Of a stretch of DNA of 64,000 nt, positions 1-64,000 are shown one piece after another. The position numbers were made by a program, and so were the translations under genes. This DNA is from an uncultured bacterium (GTDB lineage Bacteria > Babelota > Babeliae > Babelales > Vermiphilaceae). Numbering within the stretch: position 1 is the stretch's first letter; each line of letters starts with the position of its first letter. The notes under the pieces are model-generated. The model did no database searches. It had not been told where the DNA came from and was given only the letters and a program-made list of their open reading frames with translations. The DNA lies in contig OY969561.1 of the NCBI GenBank assembly GCA_963701085.1, positions 160,001-224,000 on the forward strand. The letters are read 5' to 3'.

Positions 1-172
1 GGAACGATTAGGGTGGAAACATCTTGTCATTTTTGAAGGTGTTGAATCATTATTGCAGTTCGAAAGTCCCGATCGCTATTGCACTGTTGTTATAAAAAAT
101 TCTGACATCTCATCATCAAGCACATGCATTTTTATCTATATAAAAAGAGCAAGCACGGATGCTTGCTCTTGA
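1..172 (+). CDS. 3' end of a hypothetical protein running in from the window edge
   Basis: Frame 2 is open from the window start (ERLGWKHLVIFEGVESLLQF...) to TGA at 170-172. Confidence 0.45.
   Translation, partial: ERLGWKHLVIFEGVESLLQFESPDRYCTVVIKNSDISSSSTCIFIYIKRASTDACS
142..170. terminator. Hairpin, probable terminator between convergent genes
   Basis: aagagcaagca-cgga-tgcttgctctt stem with an A-run (U-tract on the minus strand). Confidence 0.5.
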
Positions 173-204
173 TAGTGGGTTTAGGATGGAGAGTTATGAT
201 GAAT

Positions 205-564
205 TTATCTTTTGCGCAGTTGTTTTTGTAACACGCTTATTTCTTCTTTTAATGCCTCATTTTCATCCATACAGTCTTCAAGTTGTTGTTTTATTGAACG
301 ATGTTTTCGGCGTGCTTTGCGCGCTTGTTGTGTTTCATAATTATCATAATCGTATCTGCGACGACTACTTGCTACCATTGAACCAACTGCAAGTCCTCCT
401 AGAGCACCATAGGCCGCTCCTCTGCCGCCACCAGCGAGTCCGCCAATTGCAGCACCAGTTAGGACAGGGGTTGTGATATCTCTACCATAATCACAATGAG
501 TTGGGAGGTTAGCAAAGCCTAAGCAGCTGAAAAGAAAAAAAGTAACTTTTTTCATGTTTTTCAT
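205..564 (-). CDS. Small secreted protein with glycine-zipper-like segment and basic/coiled-coil tail
   Basis: Signal peptide; GAAIGGLAGGGRGAAYGALGGLAVG; RKARRKHR. Confidence 0.7.
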   Translation of the reverse strand: MKNMKKVTFFLFSCLGFANLPTHCDYGRDITTPVLTGAAIGGLAGGGRGAAYGALGGLAVGSMVASSRRRYDYDNYETQQARKARRKHRSIKQQLEDCMDENEALKEEISVLQKQLRKR

Positions 565-578
565 ATGTGTAGTTCCTT

Positions 579-878
579 TTATTCTCTATTTCTTGCTCGT
601 GCAGCACGTCTTTCTTCGCGTCGAGCTTCACGCTCGTTTCTTCTCTCTTCTCTTCTTTCTCTTCCACCAAATAATCCGCCAACAACACCAGTAGTAACAT
701 CAGCCGCACCTTCAACAGTACGTTCGGCCGCATAACCAGTATCTTCAACAACATCGCCTACATTGTAACCTGGTCTAATTCCGTGATGGTAAACACCAGC
801 TTCATCATACCAACCAGCAGATACAGCCGAAACAGTTGCTATAGCAACGAATAATGCGATTAGTTTTTTGTTCATCAT
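579..878 (-). CDS. Small secreted protein with Arg/Glu-rich tail
   Basis: Signal peptide ending VSA; RERREERRNEREARREERR tail; upstream GGAG. Confidence 0.75.
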   Translation of the reverse strand: MMNKKLIALFVAIATVSAVSAGWYDEAGVYHHGIRPGYNVGDVVEDTGYAAERTVEGAADVTTGVVGGLFGGRERREERRNEREARREERRAARARNRE

Positions 879-904
879 GAGTGGACTCCTTCAATTAATA
901 CGGT

Positions 905-1219
905 TTATGAATTCTTCAATCTTCGATCTTCTTTTTTTCTTTGAATCTTTTCTTGTTTCTCTTGATATTTTCTTTGAGATTCTCTTCTTTGGTCTTCTCT
1001 TTTTTGTTGAGCTTTTCTCTCTTTATCTTTTAATTCGCGAGACGCTTCTTTTCGCGCCTGCGTGTCTTGTGGCTCATCGGAAAATCTACCGAGAGTTGCG
1101 ACATCAAGAGCTTCTGTAACAATATCTTCATGCCAGTTGCCGTATTGGTCATAGTACGCAGATGCAACTGAGACACCTGCGAGGGCAATGAGAACAATAA
1201 GACTATTGATATTCTTCAT
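905..1219 (-). CDS. Small secreted protein with Lys/Arg/Glu/Gln-rich tail
   Basis: Signal peptide ending ASA; YYDQYGNWH resembles WYDEAGVYH of the neighbour; upstream AGGAG. Confidence 0.75.
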   Translation of the reverse strand: MKNINSLIVLIALAGVSVASAYYDQYGNWHEDIVTEALDVATLGRFSDEPQDTQARKEASRELKDKERKAQQKREDQRRESQRKYQEKQEKIQRKKEDRRLKNS

Positions 1220-1345
1220 GTACTATCTCCTTTATTTATAGAGTATTTTGTATTCTCTTTTATAATACAGATAGAAATATAACAATAGCAATAGTTTAAT
1301 TGTTTTTTTTTAAAAAAATATTAAATGAGCGATTGGATCGTCTTT

Positions 1346-2815
1346 TTACTCAGCAATTTTGTGGGCGATAAGATGCATTTTTCCTGCTCCAAGGAATAAA
1401 ATAAGGTCATTTTTGGCGGCAGATCGTTCTATTGCCTGTTTTATTTGCGTGAAATCATCTTCAAATGGGACATATTGAATAATAAAGGGGGGGTTGAGGG
1501 CTGTCAGTTCTTGTACAAACCGTTCGCTGGTGATTGTTGGGATGGGATACTCTCCGGCGGAGTAAATATCGGTAAAAATGAGGGTGTCGATAGCGCTTGT
1601 GGCAAAGGTGGTGAGAAAATCATTCCATAATTTTTGGGTACGAGTGTAGCGGTGTGGCTGAAATACCACGATGAGTTTATTATGTGCTCGTTTACGAGCG
1701 ACCTTCAGTGTATATTCAATTTCTTTTGGATGATGACCATAGTCATCAAAGATTTCAGCGCCTTTGTAGGTGCCATGGAATGAAAATCGTCGCTCAACAC
1801 CACCAAAAGTGGCTAAGCTCTTTGCAATTATTTCAAAAGAGATTTCAAGTTCTTGCGCAAGTGCAATTGCTGCTAATGCATTATAAACGTTATGCAAGCC
1901 GGGCATTGGTAGCATGATAGTGCCAAGCGGGGTGAGATTATTTTTTGTGTGTACGGTAAACAGTGAGTGATCAGCGTTGAGAATGATATCCTGTGCATAA
2001 AAATCTGCGTGCCTGTCCGCCCCTTCGACGGAGCTCAGGATAAACTCCGCTTTAGCGAAGGAGGATTCTATGCCGTATGATATTGTTTTAACATGGTCAA
2101 GGGGCATGAGCGAGCGTATGTTTTCGTCATCAATACATACAATTGCTTTGCCATCAACAGGAAGATTGTTAAGGAATTGTTTAAAACATTGTTTGATATC
2201 ATCTAAGTCAGTGTATGTTTCCAGGTGTTCCAAATCAATATTGGTGATGACTGCAAGCGTTGCATGTAGTTGTAAAAAAGAGCGATCACTTTCATCAGCT
2301 TCAGCGACCAAAAAATCACCTTTGCCCATGCGAGCGTTAGATGAAAGATTTTTTAATTGTCCGCCAATGACAACAGTCGGATCCATTTTTGCTTCAATTA
2401 AGATGTGGGAGATGAGAGAGGTTGTTGTTGTTTTTCCATGCGATCCAGCAATTGCTATGCTATATTTTGTGCGCATAAGTTCCGCGAGCATGCATGCGCG
2501 GGAAATTGTTGGAATGCCACGCGCTTGAGCTTGTGCAATTTCCGCCGTTACTGCCGGAATTGTGGTGGCATACATGGGGATGTAGACAAGGGTATCAATG
2601 GTTGCATCATTACACTCAATTGAGTTGTTGCCTTTATATACCGTGCAATCGAGACTTCTCAGCTGCGCAACGGTATCCTGCTCAGTATCAGGATCACATC
2701 CAGAAATGGTGTAACCACTTTGCTTTAAGATGGTGGCTATACCACTCATTCCTATTCCGCCAATACCAACAAAATGAATGTGTGATTTTTTTGTATACAT
2801 AGAAGTGCTTTGCAT
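1346..2815 (-). CDS. murC: UDP-N-acetylmuramate--L-alanine ligase, with a repeat-derived insertion
   Basis: HIHFVGIGGIGMSG, GSHGKTTT, EADESD, DDYGHHP, FQPHRYTRT. Confidence 0.97.
   Translation of the reverse strand: MQSTSMYTKKSHIHFVGIGGIGMSGIATILKQSGYTISGCDPDTEQDTVAQLRSLDCTVYKGNNSIECNDATIDTLVYIPMYATTIPAVTAEIAQAQARGIPTISRACMLAELMRTKYSIAIAGSHGKTTTTSLISHILIEAKMDPTVVIGGQLKNLSSNARMGKGDFLVAEADESDRSFLQLHATLAVITNIDLEHLETYTDLDDIKQCFKQFLNNLPVDGKAIVCIDDENIRSLMPLDHVKTISYGIESSFAKAEFILSSVEGADRHADFYAQDIILNADHSLFTVHTKNNLTPLGTIMLPMPGLHNVYNALAAIALAQELEISFEIIAKSLATFGGVERRFSFHGTYKGAEIFDDYGHHPKEIEYTLKVARKRAHNKLIVVFQPHRYTRTQKLWNDFLTTFATSAIDTLIFTDIYSAGEYPIPTITSERFVQELTALNPPFIIQYVPFEDDFTQIKQAIERSAAKNDLILFLGAGKMHLIAHKIAE
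2011..2065. repeat. Composite hairpin repeat inserted in frame in murC
   Basis: gcctgtccgc[cccttcgacggagctcaggataaactccgc]tttagcgaaggagga; inner part resembles a palindrome arm, outer part resembles 59624-59653. Confidence 0.75.
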
Positions 2816-2888
2816 CTAAAATATGTTAATCTATTCATTAATTTATATGTTTTTAAAAACACTGCAACGTGAGATGGAGATGCTATTT

Positions 2889-3437
2889 ATGAAAAAATAT
2901 AGTGGAGTATTGTTATTGTTTATTGTTCAAAATATTTATGCAATGGAATTGGATCCCTTTGATAGATGTATCGAATATGATGGTAAATGTCAGTTAGTTG
3001 CCAAGTATTTGTATAAATATCCCAAAGGAAAAAATAAGAACGAAGCATGGCAAATTGAACGTTTTTTGGAAGATACGATATCAGAATGTGTAACTATTTT
3101 GCCATGGCAGGTCAAAAAATATAAAAATATTTTAGCAACTAAGGACGCCGAAGAATATTTGCATGCTATCTATAAAGAGGAACTTTCACAGGATTTAAGG
3201 CAGAAGATTTTTACACAAGCATTATCTTATTCGGCCGAAGACTATTATGCTACTCATAATAGTCTTCAATTTTTAGAGAAATGCCAACCATGGGGTCTTC
3301 CACGTTATAATTCTTCTGCCATAAAAAATTTTTACAAACCATATTTTTTGGCTGAGATACATGAAGAAGATGTTTGTATGCATTTTTCCGGTTTAGATGA
3401 TAATGTGCCAAAGAGTACAAGACTTCAACACAGTTAA
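2889..3437 (+). CDS. Secreted hypothetical protein (signal peptide + Met); may be continuous with the next ORF across a frameshift
   Basis: MKKYSGVLLLFIVQNIYA-MELD; upstream GGAG. Confidence 0.65.
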   Translation: MKKYSGVLLLFIVQNIYAMELDPFDRCIEYDGKCQLVAKYLYKYPKGKNKNEAWQIERFLEDTISECVTILPWQVKKYKNILATKDAEEYLHAIYKEELSQDLRQKIFTQALSYSAEDYYATHNSLQFLEKCQPWGLPRYNSSAIKNFYKPYFLAEIHEEDVCMHFSGLDDNVPKSTRLQHS

Positions 3438-3708
3438 ACTTGTTAATACTGCAGGACAGCTTGTTAACAGATGCTCGGTTGGTTATGACTGTGAGATGAA
3501 ATTAATAAGAAAATTAATTTCTTTTTTGGATAAAAAAGATGAAAGAGTAAATAAGTTTAAAATAATGTTTAATCATTACATTGAACAACTTTCTCAGATA
3601 AATGAGGAAGAAAATGGTGTTAACATGTTTACTTTCCTTCTCAGCCAGTTTAAAGATTTAACAAAGCATATTGTATATCTTTATACAGGAAGAGATCGAT
3701 TAACATAA
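3397..3708 (+). CDS. Hypothetical protein, or frameshifted C-terminus of the previous ORF
   Basis: Overlapping same-strand ORF that fills the gap to the MerR gene. Confidence 0.45.
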   Translation: MIMCQRVQDFNTVKLVNTAGQLVNRCSVGYDCEMKLIRKLISFLDKKDERVNKFKIMFNHYIEQLSQINEEENGVNMFTFLLSQFKDLTKHIVYLYTGRDRLT

Positions 3709-3711
3709 AAA

Positions 3712-4104
3712 TTACAGCATCTCTCGTAATTTACGCAATTTATCCTTTAGATCGATAATTTGCTGCGAGAGGTGTTCAATTTTATCATGTTCAAGAGTAT
3801 TGATGATTGTTTTTTTGGGTTCATCCATGGTTGTTTTTTGTGAAGCAATGATAGATTCACCTTTTGCTGATATCTTTTCTCTCAGTTTCTTTTTTGCTCC
3901 GGAAATGGTGAAGCCTTCTTCGTAAAGAAGTCGTTTGATTAATTCAAATCTTTTAAGATCATTTTCGTCATAGAAGCGTTGGCTGCCTTGAGAGCGCTTT
4001 GTTTTTATACTAAATTCTTTTTCCCAAAAACGTACAACGAAGCGTTCAACTTCAAGTTTAGTTGCGAGTTCACCAATGCGGAATTTTCTTTTTTGCATTT
4101 TCAT
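3712..4104 (-). CDS. MerR-family HTH transcriptional regulator
   Basis: FRIGELA...VVRFWEKEF...QRFYDENDL...LLYEEGFTISGAK. Confidence 0.9.
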   Translation of the reverse strand: MKMQKRKFRIGELATKLEVERFVVRFWEKEFSIKTKRSQGSQRFYDENDLKRFELIKRLLYEEGFTISGAKKKLREKISAKGESIIASQKTTMDEPKKTIINTLEHDKIEHLSQQIIDLKDKLRKLREML

Positions 4105-4224
4105 AATAAATCTTCCTTTTTTTATTTTTTCATAGCTTTTAAGTTGTGGAGTGCGCTAGATGAAAGATCTTTTTCATGGTATCATTAATGTGATAAATTA
4201 GTCAATTTTTATGAAGGTGCCGGT

Positions 4225-5763
4225 ATGAATGTTAAAGACTTGGTTTTGCCAATTGGTTTGGCGATTGTTAGTGTGTTTGCGTTGAATTATTTTTTTCCTG
4301 GTAGCACGTCAAAAGAAGGTGTTGAATCAACGTTTATTGCTCCGCGTGAAAAGAAAGAGTATAAGCCGCTCAATGTAGAAGTTGATTTTTATGATCAAAA
4401 GCGCACTGCTCAGCCGCGCATAACAGATTGTGAAACAGATTGGGCATATATAAGTTTTTCAACTGATGGCGCATCTCTTGAAAGTATAGATTTTAAAAGA
4501 GAATCTAATGGTCATATTAAAACTATTCGTACTATTTTTCCGGTAGCAGATACAGAACGAGAAAATAGATGTCTTTTGGTGGCATTACAGAATGCAACAC
4601 CGTTTTTTTACACCCTATTATCATCAGAAGAAAATGATACTAGTTATGAGTTGATTTATGTTGGAAGTAATGATGAATGTGTGGTGCAAAAAAGGTTCGA
4701 TATTGATAAACATAGACCAAAAATTGATTTATCAATTGAAGTTGCGCCAAAAAATGGTAATAATTCTCACATAGAACCACGCGTTTTCTTTCCCGCACCT
4801 CTCATGCCAGATCTTAAAGAAACAGATGTTATTTCATCAATTGTGATTGATCAGGCTGATCTGTTTGCAAAGAAGCAAGTATCTCAACTTGATGTTCATC
4901 GTGGATGGTTTAATCCGGCGTTATTTGGTGCTGACAATCGTTATTTTATTCATTCATTGATTAATGATGAAAATCATTTTGCTCAACGAGCATATTACAA
5001 GCTTGAAGAGAGAACACATTTATTTTCAATTCTTGAAGGCCCAACGGTTACTGAAAAAACGTCATGGATGTTGTCTTTCTATTTTGGACCTAAGGAACTC
5101 AGTGCATTGGCGGCGGTTGATACACGTTTAGAAAAAACATTGGATTATTCTGGCATGCTTTCATCGCTTGCTAAATTGATGCTCTATCTTTTGAACTGGC
5201 TTTATAAATTCTTCCACAATTATGGTTTAGCGATCATCGCGCTGACATTGCTGATTCAGGTTTGTTTATTGCCGGTTTCTTTGCGCAATAATGAAGAAAA
5301 ATTTAAAAAACAGCAGCAGGAATATCAAAGACAGTTGGCGTTAATTGAACAACGTTTTGCGGGACAACCAGAAAAACTGCTTGCAGAGCGTACTGAATTG
5401 ATTCGGAAAAATGGGTTGCCGGGTATTGGTTGTTTGCTGCCACTATTGATTCAGTTGCCAATTTTTTTTGCATTAAGTCGCGTGCTTTCCAGTTCATTTG
5501 AGTTGTATCAGGCGCCAATGTTATGGATTTCTGATCTTTCTTTGCGTGATCCATATTTTATACTTCCTGTGTTGGTTACGCTTATGATGCTCATGCAAGA
5601 TATGAAAGGTGATGCTCAACAACGTATGAGTAAAATTGCAATGGCATTTGTGTTTGGTGCGATTACATCAAGTTTTGCAGCAGGGCTTACGCTTTATATT
5701 CTTATGGGTAGAGTTTTTGGTTTTATTCAAGCAAAAATTATGACTTATTTTAAATTGGTATAA
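4225..5763 (+). CDS. yidC: Membrane protein insertase YidC
   Basis: YFGPK, NYGLAIIALT, GCLLPLLIQLPIF, WISDLSLRDPYFILP. Confidence 0.93.
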   Translation: MNVKDLVLPIGLAIVSVFALNYFFPGSTSKEGVESTFIAPREKKEYKPLNVEVDFYDQKRTAQPRITDCETDWAYISFSTDGASLESIDFKRESNGHIKTIRTIFPVADTERENRCLLVALQNATPFFYTLLSSEENDTSYELIYVGSNDECVVQKRFDIDKHRPKIDLSIEVAPKNGNNSHIEPRVFFPAPLMPDLKETDVISSIVIDQADLFAKKQVSQLDVHRGWFNPALFGADNRYFIHSLINDENHFAQRAYYKLEERTHLFSILEGPTVTEKTSWMLSFYFGPKELSALAAVDTRLEKTLDYSGMLSSLAKLMLYLLNWLYKFFHNYGLAIIALTLLIQVCLLPVSLRNNEEKFKKQQQEYQRQLALIEQRFAGQPEKLLAERTELIRKNGLPGIGCLLPLLIQLPIFFALSRVLSSSFELYQAPMLWISDLSLRDPYFILPVLVTLMMLMQDMKGDAQQRMSKIAMAFVFGAITSSFAAGLTLYILMGRVFGFIQAKIMTYFKLV

Positions 5764-5765
5764 GT

Positions 5766-6368
5766 ATGTTAGAAGAGTTGCCGACGCTTGCGCATTTGTT
5801 AAAAGTATTGCAGCAGGTTCCTTATCTTGCTTCAAAGAATTTGTATCGTGTAGCAGCACATTTTTTGGAAATGCAGCCACAGCAAATAGCGCAGTTTTGT
5901 GCAGCCTTAGAAGTTGCAAAACAAAGGCTTAAAAAGTGCGAAAGCTGTTTTTATTGGCAAGAGGTATCTACACCTTGTATATTTTGTTCATCATCAAAAC
6001 GTGATCAAACAATGGTGTGTGTTGTTGAGACGTGGCAAGAAATACTTGCGATAGAAAAAACACGTGGATATCTTGGCGTATACCATGTACTTGGTGGTTC
6101 AATCTCTCCGCTTGAAGGTGTTAGCGCTGACGATTTGACGATTGATCAACTGTTGGTGCGTGCTGAAAATGGGATTGTAAAAGAGTTAATTTTGGCGACC
6201 AATCAGACTCCTGAGGGTGAGGCGACTGCTACGTATATTGCGCGTAAATTAAAGGGTAAAAATATTATTATTTCTTGTTTAGCGCGCGGATTGCCGGTTG
6301 GTTCATCACTTGAAGGTATGGACCGCTTAACCGTATTTAAAGCCTTATCAGAGCGGCGTCCATTTTAA
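5766..6368 (+). CDS. recR: Recombination mediator RecR
   Basis: C4 zinc finger, YHVLGGSISPLEG, ATNQTPEGEATA, LARGLPVG. Confidence 0.95.
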   Translation: MLEELPTLAHLLKVLQQVPYLASKNLYRVAAHFLEMQPQQIAQFCAALEVAKQRLKKCESCFYWQEVSTPCIFCSSSKRDQTMVCVVETWQEILAIEKTRGYLGVYHVLGGSISPLEGVSADDLTIDQLLVRAENGIVKELILATNQTPEGEATATYIARKLKGKNIIISCLARGLPVGSSLEGMDRLTVFKALSERRPF

Positions 6369-6387
6369 TAATAAAATTTTTAAAGGT

Positions 6388-7791
6388 ATGTTTATGAAAT
6401 CAGATTTTTTTGGTGGCTTAGCGCCACGCACGGAGCAGCTTTCTGTTTATTCGTTACGAAGAAAAGAGCTTGTTGAATCAATTAAATTAGCGTTTCCGCA
6501 AATTTCGCACGGTATGGTTGTGTTGTTTGCAGCCTTTGAACAAGGTAGTGAGCGGTTTAGACAAGATAAAACATTTTTTTATTATACCGGTGTGAATGAG
6601 CCGGGAACGGCATTGGTGATTGATTTGGCGGGAAAATCAACATTGTATATTCCTAATTGTTTTGAGAAACGCGCGCAATGGATGACGTTGCCAGCAGCTT
6701 TGGTTAACCGTGATGCAAAGGCGCTTGGTGTTGATGCGGTTGAATTGCTGGGTGATGAGTGTGAAACATATGAATTAAATCCCTATTTCTCTGAACATGA
6801 ATATGCGCACATGATTGCACGTATGAAAAATGTTATTGCACGCGGCGGGTCACTGTTTTCAACGGCGCCAAATAATGGCCATGAATATGTAAACACTCGT
6901 TTTACGTTTGATCATTTACAAAAATTTATTTCTGACGTACAGAAGTCTATTGTGGATATTTCATCGATTATAGCGAGTAGCAGGCGACGCAAAGATGTTG
7001 GTGAAATAGAACATGTTTATCGTGCGATAGAGATTACTGAGCTTGCACATGAGTCGGCAGTTCAGGCTATTAAGCATGAGGCTTTGGAGGCGGAAGTCCA
7101 GGCTTCTTTAGAGTATATGATGATAGCATCTCATGCGCGACCAGCATTTCCAAGTATTGTAGCCAGTGGTAAAAATGGTACGGTGCTGCATTATAATCAA
7201 AATAGTGGCACGCTCAAAAATGGTGATCTTTTGGTTGTTGATATTGGGGCTGAGTTTAATAATTATTGTGCCGATTTGACGCGCACTTACCCAGTATCAG
7301 GGGCGTTTACCAAACGCCAGAAGGAATTGTACAACATTGTTCTTGAAACTCAAACTTACATTGCATCGCTTGCAAAACCTGGCATCTGGCTTAAAAATAA
7401 AGATAAAGCTGAACAATCTCTTCATCATTTAGCGGTTAAATTTCTAGCCAAGCGTGGCTATGACAAATATTTTCCGCATGGAATTGGACATTTTCTTGGC
7501 CTTGATGTGCATGATGTTGGTGATTATTCTCTCCCTCTTCAAGAAGGAGATGTTATTACGATTGAGCCAGGGATTTATATTGCTGCAGAAAATATTGGAA
7601 TTCGTATTGAAGACAATTACTGGATTACCAAAGAAGGTGCTATTTGTTTGAGTGAGCATCTGCCTAAAGAAGCAGATGATATTGAGGCTGTTGTGCAGCA
7701 AGCTCTCCGTGGTGAAACTGATGATGAAGATGATGACGAGTATGAAGATGATGAAGATTTTGATGACGAAGAAGATGATGTGTTTAATTAA
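6388..7791 (+). CDS. pepP: Xaa-Pro aminopeptidase (M24B) with acidic tail
   Basis: LHYN, DIGAE, ADLTRT, HGIGHFLGLDVHD, TIEPGIY, GIRIED. Confidence 0.9.
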   Translation: MFMKSDFFGGLAPRTEQLSVYSLRRKELVESIKLAFPQISHGMVVLFAAFEQGSERFRQDKTFFYYTGVNEPGTALVIDLAGKSTLYIPNCFEKRAQWMTLPAALVNRDAKALGVDAVELLGDECETYELNPYFSEHEYAHMIARMKNVIARGGSLFSTAPNNGHEYVNTRFTFDHLQKFISDVQKSIVDISSIIASSRRRKDVGEIEHVYRAIEITELAHESAVQAIKHEALEAEVQASLEYMMIASHARPAFPSIVASGKNGTVLHYNQNSGTLKNGDLLVVDIGAEFNNYCADLTRTYPVSGAFTKRQKELYNIVLETQTYIASLAKPGIWLKNKDKAEQSLHHLAVKFLAKRGYDKYFPHGIGHFLGLDVHDVGDYSLPLQEGDVITIEPGIYIAAENIGIRIEDNYWITKEGAICLSEHLPKEADDIEAVVQQALRGETDDEDDDEYEDDEDFDDEEDDVFN

Positions 7792-7806
7792 AGATTAGGA
7801 CGTCCT

Positions 7807-9369
7807 ATGCAGTTAACATGGCTTTCTTTATTACCCCCGCTGGTTGTTGTTGGCGCAGTATGCATTACGCATCACCTGAATCTTTCGCTCGCAATGGGCA
7901 TTCTTTGTGCCTCATTGATTGTAACTCAGGGTCAGTTGTTACCCGCATTAATGATGTGTGGGCAGAAGTTTGTGAACCATGTTTCTGATAGTGATTATAT
8001 TTATTTATATCTTTTGCTTATCACCATCAGCTCACTGATCACGTTGCTTACGGTGACGGGTAGTGCCGCTGGTTGTGCGAGCATTATTGGTAAAAAAATT
8101 CGCACAAAGCGGAGTGTGGAAATGTCAGCAATTATGCTTTCGTTCTTGCTGAGTATTGATGATTATTTAAGTATTTTGACCGTTGGTTTTGTGATGCGGC
8201 CCATCGCGGATAGACTTGCGGTAGCGCGAACAAAGCTTGCATATATTGTGCGTTCATTAGCAGGGCCTTTGGTAATCATTATGCCCATATCAACATGGGC
8301 GGCAGCAGTGCTTGCGCAGCTTGATAATGCAGGAATTCATTTAAACGCGCCGAATAAAATTGTAGCAGATCCGTTTTATGTGTATCTCAAAACGATTCCA
8401 TTTACCTTTTATTCAGTGCTTGTTGTGTTTTCAGTGTGGTTTGTGGTGACAACACGCATTGGGTATGGTTTAATTGCGCGCGATGAGCACAAGGCTGTTG
8501 CCGTTGAGGATGCATCGCACGGTGAATTGGTCACAGGTAATAATCAGCACTCACTTATAGAGTTGTTGATGCCCATTGCTATTCTGATTGGTGGTGTATT
8601 TATTGGCATATTATATGTTGGTAAGTACCATCTTTTTGGTGGTAACAATTCCTTTTTTCAGGCATTTAGGGAAAATGATAAAACGTTTTTAATTTTGTTC
8701 TTATCAGGGTTATGCGCGTTTAGCGCAAGCTTATTCCTTTCACTTTACAAGAAAATGGTTGCTGTTCTGCAGGTGCCTGCAATAGTATGGGAAGGGGTAC
8801 GGTTGATGCAGTCTTCCATTATTATGGTTATGTGCGCGTCTATTCTGGGTAACTTTTTACGACTTAATTTGTATACCGGTGATTATGTTGCCTATTTGTT
8901 GTTTGGCACAGCACCATTGTATTTGATTCCGGTACTTTTATTTGTCACTTCATTAACGATAACATTAACAACCGGATCTGCATGGGGAACTTTTTCAATA
9001 TTGATTCCTATTACGACGCAGATGCTCATTTCATTTTTACAGCTTGAAGCGCCGGTGATGCTTGATCAGATGCCTATTTTGTTTCCGGCATTAGGGGCAG
9101 TCCTTTCGGGAGCGGTATGCGGAAATCATATTTCTCCTTTTTCAGAAACAACCGTGATGACGGCAACAAGTACCGGAATAGCGCCATTGGACCATGCGCG
9201 AACTCAGTTTGGGTATGTGGTGCCGGTGGTCGTTGGTTCCTTTGTGGCGTTTATTGTGGCAGGGTTGATGATTGACAACGGGTTATTAGTGAGTTTCTGT
9301 GTTTCAATTGGTGCTGGTATTGGTGTAAATGTCCTGTTATTATGGGCAGGGAATAAGTTTTTCAAATAA
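7807..9369 (+). CDS. NhaC-family Na+/H+ antiporter-like transporter
   Basis: WLSLLPPL, IDDY, TGSAWGTF, GAVCGNHISP, HARTQ. Confidence 0.85.
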   Translation: MQLTWLSLLPPLVVVGAVCITHHLNLSLAMGILCASLIVTQGQLLPALMMCGQKFVNHVSDSDYIYLYLLLITISSLITLLTVTGSAAGCASIIGKKIRTKRSVEMSAIMLSFLLSIDDYLSILTVGFVMRPIADRLAVARTKLAYIVRSLAGPLVIIMPISTWAAAVLAQLDNAGIHLNAPNKIVADPFYVYLKTIPFTFYSVLVVFSVWFVVTTRIGYGLIARDEHKAVAVEDASHGELVTGNNQHSLIELLMPIAILIGGVFIGILYVGKYHLFGGNNSFFQAFRENDKTFLILFLSGLCAFSASLFLSLYKKMVAVLQVPAIVWEGVRLMQSSIIMVMCASILGNFLRLNLYTGDYVAYLLFGTAPLYLIPVLLFVTSLTITLTTGSAWGTFSILIPITTQMLISFLQLEAPVMLDQMPILFPALGAVLSGAVCGNHISPFSETTVMTATSTGIAPLDHARTQFGYVVPVVVGSFVAFIVAGLMIDNGLLVSFCVSIGAGIGVNVLLLWAGNKFFK

Positions 9370-9419
9370 GTGGTATGTTTTTAATCGTGGTAAAAACAAG
9401 GTTAAATAGCGTATTTTTA

Positions 9420-9448
9420 TTGACCGTATTATAAATATTAGCTACTTT
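9420..9448 (+). promoter_or_regulatory. Candidate sigma70 promoter for rplM
   Basis: TTGACC-17 bp-TACTTT. Confidence 0.4.
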
Positions 9449-9515
9449 AGAACAAAGAGCCCCACTCTTAAAAAATTGATTACAATAATACTGTTTCACA
9501 TAAAGGTGATGATTT

Positions 9516-9974
9516 ATGAGTATGAATAAAGCGTTTTATCCACGCAAAGAAGATGTAGCAGCTGGATGGTGTCATATTGACGCTAATGGTAAAGTACTAG
9601 GTCGTTTGGCTACGTTTGTTGCTGATAGATTGCGCGGCAAAGATAAGCCACACTATACACCTCATACTGATTGTGGTGATTATGTTGTGATTACTAATGC
9701 TGAAAAAATCTTCCTTTCTGGCGACAAGTGGGAAGGTAAAGAGTATGTTACGGTATCTGGTTGGCAGGGTGGAAAGAAAGAAGTTTCTGCTAAAGATTTG
9801 CACAAAAAACACCCAACACATCTTATTGAGTTGGCTGTTAAGCGTATGTTACCTAAAAACAAGCTCAGCAGACAAATCATTAAAAAGTTAAAAATATATG
9901 CTGGATCAGAACATCCTCATGTTGCACAAAGCCCAACAGTAGTTGAATTAGAAATTCAAACACCGCGTGGCTAA
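9516..9974 (+). CDS. rplM: 50S ribosomal protein L13
   Basis: LGRLA, YTPHTDCGDYVV, MLPKN, YAGSEHPH. Confidence 0.98.
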   Translation: MSMNKAFYPRKEDVAAGWCHIDANGKVLGRLATFVADRLRGKDKPHYTPHTDCGDYVVITNAEKIFLSGDKWEGKEYVTVSGWQGGKKEVSAKDLHKKHPTHLIELAVKRMLPKNKLSRQIIKKLKIYAGSEHPHVAQSPTVVELEIQTPRG

Positions 9975-9995
9975 GCAATAGTAAATAGTTATATC

Positions 9996-10030
9996 AAAAA
10001 AGAGCACTTCTTGAAAAGTGCTCTTTTTTT
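9996..10030 (+). terminator. Rho-independent terminator after rplM
   Basis: aaaaaagagcactt-cttgaa-aagtgctctttttt. Confidence 0.85.
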
Positions 10031-10226
10031 GCGTTGAATGGCTACTTTGACATCATCAGTATGAATTTTTTGGTGCGTATTACCTGGAATGTTTTAAAAA
10101 ATTATTGCAATCTGAATAAGTTATTTGCTAATTTCAAGGTACGTAGAGGCCTCTACGGTAAAATAAGAGGCATAGTGCATGGTGCAGTATGCTTCAAAAA
10201 AACGTTTTCATAAAAAGGAGAAAAAA

Positions 10227-10616
10227 ATGAAGACAAATATACAAAAAAGGCTGAATATTGGTTTATGTATTGCAATAATTATGATTCTTGCTGGTTCGAC
10301 AGTGTCATACGGAATGGATATGAAGCTTTGGTCAGAAAGAGATAAAAAGATAGCTGCATTAGGAGTTATTGACCTTGAAATGTTTAGTAGATGGGTTGAA
10401 TTGCCACATTTATATGCAGGCACATCGGAGAATAATCCCCTTTTATGGATTGTACAGAAAGCTAGTGATAAACAACTAGATCTTTTTGTGCGTATGAGTA
10501 AGGAGGGGCGGAATTTCAAGATCATCGGATATGGTGACGATCTTGATGCCTTCCAAAAGTTACCTAAACATGTAAAATCATATCTATCACACGTTTTTGG
10601 CTACACTATGCAATAG
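10227..10616 (+). CDS. Secreted hypothetical protein (signal peptide + Met)
   Basis: AAGGAG SD; MKTN...LAGSTVSYG-MDMK. Confidence 0.7.
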   Translation: MKTNIQKRLNIGLCIAIIMILAGSTVSYGMDMKLWSERDKKIAALGVIDLEMFSRWVELPHLYAGTSENNPLLWIVQKASDKQLDLFVRMSKEGRNFKIIGYGDDLDAFQKLPKHVKSYLSHVFGYTMQ

Positions 10617-10621
10617 TTATG

Positions 10622-10658
10622 AAAAAAAGGCAGGATTTGAAGAATCCTGCCTTTTTTT
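10622..10658. terminator. Bidirectional terminator
   Basis: aaaaaaaggcaggatt-tgaag-aatcctgccttttttt between convergent genes. Confidence 0.85.
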
Positions 10659-10671
10659 ACGTTTAAATGAT

Positions 10672-11823
10672 TTATCGCAAATTAAAGAATGTAAGCACTG
10701 AATCAATATAAGGGCTTATGAGGCGGTTGGTATCATTGATGCTTAAATAAATGAATAAGATGATAAACATGATCCAGGTTGCGATGTGGATGTATTCGCG
10801 AATCTTGTATGGTATAGGGCGACGAATTATGGCTTCTATTGAATAAAATAATATTTGGCCGCCATCGAGTATAGGGAGTGGAATAAGATTAAGGACAGCC
10901 AAATTTATGCTGATTAGTGCCAAAAGAAGAAGAAAGATTTGCCATCCAGCGGTAGCGCTTTTGACGGTCATGGCGATGATCATGATTGGGCCACCAATTT
11001 TCTTTACACCTGTTCTGGTGAATAAGAGGCTAAATCCGAAAAAAGTGTCTCTTATCCAATTGTTGCATGTTGTGATGCCAAGAGAGACAGCTTCCGTGAA
11101 AGAGTGAGAAGGGGTTGGTACAGAATCAAATTCAACACCAAGAACACCAATTGATTCAATTTCGGTTTCTCTGCTGCCAATAAGAATGGTTTTTACAAAT
11201 CGTTCGCCATCGCGTTCGATTACAAGAGTCGCTTGTCTCAGCGCAAGAGGTTGAATTATCTGCTGAATTTCTTGTAGGTTGTGTCCAACTTCTTTTTCAT
11301 TGATCGATACAATGCGATCTCCCATGCGTAACCCACCCTTTTCTGCTGCAGATTGAGGGTGAATTGCTGAAATGATGGGGCGATGCGGCATGAGAGGGGT
11401 TTTAGGTATGCCTGTCATGAATAAAATAATCATGGTGACATAGGCGAAAAAGAGATTAAAAAGGATGCCGCCAAGCATAACGCATAGTTTTTGATAGAAG
11501 GGCTTGCTTGCAAAAGAACCTTCATCACTGGCAAAGGCTTCTTTTTGTTCGCCTTGGCCAACTTCAGCTGCCCCTGCTATTTCAACGTAGCCACCAAAAG
11601 GGATTGCTGAAAGGCAAAACTCGGTTTCACCTATTTTTTTTGTCAAAATTCTGGGGCCAAACCCGAGAGAAAATGAAGGTATACGAATTTTAAAAAGCTT
11701 AGCAAATAGAAAATGCCCAAGTTCATGGAAGCCGATAAGAAATCCCATCCCAAAAAATCCAAGCAGAATAAAAAAAAGTTGTTGTACAATCAGTGCCAGA
11801 TGTGAAAAATACGGTATAGCCAT
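10672..11823 (-). CDS. rseP: RIP metalloprotease RseP (M50, PDZ)
   Basis: HELGH, IPFGGYV, NLIPLPILDGG. Confidence 0.93.
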   Translation of the reverse strand: MAIPYFSHLALIVQQLFFILLGFFGMGFLIGFHELGHFLFAKLFKIRIPSFSLGFGPRILTKKIGETEFCLSAIPFGGYVEIAGAAEVGQGEQKEAFASDEGSFASKPFYQKLCVMLGGILFNLFFAYVTMIILFMTGIPKTPLMPHRPIISAIHPQSAAEKGGLRMGDRIVSINEKEVGHNLQEIQQIIQPLALRQATLVIERDGERFVKTILIGSRETEIESIGVLGVEFDSVPTPSHSFTEAVSLGITTCNNWIRDTFFGFSLLFTRTGVKKIGGPIMIIAMTVKSATAGWQIFLLLLALISINLAVLNLIPLPILDGGQILFYSIEAIIRRPIPYKIREYIHIATWIMFIILFIYLSINDTNRLISPYIDSVLTFFNLR

Positions 11824-12153
11824 ATAAATAGTCCTTTTGTAGGTGATAAAAGTGTAAAAAAACTGTTTTGCTAATTGTGCAAAAATAAGCTATCATTAAT
11901 AATAATATAAGTCTATTGCTTCTTATCTAGGGCGAATTCGTTTTGTGGATAGAGATCAATTGAATTGTTGAAAAAAGCTGGGTGTAGTATGCTTTTCTGG
12001 CGCTGACTATGAATTATTTTCTTGAAAAAATTCACAAAGAGGGTAAAATAGCAATTAGTCAACTTGAGTGCATTGTGTAGCGCGTCGGATTAAAAGTTGC
12101 GATTATATAATAAAATTATTTTTTATAACGTGATAATATAAGGGTTTGTGTAC

Positions 12154-12546
12154 ATGCCAACGATTAATCAATTATGTCGATTTGGTAGAGATAAAATTAA
12201 GGCGAAACCAAAAAGTCCTGCTCTTAGAAGAGGGTTGTTTCTTAAGGGGCCATTCGCAAAAGGGGTTTGTACCCGAGTTTTTACTACGACGCCTAAAAAA
12301 CCTAACTCTGCGCTTCGAAAAGTTGCTCGTGTTAAGTTAACTACAGGTATCGAAGTAACCGCGTACATACCAGGCGAAGGTCATAATTTGCAAGAGCACT
12401 CTGTGGTTCTTGTCCGTGGTGGTCGCGTTAAGGATTTACCTGGTGTTAAATATCATATCGTGAGAGGCACATTGGATTGTGCAGGCGTAGATAAAAGAAG
12501 ACAAGGCCGTTCTCGTTATGGCGCTAAGCGTCCAAAGAATAAATAA
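12154..12546 (+). CDS. rpsL: 30S ribosomal protein S12
   Basis: [25 protein letters not shown]. Confidence 0.98.
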
Positions 12547-12557
12547 GGGATTTACAT

Positions 12558-13040
12558 ATGCCAAGGCGTAGGCAAGTCGAATTTATAAGAGAAGTTGGTG
12601 TGGATCCAAAATTTGGATCAGCATTGGTTCAAAAACTCATTAATGTTGTTATGAAATGTGGCAAAAAAAATTGCGCAAGAACAATCGTTTATGAAGCGAT
12701 GGATTTGCTCGTAAAGAAAACAAATGGCGATGATAAAAAAGCATTAGAGCTTTTCAATCGTGCGTTTGAGCAAGTCGCTCCTTTCATTGAAGTTCGTTCA
12801 CGCCGTGTTGGTGGTAGTACTTACCAGATCCCTCGCGAAGTGAGTGAAAAGCGTAGAAAAGCGTTGGCATTTCGTTGGCTTGTTTCATCTGCAAGAACCC
12901 GTTCTGATAAAACAATGGGCTTGCGTCTTGGGCGTGAGCTTTTAGATGCAAGTGAACTTAAAGGTGGGGCGGTAAAGAAAAGAGCAGATGTTCAACGTAT
13001 GGCGGATGCAAATAGAGCATTCTCTCATTATGCATGGTAA
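12558..13040 (+). CDS. rpsG: 30S ribosomal protein S7
   Basis: RRVGGSTYQIP, MADANRAFSHY. Confidence 0.98.
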   Translation: MPRRRQVEFIREVGVDPKFGSALVQKLINVVMKCGKKNCARTIVYEAMDLLVKKTNGDDKKALELFNRAFEQVAPFIEVRSRRVGGSTYQIPREVSEKRRKALAFRWLVSSARTRSDKTMGLRLGRELLDASELKGGAVKKRADVQRMADANRAFSHYAW

Positions 13041-13052
13041 GAGAGGATCGTT

Positions 13053-15134
13053 ATGTCAGTGAAACAATATCCGTTAGAGCGATACAGAAATATTGGTATT
13101 GCGGCTCATATTGATGCGGGTAAGACAACGGTTACAGAACGTATTTTGTTTTACACTGGTATTTCCCATAAAATTGGTGAAGTGCATGAGGGTGAAGCAA
13201 CTATGGACTGGATGGAACAGGAGCAAGAGCGCGGTATTACTATTACTGCGGCAGCAACTACCAGTTTCTGGAAAGATCATCAAATCAATATCATAGATAC
13301 CCCAGGGCATATTGACTTTACTATTGAAGTTGAGCGTTCCTTGCGTGTTCTTGATGGTGTGGTAGCTGTCTTTTCCGGCGTGGAAGGTGTTCAGCCGCAA
13401 TCTGAAACAGTATGGAAACAAGCTAATCGTTATAAAGTTCCACGTATTGTGTTTGTTAACAAGCTTGATCGTATTGGTGCTGATTACTTGCGAACTCTTC
13501 AGGGTATTAAAGCAAAGCTTGGTGCTAATGTTGTTGCGATGCAAATGCAAGTTGGTATGTCGGAAGATTTTACTTCTATCATTGATATTTTGACCCGAAA
13601 AATGGCTGTTTTCAAAGGTGAAAATGGCGAGATTACTGAATGGGTTGATGTTCCGCATGAGTATCAGGACAAGATGGAAGAATTGCATGCTAAGATAGTT
13701 TTGGCAGCATGTGATTTGGATGAAACTTTGGCTGAAAAATATCTCATGGAGGAAGAAATTACGCTTCCTGAAATAAAAGCTGCATTGCGTAAAGGTGTTG
13801 TTGAACTTAAAGTTGTACCAGCTTTTTGTGGATCTGCTTTTAAAAACAAAGGTGTTCAACTTTTGTTAGATGGTGTTGTTGATTATTTACCATCTCCTCT
13901 TGATGTTCCTGCAATCGAAGGTACAAACACCGATACGGGTGAAAAATTTCCTATTACATCTGATCCTAATGGACCGTTTTATGCTCTTGTGTTTAAAATA
14001 ATGGCAGATCCGTTCGTTGGGGTTTTAAACTTTGTTCGTGTTTATTCAGGTGAATTAAAAGCGGGTTCTTATGTGTATAGTGTAAGAACTGGCGAAAAAG
14101 AACGTGTGAGTAGATTGCTTAAAATGCATGCAAACAAACGTGAAGAAATTACCAGTGTAAGAGCGGGTGATATTGCAGCGGTTGTTGGTATTAAAGATGC
14201 GCAAACTGGGGATACGTTGTGTATAGATAAAGCTCCTGTTGTGCTTGAATCTATTACTATTCCGACTCCGGTAATTTCTACTTCTGTTGAGCCGAAAAGT
14301 AAAGCTGATTATGAGAAAATGACTCTTTCATTGCGTAAAATGATGCAAGAGGATCCATCTTTTAGATTTTCTTATAATGAAGAAACTGGGCAAACCGTAA
14401 TTTCTGGTATGGGTGAGTTGCATTTAGAGATCGTTGTTGATCGCTTACGCAGAGAACACAAAGTTGAAGTTGTTCAAGGTAAGTTGCAAGTTGCTTACAG
14501 AGAGACTGTTCTCAAGTTAGCTGATGCAGAAGGCAAATTTGTTCGTCAATCTGGTGGTCGCGGTCAATTTGGTCACGTTTGGATAAAAATGGAACCAATG
14601 GAGCGTGGCAAAGGATTTGAGTTTGTTAATGGTGTTGTTGGTGGGGCAATTCCGAGAGAATTTATTCCTGCTGTTGAAAAAGGTGTTCGTGAAACATTGA
14701 ATGCCGGTGTATTGGGTGGATATCCAGTTGTTGATGTTAAAGTTACCCTGTACGATGGCTCATATCATGATGTTGACTCTTCTGAAATAGCGTTTAAAGT
14801 TGCCGCTTCAATGGCATTTAGAACGGCTATGAATCATGCGTCACCTGTGTTGCTTGAGCCAATTATGATGGTTAACGTTTATACACCAGATGAGCATATT
14901 GGTGATGTTATTGGGGATCTTAATTCTCGTCGTGGACGTATTTTGGACTCTAAAACAGAATTTAATCAGCAAATAATTTCGGCAGAGGTGGCTCTTGGAG
15001 AGATGTTTGGTTATTCAATAACTCTTCGATCAATGACTAAAGGAAGAGCTAGCTATGACATGGAGTTCTTGTGTTATAGAGAAGTTCCTAAAAACGTACA
15101 AGATGCAATAGTTGCAAAGAATAAAAAAGAATAG
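13053..15134 (+). CDS. fusA: Elongation factor G
   Basis: [24 protein letters not shown]. Confidence 0.98.
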
Positions 15135-15163
15135 TTTCTGTGTTAATCGTAGGAGTATAAACG

Positions 15164-16354
15164 ATGGCAAAAGGCGTATTTGAACGTAAAAAACCGCATG
15201 TGAATGTTGGTACCATCGGCCACGTTGATCATGGTAAAACAACGTTGACCGCTGCAATTACCTCTGTTCAGGCTAAAAAAGGTTATGCTGAAGCACGCGC
15301 ATTTGATCAGATTGATAACGCACCAGAAGAAAAAGCACGTGGTATTACCATTGCTACTTCACACGTTGAATATGAAACTGATAAGCGTCACTATGCGCAT
15401 ATTGACTGTCCAGGACATGCTGACTATGTAAAAAACATGATCACAGGTGCAGCTCAAATGGATGGTGCGATATTGGTTGTTTCTGCTGCTGATGGTGCGA
15501 TGCCACAAACTCGTGAACATATTATTTTGGCAAAAGAAGTTGGCGTGCCAGCTCTTGTTGTTTTCCTTAATAAAGTGGACATGGTTGATGATGTGGAAAT
15601 GGTGGATATGGTTGAAGAAGAAATTCGTGACTTACTTAAAAAGTACAATTTCCCAGGAGACACGATTCCAGTTATTAGAGGCTCAGCTCTTAAGGCGCTT
15701 AATGGGGATACAAGTGATCTTGGTGTACCTGCAATTGAGCGATTGATGAATGCTCTTGATAACAACATTCCAGATCCAGTTCGTGAAATTGATAAACCAT
15801 TCTTGATGCCAGTTGAAGGCGTGTTTTCAATTGCTGGTCGTGGTACAGTAGCTACTGGTCGTATTGAAACTGGTAAAGTTAAAGTTGGTGAAGAAGTTGA
15901 ATTGGTTGGTCTTCATGATACAGTCAAAACAACAGTTACCGGCGTTGAAATGTTTAGAAAGCTATTGAATGAAGGTTTAGCTGGCGATAACGTTGGCTTG
16001 CTTCTTCGTGGTACTAAAAAAGAAGATATTGAACGTGGTATGGTTATTGTAAAACCAGGCAGTATTAAGGCGCATAAAAAATTCCGTTGTCATGCATACA
16101 TTTTGACAAAAGATGAAGGCGGAAGACATAGTGCATTCTTAACAGGATATCGTCCTCAGTTCTATTTCAGAACAACAGACGTAACCGGTATTGTTTCATT
16201 GCCAGCTGGCCGTGAAATGGTAATGCCAGGAGACACTGTTGACCTTACGGTTGAATTGATTTCAAAAATAGCAATGGATAAAGATCTTCATTTTGCTATT
16301 CGTGAAGGTGGTAGAACAGTTGGATCCGGTGTTATAACTGAAATTTTAGACTAA
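15164..16354 (+). CDS. tuf: Elongation factor Tu
   Basis: [25 protein letters not shown]. Confidence 0.99.
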
Positions 16355-16369
16355 AACGTTAGGTGATCG

Positions 16370-16675
16370 ATGAAAAAACAATGTATTAGGCTTAAATTGC
16401 AATCATTCGATCATCGTTTATTAGATAAAGCGGTCAAACAAATTGTTTTGACTGCAAAAAGAACAGGCGCTCAGTTAATGGGCCCTGTTCCTCTTCCTAA
16501 TAAACGACGATGTTTTACCGTATTGCGGTCTCCTCATATAGACAAAAAATCACGTGAGCAATTTGAGCTAACAACTCATAAGCGTATTCTTGATATTATC
16601 TCTCCGTCAGATAAAACTATGGATTCCCTTATGAAGCTCAATATTTCCTCTGGTGTAGATGTGGAAATTAAGTAA
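16370..16675 (+). CDS. rpsJ: 30S ribosomal protein S10
   Basis: [19 protein letters not shown]. Confidence 0.98.
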
Positions 16676-16684
16676 GGGTATTAA

Positions 16685-17302
16685 ATGGCAACAGGAATAT
16701 GGGGTCGAAAAATTGGAATGACACAGGTTTTTGCAAATGATAAAGTGGTGCCTGTCACCGCAATTGATGTTGCAGGATGGTATGTCACCAATATAAAAAC
16801 AGTGGAACGAGATGGTTACAATGCTCTTCAAGTGGGCAAAGTGAAAGATCGTTATAAAGCTGAAAAGCATAGTAAAGAGTGGATTAAAAAGCCACATCAA
16901 TATTATAGTTTTGTTCGAGAAATTCCTCTAGAAACAGCGACAACTGATTTTACCGTTGGTAAACATATTGATTTTTCACAATTAGTAAAACTTGGTGAAA
17001 AAGTTGATGTGCGTAGCAAAACAATAGGTAAGTCATTTGCTGGTGTTGTAAAACGTCACAGATTTGCTGGTCCTCCCGCTAGTCATGGTTCAACAATGGG
17101 TAATCGCCCAGGTTCTATTGGTTGCTTGGTGAAAAGCGGCCAGGTTATAAAAGGCAAAAGACTTCCGGGGCATATGGGTTGCGACAATCAGATGATGAGG
17201 AATTTAGAAATAGTCATGGTGGAAGCAGAAACCAAAACGTTATTAGTAAAAGGCTCAATTCCTGGTAAAGCGGGATCATTGGTCTTTGTACGTAAAGCGT
17301 AG
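16685..17302 (+). CDS. rplC: 50S ribosomal protein L3
   Basis: KIGMTQ, DGYNALQ, LPGHMG. Confidence 0.97.
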   Translation: MATGIWGRKIGMTQVFANDKVVPVTAIDVAGWYVTNIKTVERDGYNALQVGKVKDRYKAEKHSKEWIKKPHQYYSFVREIPLETATTDFTVGKHIDFSQLVKLGEKVDVRSKTIGKSFAGVVKRHRFAGPPASHGSTMGNRPGSIGCLVKSGQVIKGKRLPGHMGCDNQMMRNLEIVMVEAETKTLLVKGSIPGKAGSLVFVRKA

Positions 17303-17309
17303 GTGAATA

Positions 17310-17963
17310 ATGAGTAATAAACAGACGATTAATAATTCCATGACAAATAAGCTACATGCAGTTGCTGCGCAGGAGTTAGATTTTGATACGACTGCATTTA
17401 CAAAGGCAACACCAGCTTCATTTTCAACATGGGTTCGTGTATTAGCTAAAAATTGGCGACAAGGTACGGTTGCGTGTCAGGGGCGTTCAGATGTTGCCTA
17501 TACAAATCGTAAGCCATGGAAGCAAAAAGGAACAGGACGTGCGCGTGCTGGTTCTGCGCGATCACCACTTTGGAAGGGTGGCGGTGTTATTTTTGGTCCG
17601 CAAGCCCGTGTAAGAACAGTAAAAATGGGCAGACAGATAAAACGTAAAGTTTTGTTGTCCATGCTGGTGAATAATCTTGATCAAAAAAATGTAGTTTGTG
17701 CTGATTGGGAGCTTTCTAGTGAGCAACCAAAAACGGCCCAAGCTCAAGAGCTTGTGAATACTGTGGGGCTTGCAAACAAAAAGATTATTTTGTTTGTTGC
17801 GCCTTATGATTTTCATTCAGCTTTATCATTTGCGAACATTCCAAATGTTCGTCCTTTATCATTTGATCAGGCAAATGCATATGATCTAGCCAATAGTGAC
17901 TGCTGGTTGTTTTTGAAAAAGGATTTTGATCACTTCAAAGAAATGGTGTCACAATGGGTTTAA
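17310..17963 (+). CDS. rplD: 50S ribosomal protein L4
   Basis: KPWKQKGTGRARAGS, GGGVIFGP. Confidence 0.97.
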   Translation: MSNKQTINNSMTNKLHAVAAQELDFDTTAFTKATPASFSTWVRVLAKNWRQGTVACQGRSDVAYTNRKPWKQKGTGRARAGSARSPLWKGGGVIFGPQARVRTVKMGRQIKRKVLLSMLVNNLDQKNVVCADWELSSEQPKTAQAQELVNTVGLANKKIILFVAPYDFHSALSFANIPNVRPLSFDQANAYDLANSDCWLFLKKDFDHFKEMVSQWV

Positions 17964-18283
17964 ATTTAAATATACATGAGATTATTAAAGGACCGGTTGT
18001 TTCAGAAAAAGCAACATTGCTTAATCAGAAATTAAATAAATTGGTTCTAAAAGTACATCCACAAGCAAATAAAATGCAGATTAAAGAAGCATTGCAGCGT
18101 TTGTTTAATGTTAAAGTAGAAAAAGTGAACACTTTAAATCGTGTAGGCAAATCTCACAGAGTGCGTCGTACGATTATAGAGGGTTCAACAACAAAACGTG
18201 TTTTTGTAACTCTTAAAGAAGGTTATTCTATTGACATTTTTGGTCAAAAAGGAAAACCTGCTGCACCAAAAGATGCAGAGTAG
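17954..18283 (+). CDS. rplW: 50S ribosomal protein L23
   Basis: PVVSEKA, ANKMQIK, FNVKVEKVNT; operon position. Confidence 0.95.
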   Translation: MGLNLNIHEIIKGPVVSEKATLLNQKLNKLVLKVHPQANKMQIKEALQRLFNVKVEKVNTLNRVGKSHRVRRTIIEGSTTKRVFVTLKEGYSIDIFGQKGKPAAPKDAE

Positions 18284-18334
18284 AGTTAACGCGTTTTTTT
18301 TTAAGTTTTTTAATGAGAAAGATACAGGGCTCCA

Positions 18335-19162
18335 ATGGCCATAATAAAACGAAAACCACGAAATTCTTCACTGCGCTTTCAATCGTTTGTAAGCTCAAGT
18401 GATATTACGACAACAACACCACACGCAAGTTTGGTTACTGGATTGCAAAAAAGATCCGGTGGTCGTAATACCTATGGAAGAATCACAACGCGTCACCGTG
18501 GTGGCGGTGCTGATAAAAAATATCGCATTATTGATTTCAAGCGTACGGATCGTGACGTTTTGGGTAAGGTTACTACAATTGAATATGATCCAAATCGTAA
18601 TGTTCGTATTATGCTTGTTTCATATGCTAATGGTTCAAAAAAATACTTGCTTAAGCCAGAGAATATTACTGTAGGCGATACAGTTACGGCAAGTGAGACA
18701 GCTGATGCCAAAGTTGGTAATGCGATGCCTCTCAAAAATGTGCCAGATGGATTTATGGTTCACAATGTTGAAGTTCGTCCAGGATCAGGCGGAACGTTTG
18801 CGCGTAGTGCGGGTGTTTCTGCTCAAATCGTTGGTAAAACTGATGGTCTTGTGACCTTGAAAATGCCTTCAGGCGAAATTCGTATGGTGCTTGATGGATG
18901 TTGGGCAACTATCGGACAGCTTGGCAACGCTGATTTTAAGAATATTACATGGGGTAAAGCCGGTCGTATTAGACATTTAGGATTTAGGCCTTCCGTTCGT
19001 GGTATGGCTATGAATCCAGTTGACCATCCCCACGGTGGTGGTGAAGGTCGATCTAAGTCTGGTTCGCATCCAAGAACTCCATGGGGTAAAGGTTGCAAAG
19101 GTACACGTACGCGCAGAGTGCGTAATGTGAATCATTTAATTATAAAGAGAAGAAAACCATAA
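18335..19162 (+). CDS. rplB: 50S ribosomal protein L2
   Basis: IEYDPNR, AMNPVDHPHGGGEG. Confidence 0.98.
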   Translation: MAIIKRKPRNSSLRFQSFVSSSDITTTTPHASLVTGLQKRSGGRNTYGRITTRHRGGGADKKYRIIDFKRTDRDVLGKVTTIEYDPNRNVRIMLVSYANGSKKYLLKPENITVGDTVTASETADAKVGNAMPLKNVPDGFMVHNVEVRPGSGGTFARSAGVSAQIVGKTDGLVTLKMPSGEIRMVLDGCWATIGQLGNADFKNITWGKAGRIRHLGFRPSVRGMAMNPVDHPHGGGEGRSKSGSHPRTPWGKGCKGTRTRRVRNVNHLIIKRRKP

Positions 19163-19179
19163 GGTTAACGGGGTAAGAT

Positions 19180-19461
19180 ATGGCACGGTCTGCAAAGAAG
19201 GGTCCATACGTACAAGATTCGTTGGCACAAAAAGTTGCTAAAGCTAAGGATGGTGGAAAACGCGAAGCTATTAAAACATGGTCTCGTAGAAGTTTAATTA
19301 CACCTGAATTTGTTGGATTGACTTTTGCAGTACACAACGGAAAGAAATTCATTTCAGTTTTTGTGACTGAAAATATGGTTGGACACCGTTTAGGGGAATT
19401 TTCCCCAACAAGGACCTTTAGATTACATAGTGGTCAGCGCAAAGCTGGTATGACCGCGTAA
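19180..19461 (+). CDS. rpsS: 30S ribosomal protein S19
   Basis: [22 protein letters not shown]. Confidence 0.98.
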
Positions 19462-19558
19462 GTTTAAGGTTGTCACTTGTTAATCTTTACGATACAATAA
19501 GAATAAGGTTCAAGCGATATAGATATATGAATCTTAAGTAACTAGTTGAGGTTTGCTG

Positions 19559-19906
19559 ATGCAATTTAGCGCAAAAAATAGATTTTTAGGTATTTCTCCC
19601 TTTAAGTTACGTCCATTTGCAGATGTGGTTCGTGGCAAAAATGTGGAGCAAGCAATTAGATGGCTTTCCACGGTAACGGTAAAGCGCTCAGTGCCAATCA
19701 GAAAAATGATTGAATCGGCAGCAGCTAATGCTAAGGATCTTCATAATATTGCTATGTCTGATTTAAAAATTACTGATATACGTATTGATGGTGGTCCTAT
19801 GTATAAATATTACAAACCGGGAGCAATGGGTCGGTCAAATCCTTATCGTAAGAGATTCAGCCATGCAAGTGTTATTTTAGAACCTTGTACAAAGAAGAAG
19901 GATTAA
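19559..19906 (+). CDS. rplV: 50S ribosomal protein L22
   Basis: ISPFKLR, SAAANA, DGGP; operon position. Confidence 0.95.
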
Positions 19907-19907
19907 G

Positions 19908-20546
19908 GTGGGACAAAAGGTACATCCTATAGGATTTCGTTTAGGAATATATCGTTTTTGGGATTCTCGTTGGTTTGCTCAGGGCAATAAGTATGGTAAA
20001 CTTCTTATAGAAGATATGACCATCAGAAGATATTTGAAATCTGCTCTTGAAAAAGCCGAAGTGTCTCGTATTGAAATAGAAAAAGCAGCAGACAGTATTC
20101 GTATTATTATTCACTCAGGTCGTCCTGGTCATGTTATTGGTAAGAAAGGTCAAGAAATTGAAACCCTTCGCAACCAGCTTTCTGCTCTGTTGAAAAAACA
20201 AAATATTGAAATTTCAGTACAAGAAGTAGCCAAGCCAGAGCTCGATGCTGTTTTGATAGCTCAAAATATAGCAACACAGCTTGAACAAAGAGTGAGTTAT
20301 AAGCGAGCTATGAAGCGAGCTGCTCAAACAGTTATGCGTGGTGCGGCTAAAGGTATAAAAATTTGTTGTTCTGGCAGACTGCAAGGCGCTGAGATTGCTC
20401 GTAGAGAGTGGACTCGCGTTGGATCTGTTCCTCTTCATACATTGAGAGCTGACATTGATTACGGTCGAGCAGAAGCAAAAACAACTTACGGTATGATTGG
20501 TGTTCAGGTTTGGGTGTGTAAAGGCGAGTATCAACATATCCGATAA
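19908..20546 (+). CDS. rpsC: 30S ribosomal protein S3
   Basis: GTG start; [23 protein letters not shown]. Confidence 0.98.
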
Positions 20547-20571
20547 TGTTTTTAAAATACGAGATTAAATT

Positions 20572-21011
20572 ATGTTGATGCCAAAAAAAATAAAATTTAG
20601 AAAAGTTCAAAAGGGTAAATTAAAAGGTTTATCAAAGGGTGCTCGAACAGTTTACTTTTGGGGAATATGGTTTAGAAGCGGTTGAACCAAGTAGAGTTGT
20701 CGGCACAACAAATTGAAGCGATGCGTGTAACGTTGTCGCGTCATTTGAGAAAAATTGGTGAATCATTTCTCCGAGTTTTCCCTGATAAACCAGTTACCAA
20801 AAAACCTGCCGAAACCCGAATGGGTAAAGGTAAGGGGAATCCAGAAGTTTGGGTTGCTGCGGTAAAGCGGGGCCGTATTGTATGTGAAGTTTCTGGTGTT
20901 GATGAAGTGTTGGCGCGAAAAGTGTTGAAGCTTGCTGCATATAAGCTTCCAATGAAAACACGCGTGGTTAAAAAAGGCCAGGAATCAGTCAATAAAAAAG
21001 GCCAAGAATGA
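20572..21011 (+). CDS. rplP: 50S ribosomal protein L16 (two apparent frameshifts near 20652 and 20696)
   Basis: [17 protein letters not shown] and TRMGKGKG lie in three different frames. Confidence 0.93.
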
Positions 21012-21048
21012 ACCAATGATCACGAAGTAACTATTTAGAGTTGATGCT

Positions 21049-21267
21049 ATGAAACAAATGGGATTTATGCAGAAGATTCAACAATTATCGGTTGAAGATT
21101 TGCAAAAAAAGTTGGATAGTACAAGGCAAAATCTTTTTGGGTTGCGCATTAATTCGGCGTCAACACAGGTTAAAGATTATTCTCAGTACAAAAAACTACG
21201 CAAACAGGCCGCACGCATTTTGACTGTTATGCAGTCAAAAGTAGCTGGGTCTATGGTGAGCAAATAA
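21049..21267 (+). CDS. rpmC: 50S ribosomal protein L29
   Basis: LFGLR...RKQAARILT; operon position. Confidence 0.9.
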   Translation: MKQMGFMQKIQQLSVEDLQKKLDSTRQNLFGLRINSASTQVKDYSQYKKLRKQAARILTVMQSKVAGSMVSK

Positions 21268-21530
21268 TGAATGAGGTTTCCATGGAAATAAAAGCTGAAA
21301 AAACAAAACAGCTTTTTGAAGGCAAGGTTGTTTCTGACAAGATGGATAAAACTATTGTTGTTGAAACGGAGCAAACATATATTCATCCTAAGTTTCGTAA
21401 GATTTTAAGAAAAACAAAATCTTACAAAGTTCATGATGAAAAAAATGAAGCAAAAATTGGTGATGTTGTTAGATTCTATCAATGTCGTCCATTGGCAAAA
21501 ACAAAATATATGTATCTTGCTCAATCGTAA
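21267..21530 (+). CDS. rpsQ: 30S ribosomal protein S17
   Basis: GKVVSDKMDKTIVV, HDEKNE, RPLAKTK. Confidence 0.97.
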   Translation: MNEVSMEIKAEKTKQLFEGKVVSDKMDKTIVVETEQTYIHPKFRKILRKTKSYKVHDEKNEAKIGDVVRFYQCRPLAKTKYMYLAQS

Positions 21531-21565
21531 CTGGTAGTAAATCATAAAACAAGAGGTATTTTGGT

Positions 21566-21931
21566 ATGGTTCAAAAAGAATCGTATCTTGAGGTAGCTGA
21601 TAATTCTGGCGCAAAAGCATTACAGTGTATCCATATAATTGGTAGCACGCGCAAGCGCTATGCTTATTTAGGTGATACTATTAAATGCGCAGTAAAAAAA
21701 GCTATTCCAGGTGGCATGGTAAAAAAAGGTGATGTTGTTGAGGCGGTAATTGTACGAACAAAAAAAGAATTTCGTCGTGCAGATGGCAGTTATATTCGTT
21801 TTAGCGAGAATGCAGCTGTTATTATTAAGCAAGGTGAAATAATTGGAACGCGAATTTTTGGTCCAATTGCGCGTGAATTGCGAACGCGTGGATATGCTAA
21901 AATTTCGTCTTTGGCTCCAGAAGTTTTGTAA
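21566..21931 (+). CDS. rplN: 50S ribosomal protein L14
   Basis: VADNSGA, GTRIFGP, SLAPEVL. Confidence 0.98.
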
Positions 21932-42350: not shown

Positions 42351-43358
42351 ATGATGCGTGTAGCAATTAATGGTTTTGGTAGAATTGGACGTAGTTTTTT
42401 GCGTTGTGTAGAACAAGATAAAAATTTACGTGACCGGATGGAAATTGTTGCCATTAATATTGGTAATTCACAGCCAGAATATGTAGCACACATGTTTAAA
42501 TACGATACGTTGATGGGATCATATCAAGGAGCAGTTTCTGTTGAACATGATGAATTAATTATCGATGGTCATCGTATAAAAATTCTTGCTGAGTTAGATC
42601 CAGAAAAATTACCATGGAATGCATTAAACATTGATTGGGTTGTTGATTGTTCAGGAAAATTTACGCATCGTGATGGTGCTCAAAAACATATTAAAGCTGG
42701 TGCACAGCGCGTATTAATTTCCGCTCCCGCGCACGATGAAGATGTTGCAATTATTCCTGGTGTAAATGAAGAACTGTTTAATCCCGAAAAGCATACCATT
42801 GTATCTTTGGGTAGTTGTACTACTAATGCATTTATGCCAACACTCAAAGTGATTGATGATGCATTTGGTATTGTGCGTGGCTGTATGACAACAACACATG
42901 CGTATACTAATTCACAAGTATTGTTGGATGTTGAAGCAAAAGATTTACGTTTTTCACGCGCGGCAGCACTCAATATTATTCCTGCTTCTACTGGTGCATC
43001 TGGTATGCTTGCAAAAATTTTACCACATCTAAAAGATAAAGTTTCTGCGGTTGCTATTCGCGTTCCTGTTGGCAAAGTGTCATTGATAGATTTGGTTTTT
43101 GAAACAAAAAAAGATCTATCAGTTGATGCAATTCATGATGCATTCAAGAATGCTGCGCAAGGAAAAATGAAAAATATTGCTGCGTTAACGATGGAACCAC
43201 TCGTTTCCAGTGATTTTAGCGGAGATCCCCATTCCGTTATTATTGATGGTCTTTTAACTAATACAAAAGGTACGATGGGACAAGTTTTTGGCTGGTATGA
43301 TAATGAATGGGGTTACAGTGTGCGTATGAAAGATTTTTTGATGTACGTGAATAAATAA
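42351..43358 (+). CDS. gap: Glyceraldehyde-3-phosphate dehydrogenase type I
   Basis: INGFGRIGR, SCTTN, WYDNEWGYS. Confidence 0.96.
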   Translation: MMRVAINGFGRIGRSFLRCVEQDKNLRDRMEIVAINIGNSQPEYVAHMFKYDTLMGSYQGAVSVEHDELIIDGHRIKILAELDPEKLPWNALNIDWVVDCSGKFTHRDGAQKHIKAGAQRVLISAPAHDEDVAIIPGVNEELFNPEKHTIVSLGSCTTNAFMPTLKVIDDAFGIVRGCMTTTHAYTNSQVLLDVEAKDLRFSRAAALNIIPASTGASGMLAKILPHLKDKVSAVAIRVPVGKVSLIDLVFETKKDLSVDAIHDAFKNAAQGKMKNIAALTMEPLVSSDFSGDPHSVIIDGLLTNTKGTMGQVFGWYDNEWGYSVRMKDFLMYVNK

Positions 43359-43372
43359 AATTTTTGTTTTAT

Positions 43373-43423
43373 AAAAGCCGGTAAGATTGCAATGTGTTTT
43401 TGTGCAATCTTACCGGCTTTTTT
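43373..43423. terminator. Bidirectional terminator
   Basis: aaaagccggtaagattgca...tgcaatcttaccggctttt. Confidence 0.85.
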
Positions 43424-43425
43424 AG

Positions 43426-44077
43426 TTATTTTTGGCCAGGCTGAGATTTTTTTGCTAATGCAGGATTAAAAGCTTTGTTCATTTGCTCAACAACCTCATC
43501 TTTAATTTTTCTTAATGCATCCCAATCATTTGTAGATGGCTGTAATACTTTGAGCTGATTAAGTATTTGCGTATATTCTTCTTGTGGCAACTCTTTTGGT
43601 TGTGGCTGTGGTTGAATGATTGGTTTTTCTTGTACAAGTTTTGGGACTTGTTTTATTTGTTCTTCTGCGGCAAATAGAATGTTGTTTAACGTTGAAAGAT
43701 CTGCAGAATCGGGTGACCTTTGTTTGAGTGCTTGCAATATATCTTTATATGTTTGCATGTCAGCTGCGTCTTTTATATCGAATATTTTTGCTCTCATACC
43801 ACGTTTATTTTGTTGTATGAGGTCTATTTGGTATTCAGCTTCCTCTTTAATACCTTTTAAAGGAAAAAAATTAGCAGACTCAGTAGGCTTTTTTCTTTTC
43901 GAGTAAAGAAAATATTTCTGAATAGGTTGGCATTGTGTCAAATATTGTTTGTTGTGGCTGTGGTTGTATTACCGGTTGTTTTATTGGTGTGGGTTCTATT
44001 TTTTTGAGACTTTTTGCGTTCACATCTCCGATGGTAAGCAATGCTACGATTGCTAATGTATTTATCAAAAACTTCAT
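43426..44077 (-). CDS. Secreted hypothetical protein with QP-rich linkers, split by an apparent frameshift near 43890
   Basis: Signal-peptide ORF 43880-44077 overlaps ORF 43426-43941; both contain P(V/I)IQPQPQ. Confidence 0.6.
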
Positions 44078-44259
44078 ACGAACTCCTTTTTTTAACTTTA
44101 ATCTAGTTTTTAATACCAGTTAATGGAGTTGAAGATCAAGAATTTGGTGAAATAGTTTTAAAAAAAGCTTCCTAGTATATTTATTTAGTTTTAGTATAAA
44201 CTTTCACTATTGGTTATAAAACTGCCATTAATAGCATGGGAATGATAAAAATGAGAGTG

Positions 44260-45147
44260 ATGGAAAAAAAGTATGAATTTATTGGGTTGATTTTTTTTGT
44301 GGTATTTTCAGTTGCTGCAAAAGAGAGTGAAAAGTGGGTTGAACATAAGGTAGAGATAGTCAAAGAAGGCAATTTTGCATTGCCACTTTCACAACAACCA
44401 GCGCCGTTGTTCAGTTTTGGGCAAAATCTTGTTGATAAACATGATTTGCTGGCATTTATATATCCATCGCAATTAAAAGGATCAAAATCAAATTTTATTG
44501 AAGTAGTGCCGTCTATTATTTATGGACTGACCGATAGAATGTCTTTATTTGTAGAATTACCAATTGTAGCAAAATTTAAGCATGAAGATACAAAATCGCA
44601 TGGTGTAGGTGATTTGGTTGTTCAATTGGAACAGATTATGTATGCACAAGAAACACCAACTTCAGTAAACGAAGTTACTGTTGTGGGTAATATAACGCTC
44701 CCGACCGGTTCAGCTACTAAAAATCCACCAACGGGATTAGGATCGCCATCGTTTTTTTTAGGAGTTACCTTGAGTCGTAGCAAGACAGATTGGTATTATT
44801 TTACGTCATTGGGAGGACATATAACGACTTTTCATAAACATAATAAGCCTGGTAATGAATTTTTATATCAATTTGGTGTTGGTAGGAATATTGCGTATAA
44901 GACAGATGGGTGGATTTTAAACTGGATGGTAGAATTAGATGGGATATATACCCATCGTGATATTGTATCAGAGGTAATTGATTGTAATAGTGGTGGGAAT
45001 ACACTCACATTAGGACCTTCTCTTTTTTTCTCCACGCGTCGGTTTGAAATAGATGCTGGTATTGCAGCGGTTGTTGCGCAACATTTATTTGGTAGTCAAA
45101 CTAAGGAACGCTATCTTGCTGGCTTCTATGCTGGTTGGAAGTTTTGA
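44260..45147 (+). CDS. Putative outer-membrane beta-barrel/transporter, paralog 1
   Basis: Signal peptide, amphipathic strands, LPTG, C-terminal YAGWKF. Confidence 0.7.
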   Translation: MEKKYEFIGLIFFVVFSVAAKESEKWVEHKVEIVKEGNFALPLSQQPAPLFSFGQNLVDKHDLLAFIYPSQLKGSKSNFIEVVPSIIYGLTDRMSLFVELPIVAKFKHEDTKSHGVGDLVVQLEQIMYAQETPTSVNEVTVVGNITLPTGSATKNPPTGLGSPSFFLGVTLSRSKTDWYYFTSLGGHITTFHKHNKPGNEFLYQFGVGRNIAYKTDGWILNWMVELDGIYTHRDIVSEVIDCNSGGNTLTLGPSLFFSTRRFEIDAGIAAVVAQHLFGSQTKERYLAGFYAGWKF

Positions 45148-45173
45148 GCCCCAATTACACGAGGATAAATAAG

Positions 45174-46070
45174 ATGAGTAATGGTGGTAGTTTGTATGTG
45201 TATGTTGTTCTGATTCTTTTTGCTGTGTGTTCTGCTACTGCAAAAGATAGTGAAAAATGGGTTAAAGAAAAAATAGAGCAGGTGCATGTTGGTAATTTTG
45301 CACTGCCTACATCTCAGCAGCCAGGACCATTAGTTGGTTTTGGTCAAAATATTATTGATAAAGGTGATTTGCAGCTGTTTGCGTATGGTGATCAATTAAA
45401 AGGAGCGCGGAAAAGTTTTGCAGAAGTTGCTCCTTCTTTATTGTATGGAATTACTGATAAATTTTCTTTGTTTATAGAGCAATCAGTTGCCGTAAAGTTT
45501 AAAAATGAGCAGTTTACATCGCATGGCTTGGAGGATTTGCTGGTACAACTTGAAGGTCTTATTTATGCACAAGAAACAACCGTAACAGTTAATGAAATTA
45601 CATTAGTTGGTAATATGACTTTTCCCACCGGTTCAGCTACCAAACAACCACCAACTGGTTTTGGTGCGCCAACATTTTTTTTAGGGTTTACGGTGAGTCG
45701 TACTAAACTAGATTGGTATTATTTTAGTGCCATGGGGGGGATAATAACAACATCACATCATAAGACTAAATTTGGTAAAGAATTTTTGTATCAGTTTGGC
45801 GTGAGTAAAAATATAGCATACAAAGCAGATAGATGGCTTTTGAATTGGATGGTTGAACTGGATGGTTTGTATAGGCAGCACAATAGAATACGCGGCATAG
45901 TTGATCGCAGTAGTGGTGGCAATACCATTGTTTTGGGACCTTCATTGTGGTTTTCTACGCAACGCTTTATTTTGCAAGGCGGGATATCGGCTGTTATTGC
46001 GGATCATCCATTTGGTACGCAGACTAAAAATAATTATTTTGCAGCAGCAAATGTTGGGTGGAAATTTTAA
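45174..46070 (+). CDS. Putative outer-membrane beta-barrel/transporter, paralog 2
   Basis: Colinear with paralog 1; ends NVGWKF. Confidence 0.7.
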   Translation: MSNGGSLYVYVVLILFAVCSATAKDSEKWVKEKIEQVHVGNFALPTSQQPGPLVGFGQNIIDKGDLQLFAYGDQLKGARKSFAEVAPSLLYGITDKFSLFIEQSVAVKFKNEQFTSHGLEDLLVQLEGLIYAQETTVTVNEITLVGNMTFPTGSATKQPPTGFGAPTFFLGFTVSRTKLDWYYFSAMGGIITTSHHKTKFGKEFLYQFGVSKNIAYKADRWLLNWMVELDGLYRQHNRIRGIVDRSSGGNTIVLGPSLWFSTQRFILQGGISAVIADHPFGTQTKNNYFAAANVGWKF

Positions 46071-46071
46071 A

Positions 46072-46116
46072 CCCTTCGATACATTTTTGCAGACAAAAAC
46101 ACTCAGGGCGAGCGGA
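46072..46116. repeat. Half-palindrome variant with an internal hairpin, right after a stop codon
   Basis: cccttcgatacatttttgcagacaaaaacactcagggcgagcgga. Confidence 0.8.
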
Positions 46117-46165
46117 AAAAATAAATAACTCACAAACCAAAAAAATATAATGATTTATGCTATAA

Positions 46166-46621
46166 TTATTTTTTCATGAATTGTTTATAGTAAGCCATTT
46201 TGTCTTCTTGAGTATTGTTTTGTAGTGGATATGTTTTCATTTCGCTTTTTTTATCATCCCAACTGTTTTCATTATCCCAATTAATTGGGATTGGACACCA
46301 TTTCTGATAGGCTTCTTTTCTGCCTTTTTGAGTATTATTATACGTTGGAGAAGTGATAATGTAGGTTCTGTGCTTGAAATTGTTTATTGTCGAGAGCCTT
46401 GTGTGCATGCAGAGTATAGAACTGTTAAGGGTGAGTAATGTTACAACATAGTATGATTTACTATAGTTATTTATTTTAATTTTTTTTCTTGCGCTCGTCC
46501 TGAACTTGTTGAAGGATTTCTTCGAGCGCTCGAGGATATCCTTCAACAAGTTCAGGACGAGCGCATTAAGAAATTTAATATTTTTCGACTTAAGAGATAG
46601 CTTCTTATTTTTGTGCTTCAC
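46166..46621 (-). CDS. Hypothetical protein whose N-terminus is read through a palindromic element (start uncertain)
   Basis: Element-derived ALVLNLLKDILERSKKSFNKFRTSA, then a hydrophobic stretch ending SILC-M. Confidence 0.45.
   Translation of the reverse strand: MKHKNKKLSLKSKNIKFLNALVLNLLKDILERSKKSFNKFRTSARKKIKINNYSKSYYVVTLLTLNSSILCMHTRLSTINNFKHRTYIITSPTYNNTQKGRKEAYQKWCPIPINWDNENSWDDKKSEMKTYPLQNNTQEDKMAYYKQFMKK
46491..46564. repeat. 74-bp palindromic element
   Basis: 27-bp perfect inverted arms gcgctcgtcctgaacttgttgaaggat around central tcgagcgctcga. Confidence 0.95.
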
Positions 46622-46698
46622 AAGCGCCGTTATTTGGTTTATTCTAATAATGCAGCTACGTATTTATCTACGTGCTTCTTGTTCATAAAAAAAGTGTG

Positions 46699-46775
46699 GG
46701 GCCTATAGCTCAGCTGGTCAGAGCAGTCGGCTCATAACCGAAAGGTCCCAGGTTCAAATCCTGGTGGGCCCACCA
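46699..46775 (+). tRNA. tRNA with CAT anticodon, most likely tRNA-Ile2 (lysidine) rather than Met
   Basis: GGGCCTA/TGGGCCC acceptor, AGCTCAGCTGG D-arm, CT-CAT-AA loop, GGTTCAAATCC, encoded CCA. Confidence 0.93.
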
Positions 46776-46804
46776 AACATTACAGAAGAGCAGTAAGGAA
46801 ATAC

Positions 46805-47524
46805 ATGAGTGATCATCCATTTCTACGATTTATCAATCTCGTCAATTTTGATCAAAAGCTCCAATCTCTTGAAAATGAAACAATTACTATTGCTACTGAA
46901 GTTGCCGCTCTCAAAAAGCAGCAACAAGATTATACGCGTGATCTTGATGATCTACATAAGCGTGTTTTCCAGTTAAAAAAACAAGTAGATGAACAAGAGT
47001 TGGAAATGAAAACTCTTGATCAAAAAGAAAAAGATAAAAAGAAACATCTTGAAAACGTCTCCGATTATAAAGAGTATCAAGCAATTAAGACAGAAGTTGA
47101 AGCAATTCAGCGATTGCAGATTGAACAAGAACAACTTGTTTTAGATGCATGGAATAAGCTTGAAAATGCAGAACTAGCTTTACAGAAAAAAACAGTAGAA
47201 AGTGTTGATCAGATAAAGCAATTGCAGGAACAAGTACAAGAACGTGATACAAAAGCAGTAAGTTTAGTTGCAGAGATCAATCGTTTGACGGCAGAGCGGG
47301 TAGAAAAAGAGGCACAGGTGCCTGCTGAATGGTTGCAAAAGTACATAATGATGCGTGCTCGTGTAACAGATCCTGTTGTTGAAATAGTTCATCAAAGTTG
47401 TAGTGCGTGCTCTCACATGATTACGAGCCAGGAAATGGTTCGTGCAAAGCATGGAGCTCTTATACAGTGCCAAAAATGTTATCGTCTTTTGTATGCACCA
47501 GAAATTATGGAAAAACATACATGA
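46805..47524 (+). CDS. Coiled-coil protein with C4 zinc ribbon (DUF164-like)
   Basis: Long coiled coil; CSAC...CQKCYRLLY. Confidence 0.88.
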   Translation: MSDHPFLRFINLVNFDQKLQSLENETITIATEVAALKKQQQDYTRDLDDLHKRVFQLKKQVDEQELEMKTLDQKEKDKKKHLENVSDYKEYQAIKTEVEAIQRLQIEQEQLVLDAWNKLENAELALQKKTVESVDQIKQLQEQVQERDTKAVSLVAEINRLTAERVEKEAQVPAEWLQKYIMMRARVTDPVVEIVHQSCSACSHMITSQEMVRAKHGALIQCQKCYRLLYAPEIMEKHT

Positions 47525-47985
47525 AAAAACCTTCCGTATGGACGCTGTTTGTAGATGGTGCATCGCGCAATAATCCGGGACCTTCTGGTGCCGGTATTTA
47601 TATTGAAAAAGATAATATATTGGAGATTAAAGAAGGTTATTATTTGGGTATAAAGACCAATAATCAGGCTGAATATTTGGCATTGATTTTTGGTCTTTTT
47701 ATTGTGCAAGAACATGTGCATAGCGGTGACACGGTGCGAATTATTTCTGATTCACAACTGCTTGTTCGTCAAGTGATGGGTGTGTATAAAGTTAGACAGC
47801 CACATTTGCAGCCCTTGCATGCGCTTTGTAAAATCATCATGCATAAGTTAGATGCTACTATTAATCATGTTTTGCGTGATGAAAATATGCAAGCAGATGC
47901 AATGGCTAATTATGGTGTTGATCGTAAAACAGTTCCCCCTAAACATTATATTGCATTATTGAAGCAGCATGACATTCTTCTCTAG
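47521..47985 (+). CDS. rnhA: Ribonuclease HI
   Basis: DGASRNNPG, TNNQAEY, DSQL, N..AD.MAN. Confidence 0.92.
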   Translation: MKKPSVWTLFVDGASRNNPGPSGAGIYIEKDNILEIKEGYYLGIKTNNQAEYLALIFGLFIVQEHVHSGDTVRIISDSQLLVRQVMGVYKVRQPHLQPLHALCKIIMHKLDATINHVLRDENMQADAMANYGVDRKTVPPKHYIALLKQHDILL

Positions 47986-49435
47986 ATTAGAACCTATTTT
48001 TAAACTAATTTTTTCCCGCGCTCGTCCTGAGCCTGTCGAAGGATATCCTCGAGCGCTCGAAGAAAACCCTTCAACAAGTTCAGGGCGAGCGCGGGAAGGA
48101 AATTTAGTATTTAGATATAGGATTTTATTTATCTTAATTTTGTTGGGAAACATATCTCTTGATGCCGCTCGCTGGCCATGGATAGTAACGTCTACAACGA
48201 GTCCATTGTCGGCAAAAAAATCTGTGGTGCGCTCTCGTGCAACGCTCAACAAAGCACGAACATCTGATATGTTGCATCATCTATTTCCCGGTGATGTTAT
48301 TTTTCAAGAATGTGTTCAACAAGATTCATTGGATGATATATGCGCACATGCACGCAAAAAACGGCACACTATTGTTCGTGTATTACTTGCTGAATGTGAT
48401 CTTGTTTCATCAGCCCAGTGGCATTTTACATCCCCCGAGGGTTTTACGGTACAGGCAATTAATAATGGTGATGATAAACCCAAAAAAATTCTTAAAGTTT
48501 CCAGTTTTGCTGTTGCGGTAAAATGTGGCTCTTTGTTTTGTAATGGTAAGCGATTAAAGCACGGAGTACGATTACGACCAGTAGGCGGACATGGAGAATT
48601 TAATGGAACTGCTTACGATGGTGATTTCTGTATAATTCAGCATAAAGATAATTTTTTATGTATAAATCAGGTTGAATTGGAAGATTATATTACTGCCGTT
48701 TTACGCACAGAAAGTTGGCCGGGATGGCCACTTGAAGTGAACAAAGTTTTTGCAATTGCTTGCCGTAGTTATGGTGCCTATAAAATACGAGAAGCAAAAC
48801 GCAGTGGACGACCGTATCATGTAAAAAATAGTAATGCGCATCAAACATATCAGGGTAGGCACGATATGCCGATACTTAAGGCTGCGGTTGAGCAAACAAG
48901 GGGTATAGTACTGGGTTTTGGGGGCGCACCTATTTTGGCAATGTTTGACTGCTGTTGTGGGGGGGTTATTCCAGCCCACATTGCTGATTTTGATTTTGCA
49001 AAAGTTCCTTATTTGGCTCGTACGTATGCATGTACACACTGTAAGGAGTCTTCACTTTATGTATGGAACGTATCGTATGAACTGGCAGCTTTTGAAGCAC
49101 TTTTAGCTCATTATAAGCACGAAATTACATGGTTGCATGATATTCATATTGTAAAAAAAGATAAGGCGGGCCTTGTTGCTGAAGTAAAACTCAAAGGGCC
49201 AAAAAAACATACAATTGTCTCCGGCAAGAAGCTCTATTCATTGCTTAAAGAAGTTAAATCCTTTCATTTTGATGTTCAAAAAAAGGCAGGAAAAATAGTT
49301 TTTACTGGTCGTGGATTTGGTCATCATCTTGGTTTATGCCAATGGGGTGCGCGTCAGATGGTCCGCGATGGGTGGGATTATAAGTCTATTCTGCGCTTTT
49401 ATTACCCCGGTGCTTATTTTATGCGTCTTACATAA
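47969..49435 (+). CDS. SpoIID/LytB-domain peptidoglycan hydrolase; N-terminus contains a palindromic element
   Basis: LEDYITAVL..E, HQTYQG, GRGFGHHLGLCQWGA, ILRFYYPG. Confidence 0.9.
   Translation: MTFFSRLEPIFKLIFSRARPEPVEGYPRALEENPSTSSGRAREGNLVFRYRILFILILLGNISLDAARWPWIVTSTTSPLSAKKSVVRSRATLNKARTSDMLHHLFPGDVIFQECVQQDSLDDICAHARKKRHTIVRVLLAECDLVSSAQWHFTSPEGFTVQAINNGDDKPKKILKVSSFAVAVKCGSLFCNGKRLKHGVRLRPVGGHGEFNGTAYDGDFCIIQHKDNFLCINQVELEDYITAVLRTESWPGWPLEVNKVFAIACRSYGAYKIREAKRSGRPYHVKNSNAHQTYQGRHDMPILKAAVEQTRGIVLGFGGAPILAMFDCCCGGVIPAHIADFDFAKVPYLARTYACTHCKESSLYVWNVSYELAAFEALLAHYKHEITWLHDIHIVKKDKAGLVAEVKLKGPKKHTIVSGKKLYSLLKEVKSFHFDVQKKAGKIVFTGRGFGHHLGLCQWGARQMVRDGWDYKSILRFYYPGAYFMRLT
48018..48092. 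repeat. 75-bp palindromic element, in frame in the SpoIID ORF
   Basis: Encodes RARPEPVEGYPRALEENPSTSSGRA; arms extend with ttccc/gggaa. Confidence 0.95.
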
Positions 49436-49532
49436 AATATCTAGCGCTTTCAAATAGAACTAATTGTGCTATACTTGGTAAATATAATGCAGGTAAAATA
49501 GTGAATAATTAATGACTAAGGGATATTAGTTC

Positions 49533-51781
49533 ATGGCTTTTTTTTATGTAATGGTGATGACGTTTGTAATGATTTTACCGTCAGTAAGTTGTGCTGTTGA
49601 ATCAGTAAAAATAGTTCCAACAGGTTTAGAGCGAGTTTTTGCAATGAGCGGGGAAGTTGCTGTTAAACAACAGGAGATGTTAGCAAAAGCTACCGCTGAA
49701 ACTAAAACGATTGTAGATGGCGCAACAAAAAAGATTGATTTTGTTCGCGGTCTGTTATTTGTTGATGTAACAACGCAACAAGAAGCTGCAAAAATAATGA
49801 GAACAATTATTAAGCAGAATTCCATTGCTGCTCAAGCGCAACAGAAATTAAAAAGGTTACGCGAGCGATTAGCACAGGAAAATGAAGCTGATGATGCGCA
49901 GGATAGTTATGTGAGTAGATTGGTATTGGCGGTAAAAGATGTGGGGCATGATTTGGTTGCTCCATTTAGGTATACAAAGAATGAAAAAAATATAGCGCAG
50001 CAGATTATCTTTGGGTTGATGCAGCAACAAGCAAAAATCATGGAAGACTACCAAGCTTTACCGCTTTTTAGCGTTAGTAACAAAACTCAGCTCAGAAAAT
50101 GTTATGAAACAGCCATTGCGCAGCTTGATGATGAAATATATCGGCAGCAGTGTATTACTGGTGAAAAAAAGAGTTTTAAAAAACAGGTGGCTTTGTTAGC
50201 TGGTGGCGCAGCGGTAGCAGCTGCAGCGGCTTTGCTTGCGCATAAATTTTTGCTGCCAGAATTTTTGGGTGCATCAACACCTGAAAATGGGATAGTGATA
50301 AATAATAATAATGAATTAAAAGATGTTGAGCAAAATAAATTTGAGCAAATCAGCGAACTATCTTCTGTTGGATCATCTATCGTTGAAGAAGAAGTTGTTG
50401 TGCAAGATGAACAAACCCGCGCTCGTCCTGAGCCTGTCGAAGGATATCCCCGAGCGCTCGAAGAAAACCCTTCAACAAGTTCAGGGCGAGCGCAGCGAGA
50501 ATTGAACGCAGTGTTTACTACTGAGCCTGTCGAAGTATCAGGGCGAGCGCAGGAAGAAATTAGTTTAGAGATAGATGCTAATACAGAATTAAATTTGGAT
50601 CAGCCAAATGTGGTAGATCAAGCAAAAGAAGAATTAGATGGAACAGAAGTTTCTCAAAAAGATCAAGATTCTCAAGAAATTGTAATACCTAATCAACCTG
50701 TGGAAAAGGGATATTTGGATATTGCTAAGGATACTATCCAGTATTATTTGGGGTTGGGAGATGTGCCTGAGGAGGTAACGGAAAATAAACCATCAGTTAC
50801 GCAAGTAGTGATGGATGAAACCCCAGGGCTTGATGTAGAAAAAACAGCAATTGAAATAGGACAGTGCCCACTGATTTAATTGAAAATGAATCAGTAATTG
50901 GATCTCCCCGCGCTCGTCCTGAGCCTGTCGAAGGATATCCACGAGCGCTCGAAGAAAACCCTTCAACAAGTTCAGGGCGAGCGCAGCGAGAATTGAACGC
51001 AGTGTTTACTACTGAGCCTGTCGAAGTATCAGGGCGAGCGCAGGAAGAAATTAGTTCAGAAGTAGGCCCTCTATTAGTAGACGAACAACCTGACGAAGAT
51101 ATTGTAATGCCTGAAGTAGTTGTACAACAAGAAGAACAACCTGAAAGTCAGCCAGAGCAACGAGAACAAGAAGAGTCTTTAAACGAGGACGCATTTAATT
51201 CAGCAATAGATGCAGACGGGAATCCGATCATACTTATGCCAACTATGCCTGCTGAACAGGATAATAAAGTGGACGATGTGCAACAAGCTGATGTCCCAAG
51301 TATAGCAATGTCTCTTAGGCAAGAGTTTGCCGCGGAGCAGGAAAAGTTAGACAATTTGAAGGCTGATTATGGGACGGGTTGGTGGACGAGTGTTACATTA
51401 GAAGAAAAAGAAGAGCAAGAAAAAAAAGTAGCACAAATAATTGAAAAAATAGTTGAGGAAGATGCTGCTTGGAATTGTGTGGTGAGTCAGCAACAAGATT
51501 TAAGAAATGCAGATATTATCCACAAGGCAGAGCTGTATCGCGTTGAGATGGATAGGTTAGAAGCAGAAGAAAAAATAGCGGAAAAAGAATATAATGCGGC
51601 GGTTGAAGCGCGAGATAAAAAATTAGAAAGTTCGTTCTTTCAAGCAAAGCAATTTTTGGGAATGCTTTTTGACAGAGGGGATTTGGAATATGAAGATTTA
51701 CAGCATAAAGTACAAATATCAGAATCTCGTTTGTGCGGCAAGAAGGCATTAAAAGATTGGCACATCAAAAATAAACCGTAA
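49533..51781 (+). CDS. Large secreted/membrane acidic coiled-coil protein split by an apparent frameshift near 50860; contains two element-derived 49-aa repeats
   Basis: ORFs 49533-50879 and 50864-51781 overlap and share composition and a repeat. Confidence 0.65.
50416..50565. repeat. 150-bp direct repeat copy 1 (75-bp palindrome at 50419-50493 plus tactactgagcctgtcgaagta module and a half arm)
   Basis: One mismatch versus 50907-51056. Confidence 0.95.
50907..51056. repeat. 150-bp direct repeat copy 2 (75-bp palindrome at 50910-50984)
   Basis: One mismatch versus 50416-50565. Confidence 0.95.
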
Positions 51782-51827
51782 AAACATGCATAACTTACTA
51801 TAGTTATTCGCTTCATGTATTTTTCCT

Positions 51828-51901
51828 GCGCTCGCCCTGAACCTGTTGAAGGGTTTCCCCGAGCGCTCGAAGATATCCTTCAACAAGTTCAGGACGAGCG
51901 C
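51828..51901. repeat. 74-bp palindromic element between convergent genes
   Basis: gcgctcgccctgaacctgttgaagg...ccttcaacaagttcaggacgagcgc. Confidence 0.95.
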
Positions 51902-51956
51902 GAGAAAAGATATAAATTTGGCAAGGCCATTTTTTTTGTTGCTATTTATCACTGTG

Positions 51957-52706
51957 CTAGTGCATAAGTTTTTTATAATCAATATGACCAATCAAATCAG
52001 ATGCAGATAGATTTGCAGTGTCACGCGTATCAAACTGTTTGGTGATTTCACCATTTTCCAATACCCATATTTTTTTACCAATAACCAGCGCAAGTTCCGG
52101 GTCATGCGTAATCAAGAGCGTTGTCATGGAGTGCTCATTAATAAATTTGATGGCGAATTGTAACAGCTTTGTTGCAGATTGCGGATCAAGAGCAGCGGTA
52201 GGTTCATCAAGCATAAAAAGTCGCGGTGGCAGAATTGTTGCCATGATAAATGCAAGAAGTTGACGTTGTCCGCCGGAAAGATCTTTCATGGGTGTGTTTA
52301 ATATTTTTGGTGAACTTAAATTGAGCTTATCCAGTTCTGCTGTCAGATGCGTTGGGAATTTTTTCATGCCATTGAGTAAGCTTACTGTTTGGCCTTTATA
52401 ATTGCTTAATGCAAGATTTTGAGCAACAGTCATTGATGCAACCCCATTGAGTTGAGGATTTTGGAAAAGTCTACTGATGAGTGTTGCGCGGTGTTGCTCA
52501 TCAAGATGGGTAATATCAGTACCATCAAGTAAAATTGTTCCCTGTGTTGCTACTCGTTTTCCACTGATCATATCAAAAAAAGTACTTTTTCCTGCGCCGT
52601 TTGGGCCAACAATAACAATAAAATCACCGGTATTAATGGTGCACGTAATATTTTTAAGAATCTGTTTGCCATCAATGGTTACTGAAACATTTTCAAATTT
52701 TATCAT
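51957..52706 (-). CDS. ABC transporter ATP-binding protein
   Basis: GPNGAGKS, LSGGQRQ, LDEPTAALDP, ITH. Confidence 0.95.
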   Translation of the reverse strand: MIKFENVSVTIDGKQILKNITCTINTGDFIVIVGPNGAGKSTFFDMISGKRVATQGTILLDGTDITHLDEQHRATLISRLFQNPQLNGVASMTVAQNLALSNYKGQTVSLLNGMKKFPTHLTAELDKLNLSSPKILNTPMKDLSGGQRQLLAFIMATILPPRLFMLDEPTAALDPQSATKLLQFAIKFINEHSMTTLLITHDPELALVIGKKIWVLENGEITKQFDTRDTANLSASDLIGHIDYKKLMH

Positions 52707-53557
52707 GATTGCCTCTGGGTAAAAATGCTGGAATGTTTTTTTAATGCGATCATCAGAATGATAAGGAGTGCGGTAATTAATTTATTCCACTCCGGATCAA
52801 CATTAAATTCAAAGGTTGCTGCAAGAATTGCTTGGTACAGTATGGCGCCAATTAAAAGATTAAAGCCAAATGCTCGGCCAAATGTTTCAGAAAGAATGAG
52901 CCCAGCAAGAGCAATAATTAAAATACCAACGCTTGACCAGATGGAAAAATAGCCAACGTATTGTACAAAGAGGGCTCCTGCAAACGCGGTAAGTCCATTA
53001 GCAAGCATGAGGGCTGCGATGGTGTATGTGTGAGCGTTTTTGCCTAAATTGGTGAGCATTTGTGGATTGTCGCCAACTGCCTTGAATAAAAATCCACATT
53101 CAGTATTAAGAAACCATTTGATGATTAATAATAGTGCGCAGATAAGAGGAAGCAATATAATAATTTTTATGCTGTTTGCGCCAGCAATAAGGTCAAAAAG
53201 TGTTGCCTTGTTGCCTAAAACCATATTGGATCCGGCAATTTTGAGGTTGATAGAAAAGAGCGCTGTTGTAACGACAATACCACTGATGAGATTATTGAGT
53301 TTGAGTTTGGTGTGCAGTAATCCTGTTGCAAGACCTGCAATTGCACCTGCTGCGATCACCAGAGGAAATGCAAGTAGCCAGTGAACGTTTCGTGTGAGCA
53401 GTAGCGCCATGAGAGCACCACCAAGACCAAAGCTTCCTTCAACAGAAAGATCGTCAAAGTGAATAATGCGAGAGGTGATATAGATTGCCATAACGCTGAT
53501 GGAAAAAATAAGACCGCGTTCAACAATCCCTTGTATAATGAGCCATTCAGAAAGCAT
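52703..53557 (-). CDS. ABC transporter permease (putative aromatic amino acid uptake type)
   Basis: DLSVEGSF.LGG, TGLLHTKL, L.SINL.I.G. Confidence 0.88.
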   Translation of the reverse strand: MLSEWLIIQGIVERGLIFSISVMAIYITSRIIHFDDLSVEGSFGLGGALMALLLTRNVHWLLAFPLVIAAGAIAGLATGLLHTKLKLNNLISGIVVTTALFSINLKIAGSNMVLGNKATLFDLIAGANSIKIIILLPLICALLLIIKWFLNTECGFLFKAVGDNPQMLTNLGKNAHTYTIAALMLANGLTAFAGALFVQYVGYFSIWSSVGILIIALAGLILSETFGRAFGFNLLIGAILYQAILAATFEFNVDPEWNKLITALLIILMIALKKHSSIFTQRQS

Positions 53558-53668
53558 TTTTAATTTTCCTTGTATTGCGTACCAAAAAAATATGTTCTAA
53601 GTACTATAGTATCAAATAATGGGTTATATGAGAAAAAAAACATAGTGTATAGGGAATGGTAGGATAGA

Positions 53669-54166
53669 ATGCCAGGTTATAAAGGACATTTGGTTGGTGG
53701 AACTATAGCCTTTGGGCTGCTTTTTTTTGGTTTTATGGGTGTTGCCATAATACAGCAGCCACCAATGCTTACTGTTTTTGAGTGGTTTTTGTTTGCGCTT
53801 GCAGGTTCGCTGTTCCCTGATATTGATATTAAAAGTAAGGGGCAGAAATATTTTTATTATGTTATTTTTCTGTTTTTTATCATATTGGCAGTACATCAGC
53901 GGTTTGAGATGTTAACGTGCTGCAGTTTTATTACGATTACCCCTATGCTGGCACGTCACCGTGGGATTTTCCATAGCCCACGATTTGTTATTATTGCGCC
54001 ATTGTTGTTGTGGATTACGGTGAGTACTGCTATGCCCAAAGTATCAATACAATTCTTTTTTGATATCTTATTTTTTATCACGGGCGCACTGTCCCATCTT
54101 TGGCTTGATTTTGGAACACGTCAGATGATGGGGCGCTTATTTTCGCGTAAAAAAAAGCGATGGTAG
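53669..54166 (+). CDS. Membrane-bound metal-dependent hydrolase (YdjM-like)
   Basis: GYKGH, GSLFPDID, HRGIFHS, SHLWLD. Confidence 0.85.
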   Translation: MPGYKGHLVGGTIAFGLLFFGFMGVAIIQQPPMLTVFEWFLFALAGSLFPDIDIKSKGQKYFYYVIFLFFIILAVHQRFEMLTCCSFITITPMLARHRGIFHSPRFVIIAPLLLWITVSTAMPKVSIQFFFDILFFITGALSHLWLDFGTRQMMGRLFSRKKKRW

Positions 54167-54268
54167 TAGATGTATCTTTAATATTTTGAGCGTTAGCTTT
54201 TTTTGTATCAACCGCTATGATAGTTATTAAAATATGAAGATTTTTTTTTGATAATGAATGGATGATAT

Positions 54269-54562
54269 ATGGTGTCTAATGTTCCTCAACAAGATTTAAT
54301 TATTAAATTATTAACCGTCTTGTTTCCTAATGCAAAAATTTATCTTTTTGGCTCTCGTGCACGTGGCACATATACAGAGCGTTCTGATATTGATATTGCT
54401 ATTGATATAGGTAGAAAGTTGGAAATTGATGAATGGGCAATGGCTGATGGGGTTCTTGCTGGGCTCAATATTCCACAGAAGATTGATATTGTTGATATGT
54501 GGCGTGCATCTGAAAGTATGAAGCGACAAGTTATGAAGGATGGTATTGTATGGAAAGCTTGA
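54269..54562 (+). CDS. Minimal nucleotidyltransferase (MNT) antitoxin
   Basis: GSRARGTYTERSDID = GSX10DXD. Confidence 0.9.
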   Translation: MVSNVPQQDLIIKLLTVLFPNAKIYLFGSRARGTYTERSDIDIAIDIGRKLEIDEWAMADGVLAGLNIPQKIDIVDMWRASESMKRQVMKDGIVWKA

Positions 54563-54984
54563 ATGAAAAATACGAGGCAAATATTCGTTTGTTAGATGCA
54601 TTTGAAGCAGCACTTAATCTTTATCATGAAGCAAAGGATGATCGGAATGTTAATATGGTAGTACGAGAAGCATTTCGTGATTCTGTTATTAAAAGGTTTG
54701 AACTAGGCTATGATTTGTTTTGGAAATATTTGCGTGAGTATATTGGACTTTCTCAAGGAATGTATGCAGATTCGCCACGTAAAGTTTTTGATCTGTGTTT
54801 TCAATATGGTATAACGGAGTCAGATGAAGAAAAATTATTATTTAGCATGATAAAAGGCAGAAATTTAACAACGCATACCTATAACGTTGAATTAGCAAAT
54901 GAAATGGCAGAAAAAGTTGCAGAATATTATCAAGTGATGCATACGATTATAGTACGAACATCACCAGATACGATAAAAAAGTGA
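54550..54984 (+). CDS. HEPN-domain toxin (HI0074-like)
   Basis: IKRFE, SPR, RNLTTHTY = RX4HXY. Confidence 0.9.
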   Translation: MESLNEKYEANIRLLDAFEAALNLYHEAKDDRNVNMVVREAFRDSVIKRFELGYDLFWKYLREYIGLSQGMYADSPRKVFDLCFQYGITESDEEKLLFSMIKGRNLTTHTYNVELANEMAEKVAEYYQVMHTIIVRTSPDTIKK

Positions 54985-54987
54985 GAA

Positions 54988-56382
54988 TTATATTTTTCTT
55001 GTAAGAAATGAAACACTGTACAGCGCAATCATGTTAAAGGCAAATCCTGGAATGAGTGGGGAAAGGTTGATAGTGGTGAATGGCCACAATGCTGCGGTTG
55101 TTCCGCCCACAATGAGCCCTGCAAGAGCCCCTTGGCGAGTAATGTTTGCACTGCCGTAAAGAGCTGTAATAACCAGTGGGCCGAATGCACTTCCTAATCC
55201 GGACCATGCATAATGAACAAGGCCATAGATTGTGGAATTTCCTGTCCATGCTACGTATAAAGCAAATAGTGCAACAATGGTAGAAGCGATGCGTGAAATG
55301 AGCATTATTTGTGGTGATGTTGCATGAGGATTAATAATTTTGTGATATAAATCTGATGCAATAACTGAGCCAGAAATAAGAATGTGTCTATCCATGGTAG
55401 AGAGTGTTGCTGCCAAAATTGCACACAGAGCCATTCCTGCAATAAATGGATTAAACAGCGATTTTGTCATGAGAATATAAATGAGTTCTGGATTGGCAAC
55501 CGGTGTTGGGAAAAAGGTGAGCGCAATAAGGCCAATGGCAATTGCTGCAGAAAGTACAATAATTTGCCAGGTGAGCCCAACCCATTTTGCGGAACTAATT
55601 TTTTTAGGATCATCAATGCCCATGAAATTGACCAAAATATGCGGCTGACCAAAATAACCAAGTCCCCATCCCGCGGCAAGAAACAATCCGTATGGCATAT
55701 TGTGTATGAATGAGAACTGAAACACATGCGCTTGATATGTTTGGATTACTGATGAAATTCCTGTGGTATTAAAAAGCGCCGTTACCGGCACTAAAATGAT
55801 CATGCATAATAAAAAAATTCCCTGAAAAAAATCACACCATGCTGCAGCTACAAATCCGCCAATGAGTGTATACAACATGACGGTACATAATCCAATAATA
55901 ATTCCGGTGTGATAAGTTATTTCAAATGCTGCTTCAAAAAGGCGACCAAGACCAACAATGCCCGATGCAATATAAAAGGTGAAAAAGATGAGTGTAAAAA
56001 ATGCACTGACCAAACTGATCACTCCTGTGGTATCAGCAAACTGTTTTTCAAAGAGTGCTGATAAGGTATCAGAATGTGTTTGTTCACTGATAATGCGCAG
56101 TCGTGGTGCAATAAAATGCCAATTGAGAAGCATGAAAAAGACCAAACCAACGGCAGTCCATACTTCAAAAAGGCCTTGGCTATATATTGCTGCGGGGAAT
56201 GCAAGAAATAACCAGCTTCCCATATCGCTTGCTTGTGTTGCGATTGCGGTAACGAGGTAATTAACAGAACGGCTTCCGATGATAAAGTCGGAAGCCGTTT
56301 TTACTTTGCGGTAGAAGTAGAGAGCGATGCTCACAAGAACAAAAAAGTAGAGAATAAATGCACTGAACATAACGGTATTCAT
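54988..56382 (-). CDS. putP: Sodium/proline symporter
   Basis: ASDMGSW, YT.IGGF, WGLGYFGQPHIL..FM, AWSGLGSAFGP. Confidence 0.9.
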   Translation of the reverse strand: MNTVMFSAFILYFFVLVSIALYFYRKVKTASDFIIGSRSVNYLVTAIATQASDMGSWLFLAFPAAIYSQGLFEVWTAVGLVFFMLLNWHFIAPRLRIISEQTHSDTLSALFEKQFADTTGVISLVSAFFTLIFFTFYIASGIVGLGRLFEAAFEITYHTGIIIGLCTVMLYTLIGGFVAAAWCDFFQGIFLLCMIILVPVTALFNTTGISSVIQTYQAHVFQFSFIHNMPYGLFLAAGWGLGYFGQPHILVNFMGIDDPKKISSAKWVGLTWQIIVLSAAIAIGLIALTFFPTPVANPELIYILMTKSLFNPFIAGMALCAILAATLSTMDRHILISGSVIASDLYHKIINPHATSPQIMLISRIASTIVALFALYVAWTGNSTIYGLVHYAWSGLGSAFGPLVITALYGSANITRQGALAGLIVGGTTAALWPFTTINLSPLIPGFAFNMIALYSVSFLTRKI

Positions 56383-56483
56383 AAAATTCTCCTCTGAACT
56401 CTTTTTTGCAAAGGTTCACGTTTTGATTACAATCAATCATCTCGATTGTATCAGATGCTGTAAAAATTGTAAAAGAGGGGGGG

Positions 56484-57527
56484 TTATAGGATTGCGCATG
56501 TGTTAGGATACTTAAACTCTATTTCTTTTTTTTCTTCTTTTTGTATCTGAGCATATGTTTTCGCACCAAGTTCTTTTAAAATAGCTACCTTTTTCAAAGA
56601 ACGGTCGGCTTTTTTATTATCTCCATTCATTCGGTAGAGAAGAACGGTATCCTCACAAATGTCCAGAGCTGTTATCCGAGGTCTAAGCGGTTTGTTGAGC
56701 TGGAACAGTTTATTTTTGATTAACATTTGTGGCAGTTCCTTTGTGTTGTTATTGAGTGCTGCCATAAAGAAGAAAAAAGAATTTTTTTGAATTATTTTTT
56801 TTGTTGTTTTTTTTGCCAAAAGATATGTAAAGCAATTTTGTGCATTGTATCTTAAGGATTCTGCTATTATTACTTCTTGTCCTTGATAAGTAGGTTTTTT
56901 TTGAGCATAAAGTTGTTGAAGATAATCATCATTATCTGACCATGCGGCGATGAGATAAAAAAGAAATGAAAAGTCACGATTATTATTAATAGGTAAGCAT
57001 GTTGCTATCTTATCTGGAACAGTGATTGTATCATAGCAATGTTTCCAGTCTAGATCTTTGTAGAGATCGCAATTGTTAATGAGCAACTGTGCTATGTTAG
57101 CATTATTATTATGAATGGCAATCATGGTGAAAGGTATATCGATATATTCATCTTTATCTGAGTCCATTAAACTTATCCCACTATTGTTTGTTATAGGTAA
57201 TAGCCATTTTACCGCTTCAAAATCATTTTTAGCGGTAAGGATAAATAGAATAGTTGCTTTATCGTTAGATTTAAGGATTCCTTTTTTTTTAACATATGTA
57301 TCATATTCTCTTTCCACACTATCGGGCATGAATTTCCACTGATCGTTTTTCTGAGCCCAATTTTTACACACGAGTCTTACACTGAGATCTTTTTCCGGTA
57401 AGTTTTTGAAGATATGTTGACGTATATCAGGATGTTCTAAATCCTTGTAAGTTATCATGCCAAAGGTGGGGGTATGGGAGAATAGCGTTAAAAATAATAT
57501 TGCTATGGTGAAGCGTGGTGTATGCAT
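56484..57527 (-). CDS. Secreted F-box-like/ankyrin-like protein ending in CaaX (CAIL)
   Basis: TFG-M; PDIRQHIFKNL...RLVCKNW; AIHNNNANIAQLLI; TALD; CAIL*. Confidence 0.8.
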   Translation of the reverse strand: MHTPRFTIAILFLTLFSHTPTFGMITYKDLEHPDIRQHIFKNLPEKDLSVRLVCKNWAQKNDQWKFMPDSVEREYDTYVKKKGILKSNDKATILFILTAKNDFEAVKWLLPITNNSGISLMDSDKDEYIDIPFTMIAIHNNNANIAQLLINNCDLYKDLDWKHCYDTITVPDKIATCLPINNNRDFSFLFYLIAAWSDNDDYLQQLYAQKKPTYQGQEVIIAESLRYNAQNCFTYLLAKKTTKKIIQKNSFFFFMAALNNNTKELPQMLIKNKLFQLNKPLRPRITALDICEDTVLLYRMNGDNKKADRSLKKVAILKELGAKTYAQIQKEEKKEIEFKYPNTCAIL

Positions 57528-57664
57528 AAAAAAGACCTCATTAAGTTTATTTTTTACGTGAGTCTGTAGTTTTTTTAATGCTTCTATTACTTTTCTACAA
57601 TTACAATTATCTTTTATGATTCTACCAGATGTTATAAAAATTGTAAAAGAGGGGGGCTGAAGTT

Positions 57665-58558
57665 TTAGAGAATGGTACACCATGAGGAATAGTCATTGTG
57701 CATGTTATTATTCGTAGGATGATGATCAATCATTTTATTATGTCGTATTAGTTCCATAATCATTGTTCGGTTATGTTCCTTAGCAAGGTTAAAGAACTTG
57801 CCGCCATAGTAGTATATTATGTTTTTTATTTGATCATTTTTTAAGAAAGTTTTAAAACAATTTAGTGCATTATGGGCTATAGACATTATTATTAATCGTG
57901 TTGTTCCATCGGTATTTGGCATATTTTGCAAACAAAGAAGTTGTTTAAGCTCATGAGAGTTATCTGTCCAAATGGTTAAAAAATAGGCTAAGATTGAAAA
58001 ATCATGTGGGTGGGTTTGGTCGAAATATTTTTGTAGATGATTTGGTAGTGTTATATTCTTGTAATATGTCTTCCAATTATTGTCTGGATAATTTTTCTTG
58101 TCTGTTTCAATTAAAAAACGAGCAACTTCAGGATTTTTATTATGTATGGCAAACATAACGGCATGTATATTATTATCGATCTCATCGATTGTAATATCGA
58201 TATCACTATGGGTTTTAGTATTATTTTTTATCCATTGTACGCTTGCCAAATCATTCATTGATGTAAAATCGAATAAAATATAGGTTTTATCCCAAGAAGT
58301 TAAATGTCTTCCATTTTTCGTATATCTATTATGTTCTTTTTCTATAACGTCAGGCATAAATTTCCAAATATTTCCTTTGCAGGCCCAGTCTTTGCATACC
58401 AATCTAAAATCGTCCTGGTCTTCTTTTGATAAATGTTCGTAAATATTTTGGCGTATATCAGGATCTGCTAAGTTCTTGTAAGTTATCATGCCAAAAATAG
58501 ATAGGTGAGAGAATAATGCCAAACATGATACTGCCATGGAGAAACGTGATGTGTTCAT
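57665..58558 (-). CDS. Secreted F-box-like/ankyrin-like protein ending in CaaX (CTIL)
   Basis: IFG-M; PDIRQNIYEHL...FRLVCKDW; AVMFAIHNKNPEVARFLI; CTIL*. Confidence 0.8.
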   Translation of the reverse strand: MNTSRFSMAVSCLALFSHLSIFGMITYKNLADPDIRQNIYEHLSKEDQDDFRLVCKDWACKGNIWKFMPDVIEKEHNRYTKNGRHLTSWDKTYILFDFTSMNDLASVQWIKNNTKTHSDIDITIDEIDNNIHAVMFAIHNKNPEVARFLIETDKKNYPDNNWKTYYKNITLPNHLQKYFDQTHPHDFSILAYFLTIWTDNSHELKQLLCLQNMPNTDGTTRLIIMSIAHNALNCFKTFLKNDQIKNIIYYYGGKFFNLAKEHNRTMIMELIRHNKMIDHHPTNNNMHNDYSSWCTIL

Positions 58559-58574
58559 AAAAATCTCATAAAGT

Positions 58575-59057
58575 TTAGCGTGTTGGGATGTCTAAAAATT
58601 GATAATTATGTTTTGTGATAGTGAGAAACTTTTTAATGCCATCAAAAGGAATAGCAAGCGTTGCAGTATTGACTAATGGATGGCATTGCAATGTTTTATC
58701 TTTAAGATTGATATCAAAAATAACCGTCACTGCATGAGCTGTATCATTAATAAGACCAAGCACGGTGACTGATCCTGGTGTAACTCCAAGATATTTTGTA
58801 AGCCGTTCTGGTGATGCAAAACTGAGATTTGATACATCCAGGATACATTTTAATTGTTTGAGATCTACTTGTTTTTCTTTGCCAACAACCACGAGGAAAT
58901 GTTTGTCTGTTTTTTTGTCATATAAAAAAAGATTTTTTATCGAGGTGCCAGGCATTTTGGGGCACACTATGTCAGCTTGATTGCAGGTAAATGCTGCCGG
59001 ATGATCAAAACGTTCGTAGGGGATGTTGTTGGTATCAAGGAGTGTGTAGATGTTCAT
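58575..59057 (-). CDS. YbaK/ProX-family tRNA-editing deacylase
   Basis: KNLFL, LSFAS, LGVTPGSVT, HPLVNTAT. Confidence 0.92.
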   Translation of the reverse strand: MNIYTLLDTNNIPYERFDHPAAFTCNQADIVCPKMPGTSIKNLFLYDKKTDKHFLVVVGKEKQVDLKQLKCILDVSNLSFASPERLTKYLGVTPGSVTVLGLINDTAHAVTVIFDINLKDKTLQCHPLVNTATLAIPFDGIKKFLTITKHNYQFLDIPTR

Positions 59058-59059
59058 AT

Positions 59060-59482
59060 TTATTTGTTGTTATCAAAAAATTTCCATTTATGTGCATTTT
59101 CTACTGCTTCTTCTAAGCAATCCATCTCCCATCTGTTATAAGCACCCACGTTTATTAATGCATGAGTTACTTGTTCTTTAGAAATTTTCTTATCCTGAGC
59201 CTTATCAGGGAAATTAGCTTCTTGCAGTAAATAGTCATCAATTATTTCGCAATTATGAGAATCTATTTTTTTACCTTTCACAAAAGCCATCGCTGATTCT
59301 ATCGGTGTTGGATTACAATAGAAATAAATTTGAGATACAACTGTTACATCGTGCGGAGTAGTACTCATTGCATGATATCTAGGATGATACATGCTTAGTC
59401 CCCCGTATTTTTTATTATCCATGGAATTAAGAGAAAAATTGCTTGCGATGGATAGTGCGACGATTATTTGCAATGCTTTCAT
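59060..59482 (-). CDS. Secreted hypothetical protein, paralog A
   Basis: FSLNS-M; Y.GL..YH..Y and L.EAV..A shared with B and C. Confidence 0.75.
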   Translation of the reverse strand: MKALQIIVALSIASNFSLNSMDNKKYGGLSMYHPRYHAMSTTPHDVTVVSQIYFYCNPTPIESAMAFVKGKKIDSHNCEIIDDYLLQEANFPDKAQDKKISKEQVTHALINVGAYNRWEMDCLEEAVENAHKWKFFDNNK

Positions 59483-59564
59483 GAAGTGACTCCTTTATAA
59501 GTGTTAAAAATTTTTATTATTAAGAGCATATCCTTAAAGTCGAAAAATATTAAATTTTTTTTTC

Positions 59565-59704
59565 GCGCTCGTCAGCTACACCCCATCTTCAGTTCCTTGC
59601 GATGGGGACCCCGATTGGAACGACGTGTCCTTCGAAGCCTTGGCGAAGGAGGAAGTGCAAATTGGGGAATAAAGGATATCTTCGAGCGCTCGAAGGTATC
59701 CTTT
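59565..59704. repeat. Nested composite repeat: palindrome remnant > double-hairpin module > 30-bp hairpin
   Basis: gcgctcgtc end; module matching 40506-40570; insert 59624-59653; central aaaggatatcttcgagcgctcgaaggtatccttt. Confidence 0.85.
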
Positions 59705-59723
59705 AATAACATTATTGATAGAT

Positions 59724-60491
59724 TTATTTGTTGTTTTCTTCAGACATGTGACATTTTGAGTTGATATCGATTTTGCGATATAATGCATCTTTATATGTAC
59801 TCAAATCATATCTGCTACGATGTGAATTTATGTGAGAATTTGGGTTATAGAATGCATCTCTATTATTAGTAATAGGCTGACAATCATTTGCATGTTGTAC
59901 AGCTTCTCGTAGAAGTATTAATTCTTGATTATAATTAGGATTACAGAGATTCTTAAACAGCATGCTATAGCGATTGGGTGTAGATAATGTATTTTTCAGA
60001 GCAGTGTCTACTTGTTGTTGGACAGTAGAATCTTGAAGATTACCAGATAAACGAGCTTGCTGTATTTGTGGAATAACAATTTGAAGAAGTGATTTTCGCA
60101 AATTTAAATCTTTTTTTCTAAAAATATCGCTTTGAAGAAGTGATTTTCGCAAATTTAAATCTTTTTTTCTAAAAATATCGCTCGTAGAATTTAATTCGCT
60201 CGTGGTAGCTTCTAGATCTTTGGTATAGAATTTTATTTGTTCTTCTACTGATTCTTGTGGACGTCTATTCAGTAATAAATATGCATTAAGTATGTCACAA
60301 CTAGCATCTTTTTTATTAGATTTACAATATGAATAAATAGTAGATCCGCATGTTAACTCATTTTCAGAGCAGAAAGAATTGTGATATGTAGGATGGTAAA
60401 ATTTCAATCCCACGTATTCTTCATTTTCCATTGAATTAAGAGAAAAACTGCTTGCGATGCATAGTGCAACAATTACGTGTAATGTTTTCAT
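59724..60491 (-). CDS. Secreted hypothetical protein, paralog B, with an internal 17-aa duplication
   Basis: FSLNS-M; ILNAYLLLNRRPQESVE shared with C. Confidence 0.8.
   Translation of the reverse strand: MKTLHVIVALCIASSFSLNSMENEEYVGLKFYHPTYHNSFCSENELTCGSTIYSYCKSNKKDASCDILNAYLLLNRRPQESVEEQIKFYTKDLEATTSELNSTSDIFRKKDLNLRKSLLQSDIFRKKDLNLRKSLLQIVIPQIQQARLSGNLQDSTVQQQVDTALKNTLSTPNRYSMLFKNLCNPNYNQELILLREAVQHANDCQPITNNRDAFYNPNSHINSHRSRYDLSTYKDALYRKIDINSKCHMSEENNK
60081..60182. repeat. Perfect 51-bp tandem duplication
   Basis: Encodes SDIFRKKDLNLRKSLLQ twice. Confidence 0.95.
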
Positions 60492-60523
60492 TAAGAATTC
60501 CTTTAATAATATTATTGATAAAT

Positions 60524-61129
60524 TTATTTGGTGCTATCAAGAAAATCACATTGATTTGCGGATTCTACAGCTTCTTTTAGATAGGCTAGTTCATGCCGAT
60601 AATTATCTGATGAGGAGATATTTTTTAATGCCATACCTACTTGTTCTTGAATACTGCGATCTTGAGGTTTACCAGAAAGATTAGCTTGTTGTATTTGTGG
60701 GATAATACGTTCAAGAAATTTTTGTCGAGTTCCTAATGTGTTTTTTTTAAAAATCTCAATGGTAGAATTTAATTGTTCAGTAGTATTGGTGAGGTCTTTT
60801 TTATAAAATTCTAGCTGTTGTTCTACTGATTCTTGTGGACGTCTGTTAAGCAATAAATAGGCATTAAGTATTCTGCAATTGTAAGGATCTTTTGTATTTT
60901 TTGTCCATGCATCCCTCCATGATGATGTACAATAAGGATAAATATCACTGCCTTTTACAGAGGAATATGCGCTTATATCAATACGAGAGGCATACCGAGA
61001 ATGATACCATTCTAGTCCCGAATAATCTTCATTTTTATTTCTGTTTCTAACGTGCTGCATAGGCTGCATAGAATGAAGAGAAAAACTGTTTGCGATGGAT
61101 AGTGCGGCGATTATTTGCAATGCTTTCAT
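60524..61129 (-). CDS. Secreted hypothetical protein, paralog C
   Basis: AAGGAG SD; MKALQIIAALSIANSFSLHS-M. Confidence 0.8.
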   Translation of the reverse strand: MKALQIIAALSIANSFSLHSMQPMQHVRNRNKNEDYSGLEWYHSRYASRIDISAYSSVKGSDIYPYCTSSWRDAWTKNTKDPYNCRILNAYLLLNRRPQESVEQQLEFYKKDLTNTTEQLNSTIEIFKKNTLGTRQKFLERIIPQIQQANLSGKPQDRSIQEQVGMALKNISSSDNYRHELAYLKEAVESANQCDFLDSTK

Positions 61130-61230
61130 GAAGCGACTCCTTTGTGAGTGGTTGTTAAATAATTGAGCATAGATTATAGATTTTTTGGAATATTGGCAAT
61201 GTTGAAAGTTTATATTTTTTATTGCGCTTA

Positions 61231-61258
61231 ATCCTTCAACAAATTCAGGATGAGCGCG
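61231..61258. repeat. Single arm of the palindromic element overlapping the tatD stop
   Basis: atccttcaacaaattcaggatgagcgcg. Confidence 0.75.
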
Positions 61259-62075
61259 TCGGGGAGAGATCTTTGAGGTTAAATAGGTGTAGTGCATTTT
61301 GTGTTGTTTGTTGAGCAATAATTTCAAAAGATTCGCCCCTTAATTGTGCAATATATTCCGCTATATCTTTTATATACTGAGGATGATTTTGTTTGCCACG
61401 CATTGCTTGTGGTGGTAAAAATGGTGCATCAGTTTCTAAAACAATATTTTTTAAATCAGTTGTGGTAACAACGTTGCGCAATTCATTATTTTTAGGATAG
61501 GTAATGGTTCCGCCAATGCCGAGCATAAAACCCCAATCAGTGACCGTTTTTGCAAAAGCTTGGTCATAAGAAAAACAGTGCATAGCCGTCCGCATAGGAT
61601 TGTTTTTATATTCTTCTAATACGCGTAATGTTTCATCATAGGCATCACGGCTGTGGACGATGAGTGCAAGATCGTTTTCAAGAGCAAGTTCTATTTGAGC
61701 TTTAAACGCATCACGCTGGCGATTGAGATTATAATCAGGATAATGCATATCGATGCCACATTCGCCAATACCAACAATTTTATTGGTTTCTTTTTTTTGC
61801 ACCCATGATTTTAGAAGTTCAAAATCTTCCTGCCAGGTATCGGAATCATTCGGGTGAATGCCAACCGTTGCAAAGACAGAATTAAATGTTTGTGCAAGGA
61901 GAACGCAATTGCCATTTTCAATACTGCGGGTACCAACATTAATAATAATGGAGACTCCTGCTGCGTGAGCTTGGTCGATAATAATGTGTGCTTTTGGTAA
62001 ATCAGATTTTTCGAGTGGAGTATCAAAGCTACTTTTTACCATCATGTTAATGTGGCAATGAGTATCGATTAACAT
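61245..62075 (-). CDS. tatD: TatD-family hydrolase
   Basis: LIDTHCH, GIHP, IGECGID, HSRDA, HCF, ETDAPFL. Confidence 0.95.
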   Translation of the reverse strand: MLIDTHCHINMMVKSSFDTPLEKSDLPKAHIIIDQAHAAGVSIIINVGTRSIENGNCVLLAQTFNSVFATVGIHPNDSDTWQEDFELLKSWVQKKETNKIVGIGECGIDMHYPDYNLNRQRDAFKAQIELALENDLALIVHSRDAYDETLRVLEEYKNNPMRTAMHCFSYDQAFAKTVTDWGFMLGIGGTITYPKNNELRNVVTTTDLKNIVLETDAPFLPPQAMRGKQNHPQYIKDIAEYIAQLRGESFEIIAQQTTQNALHLFNLKDLSPTRSS

Positions 62076-62281
62076 ATTAAAATCCTTGCTAAATAATTTT
62101 TTTAAGATTATTGTTTTAAATTTTTATGAATAATTTGACAAAGTTCTTTGAAATTATTATATCTTACAACATTATACTATATTTGTAGTGTATAGCGTGA
62201 TGAATTTTTGGAAAGAAAGTTTTAGTGAAGAGACAGTGTTTTATTTCAATTATTTTTACTAACCATATATGAGGAGTTCTT

Positions 62282-62569
62282 ATGAACAAGAGCGAATTAA
62301 TAAATGAGCTCAGCGAAGAGACAACATTCAGCAAAATGGATGTTACTCGAGTGCTAGATTCACTAACCCGCGTTGTTAGTCGTGCATTAAAGAAAGGCGA
62401 AAAAGTTTCTATCACAGGATTTGGAAGCTTTTGGATTTCTTGCCGACCAGCTCGTAAAGGAATAAATCCTGCAACCAAAGAACGTATTGATTTGCCTGAA
62501 ATCAGCATCCCTCGTTTCAAAGCTGGCAAAAGCTTACGTGAAGTTGTTCGTTCCGTAAGACTAGGTTAA
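62282..62569 (+). CDS. HU-family DNA-binding protein
   Basis: MNKSELI, GFGSF, ARKGINP.T, P.FKAGK. Confidence 0.95.
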   Translation: MNKSELINELSEETTFSKMDVTRVLDSLTRVVSRALKKGEKVSITGFGSFWISCRPARKGINPATKERIDLPEISIPRFKAGKSLREVVRSVRLG

Positions 62570-62604
62570 TCAAAAAAACTTTTCGCAAGTAGAGTTTTTT
62601 ACAC

Positions 62605-62646
62605 AACCCAAGAAGTACATTTTTATGTATTTCTTGGGGTTTTTTT
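62605..62646 (+). terminator. Terminator hairpin after HU
   Basis: cccaagaagtacat-tttt-atgtatttcttggg followed by a T-run. Confidence 0.75.
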
Positions 62647-62652
62647 ATGTAA

Positions 62653-64000
62653 TTATTTTTTCCATCCAGGAAGCAAAGTTAGGTCTAATGTGGTTGCGTC
62701 TCGGAACATTGTACAAAAAATCGCGAGATCAATAGAATTGGCTTCGAGTGCTTGTCTTATTATTGTTAATAATTTTTGTTTGATGGGTTGTGGGCATGGT
62801 GCAAGGATTATTGTGCTCATATAGGTAAATAAAGTGCTTAAAAAATTGCATGTACAAAATTGTCGCGGAACTAAACCGTAGAAAAGAGCTTTTTTTAAGA
62901 AATTTTCTGATAACTGATTATTTTTTTGTAGATACTTTCCTTTTAAATATTCACCTGAAAGAAACATATATATTATTGGATGATCTTTTTTTTCGATAAA
63001 TTTTTTGGCAAGGTCTAAGGCTTTTGGCACGTCGTTCATCATTAATATATGATCGATAGCATTAAAATCAGCAGTCTCTTGATGATTTGGATACTGAATT
63101 AAGCCGCAATTTTTTTGATCAGAAGCGGTTGCAGGTTCTGTTTTTTTTTCTTCTTCTATTGACCACTCAGGACATAAAGATAAGTTTATGGATGTATTAT
63201 TTCCGTGTGCTGCTGCCTGAAAAGCTTTATAAAAATCTTCCATGTTAATACCCTTAGATTCAAAGGTTCGTCTGATTGTTGAAAGAAGGCGTTGTTTAAT
63301 TTCACGCGGATGATCTTCTGTGATCAAGACTATAATGTACTGGCAGAGAAATGTAAGCAAGTCAATATTACACAATTGATTGTTTTCTATGCCAAGCTCA
63401 AGAGCTCTCTGAAGAAATTTTTCTGAGACGGTATAATTCTTATCTGTTTTAAATGATTCTGATAAATAATTGAATGAATGGCAGATACATGATATCGAGT
63501 GACTAAATTTTTCAGCAGCGATTTTTATAAGCTCGTTTCCCTTAGCTACTTTTCCTTTGCTATATGCTTGTTGTGCAGAAAGAAAGGGCTCATAGGTTTC
63601 CTTATATTCTGTATCTTTAATGAGGGGTTTTTTAAGAAGAGAACAAGTGGCCCCAGTTGGCTTTTTTTCTTCTTCTGTTGACCATTCAGGGCATAAATAT
63701 AAGTCGATTGTTGTTTCGCTATGAACTATTTCACAAAAATGGGTAAGATCGATCTTATGAGCGAGAAGGTTTGTTTTAATTTCTAATAACAAGCTTCTTT
63801 TGAGAGAGGTTTCATTGGGTATGGAGAACACTTTTTGAATGTATTTGCATAATTTAACCAAGAATAGACTATTGCAAAATTGTTGTTCTATTAATCCATA
63901 CACAAGAGCGTTGTGTAAGAACTCTTTTGGGACGTTTTTTTGTACTACTCCGTCAAGAACGAGATAAATTCCTCCTTCAAGAAGCTGAGCGGCTGCAGTA
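62653..64000 (-). CDS. Large helical repeat protein, 5' end beyond the window
   Basis: Frame open to the window edge; three repeats with FL..AL..G....(F/L)C and (D/N)L.L(C/L)P.W. Confidence 0.7.
   Translation of the reverse strand, partial: TAAAQLLEGGIYLVLDGVVQKNVPKEFLHNALVYGLIEQQFCNSLFLVKLCKYIQKVFSIPNETSLKRSLLLEIKTNLLAHKIDLTHFCEIVHSETTIDLYLCPEWSTEEEKKPTGATCSLLKKPLIKDTEYKETYEPFLSAQQAYSKGKVAKGNELIKIAAEKFSHSISCICHSFNYLSESFKTDKNYTVSEKFLQRALELGIENNQLCNIDLLTFLCQYIIVLITEDHPREIKQRLLSTIRRTFESKGINMEDFYKAFQAAAHGNNTSINLSLCPEWSIEEEKKTEPATASDQKNCGLIQYPNHQETADFNAIDHILMMNDVPKALDLAKKFIEKKDHPIIYMFLSGEYLKGKYLQKNNQLSENFLKKALFYGLVPRQFCTCNFLSTLFTYMSTIILAPCPQPIKQKLLTIIRQALEANSIDLAIFCTMFRDATTLDLTLLPGWKK

Follow-up and report, generated by a model that had tools for sequence, protein, structure and literature searches.

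Methionine directly behind the signal peptide of orphan and eukaryote-like exported proteins in an uncultured bacterium

A methionine directly behind the signal peptide marks a large class of exported proteins in the genome of an uncultured bacterium (GCA_963701085.1). The class comprises proteins of no known family together with eukaryote-like proteins (ankyrin, WD40, F-box, C2H2 zinc finger), and genome-wide the pattern of signal peptide plus Met was found in 215 proteins belonging to 146 BLAST families. On the descriptive level, we consider it highly probable that this is a real, selected and class-specific signature of the cleavage site. Our best explanation as a whole, in which Sec cleavage occurs before a selected, class-marking Met and the new terminus has its reader on the host side, is put forward tentatively, at less than even confidence.

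Signal peptides followed by methionine

The pattern was first noticed in the window, a stretch of 64,000 nucleotides (OY969561.1:160001-224000), where a first-pass annotation had listed 13 N-termini with Met behind a signal-peptide-like segment. Twelve of the 13 proved to carry a Sec-type signal peptide with a small residue at -1 and then Met, and in all 12 a start codon opens an n-region of positive charge that leads into a hydrophobic core, with A, G or S at -1 and an ATG immediately behind (Table 1). The remaining entry, at 46621 (SILC-MH), is a spurious ORF that was rejected by the gene call: it has no start codon upstream of its hydrophobic stretch, its Met lies about 70 residues in, and it overlaps a palindromic repeat element at 46476-46578. 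The listed proteins had been said to come from at least six unrelated families, and the count of six was correct. The first orphan in the table starts either at 2874 or, as annotated earlier, at 2889; the 5' ends of the three orphan paralogues correspond to a DNA repeat (D2), and the F-box-like protein with the QTHA junction has a C-terminal hydrophobic tail. An F-box identity for the tandem family at 35081-38845 was considered and rejected: even with E values up to 1 allowed, none of its 17 members matched the Pfam F-box, and the Atlas score of 0.86 falls under Atlas's own 0.9 line. A search of the genome contigs for related loci returned two loci. The statement that other exported proteins of the window lack the Met held for three small proteins at 205-1219, for 44236-46070 and for a 2217-aa protein starting at 62653, while none of the proposed beta-barrels was confirmed.

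Table 1. Features of the window and the position of the methionine codon behind the signal peptide
Feature	Position	Strand	Junction	+1 Met codon	Remarks
Orphan secreted protein	2874..3437	+	..NIYA then ME	2943-2945	No Pfam family
Orphan secreted protein	10227..10616	+	..VSYG then MD	10314-10316	No Pfam family
First of four tandem paralogues	35081..36022	+	..SLHG then MD	35168-35170	
Tandem paralogue	36025..36942	+	..LLHG then ML	36094-36096	
Tandem paralogue	36945..37859	+	..LLHG then ML	37014-37016	
Tandem paralogue	37862..38845	+	..LLHG then ML	37928-37930	
F-box-like protein	41398..42237	-	..QTHA then MD	42171-42169	F-box E 0.002, below cut-off
SpoIID	47969-49435				Given in the first-pass annotation as exported without Met
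F-box-like + ankyrin protein	56484..57527	-	..PTFG then MI	57458-57456	Ank_2 1.9e-7, F-box 0.003
Ankyrin paralogue of 56484..57527	57665..58558	-	..SIFG then MI	58489-58487	
Orphan, first of three paralogues	59060..59482	-	..SLNS then MD	59422-59420	
Orphan paralogue	59724..60491	-	..SLNS then ME	60431-60429	
Orphan paralogue	60524..61129	-	..SLHS then MQ	61069-61067	

The genome-wide survey covered this small, parasite-type genome (1.2 Mb) with 1165 ORFs from our own crude gene call, and used a detector that required a positively charged n-region and an uncharged hydrophobic core. Signal-peptide-like N-termini were found by it in 548 of the 1165 ORFs; the 215 proteins with the pattern have their Met 3-9 residues after the core, and all 12 window cases were accepted by the detector. 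The genome-wide comparison with background that had been proposed for the pattern gave a 10-fold enrichment: where the (-3,-1) rule of von Heijne for signal peptidase I, under which the +1 residue is normally variable, served as the sole criterion for picking sites, Met occupied +1 in a weighted 118.5/493 (24%) against a background of 2.4%. By position, the share of Met reached 8.0, 13.7 and 10.9% at 5, 6 and 7 residues past the hydrophobic core, compared with about 1.3-4.4% elsewhere. When no condition was set on -1, the residue before the Met was A, G or S in 168 of 221 cases, as against a background of 20% and 16-38% before other residues at matching offsets; L, I, T, A, S or V stood at -3 in 188/221, with Leu the commonest, and -2 was mostly H, F or Y. 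These residue statistics at -3 and -1 place the predicted cleavage site directly before the Met, which removes one ground on which the pattern might have been dismissed. The signal peptides are 15-30 residues long. In E. coli, taken through the identical pipeline (200 kb), +1 Met was at 0.3-fold (1/29), Ala was the commonest residue at +1 and Met made up 0.9%.

Usage at -1 differs only weakly between the Met and the non-Met class (chi-square p 0.035, with 54 uncertain sites in the non-Met class). Neither the gene call nor the detector is refined: among the 143 family representatives, false positives number at least 8 (pseudopilins, of which two were picked up, cytoplasmic enzymes and internal membrane helices), and roughly a dozen true cases were missed. 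The precursors do not look like Tat substrates, with RR within the first 12 residues of only 1/215, nor like prepilins, whose short charged leader ends in Gly and is removed ahead of the hydrophobic segment, with Glu at +5; here that segment stands before the cut. A shared signal peptide cassette spread by recombination was also rejected: the signal peptides of unrelated families are dissimilar, with 0-5/16 identities in nearly all pairs, and one signal peptide is held in common only within a few tandem families.

Upstream frames of an AT-rich genome can be expected to stay open now and then and to be rich in hydrophobic and Lys codons, and some of the calls, such as those for the M17 aminopeptidase and RpiB, are indeed errors in which Met is the true start and the upstream 'signal peptide' is untranslated sequence that happens to be open in frame. 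As an account of the pattern at large, such ORF extension is close to refuted. GC-rich codons for A, G or S fill -1 in the same 168/221 cases against the 20% of the background, a ribosome-binding signal stands before the upstream start, the signal peptide region is conserved as protein in the homologues from other genomes, and the identical pipeline shows no excess in E. coli.

Conservation of the methionine and the start codon question

The +1 position is the best conserved N-terminal position across 258 homologue pairs. Its identity is 0.86 (119/138) among paralogue pairs, compared with 0.30-0.70 at flanking positions, and 0.64 (42/66) with homologues in other genomes, compared with 0.25-0.54. 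In the alignment of 17 sequences of the tandem family (mean column identity 42%), the +1 Met column is among the 16 that are invariant, and the -3 Leu is invariant as well; the F-box-like protein at 41398..42237 keeps the junction [A/T]-M[D/E] in 6/7 homologues, a further family keeps +1 Met in 4/4 sequences, and two metagenome homologues of the ankyrin paralogue at 57665..58558, at 62% and 42% identity, keep ..VFG-MT and ..IFG-MI. What is under selection is Met as a residue of the mature protein, and not the ATG as a start codon.

A second in-frame start, by which the ATG would give a cytoplasmic form without signal peptide besides the exported one, had been named as the alternative when the pattern was first described. 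An ATG stands exactly at the mature N-terminus of some 200 genes and is conserved, and bacteria can initiate translation without a Shine-Dalgarno sequence, both of which speak for this reading. Shine-Dalgarno counts, the nucleotide profile and TTG/GTG usage nevertheless disfavor it, and we judge it very improbable. Shine-Dalgarno-like 4-mers precede 126/215 (59%) of the signal peptide starts and only 11/215 (5%) of the +1 ATGs, fewer than the 11.9% found for in-frame ATGs taken at random; the nucleotide profile showed nothing purine-rich or -10-like before the +1 ATG; and neither TTG (20/108 of the Leu codons at +1, compared with 19.4% in genome-wide usage) nor GTG (10/54 of the Val codons, compared with 18.3%) is enriched. 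The codon after the +1 Met is also unlike that after true starts, where the second residue is K/I/N/S/A-rich and E occurs in 35/617, against 98/215 after the +1 Met, and there is no evident use for cytoplasmic copies of F-box, ankyrin or WD40 proteins. For annotators the warning is that an in-frame ATG behind a signal peptide is not to be equated with a start codon.

The same figures bear on a historical reading, in which signal peptides arose upstream of the old start codon of once-cytoplasmic, perhaps eukaryote-derived proteins, the Met being the old initiator, still there only because the genes are young or because the signal peptidase mildly prefers it. In line with such an origin, most carriers are orphans specific to the lineage or repeat proteins of eukaryote-like kind, tandem families keep their signal peptide while the mature part diverges, and a thymidylate kinase paralogue has gained a signal peptide, with its Met near the start of the cytoplasmic copy. 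In that pair, however, three residues separate the Met from the old start, and it lies in new sequence. A neutral relic would have decayed, yet among sequences with 37-68% identity to the query the Met either never varies or is conserved better than any other N-terminal position; E is rare after true starts, unlike after the +1 Met (35/617 vs 98/215), and the model gives no reason for the cleavage residues at -3 and -1 to abut the Met exactly. We therefore regard a relic origin as improbable, though somewhat less so than a second start.

The residue after the Met had been described as always bulky. This is true in the window and becomes a strong tendency genome-wide, where small residues occupy +2 in 19/215 against 37.6% expected, and in 19/96 against 42% when D and E are excluded; the numbers are low in four relatives too (5/37, 4/64, 6/22 and 4/24). 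M-D/E/N/Q, a sequence that would be of NatB type, is found in 145/215, with E alone accounting for the 98 given above. The preferred residue varies by lineage, being E in genomes G000 and G007 and D in G006, while the +2 residues of G040 and G057 include F, Y and L. If unacetylated, Met termini with such residues at +2 would be degrons in yeast and mammals, which counts against a host-side role.

Protein classes and relatives

An association with ankyrin and F-box domains had been suggested as a check, and in this genome nearly all ankyrin, WD40 and F-box proteins bear the mark. It is carried by 27 of the 30 ankyrin genes with a signal peptide (19 found by script, 8 by eye), by 9/9 WD40 proteins and by 4/4 proteins with F-box Pfam matches. 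Proteins with signal peptides lacking the Met include PBP, MreC, ZnuA, FKBP, collagen-like and S74 fibre proteins, according to a Pfam scan that covered the first half of this set, the second half comprising 91 proteins. An equal frequency in housekeeping proteins would have spoken against a special mark; the Met is absent from the envelope housekeeping proteins seen, and the surface fibres do not carry it either. Resident envelope proteins and surface fibres thus stand apart from the Met-marked exported class in this genome.

Comparison with relatives rests on four partial genomes. Two genomes from within the genus gave +1 Met enrichments of 7.0- and 9.4-fold, and a pair of more distant relatives gave 4.9- and 3.5-fold. 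On ankyrin genes the mark was less regular, being found on 4/8 in the two genomes of the same genus (400 kb examined) and, in G057, which belongs to another family, on about 6-7 of the approximately 31 ankyrin genes with a signal peptide (400 kb examined). Met, Val and Ile interchange at +1 inside one paralogue family of G057. With the signal-peptide ankyrins of G057 mostly without Met and the residue interchangeable there, the mark is lineage-specific and not a general requirement. The source label of one homologue reads 'Candidatus Babeliales bacterium'.

Export route, use of the terminus and known systems

The genome has a single gene for signal peptidase I (S26; genome 661135-661956, minus strand), with a 340-aa frame in which the Pfam match is split by an insertion. 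A special signal peptidase was rejected as the source of the pattern, because G000 has only the insertion form and G007 only the regular form, and both are about 10-fold enriched. Two secretins were the only specialised export machinery found, and the genome, rated 92.6% complete, gave no FHIPEP, VirB4 or TssC match that would point to type III, IV or VI systems. Passages of the phylum papers name the type II system as the sole one and report signal peptides on most ankyrin proteins (PMC4378268, PMC6561590).

The signal peptides are of the ordinary Sec type, and the single signal peptidase I most probably cuts between Ala, Gly or Ser and the conserved Met. The exported protein would then start with Met, mostly as Met-Glu or Met-Asp in this genus, and may leave the periplasm by a secretin-based, type II-like route, the sole specialised route found; this cleavage and the export past the periplasm are both inferred. 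As to the use of the terminus, our best guess, which we think somewhat unlikely in itself, is that it is read on the host side. Met aminopeptidase would be unable to trim a Met that precedes a bulky or acidic residue, and the terminus would resemble a native eukaryotic, Met-retaining N-terminus of NatB/NatC type and not a protease-made neo-terminus. The first-pass annotation had proposed a host-like terminus of this kind. The predicted position of cleavage, the class-specificity and the scarcity of small residues at +2 are in its favor, while its appeal to degron avoidance and the lineage-specific occurrence are not. The classical N-end rule ranks Ala, Ser, Thr, Gly and Val with Met as equally stabilising, and therefore degron avoidance alone does not explain the choice of Met. 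Another weak point is that NatB, NatC and N-terminal acetyltransferases in general act mainly co-translationally, on nascent chains.

The terminus could instead be an export tag read by the bacterium itself, in which Met plus an acidic or bulky residue sorts periplasmic proteins to the secretin system or to vesicles as opposed to retention, in the manner of the lipoprotein +2 rule and the surface-lipoprotein export signal of Bacteroidetes. Some 146 unrelated families with nothing else in common carry the Met and resident envelope proteins are without it; moreover, the +2 preference varies by lineage, as expected if tag and receptor co-evolve. Such a generic mark would be useful in a genome where no specialised export machinery other than secretins was found, a point on which passages of two papers bear (PMC4378268, PMC4776705). 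The difficulty is that the same secretion genes are reported phylum-wide, yet the signal-peptide ankyrins of G057 mostly lack the Met, which is not conserved among paralogues there; surface fibre proteins, which also cross the outer membrane, are without it, and the analysis turned up no candidate for a receptor. Type II systems elsewhere recognise their substrates in the folded state, which counts against a tag of this kind as well. On balance we find sorting by the bacterium unlikely.

Equally speculative is the broadest form of the proposal, a one-residue code in which +1 Met, with Glu or Asp, marks about 200 proteins of unrelated kinds as ones to be delivered to the host cell or to survive there. 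Were it true, obligate intracellular parasites with only Sec and a secretin system would be using the bacterial equivalent of the host-targeting signals PEXEL and RxLR, with a dedicated reader. The bacteria of this phylum have no type III, IV or VI systems with which to deliver their hundreds of eukaryote-like proteins to the host. With the mark, candidate effectors in these genomes can be listed by a simple rule on sequence, and Met at +1 and Glu/Asp at +2 offer a concrete mutable handle on sorting or stabilisation. The mark also shows a residue usually treated as free, the one after the signal peptidase site, to be under strong selection here.

We found no literature report of a +1 Met mark. 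The closest secretomes are those of Dependentiae/TM6 members with small genomes, Babela massiliensis (PMC4378268) and Chromulinavorax destructans (PMC6561590). In passages of these papers, signal peptides are given for 44% of CDS, and for 78% and 79/126 of ankyrin proteins, and a type II system or Sec is reported as the sole export route; the words 'methionine' and 'cleavage' each have 0 occurrences in their main texts, while the supplements list predicted signal peptides. The present genome is alike in having 548/1165 ORFs with signal-peptide-like N-termini and two secretins.

With the standard Sec and signal peptidase I system these signal peptides share the charged n-region, the hydrophobic core, the small -1 and small or aliphatic -3 residue and the one S26 gene; they differ in having Met, conserved, at about a quarter of the rule-based sites. 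A nearer parallel in form is the bacterial lipoprotein signal, whose lipobox has an invariant +1 Cys behind L-[AST]-[GAS] and to which a +2 sorting rule applies. In both cases an invariant +1 residue defines an exported class, A, G or S stands at -1, Leu is the commonest residue at -3 and the neighbouring residue may carry sorting information; here, however, +1 is Met and not Cys, and -2 is H, F or Y and not small. A Met variant of the lipobox found no support, and Cys at +1 is not enriched (1.09-fold). LspA and Lgt are present, with at most 17 lipobox matches, and we know of no chemistry for lipidating Met.

The closest likeness in logic is to PEXEL of Plasmodium and RxLR of oomycetes, the host-targeting motifs that stand behind the signal peptide in eukaryotic parasites. 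The motifs there, RxLxE/Q/D or RxLR, lie 15-30 residues past the signal peptide, and the processed PEXEL terminus has an acidic or polar second residue and is acetylated. As in these systems, many unrelated host-directed families share a short conserved motif located at the mature N-terminus or close to it, and housekeeping secreted proteins lack it. The likeness is of logic only, no RxL-type motif having been noticed in the position tallies from +2 to +8, and it differs in that the present case concerns a bacterium and a single Met, followed by Glu or Asp in this genus, placed at the signal peptidase site itself, with no second protease implied.

Methionine after the signal peptide in the window and genome

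The window (bases 160001-224000 of a 1,198,634-bp contig, 37% G+C) holds a ribosomal-protein operon amid many small genes without known family. The first-pass annotation had listed about thirteen proteins of at least six families in which a Met directly follows a signal peptide (SP). Twelve of these N-termini are real, judged from ORF translations and our own gene call, and they represent six families, as annotated; each has a start codon, at least one Lys, Arg or His, an uncharged hydrophobic core and a c-region ending L/I/T/S-x-A/G/S, followed by ATG. The thirteenth, at 46621, does not mark a gene start. It belongs to an ORF that fails the coding test, with some 70 residues ahead of the Met, and the hydrophobic stretch has no start codon upstream. 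The presence of other SP-bearing proteins lacking the Met was likewise borne out (see table). The doubtful ORF overlaps, and is underlain by, a G+C-rich palindromic repeat of about 90-100 nt that recurs in intergenic and 5' regions of the window; translated in frame, it yields a peptide that recurs at the apparent N-termini of the ORFs at 47969, 50864 and 51815. One orphan gene carries two tandem 51-nt copies (94% identical) that duplicate a 17-residue stretch, with a third, diverged copy in the next paralogue.

A codon-usage score called 1165 genes in the source genome, and 548 pass our SP detector (an n-region of net positive charge and a window of nine uncharged residues averaging >=1.9 in hydropathy, all start codons in the first 80 codons being tried), a permissive count that includes membrane proteins. 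The share of Met is 8.0, 13.7 and 10.9% at offsets +5, +6 and +7 from the end of the hydrophobic window, and about 1.3-4.4% elsewhere. When sites were picked solely by the (-3,-1) rule, with one vote per protein split over candidate sites, Met received 118.5 of 493 votes at +1 (24% vs a background of 2.4%), a 10-fold excess, every other residue reaching at most 1.25-fold. With -1 unconstrained, A/G/S directly precedes Met in 168 of 221 proteins (background 20%); for seven other residues compared at these offsets the share is 16-38%. The arrangement [A/G/S/C/T]-Met 3-9 residues past the core occurs in 215 proteins, a figure somewhat too low, about 12 paralogues with an obvious SP and Met having been missed (Lys/Arg absent or Thr at -1), and slightly inflated, at least 8 of 143 scanned family representatives being internal membrane helices, pseudopilins or cytoplasmic enzymes. 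The tally is L48 T33 I33 S27 A26 V20 at -3, H34 F30 Y20 at -2, A75 G65 S41 C18 T16 at -1 and E98 D21 L18 N15 Q11 at +2, and the mature parts form 146 BLAST families (123 singletons).

The same scripts found 31 SP-like N-termini among 160 genes in the first 200 kb of E. coli K-12, a small sample in which Ala is commonest at +1 and Met stands at 0.9% (0.3-fold), its sole case being the membrane protein NhaA. The sampled kin, taken up to phylum level, belong to one order throughout (genomes 0.8-1.8 Mb); one homologue of a window protein is labelled 'Candidatus Babeliales bacterium' at source. Together with the genome traits compared below, this makes Dependentiae a well-supported inferred phylum for the source genome. 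Across 400 kb from each of four relatives, Met at +1 was enriched 7.0-fold in G006 (same genus; 37 proteins, Asp favoured at +2), 9.4-fold in G007 (same genus; 64, Glu favoured), 4.9-fold in G040 (same family, another genus; 22, mixed) and 3.5-fold in G057 (another family; 24, five from one MYA.. family, mixed). Enrichment is thus highest within this genus and declines in more distant relatives.

Coordinates of the features discussed (L numbers are genome stretches outside the window)
Feature	Position	Strand	Remark
SP proteins without Met	window 205-1219		three, small
SP proteins without Met	window 44236-46070		two
SP protein without Met	window, from 62653		2217 aa
Tandem family	window 35081-38845		four paralogues
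F-box-like family	window 41398-42237	-	alignment A2
Doubtful ORF	window 46166-46621
SpoIID	window 47969-49435		own gene call
Palindromic repeat	window 46476-46578, 48007-48106, 50416-50502, 50907-50993, 51819-51916		partial copy 59672-59709
Orphan gene with 51-nt repeat	window 59724-60491	-	repeat 60072-60173
Short ankyrin ORFs	genome ~513500-520800	nearly all -	L026
Zinc-finger protein	genome 355745-356467	-	L018:15745-16467; 240 aa
Large exported collagen-repeat or C-terminal S74 (phage tail-fibre-like) proteins	genome 249304-252369, 67680-72472, 372141-373652, 385362-387980, others		ordinary non-Met sites
Genes with near-identical SP	genome 351700-352191, 827190-827720, 910062-910529, 910742-911221
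Signal peptidase I	genome 661135-661956	-	L034
Thymidylate kinase pair	genome 723623-724174 and 725039-725773	+ and +	L037; 62% identical

Protein residue or start codon

The annotation had offered a second in-frame translation start as its alternative. SD-like 4-mers, counted at -20 to -4, precede 126 of 215 SP starts, 265 of 617 first starts of other genes and 644 of 5412 random in-frame ATGs, but only 11 of the 215 ATGs at +1. The nucleotide profile has a purine-rich signal 7-13 bases upstream of SP starts (G up to 39%), and nothing comparable upstream of the +1 ATG (G 7-24%). No enrichment of TTG/GTG was found genome-wide among +1 Leu/Val codons, and Glu follows the +1 Met in 98 of 215 cases vs 35 of 617 true starts, where the second position is rich in K/I/N/S/A. 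The SD counts, codon usage and residue at +2 thus disfavour initiation at this ATG, although initiation lacking an SD sequence, on which sequence evidence has little to say, may still occur there.

Conservation points to the residue itself. The tandem family has 17 members in the source genome, relatives and metagenomes (37-68% identical to the query, mean column identity 42%); just 16 columns are invariant, those of the +1 Met and -3 Leu among them, and positions past the Met vary. The F-box/ankyrin family keeps G|M in 4/4, and the F-box-like family keeps [A/T]|M-[D/E] in six of seven members, the seventh lacking the hydrophobic leader and having Pro aligned to the Met position. Position-wise identity was computed over 258 homologue pairs: a second Met stands opposite the first in 119 of the 138 paralogue pairs that align there (0.86; flanks 0.30-0.70) and in 42 of 66 pairs with other genomes (0.64; flanks 0.25-0.54). 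Local alignment may give Met-Met matches a slight preference. Were the Met a neutral leftover, it would not be expected to be the best conserved N-terminal position, as it is. Every member of the F-box-like family also has a hydrophobic C-terminal tail, which fits a tail-anchored protein and would be odd for Sec export.

Carriers of the mark

A Pfam scan of the 143 family representatives left 102 without a match at E 1e-4; the matched remainder includes seven ankyrin and seven WD40/beta-propeller proteins, a C2H2 zinc-finger protein, phospholipase D, lysophospholipase, methyltransferase, HIT/CwfJ and thymidylate kinase. A genome-wide Ank_2 search gave 45 gene places. The proposed tie to ankyrin and F-box domains holds in the source genome, where the Met occurs in 27 of about 30 SP-bearing ankyrin genes (19 by script, 8 by eye; absent from 3) and in 4/4 F-box Pfam matches, and is weaker in relatives, with 3/4 ankyrin genes in G006, 1/4 in G007 and about 6-7 of ~31 in G057 (400 kb each); in G057, Met, Val and Ile swap at +1 inside one family. 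WD40 genes with an SP have it in 9/9 cases in the source genome (7 by script, 2 by eye). Short SP-less ankyrin ORFs (60-310 aa) form a cluster that may be a single large ankyrin gene in pieces. The zinc-finger protein combines an SP and Met-Glu with several eukaryote-type C2H2 fingers (zf-H2C2_2, E 4e-35).

The non-Met SP set comprises 198 proteins, and the Pfam scan covered 92 of 183 referable ones. Among these are PBP transpeptidase, MreC, ZnuA, FKBP, Cache sensor and glycosyltransferases, as well as collagen-like and S74 'endosialidase chaperone' fibre proteins, a family with non-Met cleavage sites in all members; several others are cytoplasmic enzymes with false signal peptides. We consider it highly probable that the carriers have real Sec SPs with a predicted cut exactly before a Met selected at the protein level, and that it is a specific mark of this genus's orphan and eukaryote-like exported proteins.

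Possible roles and comparison with related genomes

The SPs of unrelated families are mutually dissimilar, which rules out an SP cassette copied around the genome. Four genes do share a near-identical SP (13-15 of the last 16 residues); no BLAST match at E 0.01 links their mature parts, so here the leader is conserved and the body fast-varying. A special signal peptidase was also rejected as the cause, since peptidase type does not follow the feature across genomes: relatives have the insertion form, the regular form, or both. In the sole signal peptidase I gene of the source genome the Pfam match comes in two parts, separated by an insertion. The genome encodes LspA and Lgt and has few classical lipoboxes.

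In the thymidylate kinase pair, the cytoplasmic copy begins straight at the kinase core, and its paralogue has an SP ending ..SHA followed by Met-Glu, the Met lying three residues farther from the core in new sequence; descent from the old initiator alone thus does not account for it. By its leader, this nucleotide kinase is apparently exported.

The source genome has few small residues (G, A, S, T, C, P, V) at +2, with 19/215 vs 37.6% expected (19/96 vs 42% with Asp/Glu excluded), and their share is also low in the relatives (5/37 in G006, 4/64 in G007, 6/22 in G040, 4/24 in G057). Met aminopeptidase spares an N-terminal Met when the second residue is not small, and no enzyme of this kind is known to act in the periplasm. 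The depletion would thus reflect a compartment having Met aminopeptidase, e.g., the host cytosol, a recognition motif spanning +2, or avoidance of another cleavage site two residues on. A role of the Met terminus on the host side, as a native-looking N-terminus whose Met is retained and cannot be trimmed off, is our leading reading, held tentatively and with low confidence. It has two weaknesses: the mark is lineage-specific, and Met has no privileged place in the classical N-end rule. A tag for onward export, read in the bacterial envelope, shares the first of these and is judged slightly less probable.

A full-text literature search, which yielded genome descriptions of the phylum and has subscription journals outside its coverage, turned up no report on the residue after the SP. 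In the main texts, neither 'methionine' nor 'cleavage' occurs in PMC6561590 or PMC4378268 (predicted cleavage sites may be in Additional file 9 of the latter), and neither 'methionine' nor 'signal' in PMC4776705. Passages of PMC11495043 on Dependentiae speak of few predicted extracellular proteins, and PMC6561590 reports 44% SP-bearing proteins for one phylum member, resembling our 548/1165. As far as their main texts go, the published Dependentiae/TM6 genomes (PMC6561590, PMC4378268) are like the source genome in having SP-like N-termini on about half of the ORFs, numerous SP-bearing ankyrin proteins, and secretins without type III/IV/VI markers.

Follow-up and report, generated by a model that had tools for sequence, protein, structure and literature searches.

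The 64,000-nucleotide stretch of DNA analysed here (the window) carries several copies of a palindrome of 74-75 bp, some of them within open reading frames, which raises the question of what this element is, what moves it and how it comes to be part of proteins. All five full copies were present at the positions and lengths predicted from the sequence (Table 1), and two of the three frames were open on each strand. The three 75-bp copies encode ARPEPVEGYPRALEENPSTSSGRA and differed solely in the wobble base of one Pro codon (CCT/CCC/CCA). The predicted fragments were also recovered: those at 40417 and 46072 belonged to a second arm subtype and that at 61231 to a third, the one at 59565 was a composite and the one at 2021 a weak remnant.

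Table 1. Repeat copies and associated features in the window
Feature	Position	Strand	Remarks
Weak arm remnant	2021..2044		
Single arm, subtype C (long loop)	40417..40469	-	Same type flanks the fourth GIY-YIG gene
Single arm, subtype C	46072..46115	-	Directly past a stop codon
Hairpin dimer, 74 bp, heads outward	46491..46564		Between genes, upstream of tRNA(CAT)
Degenerate outer IS5-type end	about 46590-46604		Near the 46491 dimer
SpoIID/LytB-domain gene	47969..49435	+	TIGR02669/PF08486; insertion in the N-terminal signal-peptide-like region
Outer MITE, 135 bp	47990..48124		Degenerate IS5-type terminal inverted repeats
Hairpin dimer, 75 bp	48018..48092		Nested in the outer MITE and in frame with SpoIID
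Hypothetical-protein ORF	49533..50879	+	Perhaps the 5' portion of a gene with a frameshift
Composite	50419..50578		75-bp dimer (50419-50493), nested half-arm tail (to 50550), degenerate outer end
Second ORF	50864..51781	+	16-bp overlap with ORF 49533-50879
Second copy of the 50419-type composite	50910..51065		75-bp dimer 50910-50984
Hairpin dimer, 74 bp	51828..51901		Between convergent genes
Degenerate composite	59524..59709	+	Contains an outer end of IS5 type, a disrupted head, further nested hairpins and the middle of a dimer
Single arm, subtype B	61231..61257	-	

The palindrome consisted of two oriented hairpins of the form CGYTC-NNNN-TGA...YGAA-NNNN, each arm having a CGYTC head, an interrupted stem and a loop of 6 nt or longer. 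The stems co-vary: the three-base stem was Watson-Crick paired in 182/237 arms of the genome (shuffled mean 71, maximum 90) and in 192/273 arms elsewhere (shuffled mean 59, maximum 79), with seven paired types and frequent G-T pairs. Folding as single-stranded DNA gave z = -6.0 and -6.9 for the two strands of the 48018 copy and z = -14 for the 46491 copy. A blastn search with the five window copies revealed 116 merged loci genome-wide and no match in each of three shuffles, and 223 hairpin heads were counted in the genome, against 0-2 in five shuffles. The prediction of a mobile, non-autonomous palindrome present genome-wide is supported. The palindromes of 65-76 bp were gene-less pairs of arms joined at the inner GCGC, and the 35 full dimers were for the most part intergenic. 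Among 39 arms of the genome the wobble codon was CTC in 17, TTC in nine, TTT in six and others in seven; the pattern of the three 75-bp copies is thus no evidence for selection on the peptide. An Rfam scan of eight loci gave a tRNA as the only match over the gathering score, the rest being generic hairpin matches below it, and an NCBIfam search with the inserted peptide gave no match.

The composites at 50419 and 50910 were 97% identical over 159 nt. The former lies in frame within an acidic low-complexity region, and no heads were detected at five homologous loci of congeners. The two overlapping ORFs may be one gene split by an indel; ORF 49533-50879 matched no Pfam or NCBIfam family over the cut-off, and four DNA sequencing runs yielded only short low-depth contigs, none of them across the stretch with the suspected frameshift. 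No locus from the same species was identified in a metagenome scan, in which the best matches reached 79-87% at the amino acid level. The 51828 dimer shares flanks of about 40 bp on both sides with a copy at genome position 660906.

The 48018 copy entered the SpoIID gene as part of an IS5-type MITE. As in congeners, SpoIID begins with an ATG that overlaps the stop codon of rnhA, and the frame from an ATG overlapping the rnhA end was stop-free in 26/28 loci. (This rnhA-like gene encodes an RNase H and is unrelated to the repeat; the original prediction had listed no nuclease gene in the window.) The outer MITE is flanked on both sides by TTA (47987-47989 and 48125-48127), and its 135 bp with the 3-bp duplication make a net 138 bp, or 46 codons, exactly the gap relative to the empty orthologue L318, so that the 75-bp palindrome, once taken as the inserted unit, is only the inner part of it. 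The ends of the window MITE are degenerate, within 3 mismatches of the IS5-type consensus end, and match those of the IS5-family elements L460/L470/L475/L479 and L464 in related genomes. Both ends of the G071 IS were identical to the 15-nt consensus end and the G105 IS had one mismatch at its left end; the G105 element is 929 bp long, and all four copies bear matching TTA/TAA. The partner IS was assigned to IS5 by NF033580 (194.6 bits, cut-off 110). Matching 3-bp flanks were present at 6/8 head-containing MITE pairs in this genome and at 12/13 such pairs in genomes G004 and G009. The partner IS came to light solely in other members of the phylum; searches of this incomplete genome with PF01609, PF13340, PF13359 and tblastn revealed no IS5 transposase. 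In viral contigs the IS5-end pattern gave 22 single matches, none of them paired, which were taken as chance.

True in-frame insertions were identified in MurE, RecD2, DprA, TilS and the SpoIID signal region, and in-frame survival in conserved genes is in accordance with the predicted likeness in effect to Rickettsia palindromic elements (RPEs). Measured against four or five congeners, the net gaps were 111-144 bp in MurE, 102-105 bp in RecD2, 120 bp in DprA and 147 bp in TilS, around in-frame cores of 74 bp (MurE, RecD2 and TilS) or 71 bp (DprA). The supposed rule that coding copies are 75 bp long did not hold, as cores of 71-74 bp were also in frame and the net insertions measured 102-147 bp. 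The insertions in Ddl and FtsK adjoin frame breaks and were excluded from the clean cases. Genic copies formed a depleted minority (19/140 sites vs 77% coding DNA), counts that are approximate and undercount N-terminal insertions, the gene calls being those of a simple hexamer model.

A suggested check for GIY-YIG genes with the same arms proved fruitful. Four of the six PF01541 matches in the genome, all four outside the window, were genes of about 96-115 aa placed directly between inverted arms, which lay 3-33 bp from the gene or overlapped its 3' end. The four proteins matched PF01541 with E about 1e-18, and all kept the catalytic-type Tyr, Arg and Glu residues. An inverted repeat of at least 22 nt was detected at 24/33 nuclease loci, and an inverted repeat at 43/77 further loci from many phyla (three of 80 being dropped for short flanks) vs 0/54 control windows. 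An arm occurred within about 350 bp at 97/107 nuclease loci vs 10/88 locus ends. The arm subtype tracked the nuclease subclade, as judged by eye on a quick tree.

The architecture resembles that of the Ssn nucleases with their NTS/SRM repeats, in which a small single-domain GIY-YIG gene (<150 aa) also lies between oriented hairpins and numerous gene-less hairpins are found throughout the genome. For Ssn, cutting and restriction of transforming DNA have been shown; no strand-transfer activity is known, mobility was put forward as a hypothesis only, the gene-repeat architecture was already compared to an IS, and the repeats are enriched in symbionts (Chenal et al. 2025, PMC11893778). Unlike there, the arms described here form dimers of 65-76 bp and are genic at the proportion given above, compared with 2% of NTS repeats (PMC11893778). 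They also fall outside the published degenerate SRM pattern, which had no match in the genome and one among the 77 related nuclease loci. The nuclease was 27-35% identical to six NTS-adjacent proteins, a comparison that takes in these six and not N. meningitidis SsnA itself, and it stood on a separate long branch, the six forming their own (SH-aLRT 89, quick tree). This tree covered a third of the 80 genome loci, omitted rows L053, L057, L065 and L066, and had as its one housekeeping UPF0213 reference a long unplaced branch (a YhbQ search of viral contigs gave one fragment). The best PDB matches were UPF0213 proteins, and a mediocre single-sequence AlphaFold model (pLDDT 63.5) let Foldseek confirm the UPF0213/Slx1-type fold only. 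Together, the sequence comparisons point to a sister clade of Ssn.

Cassettes and dimers were present or absent at orthologous sites among relatives. The sites of the G004, G007 and G009 cassettes were empty in this genome, the L039 cassette site of this genome was empty in G005 and G007, and the site of the G006 cassette was occupied here by a gene-less dimer. Because the arms at this shared G006/G000 site are of different subtypes, the site may represent two hotspot insertions and not a loss of the gene. A nuclease was found in 19/28 pattern-positive vs 9/33 pattern-negative genomes, which are kin and thus non-independent; the other 9/28 pattern-positive genomes had no nuclease match with the query used. 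G001, the one congener lacking the pattern, lacked the nuclease as well.

The explanation that best accommodates these data, with a probability of about 0.6, is that the arm is the site of the small GIY-YIG nuclease, arm-gene-arm being the autonomous form and the dimers the same arms without the gene, with IS5 as a second route, and that copies in frame are survivors which loops, linkers and signal-peptide regions tolerate, and not selected new domains. By analogy with SsnA, the single-domain, UPF0213-like nuclease of the putative Ssn sister clade would bind the hairpin on single-stranded DNA and cut in the variable outside flank, and host repair or recombination would re-insert the excised piece. 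Such cutting and re-insertion would explain insertions that exceed the palindrome and lack a common target duplication. Direct repeats around 53 paired units showed no excess (mean 6.09 vs 6.04 nt), which leaves the nuclease route without a defining footprint. In a minority, the pair lies within an IS5-type MITE with 3-bp TWA duplications, moved presumably by an IS5 transposase in trans.

It is unlikely that DDE transposases do all the spreading, with the dimers as cargo of IS5-type and other MITEs with decayed ends and the GIY-YIG gene simply carried along or encoding an enzyme that restricts ssDNA and does no more than use the hairpin. The subset with clear IS5 ends and TWA duplications, the near-identical MITE copies in G009 (0-7 differences per 130 nt among eight copies, one of them from G004) and further families with common 40-bp flanks speak for it, as does the sole demonstrated in vivo role of SsnA, the restriction of transforming DNA. 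However, outer IS5-type flanks were shared by only 25/223 heads, the nuclease cassettes were polymorphic with no such ends in the examined flanks, and the arm-nuclease link extends over many phyla, whereas the IS5 end pattern occurred in only 10/261 genomes of the phylum. Still less probable is a function maintained by the host, as terminators, RNA-stability hairpins or Neisseria-like control of recombination or uptake, with positive selection of the peptide or hairpin, e.g., at the 5' end of SpoIID. Arms in the SpoIID N-terminal region at 11/28 loci (nine in frame, several subtypes), the common G-T stem pairs, the presence of dprA and the location of most copies in intergenic regions near gene ends would suit such a role, but arms were missing from the other 17/28 SpoIID loci, the peptides at shared sites differed in both frame and sequence, and the congener G001 had no copy under the strict pattern. 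The strong depletion from genes points to tolerance.

The RAYT or IS200/IS605 HUH transposases of REP/REPIN elements, proposed originally as movers, are largely refuted and very improbable. The head-to-head dimers do resemble REPINs and REP dimers, and a gene between its own palindromes with gene-less dimers genome-wide is common to both systems. Nevertheless, no RAYT/IS200 transposase was found with the PF01797 profile in this genome (92.6% complete), while 6/14 control genomes matched; the arm consensus has no GTAG terminus, and the arms flank GIY-YIG and not HUH/Y1 genes. The CGTC-tagged REPs, which include RPE-4/RPE-6 and dRS3, are likewise reported without a tyrosine transposase (Di Nocera et al. 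2013, PMC3733652). According to the same paper, they are short palindromes found chiefly as head-head dimers, with frequent heterodimers, intragenic units that code for 20-30 aa and some dimers inside a larger palindrome, as here. Their terminal CGTC tag, 8-9-bp stem and 4-5-nt loop have no counterpart in the present arms, with their CGYTC head, internal TGA/YGAA motif and 6-nt or long variable loop, a comparison drawn apart from the CGTC-2/3 consensus.

RPEs, too, form in-frame fusions with conserved proteins in a host-associated bacterium with a small genome; they are probably neutral to mildly harmful, and translation was demonstrated for RPE-gmk (reviewed in PMC2229807). They differ in sequence and length, and candidate movers, the GIY-YIG cassette and IS5, are known here. 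The outer MITE resembles the IS5-derived BrickBuilt, MITE293/700 and ATR (PMC4596501) in being non-coding, with IS5-family-matching TIRs, short target duplications and repeat cargo, but it carries as cargo nuclease-linked hairpin pairs that come in several subtypes, its TWA duplication is uniformly 3 bp and its partner IS was detected solely in other members of the phylum. In-frame palindromes within proteins and hairpins around small GIY-YIG genes are already published, and the system is a variant of the repeat-nuclease systems known from Neisseria and Rickettsia; high novelty is not supported, given the published CGTC REPs, RPEs and Ssn link. A literature search, with subscription papers mostly outside its coverage, returned nothing on hairpins of this type, on repeats in Dependentiae or on the transposition of such repeats by GIY-YIG enzymes.

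The system bears on how short palindromes without RAYT spread (CGTC-type REPs, RPE-4/6, dRS3). This genome offers cassettes paired with empty sites, dimers that lack the gene and nucleases matched to the arm subtypes, through which the mobility hypothesis put forward for Ssn becomes directly testable. It presents one element with two layers of mobilisation, it offers what may be a new specificity among ssDNA nucleases, and it explains odd insertions of 25-50 aa liable to disturb the annotation of Dependentiae-like proteins. That the element creates new protein sequence, as first proposed, is plausible. A wider view, held tentatively and at somewhat less than even odds, is that of an undescribed, widespread class of bacterial mobile element. 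In it, a UPF0213-like GIY-YIG nuclease of about 95 aa, in place of a DDE or HUH enzyme, would mobilise cassettes and dimers via single-stranded intermediates and carry variable flanks along, and the dimers would, independently in separate lineages, recurrently colonise IS5 MITEs and the same loops and signal regions of proteins. If so, the dimers would give rise to new peptide sequence time and again, and the class would provide a new ssDNA nuclease that is sequence-specific and comes with its target.

The hairpin-dimer family is a real feature of the host genome (G000; 1.20 Mb, one contig, 37% GC). The five full copies and five fragments in the window were recovered with the positions, lengths, peptide and wobble-base difference of the original prediction, and the family was not confined to this locus. 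Genome-wide, 116 merged palindrome loci were found by blastn (0 in three shuffles), together with 150 nhmmer matches to the arm, the oriented hairpin forming half of the palindrome (vs. 0), and 223 heads, the CGYTC ends of arms (0–2 in shuffles). Among 35 full dimers (two joined arms without a gene; 65–76 bp), 16 were 74 bp and 10 were 75 bp long. Of 61 genomes searched, 28 had the strict arm pattern, among them 9 of 10 congeners. Each half of the palindrome is a hairpin: an arm runs from the CGYTC head through four bases and TGA to the loop, then through YGAA and four further bases. Loops are mostly 6 nt, with a long self-complementary insert in some arms. In G000, 182 of 237 arms were Watson–Crick paired at three stem positions (shuffled mean 71); near related nucleases the count was 192 of 273 (shuffled mean 59). 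Both counts include related, non-independent copies. Because several compensated stem pairs occurred (alternatives including TCC/GGA, CCC/GGG, TTC/GAA, TGG/CCA and TGC/GCA), the data show, at the level of sequence, that constraint acts on the single arm and not merely on the palindrome as a whole. There were three main arm subtypes in G000 (heads: A 88, C 64, B 26).

Composite repeat units and other features located in the window
Feature	Position	Remarks
Outer MITE around the 48018 copy	47990–48124	135 bp; TTA on both sides
159-nt composite copies	50419, 50910	acidic low-complexity stretch, hypothetical protein
Further palindromic module, AT/GC-mixed (GATGGGGACCCC...TTGGGG type)	40490–40570, 59580–59660	nested within arms genome-wide
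tRNA, CAT anticodon	46699–46775	135 bp downstream of the 46491 copy
Outer-membrane-like proteins, two tandem paralogues with C-terminal GWKF	44236–46070	arm begins exactly at second stop codon
More tandem paralogues, minus strand	57388–62075	repeat fragments 59524–59709 and 61231 between paralogues
Four tandem paralogous ORFs	35081–38845	~305–327 aa; repeat spacing ~920 bp

GIY-YIG genes flanked by the same arms, which the original prediction had proposed to look for, were present. Six genes of G000 matched PF01541, and four of them, encoding 96–115-aa proteins, are immediately bracketed by a left and a right arm; removal of the nuclease gene from these four cassettes would leave a dimer. Subtypes A, B and C each bracket their own nuclease gene, and nucleases with like arms grouped together in a quick tree. 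An inverted repeat of 22–184 nt was found at 24 of 33 nuclease loci of G000 and relatives and, across many phyla, at 43 of 77 scorable nuclease loci (0 of 54 control windows), with an arm at most ~350 bp away in 97 of 107 nuclease loci as against 10 of 88 locus ends. Since cassette sites vary in occupancy between syntenic loci, the cassette is, judged by synteny, mobile on an evolutionary scale. A syntenic G000 site was found for 7 of 11 foreign cassettes: five were without an arm (cassettes of G004, G007, G002 and two of G009), the site for the G006 cassette held a gene-less dimer and that for the G003 cassette a back-to-back arm pair. The site of one G000 cassette (L039) was empty in G005 and G007 and held different arms in G004, two other genomes being unscorable. 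A fifth small GIY-YIG gene (L005, G000:C1 843882–844097; 80 aa, 26–29% to the others) lies next to a tRNA and close to hairpins of a different family (GCTTTAGCGAAG type) that are often nested in arm loops; gene and hairpins are possibly a third nuclease–hairpin pair.

The architecture is like that of the Ssn system, in which SsnA cleaves ssDNA in the variable flank, a few bases upstream of its hairpin, and restricts transforming DNA, and whose hairpin–gene–hairpin layout was likened, as a hypothesis, to an IS (Chenal et al., PMC11893778). However, G000-type arms fail the published SRM pattern, and the nucleases are 27–35% identical to six GIY-YIG proteins beside true NTS repeats. Since the pattern fails, these six proteins form a separate branch (quick tree) and the PDB sequence and fold matches of the cassette nuclease are UPF0213 proteins, we call the system, on sequence grounds, a probable sister of Ssn rather than a member. 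Babela was the only Dependentiae genome found in the supplements of PMC11893778 that were searched, with no repeats and no ssnA there. No description of the G000 hairpin type or of its occurrence in Dependentiae was found in the literature searched. Di Nocera et al. (PMC3733652) describe REPs as head–head dimers, as units within genes and as dimers enclosed in larger palindromes; in-frame RPE fusions are reviewed in PMC2229807, and IS5-ended MITEs with repeat cargo appear in PMC4596501.

Outer flanks ending in GARCCTATCYCTAAA were common to 25 heads in G000. The unit around the 48018 copy totals 138 bp with its duplication, equal to the 46-codon difference from the empty orthologue L318, in which 20 residues precede the conserved ARW vs. 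66 in the window SpoIID. Matching triplets flanked 6 of 8 head-containing MITE end pairs in G000 (a ninth, without heads, was set aside as chance) and 12 of 13 pairs in G004/G009, whose 130-bp copies had 0–7 base differences and arms inside all. Such ends also bound 919–929-bp insertion sequences encoding an IS5-family transposase in G071 and G105, of the same phylum, with TTA/TAA duplications at 4 of 4 G105 copies. The ends, the TTA duplication, the fit to L318 and the IS5 sequences with the same ends indicate that the 48018 copy was brought into SpoIID as a hairpin pair within an IS5-type MITE; the inserted unit was the MITE plus duplication, not the predicted 75-bp palindrome alone. The ends of the window copy have decayed, which means that it is not a very recent arrival. 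The 130-bp MITE copies of two species (L377 of G004; L376/L383 of G009) had only 3–5 base differences, hinting at recent horizontal exchange, and in L493 (G009:C1 ~1024860–1025250) the outer MITE end enclosed a further IS5-type end, from a different family (TAGGTTCTGTTGAG type).

The SpoIID start codon, overlapping the rnhA stop, was conserved, in frame and stop-free in 26 of 28 loci (two pairs of duplicate rows included), and thus the host ORF starts ahead of the element. Arms occurred in the N-terminal region at 11 of these loci, 9 in frame, in several subtypes. The 50419 and 50910 copies proved to be two copies of one composite, arisen either by two insertions or by local copying; no heads were found at five homologous loci of congeners. 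The two ORFs carrying them may represent a single gene interrupted by an indel. Single frame breaks in several essential or long genes, at G000 tilS (L285), ddl (L286), ftsK (L287) and window 50864–50879, suggest that the assembly contains indel errors.

Nuclease-dependent spread of cassettes and gene-less dimers, with IS5 hitch-hiking for a subset, is the reading we favour (probability about 0.6): the nuclease would cut ssDNA outside the arms, host repair would re-insert the arm-bearing piece and a subset of dimers would travel on IS5-type MITEs. Spread of everything by DDE transposases, which the MITE ends might suggest, is unlikely. Most G000 dimers were without IS5-type ends and showed no common duplication. 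No IS5 or ISL2-type transposases were detected in G000. Maintenance of the repeats by a host-selected function seems less probable still, and movement by RAYT, an analogue raised by the original prediction, is hardly credible, as no IS200/RAYT transposase was detected in G000.

In-frame copies in conserved genes were compared with 4–5 congeners. Clean in-frame gaps surrounded 74-bp cores in MurE (111–144 bp), RecD2 (102–105 bp) and TilS (147 bp) and a 71-bp core in DprA (120 bp). The 75-bp length noted for coding copies in the window did not hold for these four; core lengths are not restricted to multiples of three and, since the gaps exceed the cores, extra AT-rich DNA travels with the core. 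At the same loop of DprA, G007 carried a partial arm of its own, and dimers occupied the same Ddl position in G005 and G007. Two positions of a long ddl-like ORF of 690–830 aa (L311–L315; G002, G004, G005, G007) recurrently held hairpin insertions across several congeners. The peptides of in-frame copies would be translated. Called genes of at least 120 aa were touched by 19 of 140 sites, though such genes make up 77% of the genome, and for this reason the in-frame copies are survivors of purifying selection.

Follow-up and report, generated by a model that had tools for sequence, protein, structure and literature searches.

Nested hairpin repeats at an intergenic locus of a Babeliales genome: a candidate decaying copy of lineage-specific selfish DNA

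The locus at positions 59565-59704 of the window, which is the whole 64-kb stretch of the source genome that was analysed, raises the question of how small hairpin-forming repeats of different families came to lie inside one another between genes. Babeliales (Dependentiae) are intracellular parasites of protists and are associated with amoebae. The first-pass annotation of this DNA described three hairpin families at the site, and the sequence is as it described, with three distinct families that are all recurrent. The reading that is somewhat favored is that the locus is a decaying copy of lineage-specific, non-autonomous selfish hairpin repeats of the Babeliales clade, to which a 30-nt hairpin would have been added later in a transposition-like event. 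The features of the locus are the following:

59565..59573, + strand: terminal box GCGCTCGTC of the left palindrome unit, which also opens the plain palindromes at 46491, 48018, 50419, 50910 and 51828
59581..59607, + strand: hairpin 1 of the double-hairpin module, with a 7-bp stem (CCCCATC/GATGGGG) and a 13-nt loop
59609..59667, + strand: hairpin 2 of the double-hairpin module, with an 8-bp stem (CCCCGATT/AATTGGGG) that includes one G.T pair and a loop of 43 nt, not 13 nt
59624..59653, - strand: 30-nt hairpin ("family C") in loop 2, flanked by a 2-nt repeat that reads GA on the + strand and TC on the - strand
59671..59704, no strand: center of a ~75-nt palindrome, a 16-bp hairpin with the inner boxes around CGAGCGCTCG
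59705..59722, + strand: decayed remnant of the right palindrome arm, without terminal box, identified by eye against plain copies

The locus is an intergenic composite of three layers: the terminal box, a double hairpin that carries the extra 30-nt hairpin, and the palindrome center, where the palindrome sequence picks up again with AAGGATATCTTCGAGCGCTCGAAGG (59672-59696). The covariance model R1 scores 66.4 bits against 59581-59667. RNA folding of the locus gives -58.4 kcal/mol (z -4.47, equaled by 0 of 200 shuffles), and folding as DNA gives a z of -3.85. The + strand folds into three hairpins in succession with the 30-mer as a nested hairpin, as the first-pass annotation had proposed for the extra 30 bp at 59624-59653. 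The two wobble pairs are both G.T on one strand, so that folding is better for the + strand than for the - strand (z -2.30). The right arm at 59705-59722 matches the plain copies at ~12 of 19 positions, with changes towards A/T. An ORF that spans the composite (59501-59764) is spurious.

Related loci were picked by an exact 18-mer of the double hairpin, which yields a small and biased sample. Four of the 13 scan loci (L003, L005, L008 and L012) were chance matches and were dropped on reading their flanks; the nine that were kept and the window together comprise 189,718 nt. Further copies of all three repeat families are present in the window and in three related genomes, which all belong to Babeliales. 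The repeats are the only DNA that the window shares with the nine loci, at ~80-98% identity, and no synteny was found between them. A spread across phyla, as the labels of the MAGs (Babeliales, Pseudomonadota and "uncultured bacterium") would have it, was rejected, as LysS, MurC and PPIase all place with Babeliales. The LysS of the "Pseudomonadota"-labelled MAG has Babeliales as its nearest named relatives and is 88% identical to a further LysS, MurC relatives at 91-68% identity carry the name Candidatus Babeliales, and the PPIases of L001 and L009 are 84% identical. Each of the two loci has a double-hairpin unit downstream of this orthologous PPIase; the two units face opposite ways and have different neighbors, and the comparison of the two sites yielded no clean element boundaries.

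The basic unit of the outer layer is 39 nt long and consists, in this order, of GCGCTCG as the terminal box, a variable "slot", GAAGGAT as the inner box, and CGAGCGC. This unit occurs singly (L010 at 6590 and 9133, L002 at 12169, L011 at 5662, and the window at 61230), and two units joined head to head make up the ~75-nt palindrome (window 46490, 48018, 50419, 50910 and 51827). The single unit forms a hairpin with a 7-bp stem and a 25-nt loop, and the slot is the loop of that hairpin. The slot is filled by 8-12 nt in plain copies, by a "D11" insert, by the 57-nt double hairpin, or by the 30-nt hairpin. The palindromes are flanked by inverted and not by direct repeats. The ORFs at 46166 and 40528 begin within repeats. 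The other copies in the window are as follows:

2015..2065, - strand: in-frame murC insert of 51 nt, SSFAKAEFILSSVEGAD, with family-C ends and a palindrome-arm-like segment in the loop
40415..40471, + strand: "D11" variant of the arm, immediately past the pgm stop codon, in which other slot content lies between the inner and the terminal box
40495..40575, + strand: second double-hairpin copy, inside a degenerate arm, preceded by a CCGCTCGT box and followed by AAAGGAT; covariance model score 88 bits
46070..46117, + strand: second D11 variant of the arm, immediately past a stop codon
46490..46566, no strand: plain full palindrome, an inverted dimer of the 39-nt unit, intergenic
48018..48092, + strand: full palindrome that is read in frame as RARPEPVEGYPRALEENPSTSSGRA close to the N-terminus of a SpoIID-domain protein (ORF at 47969)
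50419..50566, + strand: full palindrome with an additional half unit, in frame within ORF 49533-50879
50910..51056, + strand: 97%-identical duplicate of 50419..50566, in frame in ORF 50864-51781
51827..51901, no strand: plain full palindrome between convergent genes
61230..61257, - strand: single-unit remnant at the 3' end of a TatD-family gene

The second double hairpin, which had been placed near 40506-40570, was found at 40507-40563 directly after the CCGCTCGT box. The module has a constant geometry of 57 nt, and L009b shows a single compensatory change in a stem. Of 13 measured double hairpins, 11 have a second loop of 13 nt and one has a loop of 12 nt, and the length of 43 nt (13+30) is found only at 59609-59667. 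A CGCTCG-type box lies directly 5' of the double hairpin in 12 of 15 copies, which come from four genomes, and an AAAGG(A/G)T-type box lies directly 3' in 14 of 15. In plain copies such as 46490-46566, the place of the double hairpin is taken by CTGAACTTGTTG, ~12 nt of arm. Because the same box precedes 12 of the 15 copies and ~12 nt of arm is replaced, the double hairpin at 59581-59667 is probably an inherited composite with the palindrome unit and not a fresh insertion. The unit and the double hairpin form a conserved composite architecture that spreads as one unit. The first-pass annotation had the left arm interrupted by the double hairpin and then resumed, which is correct for the layout but not as a pure insertion, and its two double-hairpin sites at a "cgctcgt end" are not independent events, given the recurrence of that box. 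No length rule modulo 3, which it had suggested as a check, holds for the double-hairpin units (90, 93, 94, 94, 94 and 125 nt, where the plain unit has 39 nt). The orientation of 14 double-hairpin copies relative to GC skew was unbiased (8 vs 6); the sample is small and made up of composites and not of fresh insertions.

The innermost layer has a different history. The 30-mer is found inside the double-hairpin loop in only 1 of 13 measured copies, and no second near-exact copy is present within the 64-kb window. A Hamming scan with its 24-nt core gave five matches at six or fewer mismatches in the 189,718 nt of window and related loci, where 0.02 are expected from 50 shuffles. A free copy is located at L007:13700, in frame after a signal peptide. 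In L006 an exact 30-nt copy is nested within another copy of the 30-mer, and palindrome arms contain copies as well, in L013 (FtsK) and at two places in L009, where the 30-mer and half-unit composite is duplicated 1 kb apart. The free 30-mer and the single 39-nt units show that these two modules also occur alone; independent occurrence had been set beforehand as a test. Six of the seven DNA-level sites of the 30-nt family involve another module, and the palindrome, double-hairpin and D11 repeats make up 1.33% of the 189,718 nt. Nesting of the modules is thus far above chance, but the double-hairpin sites do not count as independent cases. Every nesting point is a loop or an arm slot.

The junctions of the 30-mer are less uniform than its length. 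The events in the window and in L006 are both at CT^TCG, in the same orientation and with a TC repeat; the junction repeat in L007 is CAT, 3 nt, and the copy-in-copy event in L013 is at a position other than that of the CT^TCG events. This junction evidence consists of two to three events, and the "empty site" of L006 is deduced from other copies. Because the position differs in L013 and the repeat is 3 nt and not 2 nt in L007, a fixed target duplication is not established. The quantum of 30 nt recurs in the window loop, in the L006 copy-in-copy and as 10-residue inserts in PheT, and the constant added length of 30 nt or 10 residues in at least four to five contexts argues for defined element ends. 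Sequence comparison indicates that the 30-nt hairpin behaves as a separate mobile module.

Copies that are translated within conserved genes allow presence and absence to be compared among close orthologues. MurC inserts are found in 6 of 120 representatives at three sites. The MurC of the window has a 17-residue insert that is window-specific; a 94%-identical sister is without it, and in an alignment with solved MurC structures the homologues are gapped at this position. The ends of the insert match the 30-mer, and over 18-19 nt in its middle it differs from a palindrome arm by one indel and one mismatch. The first-pass annotation had described this order, an arm inside the 30-bp family, and was right in substance; its statement that both clear inserts are 30 nt fails, as the murC insert is 51 nt. 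In P0062 the MurC insert is the whole composite translated in frame (E 2e-11 vs L011). P0038 has the same insert at the same site, and slot content alone differs, at ~35 nt vs 65 nt; the two proteins fall within one 6-row MurC clade (SH-aLRT 94, in a quick tree search with SH-aLRT support only). PheT carries module-derived peptides in 11 of 79 representatives. Read on the - strand, the window 30-mer gives LLRQGFEGH, which matches the 10-residue PheT inserts ALLRQGFEGQ (P0257 and P0264) and TLFRQGSKGQ (P0260). At the place where P0258 has only an arm, P0275 has the arm and 10 further residues. Related elements are also in frame in FtsK (L013) and in two unnamed ORFs. A search with the 56-residue palindrome peptide against 1.84 billion cluster representatives, clustered at 50% identity, which may hide in-frame inserts, gave 10 matches at E<=1e-3, a low number that counts against the favored reading. 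Two of these matches are proteins from the window itself; two others, P0130 and P0131, resemble repeat proteins of no relation and were left out as carriers. For the composite in L004 a location within SufD was not supported, since stops interrupt the frame upstream.

On the favored reading, the outer two layers, unit and double hairpin, would be inherited as a composite that multiplies as a whole, and occasional exchange of cassettes between copies with common flanking boxes would remodel it. The innermost 30-nt hairpin would be a separate element with defined ends that arrived later in the single-stranded loop of hairpin 2. A putative trans-acting enzyme may have inserted the hairpin into exposed loop DNA in a transposition-like manner, leaving a 2-3-nt junction repeat. 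Landing places would be hairpin loops, the first tens of bases past stop codons, and putative variable surface loops of proteins, where the element lengths would preserve the reading frame. The elements would persist as selfish DNA because such landing sites tolerate them.

An account without dedicated mobility would have recombination, gene conversion and replication template-switching act between copies that share boxes (GCGCTCG, CTTCG/CGAAG and AAGGAT), with hairpins stalling replication and therefore attracting templated insertions. This account is unlikely, though several observations are of the kind it predicts: arm sequence is replaced and not interrupted by the double hairpin, the P0038 and P0062 inserts are identical except for the slot, the junctions have 2-3 nt of microhomology, the two clean 30-mer events are at CTTCG, a motif present in the 30-mer itself, and the L009 composite is duplicated nearby. 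It is opposed by the constant added length of 30 nt or 10 residues in the window, L006, L007, PheT (P0257, P0264 and P0260) and P0275 vs P0258, and by new insertions at coding sites without repeat homology, namely the window-specific MurC site, the free PheT site and the signal-peptide protein of L007.

Searches for an enzyme bear on the model of the first-pass annotation, in which each layer was inserted independently by one shared structure-guided single-strand enzyme (HUH/RAYT-like or GIY-YIG) aimed at the stem-loops of the other families. No RAYT or GIY-YIG protein was found in 108 ORFs of the nine related loci (Pfam) or in the 55 window ORFs (Pfam or NCBIfam). The transposases in ~190 kb are one IS200/IS605 TnpA in L009 and one IS5. 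As IS200 the L009 Y1 transposase reaches 147.6 bits, but as RAYT it reaches 29.2 bits, below the cut-off of 80, and the IS200 end hairpins in L009 are unrelated to the repeats. The presence of an IS200-family HUH transposase in one related genome would fit such an enzyme, as would the location of all nesting points in loops or in the slot of the single-unit hairpin, the absence of a long target duplication, and the G.T wobbles on one strand with the better folding of the + strand (z -4.47 vs -2.30). The model is nevertheless quite unlikely, since the junction of the double hairpin is shared by 12 of 15 copies from four genomes and sequence is replaced, so that the module is probably inherited here; the only HUH enzyme found in the ~190 kb is no RAYT and has unrelated end hairpins; orientation is unbiased relative to GC skew; and survival in loops only could be mere tolerance. 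A related proposal is an ecosystem of at least three mini-hairpin mobile elements (the 30-nt hairpin, the 57-nt double hairpin and the 39/75-nt palindrome), which a hairpin- or single-strand-guided enzyme or an RNA-mediated route would integrate into one another's exposed loops and CTTCG-type sites, with the 30-nt element, exactly ten codons long, as a dedicated in-frame colonizer of essential genes. It is held to be improbable; if it is true, the 30-nt element would be among the smallest bacterial mobile elements with defined ends known to us.

Alternatively, the modules could be functional structured elements, such as terminators, mRNA stabilizers or protein-binding sites, that are under selection, with nesting building larger regulatory structures. 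Their location points in this direction, as five of the six intergenic copies in the window start within ~45 nt past a stop codon, free hairpin-2-like single hairpins are intergenic and adjoin ORF ends or starts, and at the place of an ordinary terminator hairpin in L009, L001 has two D11 copies as an inverted pair with a T-run behind them. Additionally, the repeats are ~90% identical across genomes whose MurC is only 74% identical, and this high identity could stem from functional selection and not from spread as selfish DNA. However, MurC, PheT, FtsK and further ORFs contain the same sequences in frame, and a terminator inside a gene would do harm; the repeats are present or absent among close relatives, and they decay, as in the right arm at 59705-59722. 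A terminator scan gave one weak match (- strand, 59695-59680) against 0.5 expected, and its tail is not a clean T-run. Rfam yielded no family for the repeats: the whole window at the gathering threshold gave tRNA-Met only, and the region 59300-59900, searched at E<=10, matched only two models of plant microRNAs, both below threshold (18 and 15 bits vs a cut-off of 100). Plasmid and phage searches gave no match to the repeats. A functional role is considered very unlikely, and the favored reading of selfish repeats would leave them without a cellular function.

REP, REPIN and BIME elements of Proteobacteria are extragenic, near-complete palindromes that lie just after genes and are associated with RAYT transposases. 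The Babeliales repeats resemble them in their mosaic build, their location just after genes, and a short hairpin unit that is found both singly and as inverted dimers; they differ in that no RAYT was found in ~190 kb, in the 7-bp stem and 25-nt loop of the unit, and in having copies in frame in genes too. One source describes Rickettsia palindromic elements (RPEs) as short non-autonomous palindromic repeats of several families in an obligate intracellular bacterium, with many copies in frame in unrelated housekeeping genes, where they encode conserved peptides, and with no known transposase (PMC10969869). The present repeats are similar by kind and presumably unrelated in sequence: they are palindromic and non-autonomous, fall into several families, and have in-frame copies in unrelated conserved genes that are absent from close orthologues. 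RPEs are ~150 bp long, whereas the Babeliales modules are 30, 39 and 57 nt, mosaic and repeatedly nested, and belong to a different phylum.

Mitochondrial GC clusters (yeast GC42) and repetitive hairpin-forming elements of sponges are hairpins of 30-60 nt, with an AG target repeat for GC42, double or triple hairpins formed by combination, and occasional insertion in genes (PMC4478555, PMC2800124). The size, the 2-nt target repeat, the combined hairpins and the insertion in genes are all shared; the Babeliales repeats, in contrast to these organelle elements, are on a bacterial chromosome, have no sequence relation to them and frequently colonize protein genes in frame. Double-hairpin elements are reportedly also the subject of a paper on Allomyces. 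Among bacterial MITEs (Correia, ERIC and Coxiella QMITE1), some copies are intragenic and encode peptides, according to the RPE source (PMC10969869). Likewise, the present elements are non-autonomous, with terminal inverted boxes, a variable interior and some intragenic peptide-encoding copies; unlike MITEs, they are 30-95 nt long and showed no consistent target-site duplication in the three events examined, and no parent insertion sequence with ends matching the inverted terminal boxes was found in the ~190-kb sample (IS200 and IS5 checked). Most MITEs are longer than 30-95 nt. IS200/IS605 elements and their miniature derivatives share hairpin ends and insertion without long duplications, single-strand chemistry is that of IS200, and L009 contains a member of the family. 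Transposition of the IS200 type, through single strands, usually gives a strand bias, whereas no bias (8 vs 6) was found here, and the IS200 end hairpins are unrelated to the repeats. The repeats are read as a variant of selfish hairpin DNA of the RPE, REP-BIME and mitochondrial GC-cluster-like type. No account of them was found in the freely accessible Dependentiae/Babeliales/TM6/Vermiphilus literature, and the words palindrom-, hairpin, MITE and inverted repeat are all absent from the Babela and Chromulinavorax genome papers.

To our knowledge, the biology of the Dependentiae (TM6) has hardly been described. The repeats inflate and fragment gene calls and place inserts of 10-75 residues in conserved proteins that serve as phylogenetic markers. 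The system is unusually small and modular, and presence and absence among close metagenomic relatives can order events (arm before arm plus 30-mer; plain vs double-hairpin slot). The movement and nesting of hairpin elements that lack a transposase is thereby tractable with existing genome data. Selfish palindromic elements within essential genes would here have a second case, in a lineage far from Rickettsia.

The repeat at 59565-59722 features three hairpin families set one inside another. The first-pass annotation had described 59565-59704 as a palindrome interrupted in its left arm by a double hairpin, which carries a third hairpin of 30 nt in its second loop, and a reading of positions 59400-59900 confirmed this anatomy. 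The parts are as follows:

59565-59573: terminal box GCGCTCGTC, followed by a 7-nt linker
59581-59667: double hairpin, hairpins 1 and 2 separated by one A
Hairpin 1: 7-bp stem CCCCATC/GATGGGG, 13-nt loop
Hairpin 2: 8-bp stem CCCCGATT/AATTGGGG with one G.T pair
59624-59653: additional 30 nt in loop 2, with its own 7-bp hairpin
59671-59704: palindrome centre, AAGGATATCTTCGAGCGCTCGAAGG and its mirror
Up to about 59722: right-arm remnant, A/T-decayed

Folding of the + strand gives just these hairpins, with -58.4 kcal/mol and a z of -4.47 as RNA (0 of 200 shuffles as good) and a z of -3.85 as DNA, and the - strand folds more weakly (z -2.30). The repeat lies between two - strand genes, beginning 20 nt past the stop of ORF 59724-60491 and stopping about 80 nt short of the start of ORF 59060-59482. 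These are the first two of three tandem - strand ORFs (the third at 60524-61327) that have in common a 114-nt stretch near their starts with 70-81% identity (family D4), and a search of the three for known domains found none. A + strand ORF called over the repeat (59501-59764) was rejected as a gene and is a repeat artefact.

Related copies were located by a genome scan with an 18-mer across the junction of the double hairpin's two hairpins, which gave 13 loci (L001-L013), of which 9 were judged by their flanks to be true copies and 4 chance matches. The DNA examined amounts to 64 kb from the source genome plus about 126 kb from relatives; as these relatives were chosen through exact identity to an 18-mer of the double hairpin, stem conservation is inflated. 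Evidence at the protein level consists of cluster representatives (P handles) without DNA. Between the window and the nine true loci only the repeats are alignable as DNA, at about 80-98% identity. Three MAGs, with the labels Babeliales, "Pseudomonadota" and "uncultured bacterium", supply the nine true loci. Of these labels, "Pseudomonadota" is not supported: the nearest named relatives of that MAG's LysS, which is 88% identical to another LysS of the comparison, are Babeliales. A PPIase is 84% identical between the Babeliales MAG and the unlabelled chromosome, and the relatives of the window MurC at 91-68% identity are named Candidatus Babeliales bacterium by their sources. Because the LysS, MurC and PPIase comparisons place the carriers with Babeliales, the repeats belong to a single clade, without spread across phyla. 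At about 750 residues, several close LysS relatives (e.g. P0158, P0169, P0174) contain an additional B3_4 domain (PF03483), suggesting that some members of the clade have a LysS fusion.

The window encodes ordinary bacterial housekeeping genes together with ankyrin and F-box proteins. Four tandem paralogous genes at 35081-38845 (about 305-327 residues, about 915-950 nt apart, with stretches up to 92% identical) have no Pfam or NCBIfam match, and an M24 aminopeptidase gene ends in an Asp/Glu-rich, 9-nt periodic tail (7720-7788). In 10 of 10 sequences (window and nine true loci) the deposited strand has a positive GC skew (0.07 to 0.18); contig orientation should be arbitrary.

The building block of the palindrome, seen in related loci, is a 39-nt unit, GCGCTCG + 25 nt + CGAGCGC, in which a variable slot separates the terminal box from an inner box GAAGGAT. 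Single units occur in either orientation (L010:6590, L010:9133, L002:12169, L011:5662), and the palindrome of about 75 nt is two units head-to-head with the central GCGC in common. The window contains:

46490, 48018, 50419, 50910 and 51827: five full palindromes of about 75 nt
59565: interrupted palindrome
61230: palindrome remnant
40415-40471 and 46070-46117: sister variant D11, with different, longer slot content and CCGCTCG-type ends

In three window ORFs the palindrome is translated, each time in the same frame, as RARPEPVEGYPRALEENPSTSSGRA, two of these copies being a 97% duplicate. A 159-nt block of palindrome and half unit, 97% identical at 50416-50574 and 50907-51065, lies in the overlapping ORFs 49533-50879 and 50864-51781, which may be a single gene broken by a frameshift. 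The 145-residue protein P0126 consists of four tandem half units with a period of 19 residues and then a 30-mer-like peptide, RSLGEG; this ORF, over a repeat cluster of another genome, is probably spurious.

A covariance model built from 12 double hairpins and run on 189,718 nt (window and true loci) found 13 strong full copies, both window copies among them, and two diverged ones (L011:5742 and L007:385). The model also found four free-standing single hairpins resembling hairpin 2, which are intergenic and adjoin ORF ends or starts (L006:1150, L009:6882, L002:8198, L009:17078). The geometry of the double hairpin is fixed at 7+13+7, 1, 8+13+8; the copy L009b features a compensatory change in stem 2, and the two wobble pairs are both G.T and on the same strand. 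A CGCTCG-type box stands directly upstream in 12 of the 15 full copies, with a decayed box in a thirteenth, and an AAAGG(A/G)T-type inner box stands downstream in 14; L007:385 has neither. The module takes the place of about 12 nt of palindrome arm, so that the arm is not merely split. Two architectures are found, namely a GCGCTCG unit or dimer around the double hairpin (window 59565, L001, L004, L007, L009b, L010, L013) and a D11-type pair with the double hairpin in its left arm (L002, L006 twice, L011 and partly window 40495). With this box context, arm replacement and the two architectures, the interrupted palindrome is a conserved composite, multiplied as such, and the two window sites do not represent independent hits. 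The ORF called for nfo (endonuclease IV; 40528-41430) starts inside a double hairpin, and since family matches begin only at residue 27-31, translation probably begins at an ATG near 40604-40606.

Only one of the 13 measured double hairpins, the window copy at 59581-59667, carries the 30-nt module (59624-59653) in a loop. A Hamming scan of 189,718 nt with its 24-nt core gave 5 matches at ≤6 mismatches against 0.02 expected, motif searches added two copies with indels, and a search for a second near-exact copy in the window found none. The seven DNA-level sites are:

Window, loop 2 of the double hairpin
Window, murC insert
L013:7316-7408: copy within copy in the slot of a palindrome arm, whole in frame in FtsK
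L006:14021-14090: exact 30-nt copy within another copy, intergenic
L007:13700: free copy downstream of a signal peptide, in frame
L009:8875 and L009:9885: the same composite of arm, 30-mer and half unit, one in frame in PheT and one intergenic

Nesting is real and recurrent: another module is involved at 6 of the 7 sites, against a coverage of just 1.33% of sequence by the other repeat families, and the nesting points are always in loops or slots. The window insertion can be read as 28 nt and a repeated GA (TC on the - strand), the loop site on that strand being CACT^TC^GTT. In L006, the copy-in-copy features the same orientation and TC repeat at the target GGCT^TC^GTA, the free L007 copy has CAT on both flanks, and the L013 copy-in-copy lies elsewhere in its loop. 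These junctions hint at defined ends and a CTTCG-type target, from two or three events read against deduced empty sites.

Protein comparisons bear on mobility. The window MurC features a 17-residue insert (nt 2015-2065) that is missing from its 94%-identical sister P0002 and falls in a gap of solved MurC structures. As the earlier annotation had proposed for murC, the middle of the insert matches a palindrome arm and its ends match the 30-mer, with SSFAKA read from both in the same frame. Internal inserts of at least 5 residues occur in 6 of 120 MurC representatives, at 3 sites. At one of these, a D11 pair is present in P0038, the same pair with a double hairpin in the left slot in P0062, one arm in P0021 and a 30-mer-type piece in P0022; a quick tree unites P0038, P0062, P0022 and three proteins lacking an insert in a single 6-row clade (SH-aLRT 94). 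In PheT, module-derived peptides occur in 11 of 79 representatives at six or more sites. Exact 10-residue inserts (ALLRQGFEGQ in P0257 and P0264, TLFRQGSKGQ in P0260) match the - strand reading of the window 30-mer, LLRQGFEGH. One place holds a minimal arm, PSTSAGRA (P0258), versus the arm with 10 residues, PSTGS-LLRQGYEGHA-GRAG (P0275), and SFDELRTSG in P0276 compares with that arm plus 19 residues in the PheT of L009 itself. These orthologue comparisons in MurC and PheT point to mobility of the modules; a whole-library peptide search gave only 10 matches. The MurC relatives P0020 and P0022 also feature a 24-residue insert between repeated KTISY motifs (IKTISY on both sides in P0020), which may represent a further, fourth type of module, with a long duplication of its target; the MGTP it contains could be an other-frame reading of the double hairpin's GGGGACCCC core.

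Pfam searches of 108 ORFs from the nine true loci identified one IS200/IS605 TnpA and one IS5 transposase, and Pfam or NCBIfam scans of 55 window ORFs found no transposase. The TnpA gene is complete-looking (L009:1498-1923, side hairpins at 1429-1450 and 1944-1965); its assignment as a RAYT was rejected (29 bits against a cut-off of 80, versus 147.6 bits as standard IS200), and comparison of the IS200 end hairpins with the repeat families revealed no relation. Rfam, plasmid and phage searches gave no match for the repeats, and double-hairpin copies were oriented without bias with respect to GC skew (8 vs 6). A literature search for such repeats in Dependentiae found nothing, and the words palindrom-, hairpin, MITE and inverted repeat are absent from the Babela and Chromulinavorax genome papers.

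REP/REPIN/BIME sequences occur as units, inverted dimers and mosaics, a likeness in behaviour to the present repeats. The same kind of likeness applies to Rickettsia palindromic elements, described as in-frame, in several families and without transposase (PMC10969869), and to mitochondrial GC clusters/hairpin elements, described as 30-60-nt hairpins with a 2-nt target repeat, merger and shuffling (PMC4478555, PMC2800124). These three are the closest systems in behaviour, as opposed to established membership by sequence or by enzyme. The Babela genome paper describes one IS4 transposase.

A cellular role, for example in termination downstream of genes, may apply to intergenic copies and cannot account for the in-frame ones. 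Nesting in loops and slots may arise because exposed single strands are targeted, or simply because copies survive where they leave hairpins and reading frames intact. Cassette exchange via recombination between copies is the best account of the slot swaps, and the constancy of the added length at 30 nt speaks for an element whose ends are defined. The outer two layers at 59565-59722 are read as an inherited composite, and the inner 30-mer as a separately mobile module of defined length that was probably a later addition to this copy.
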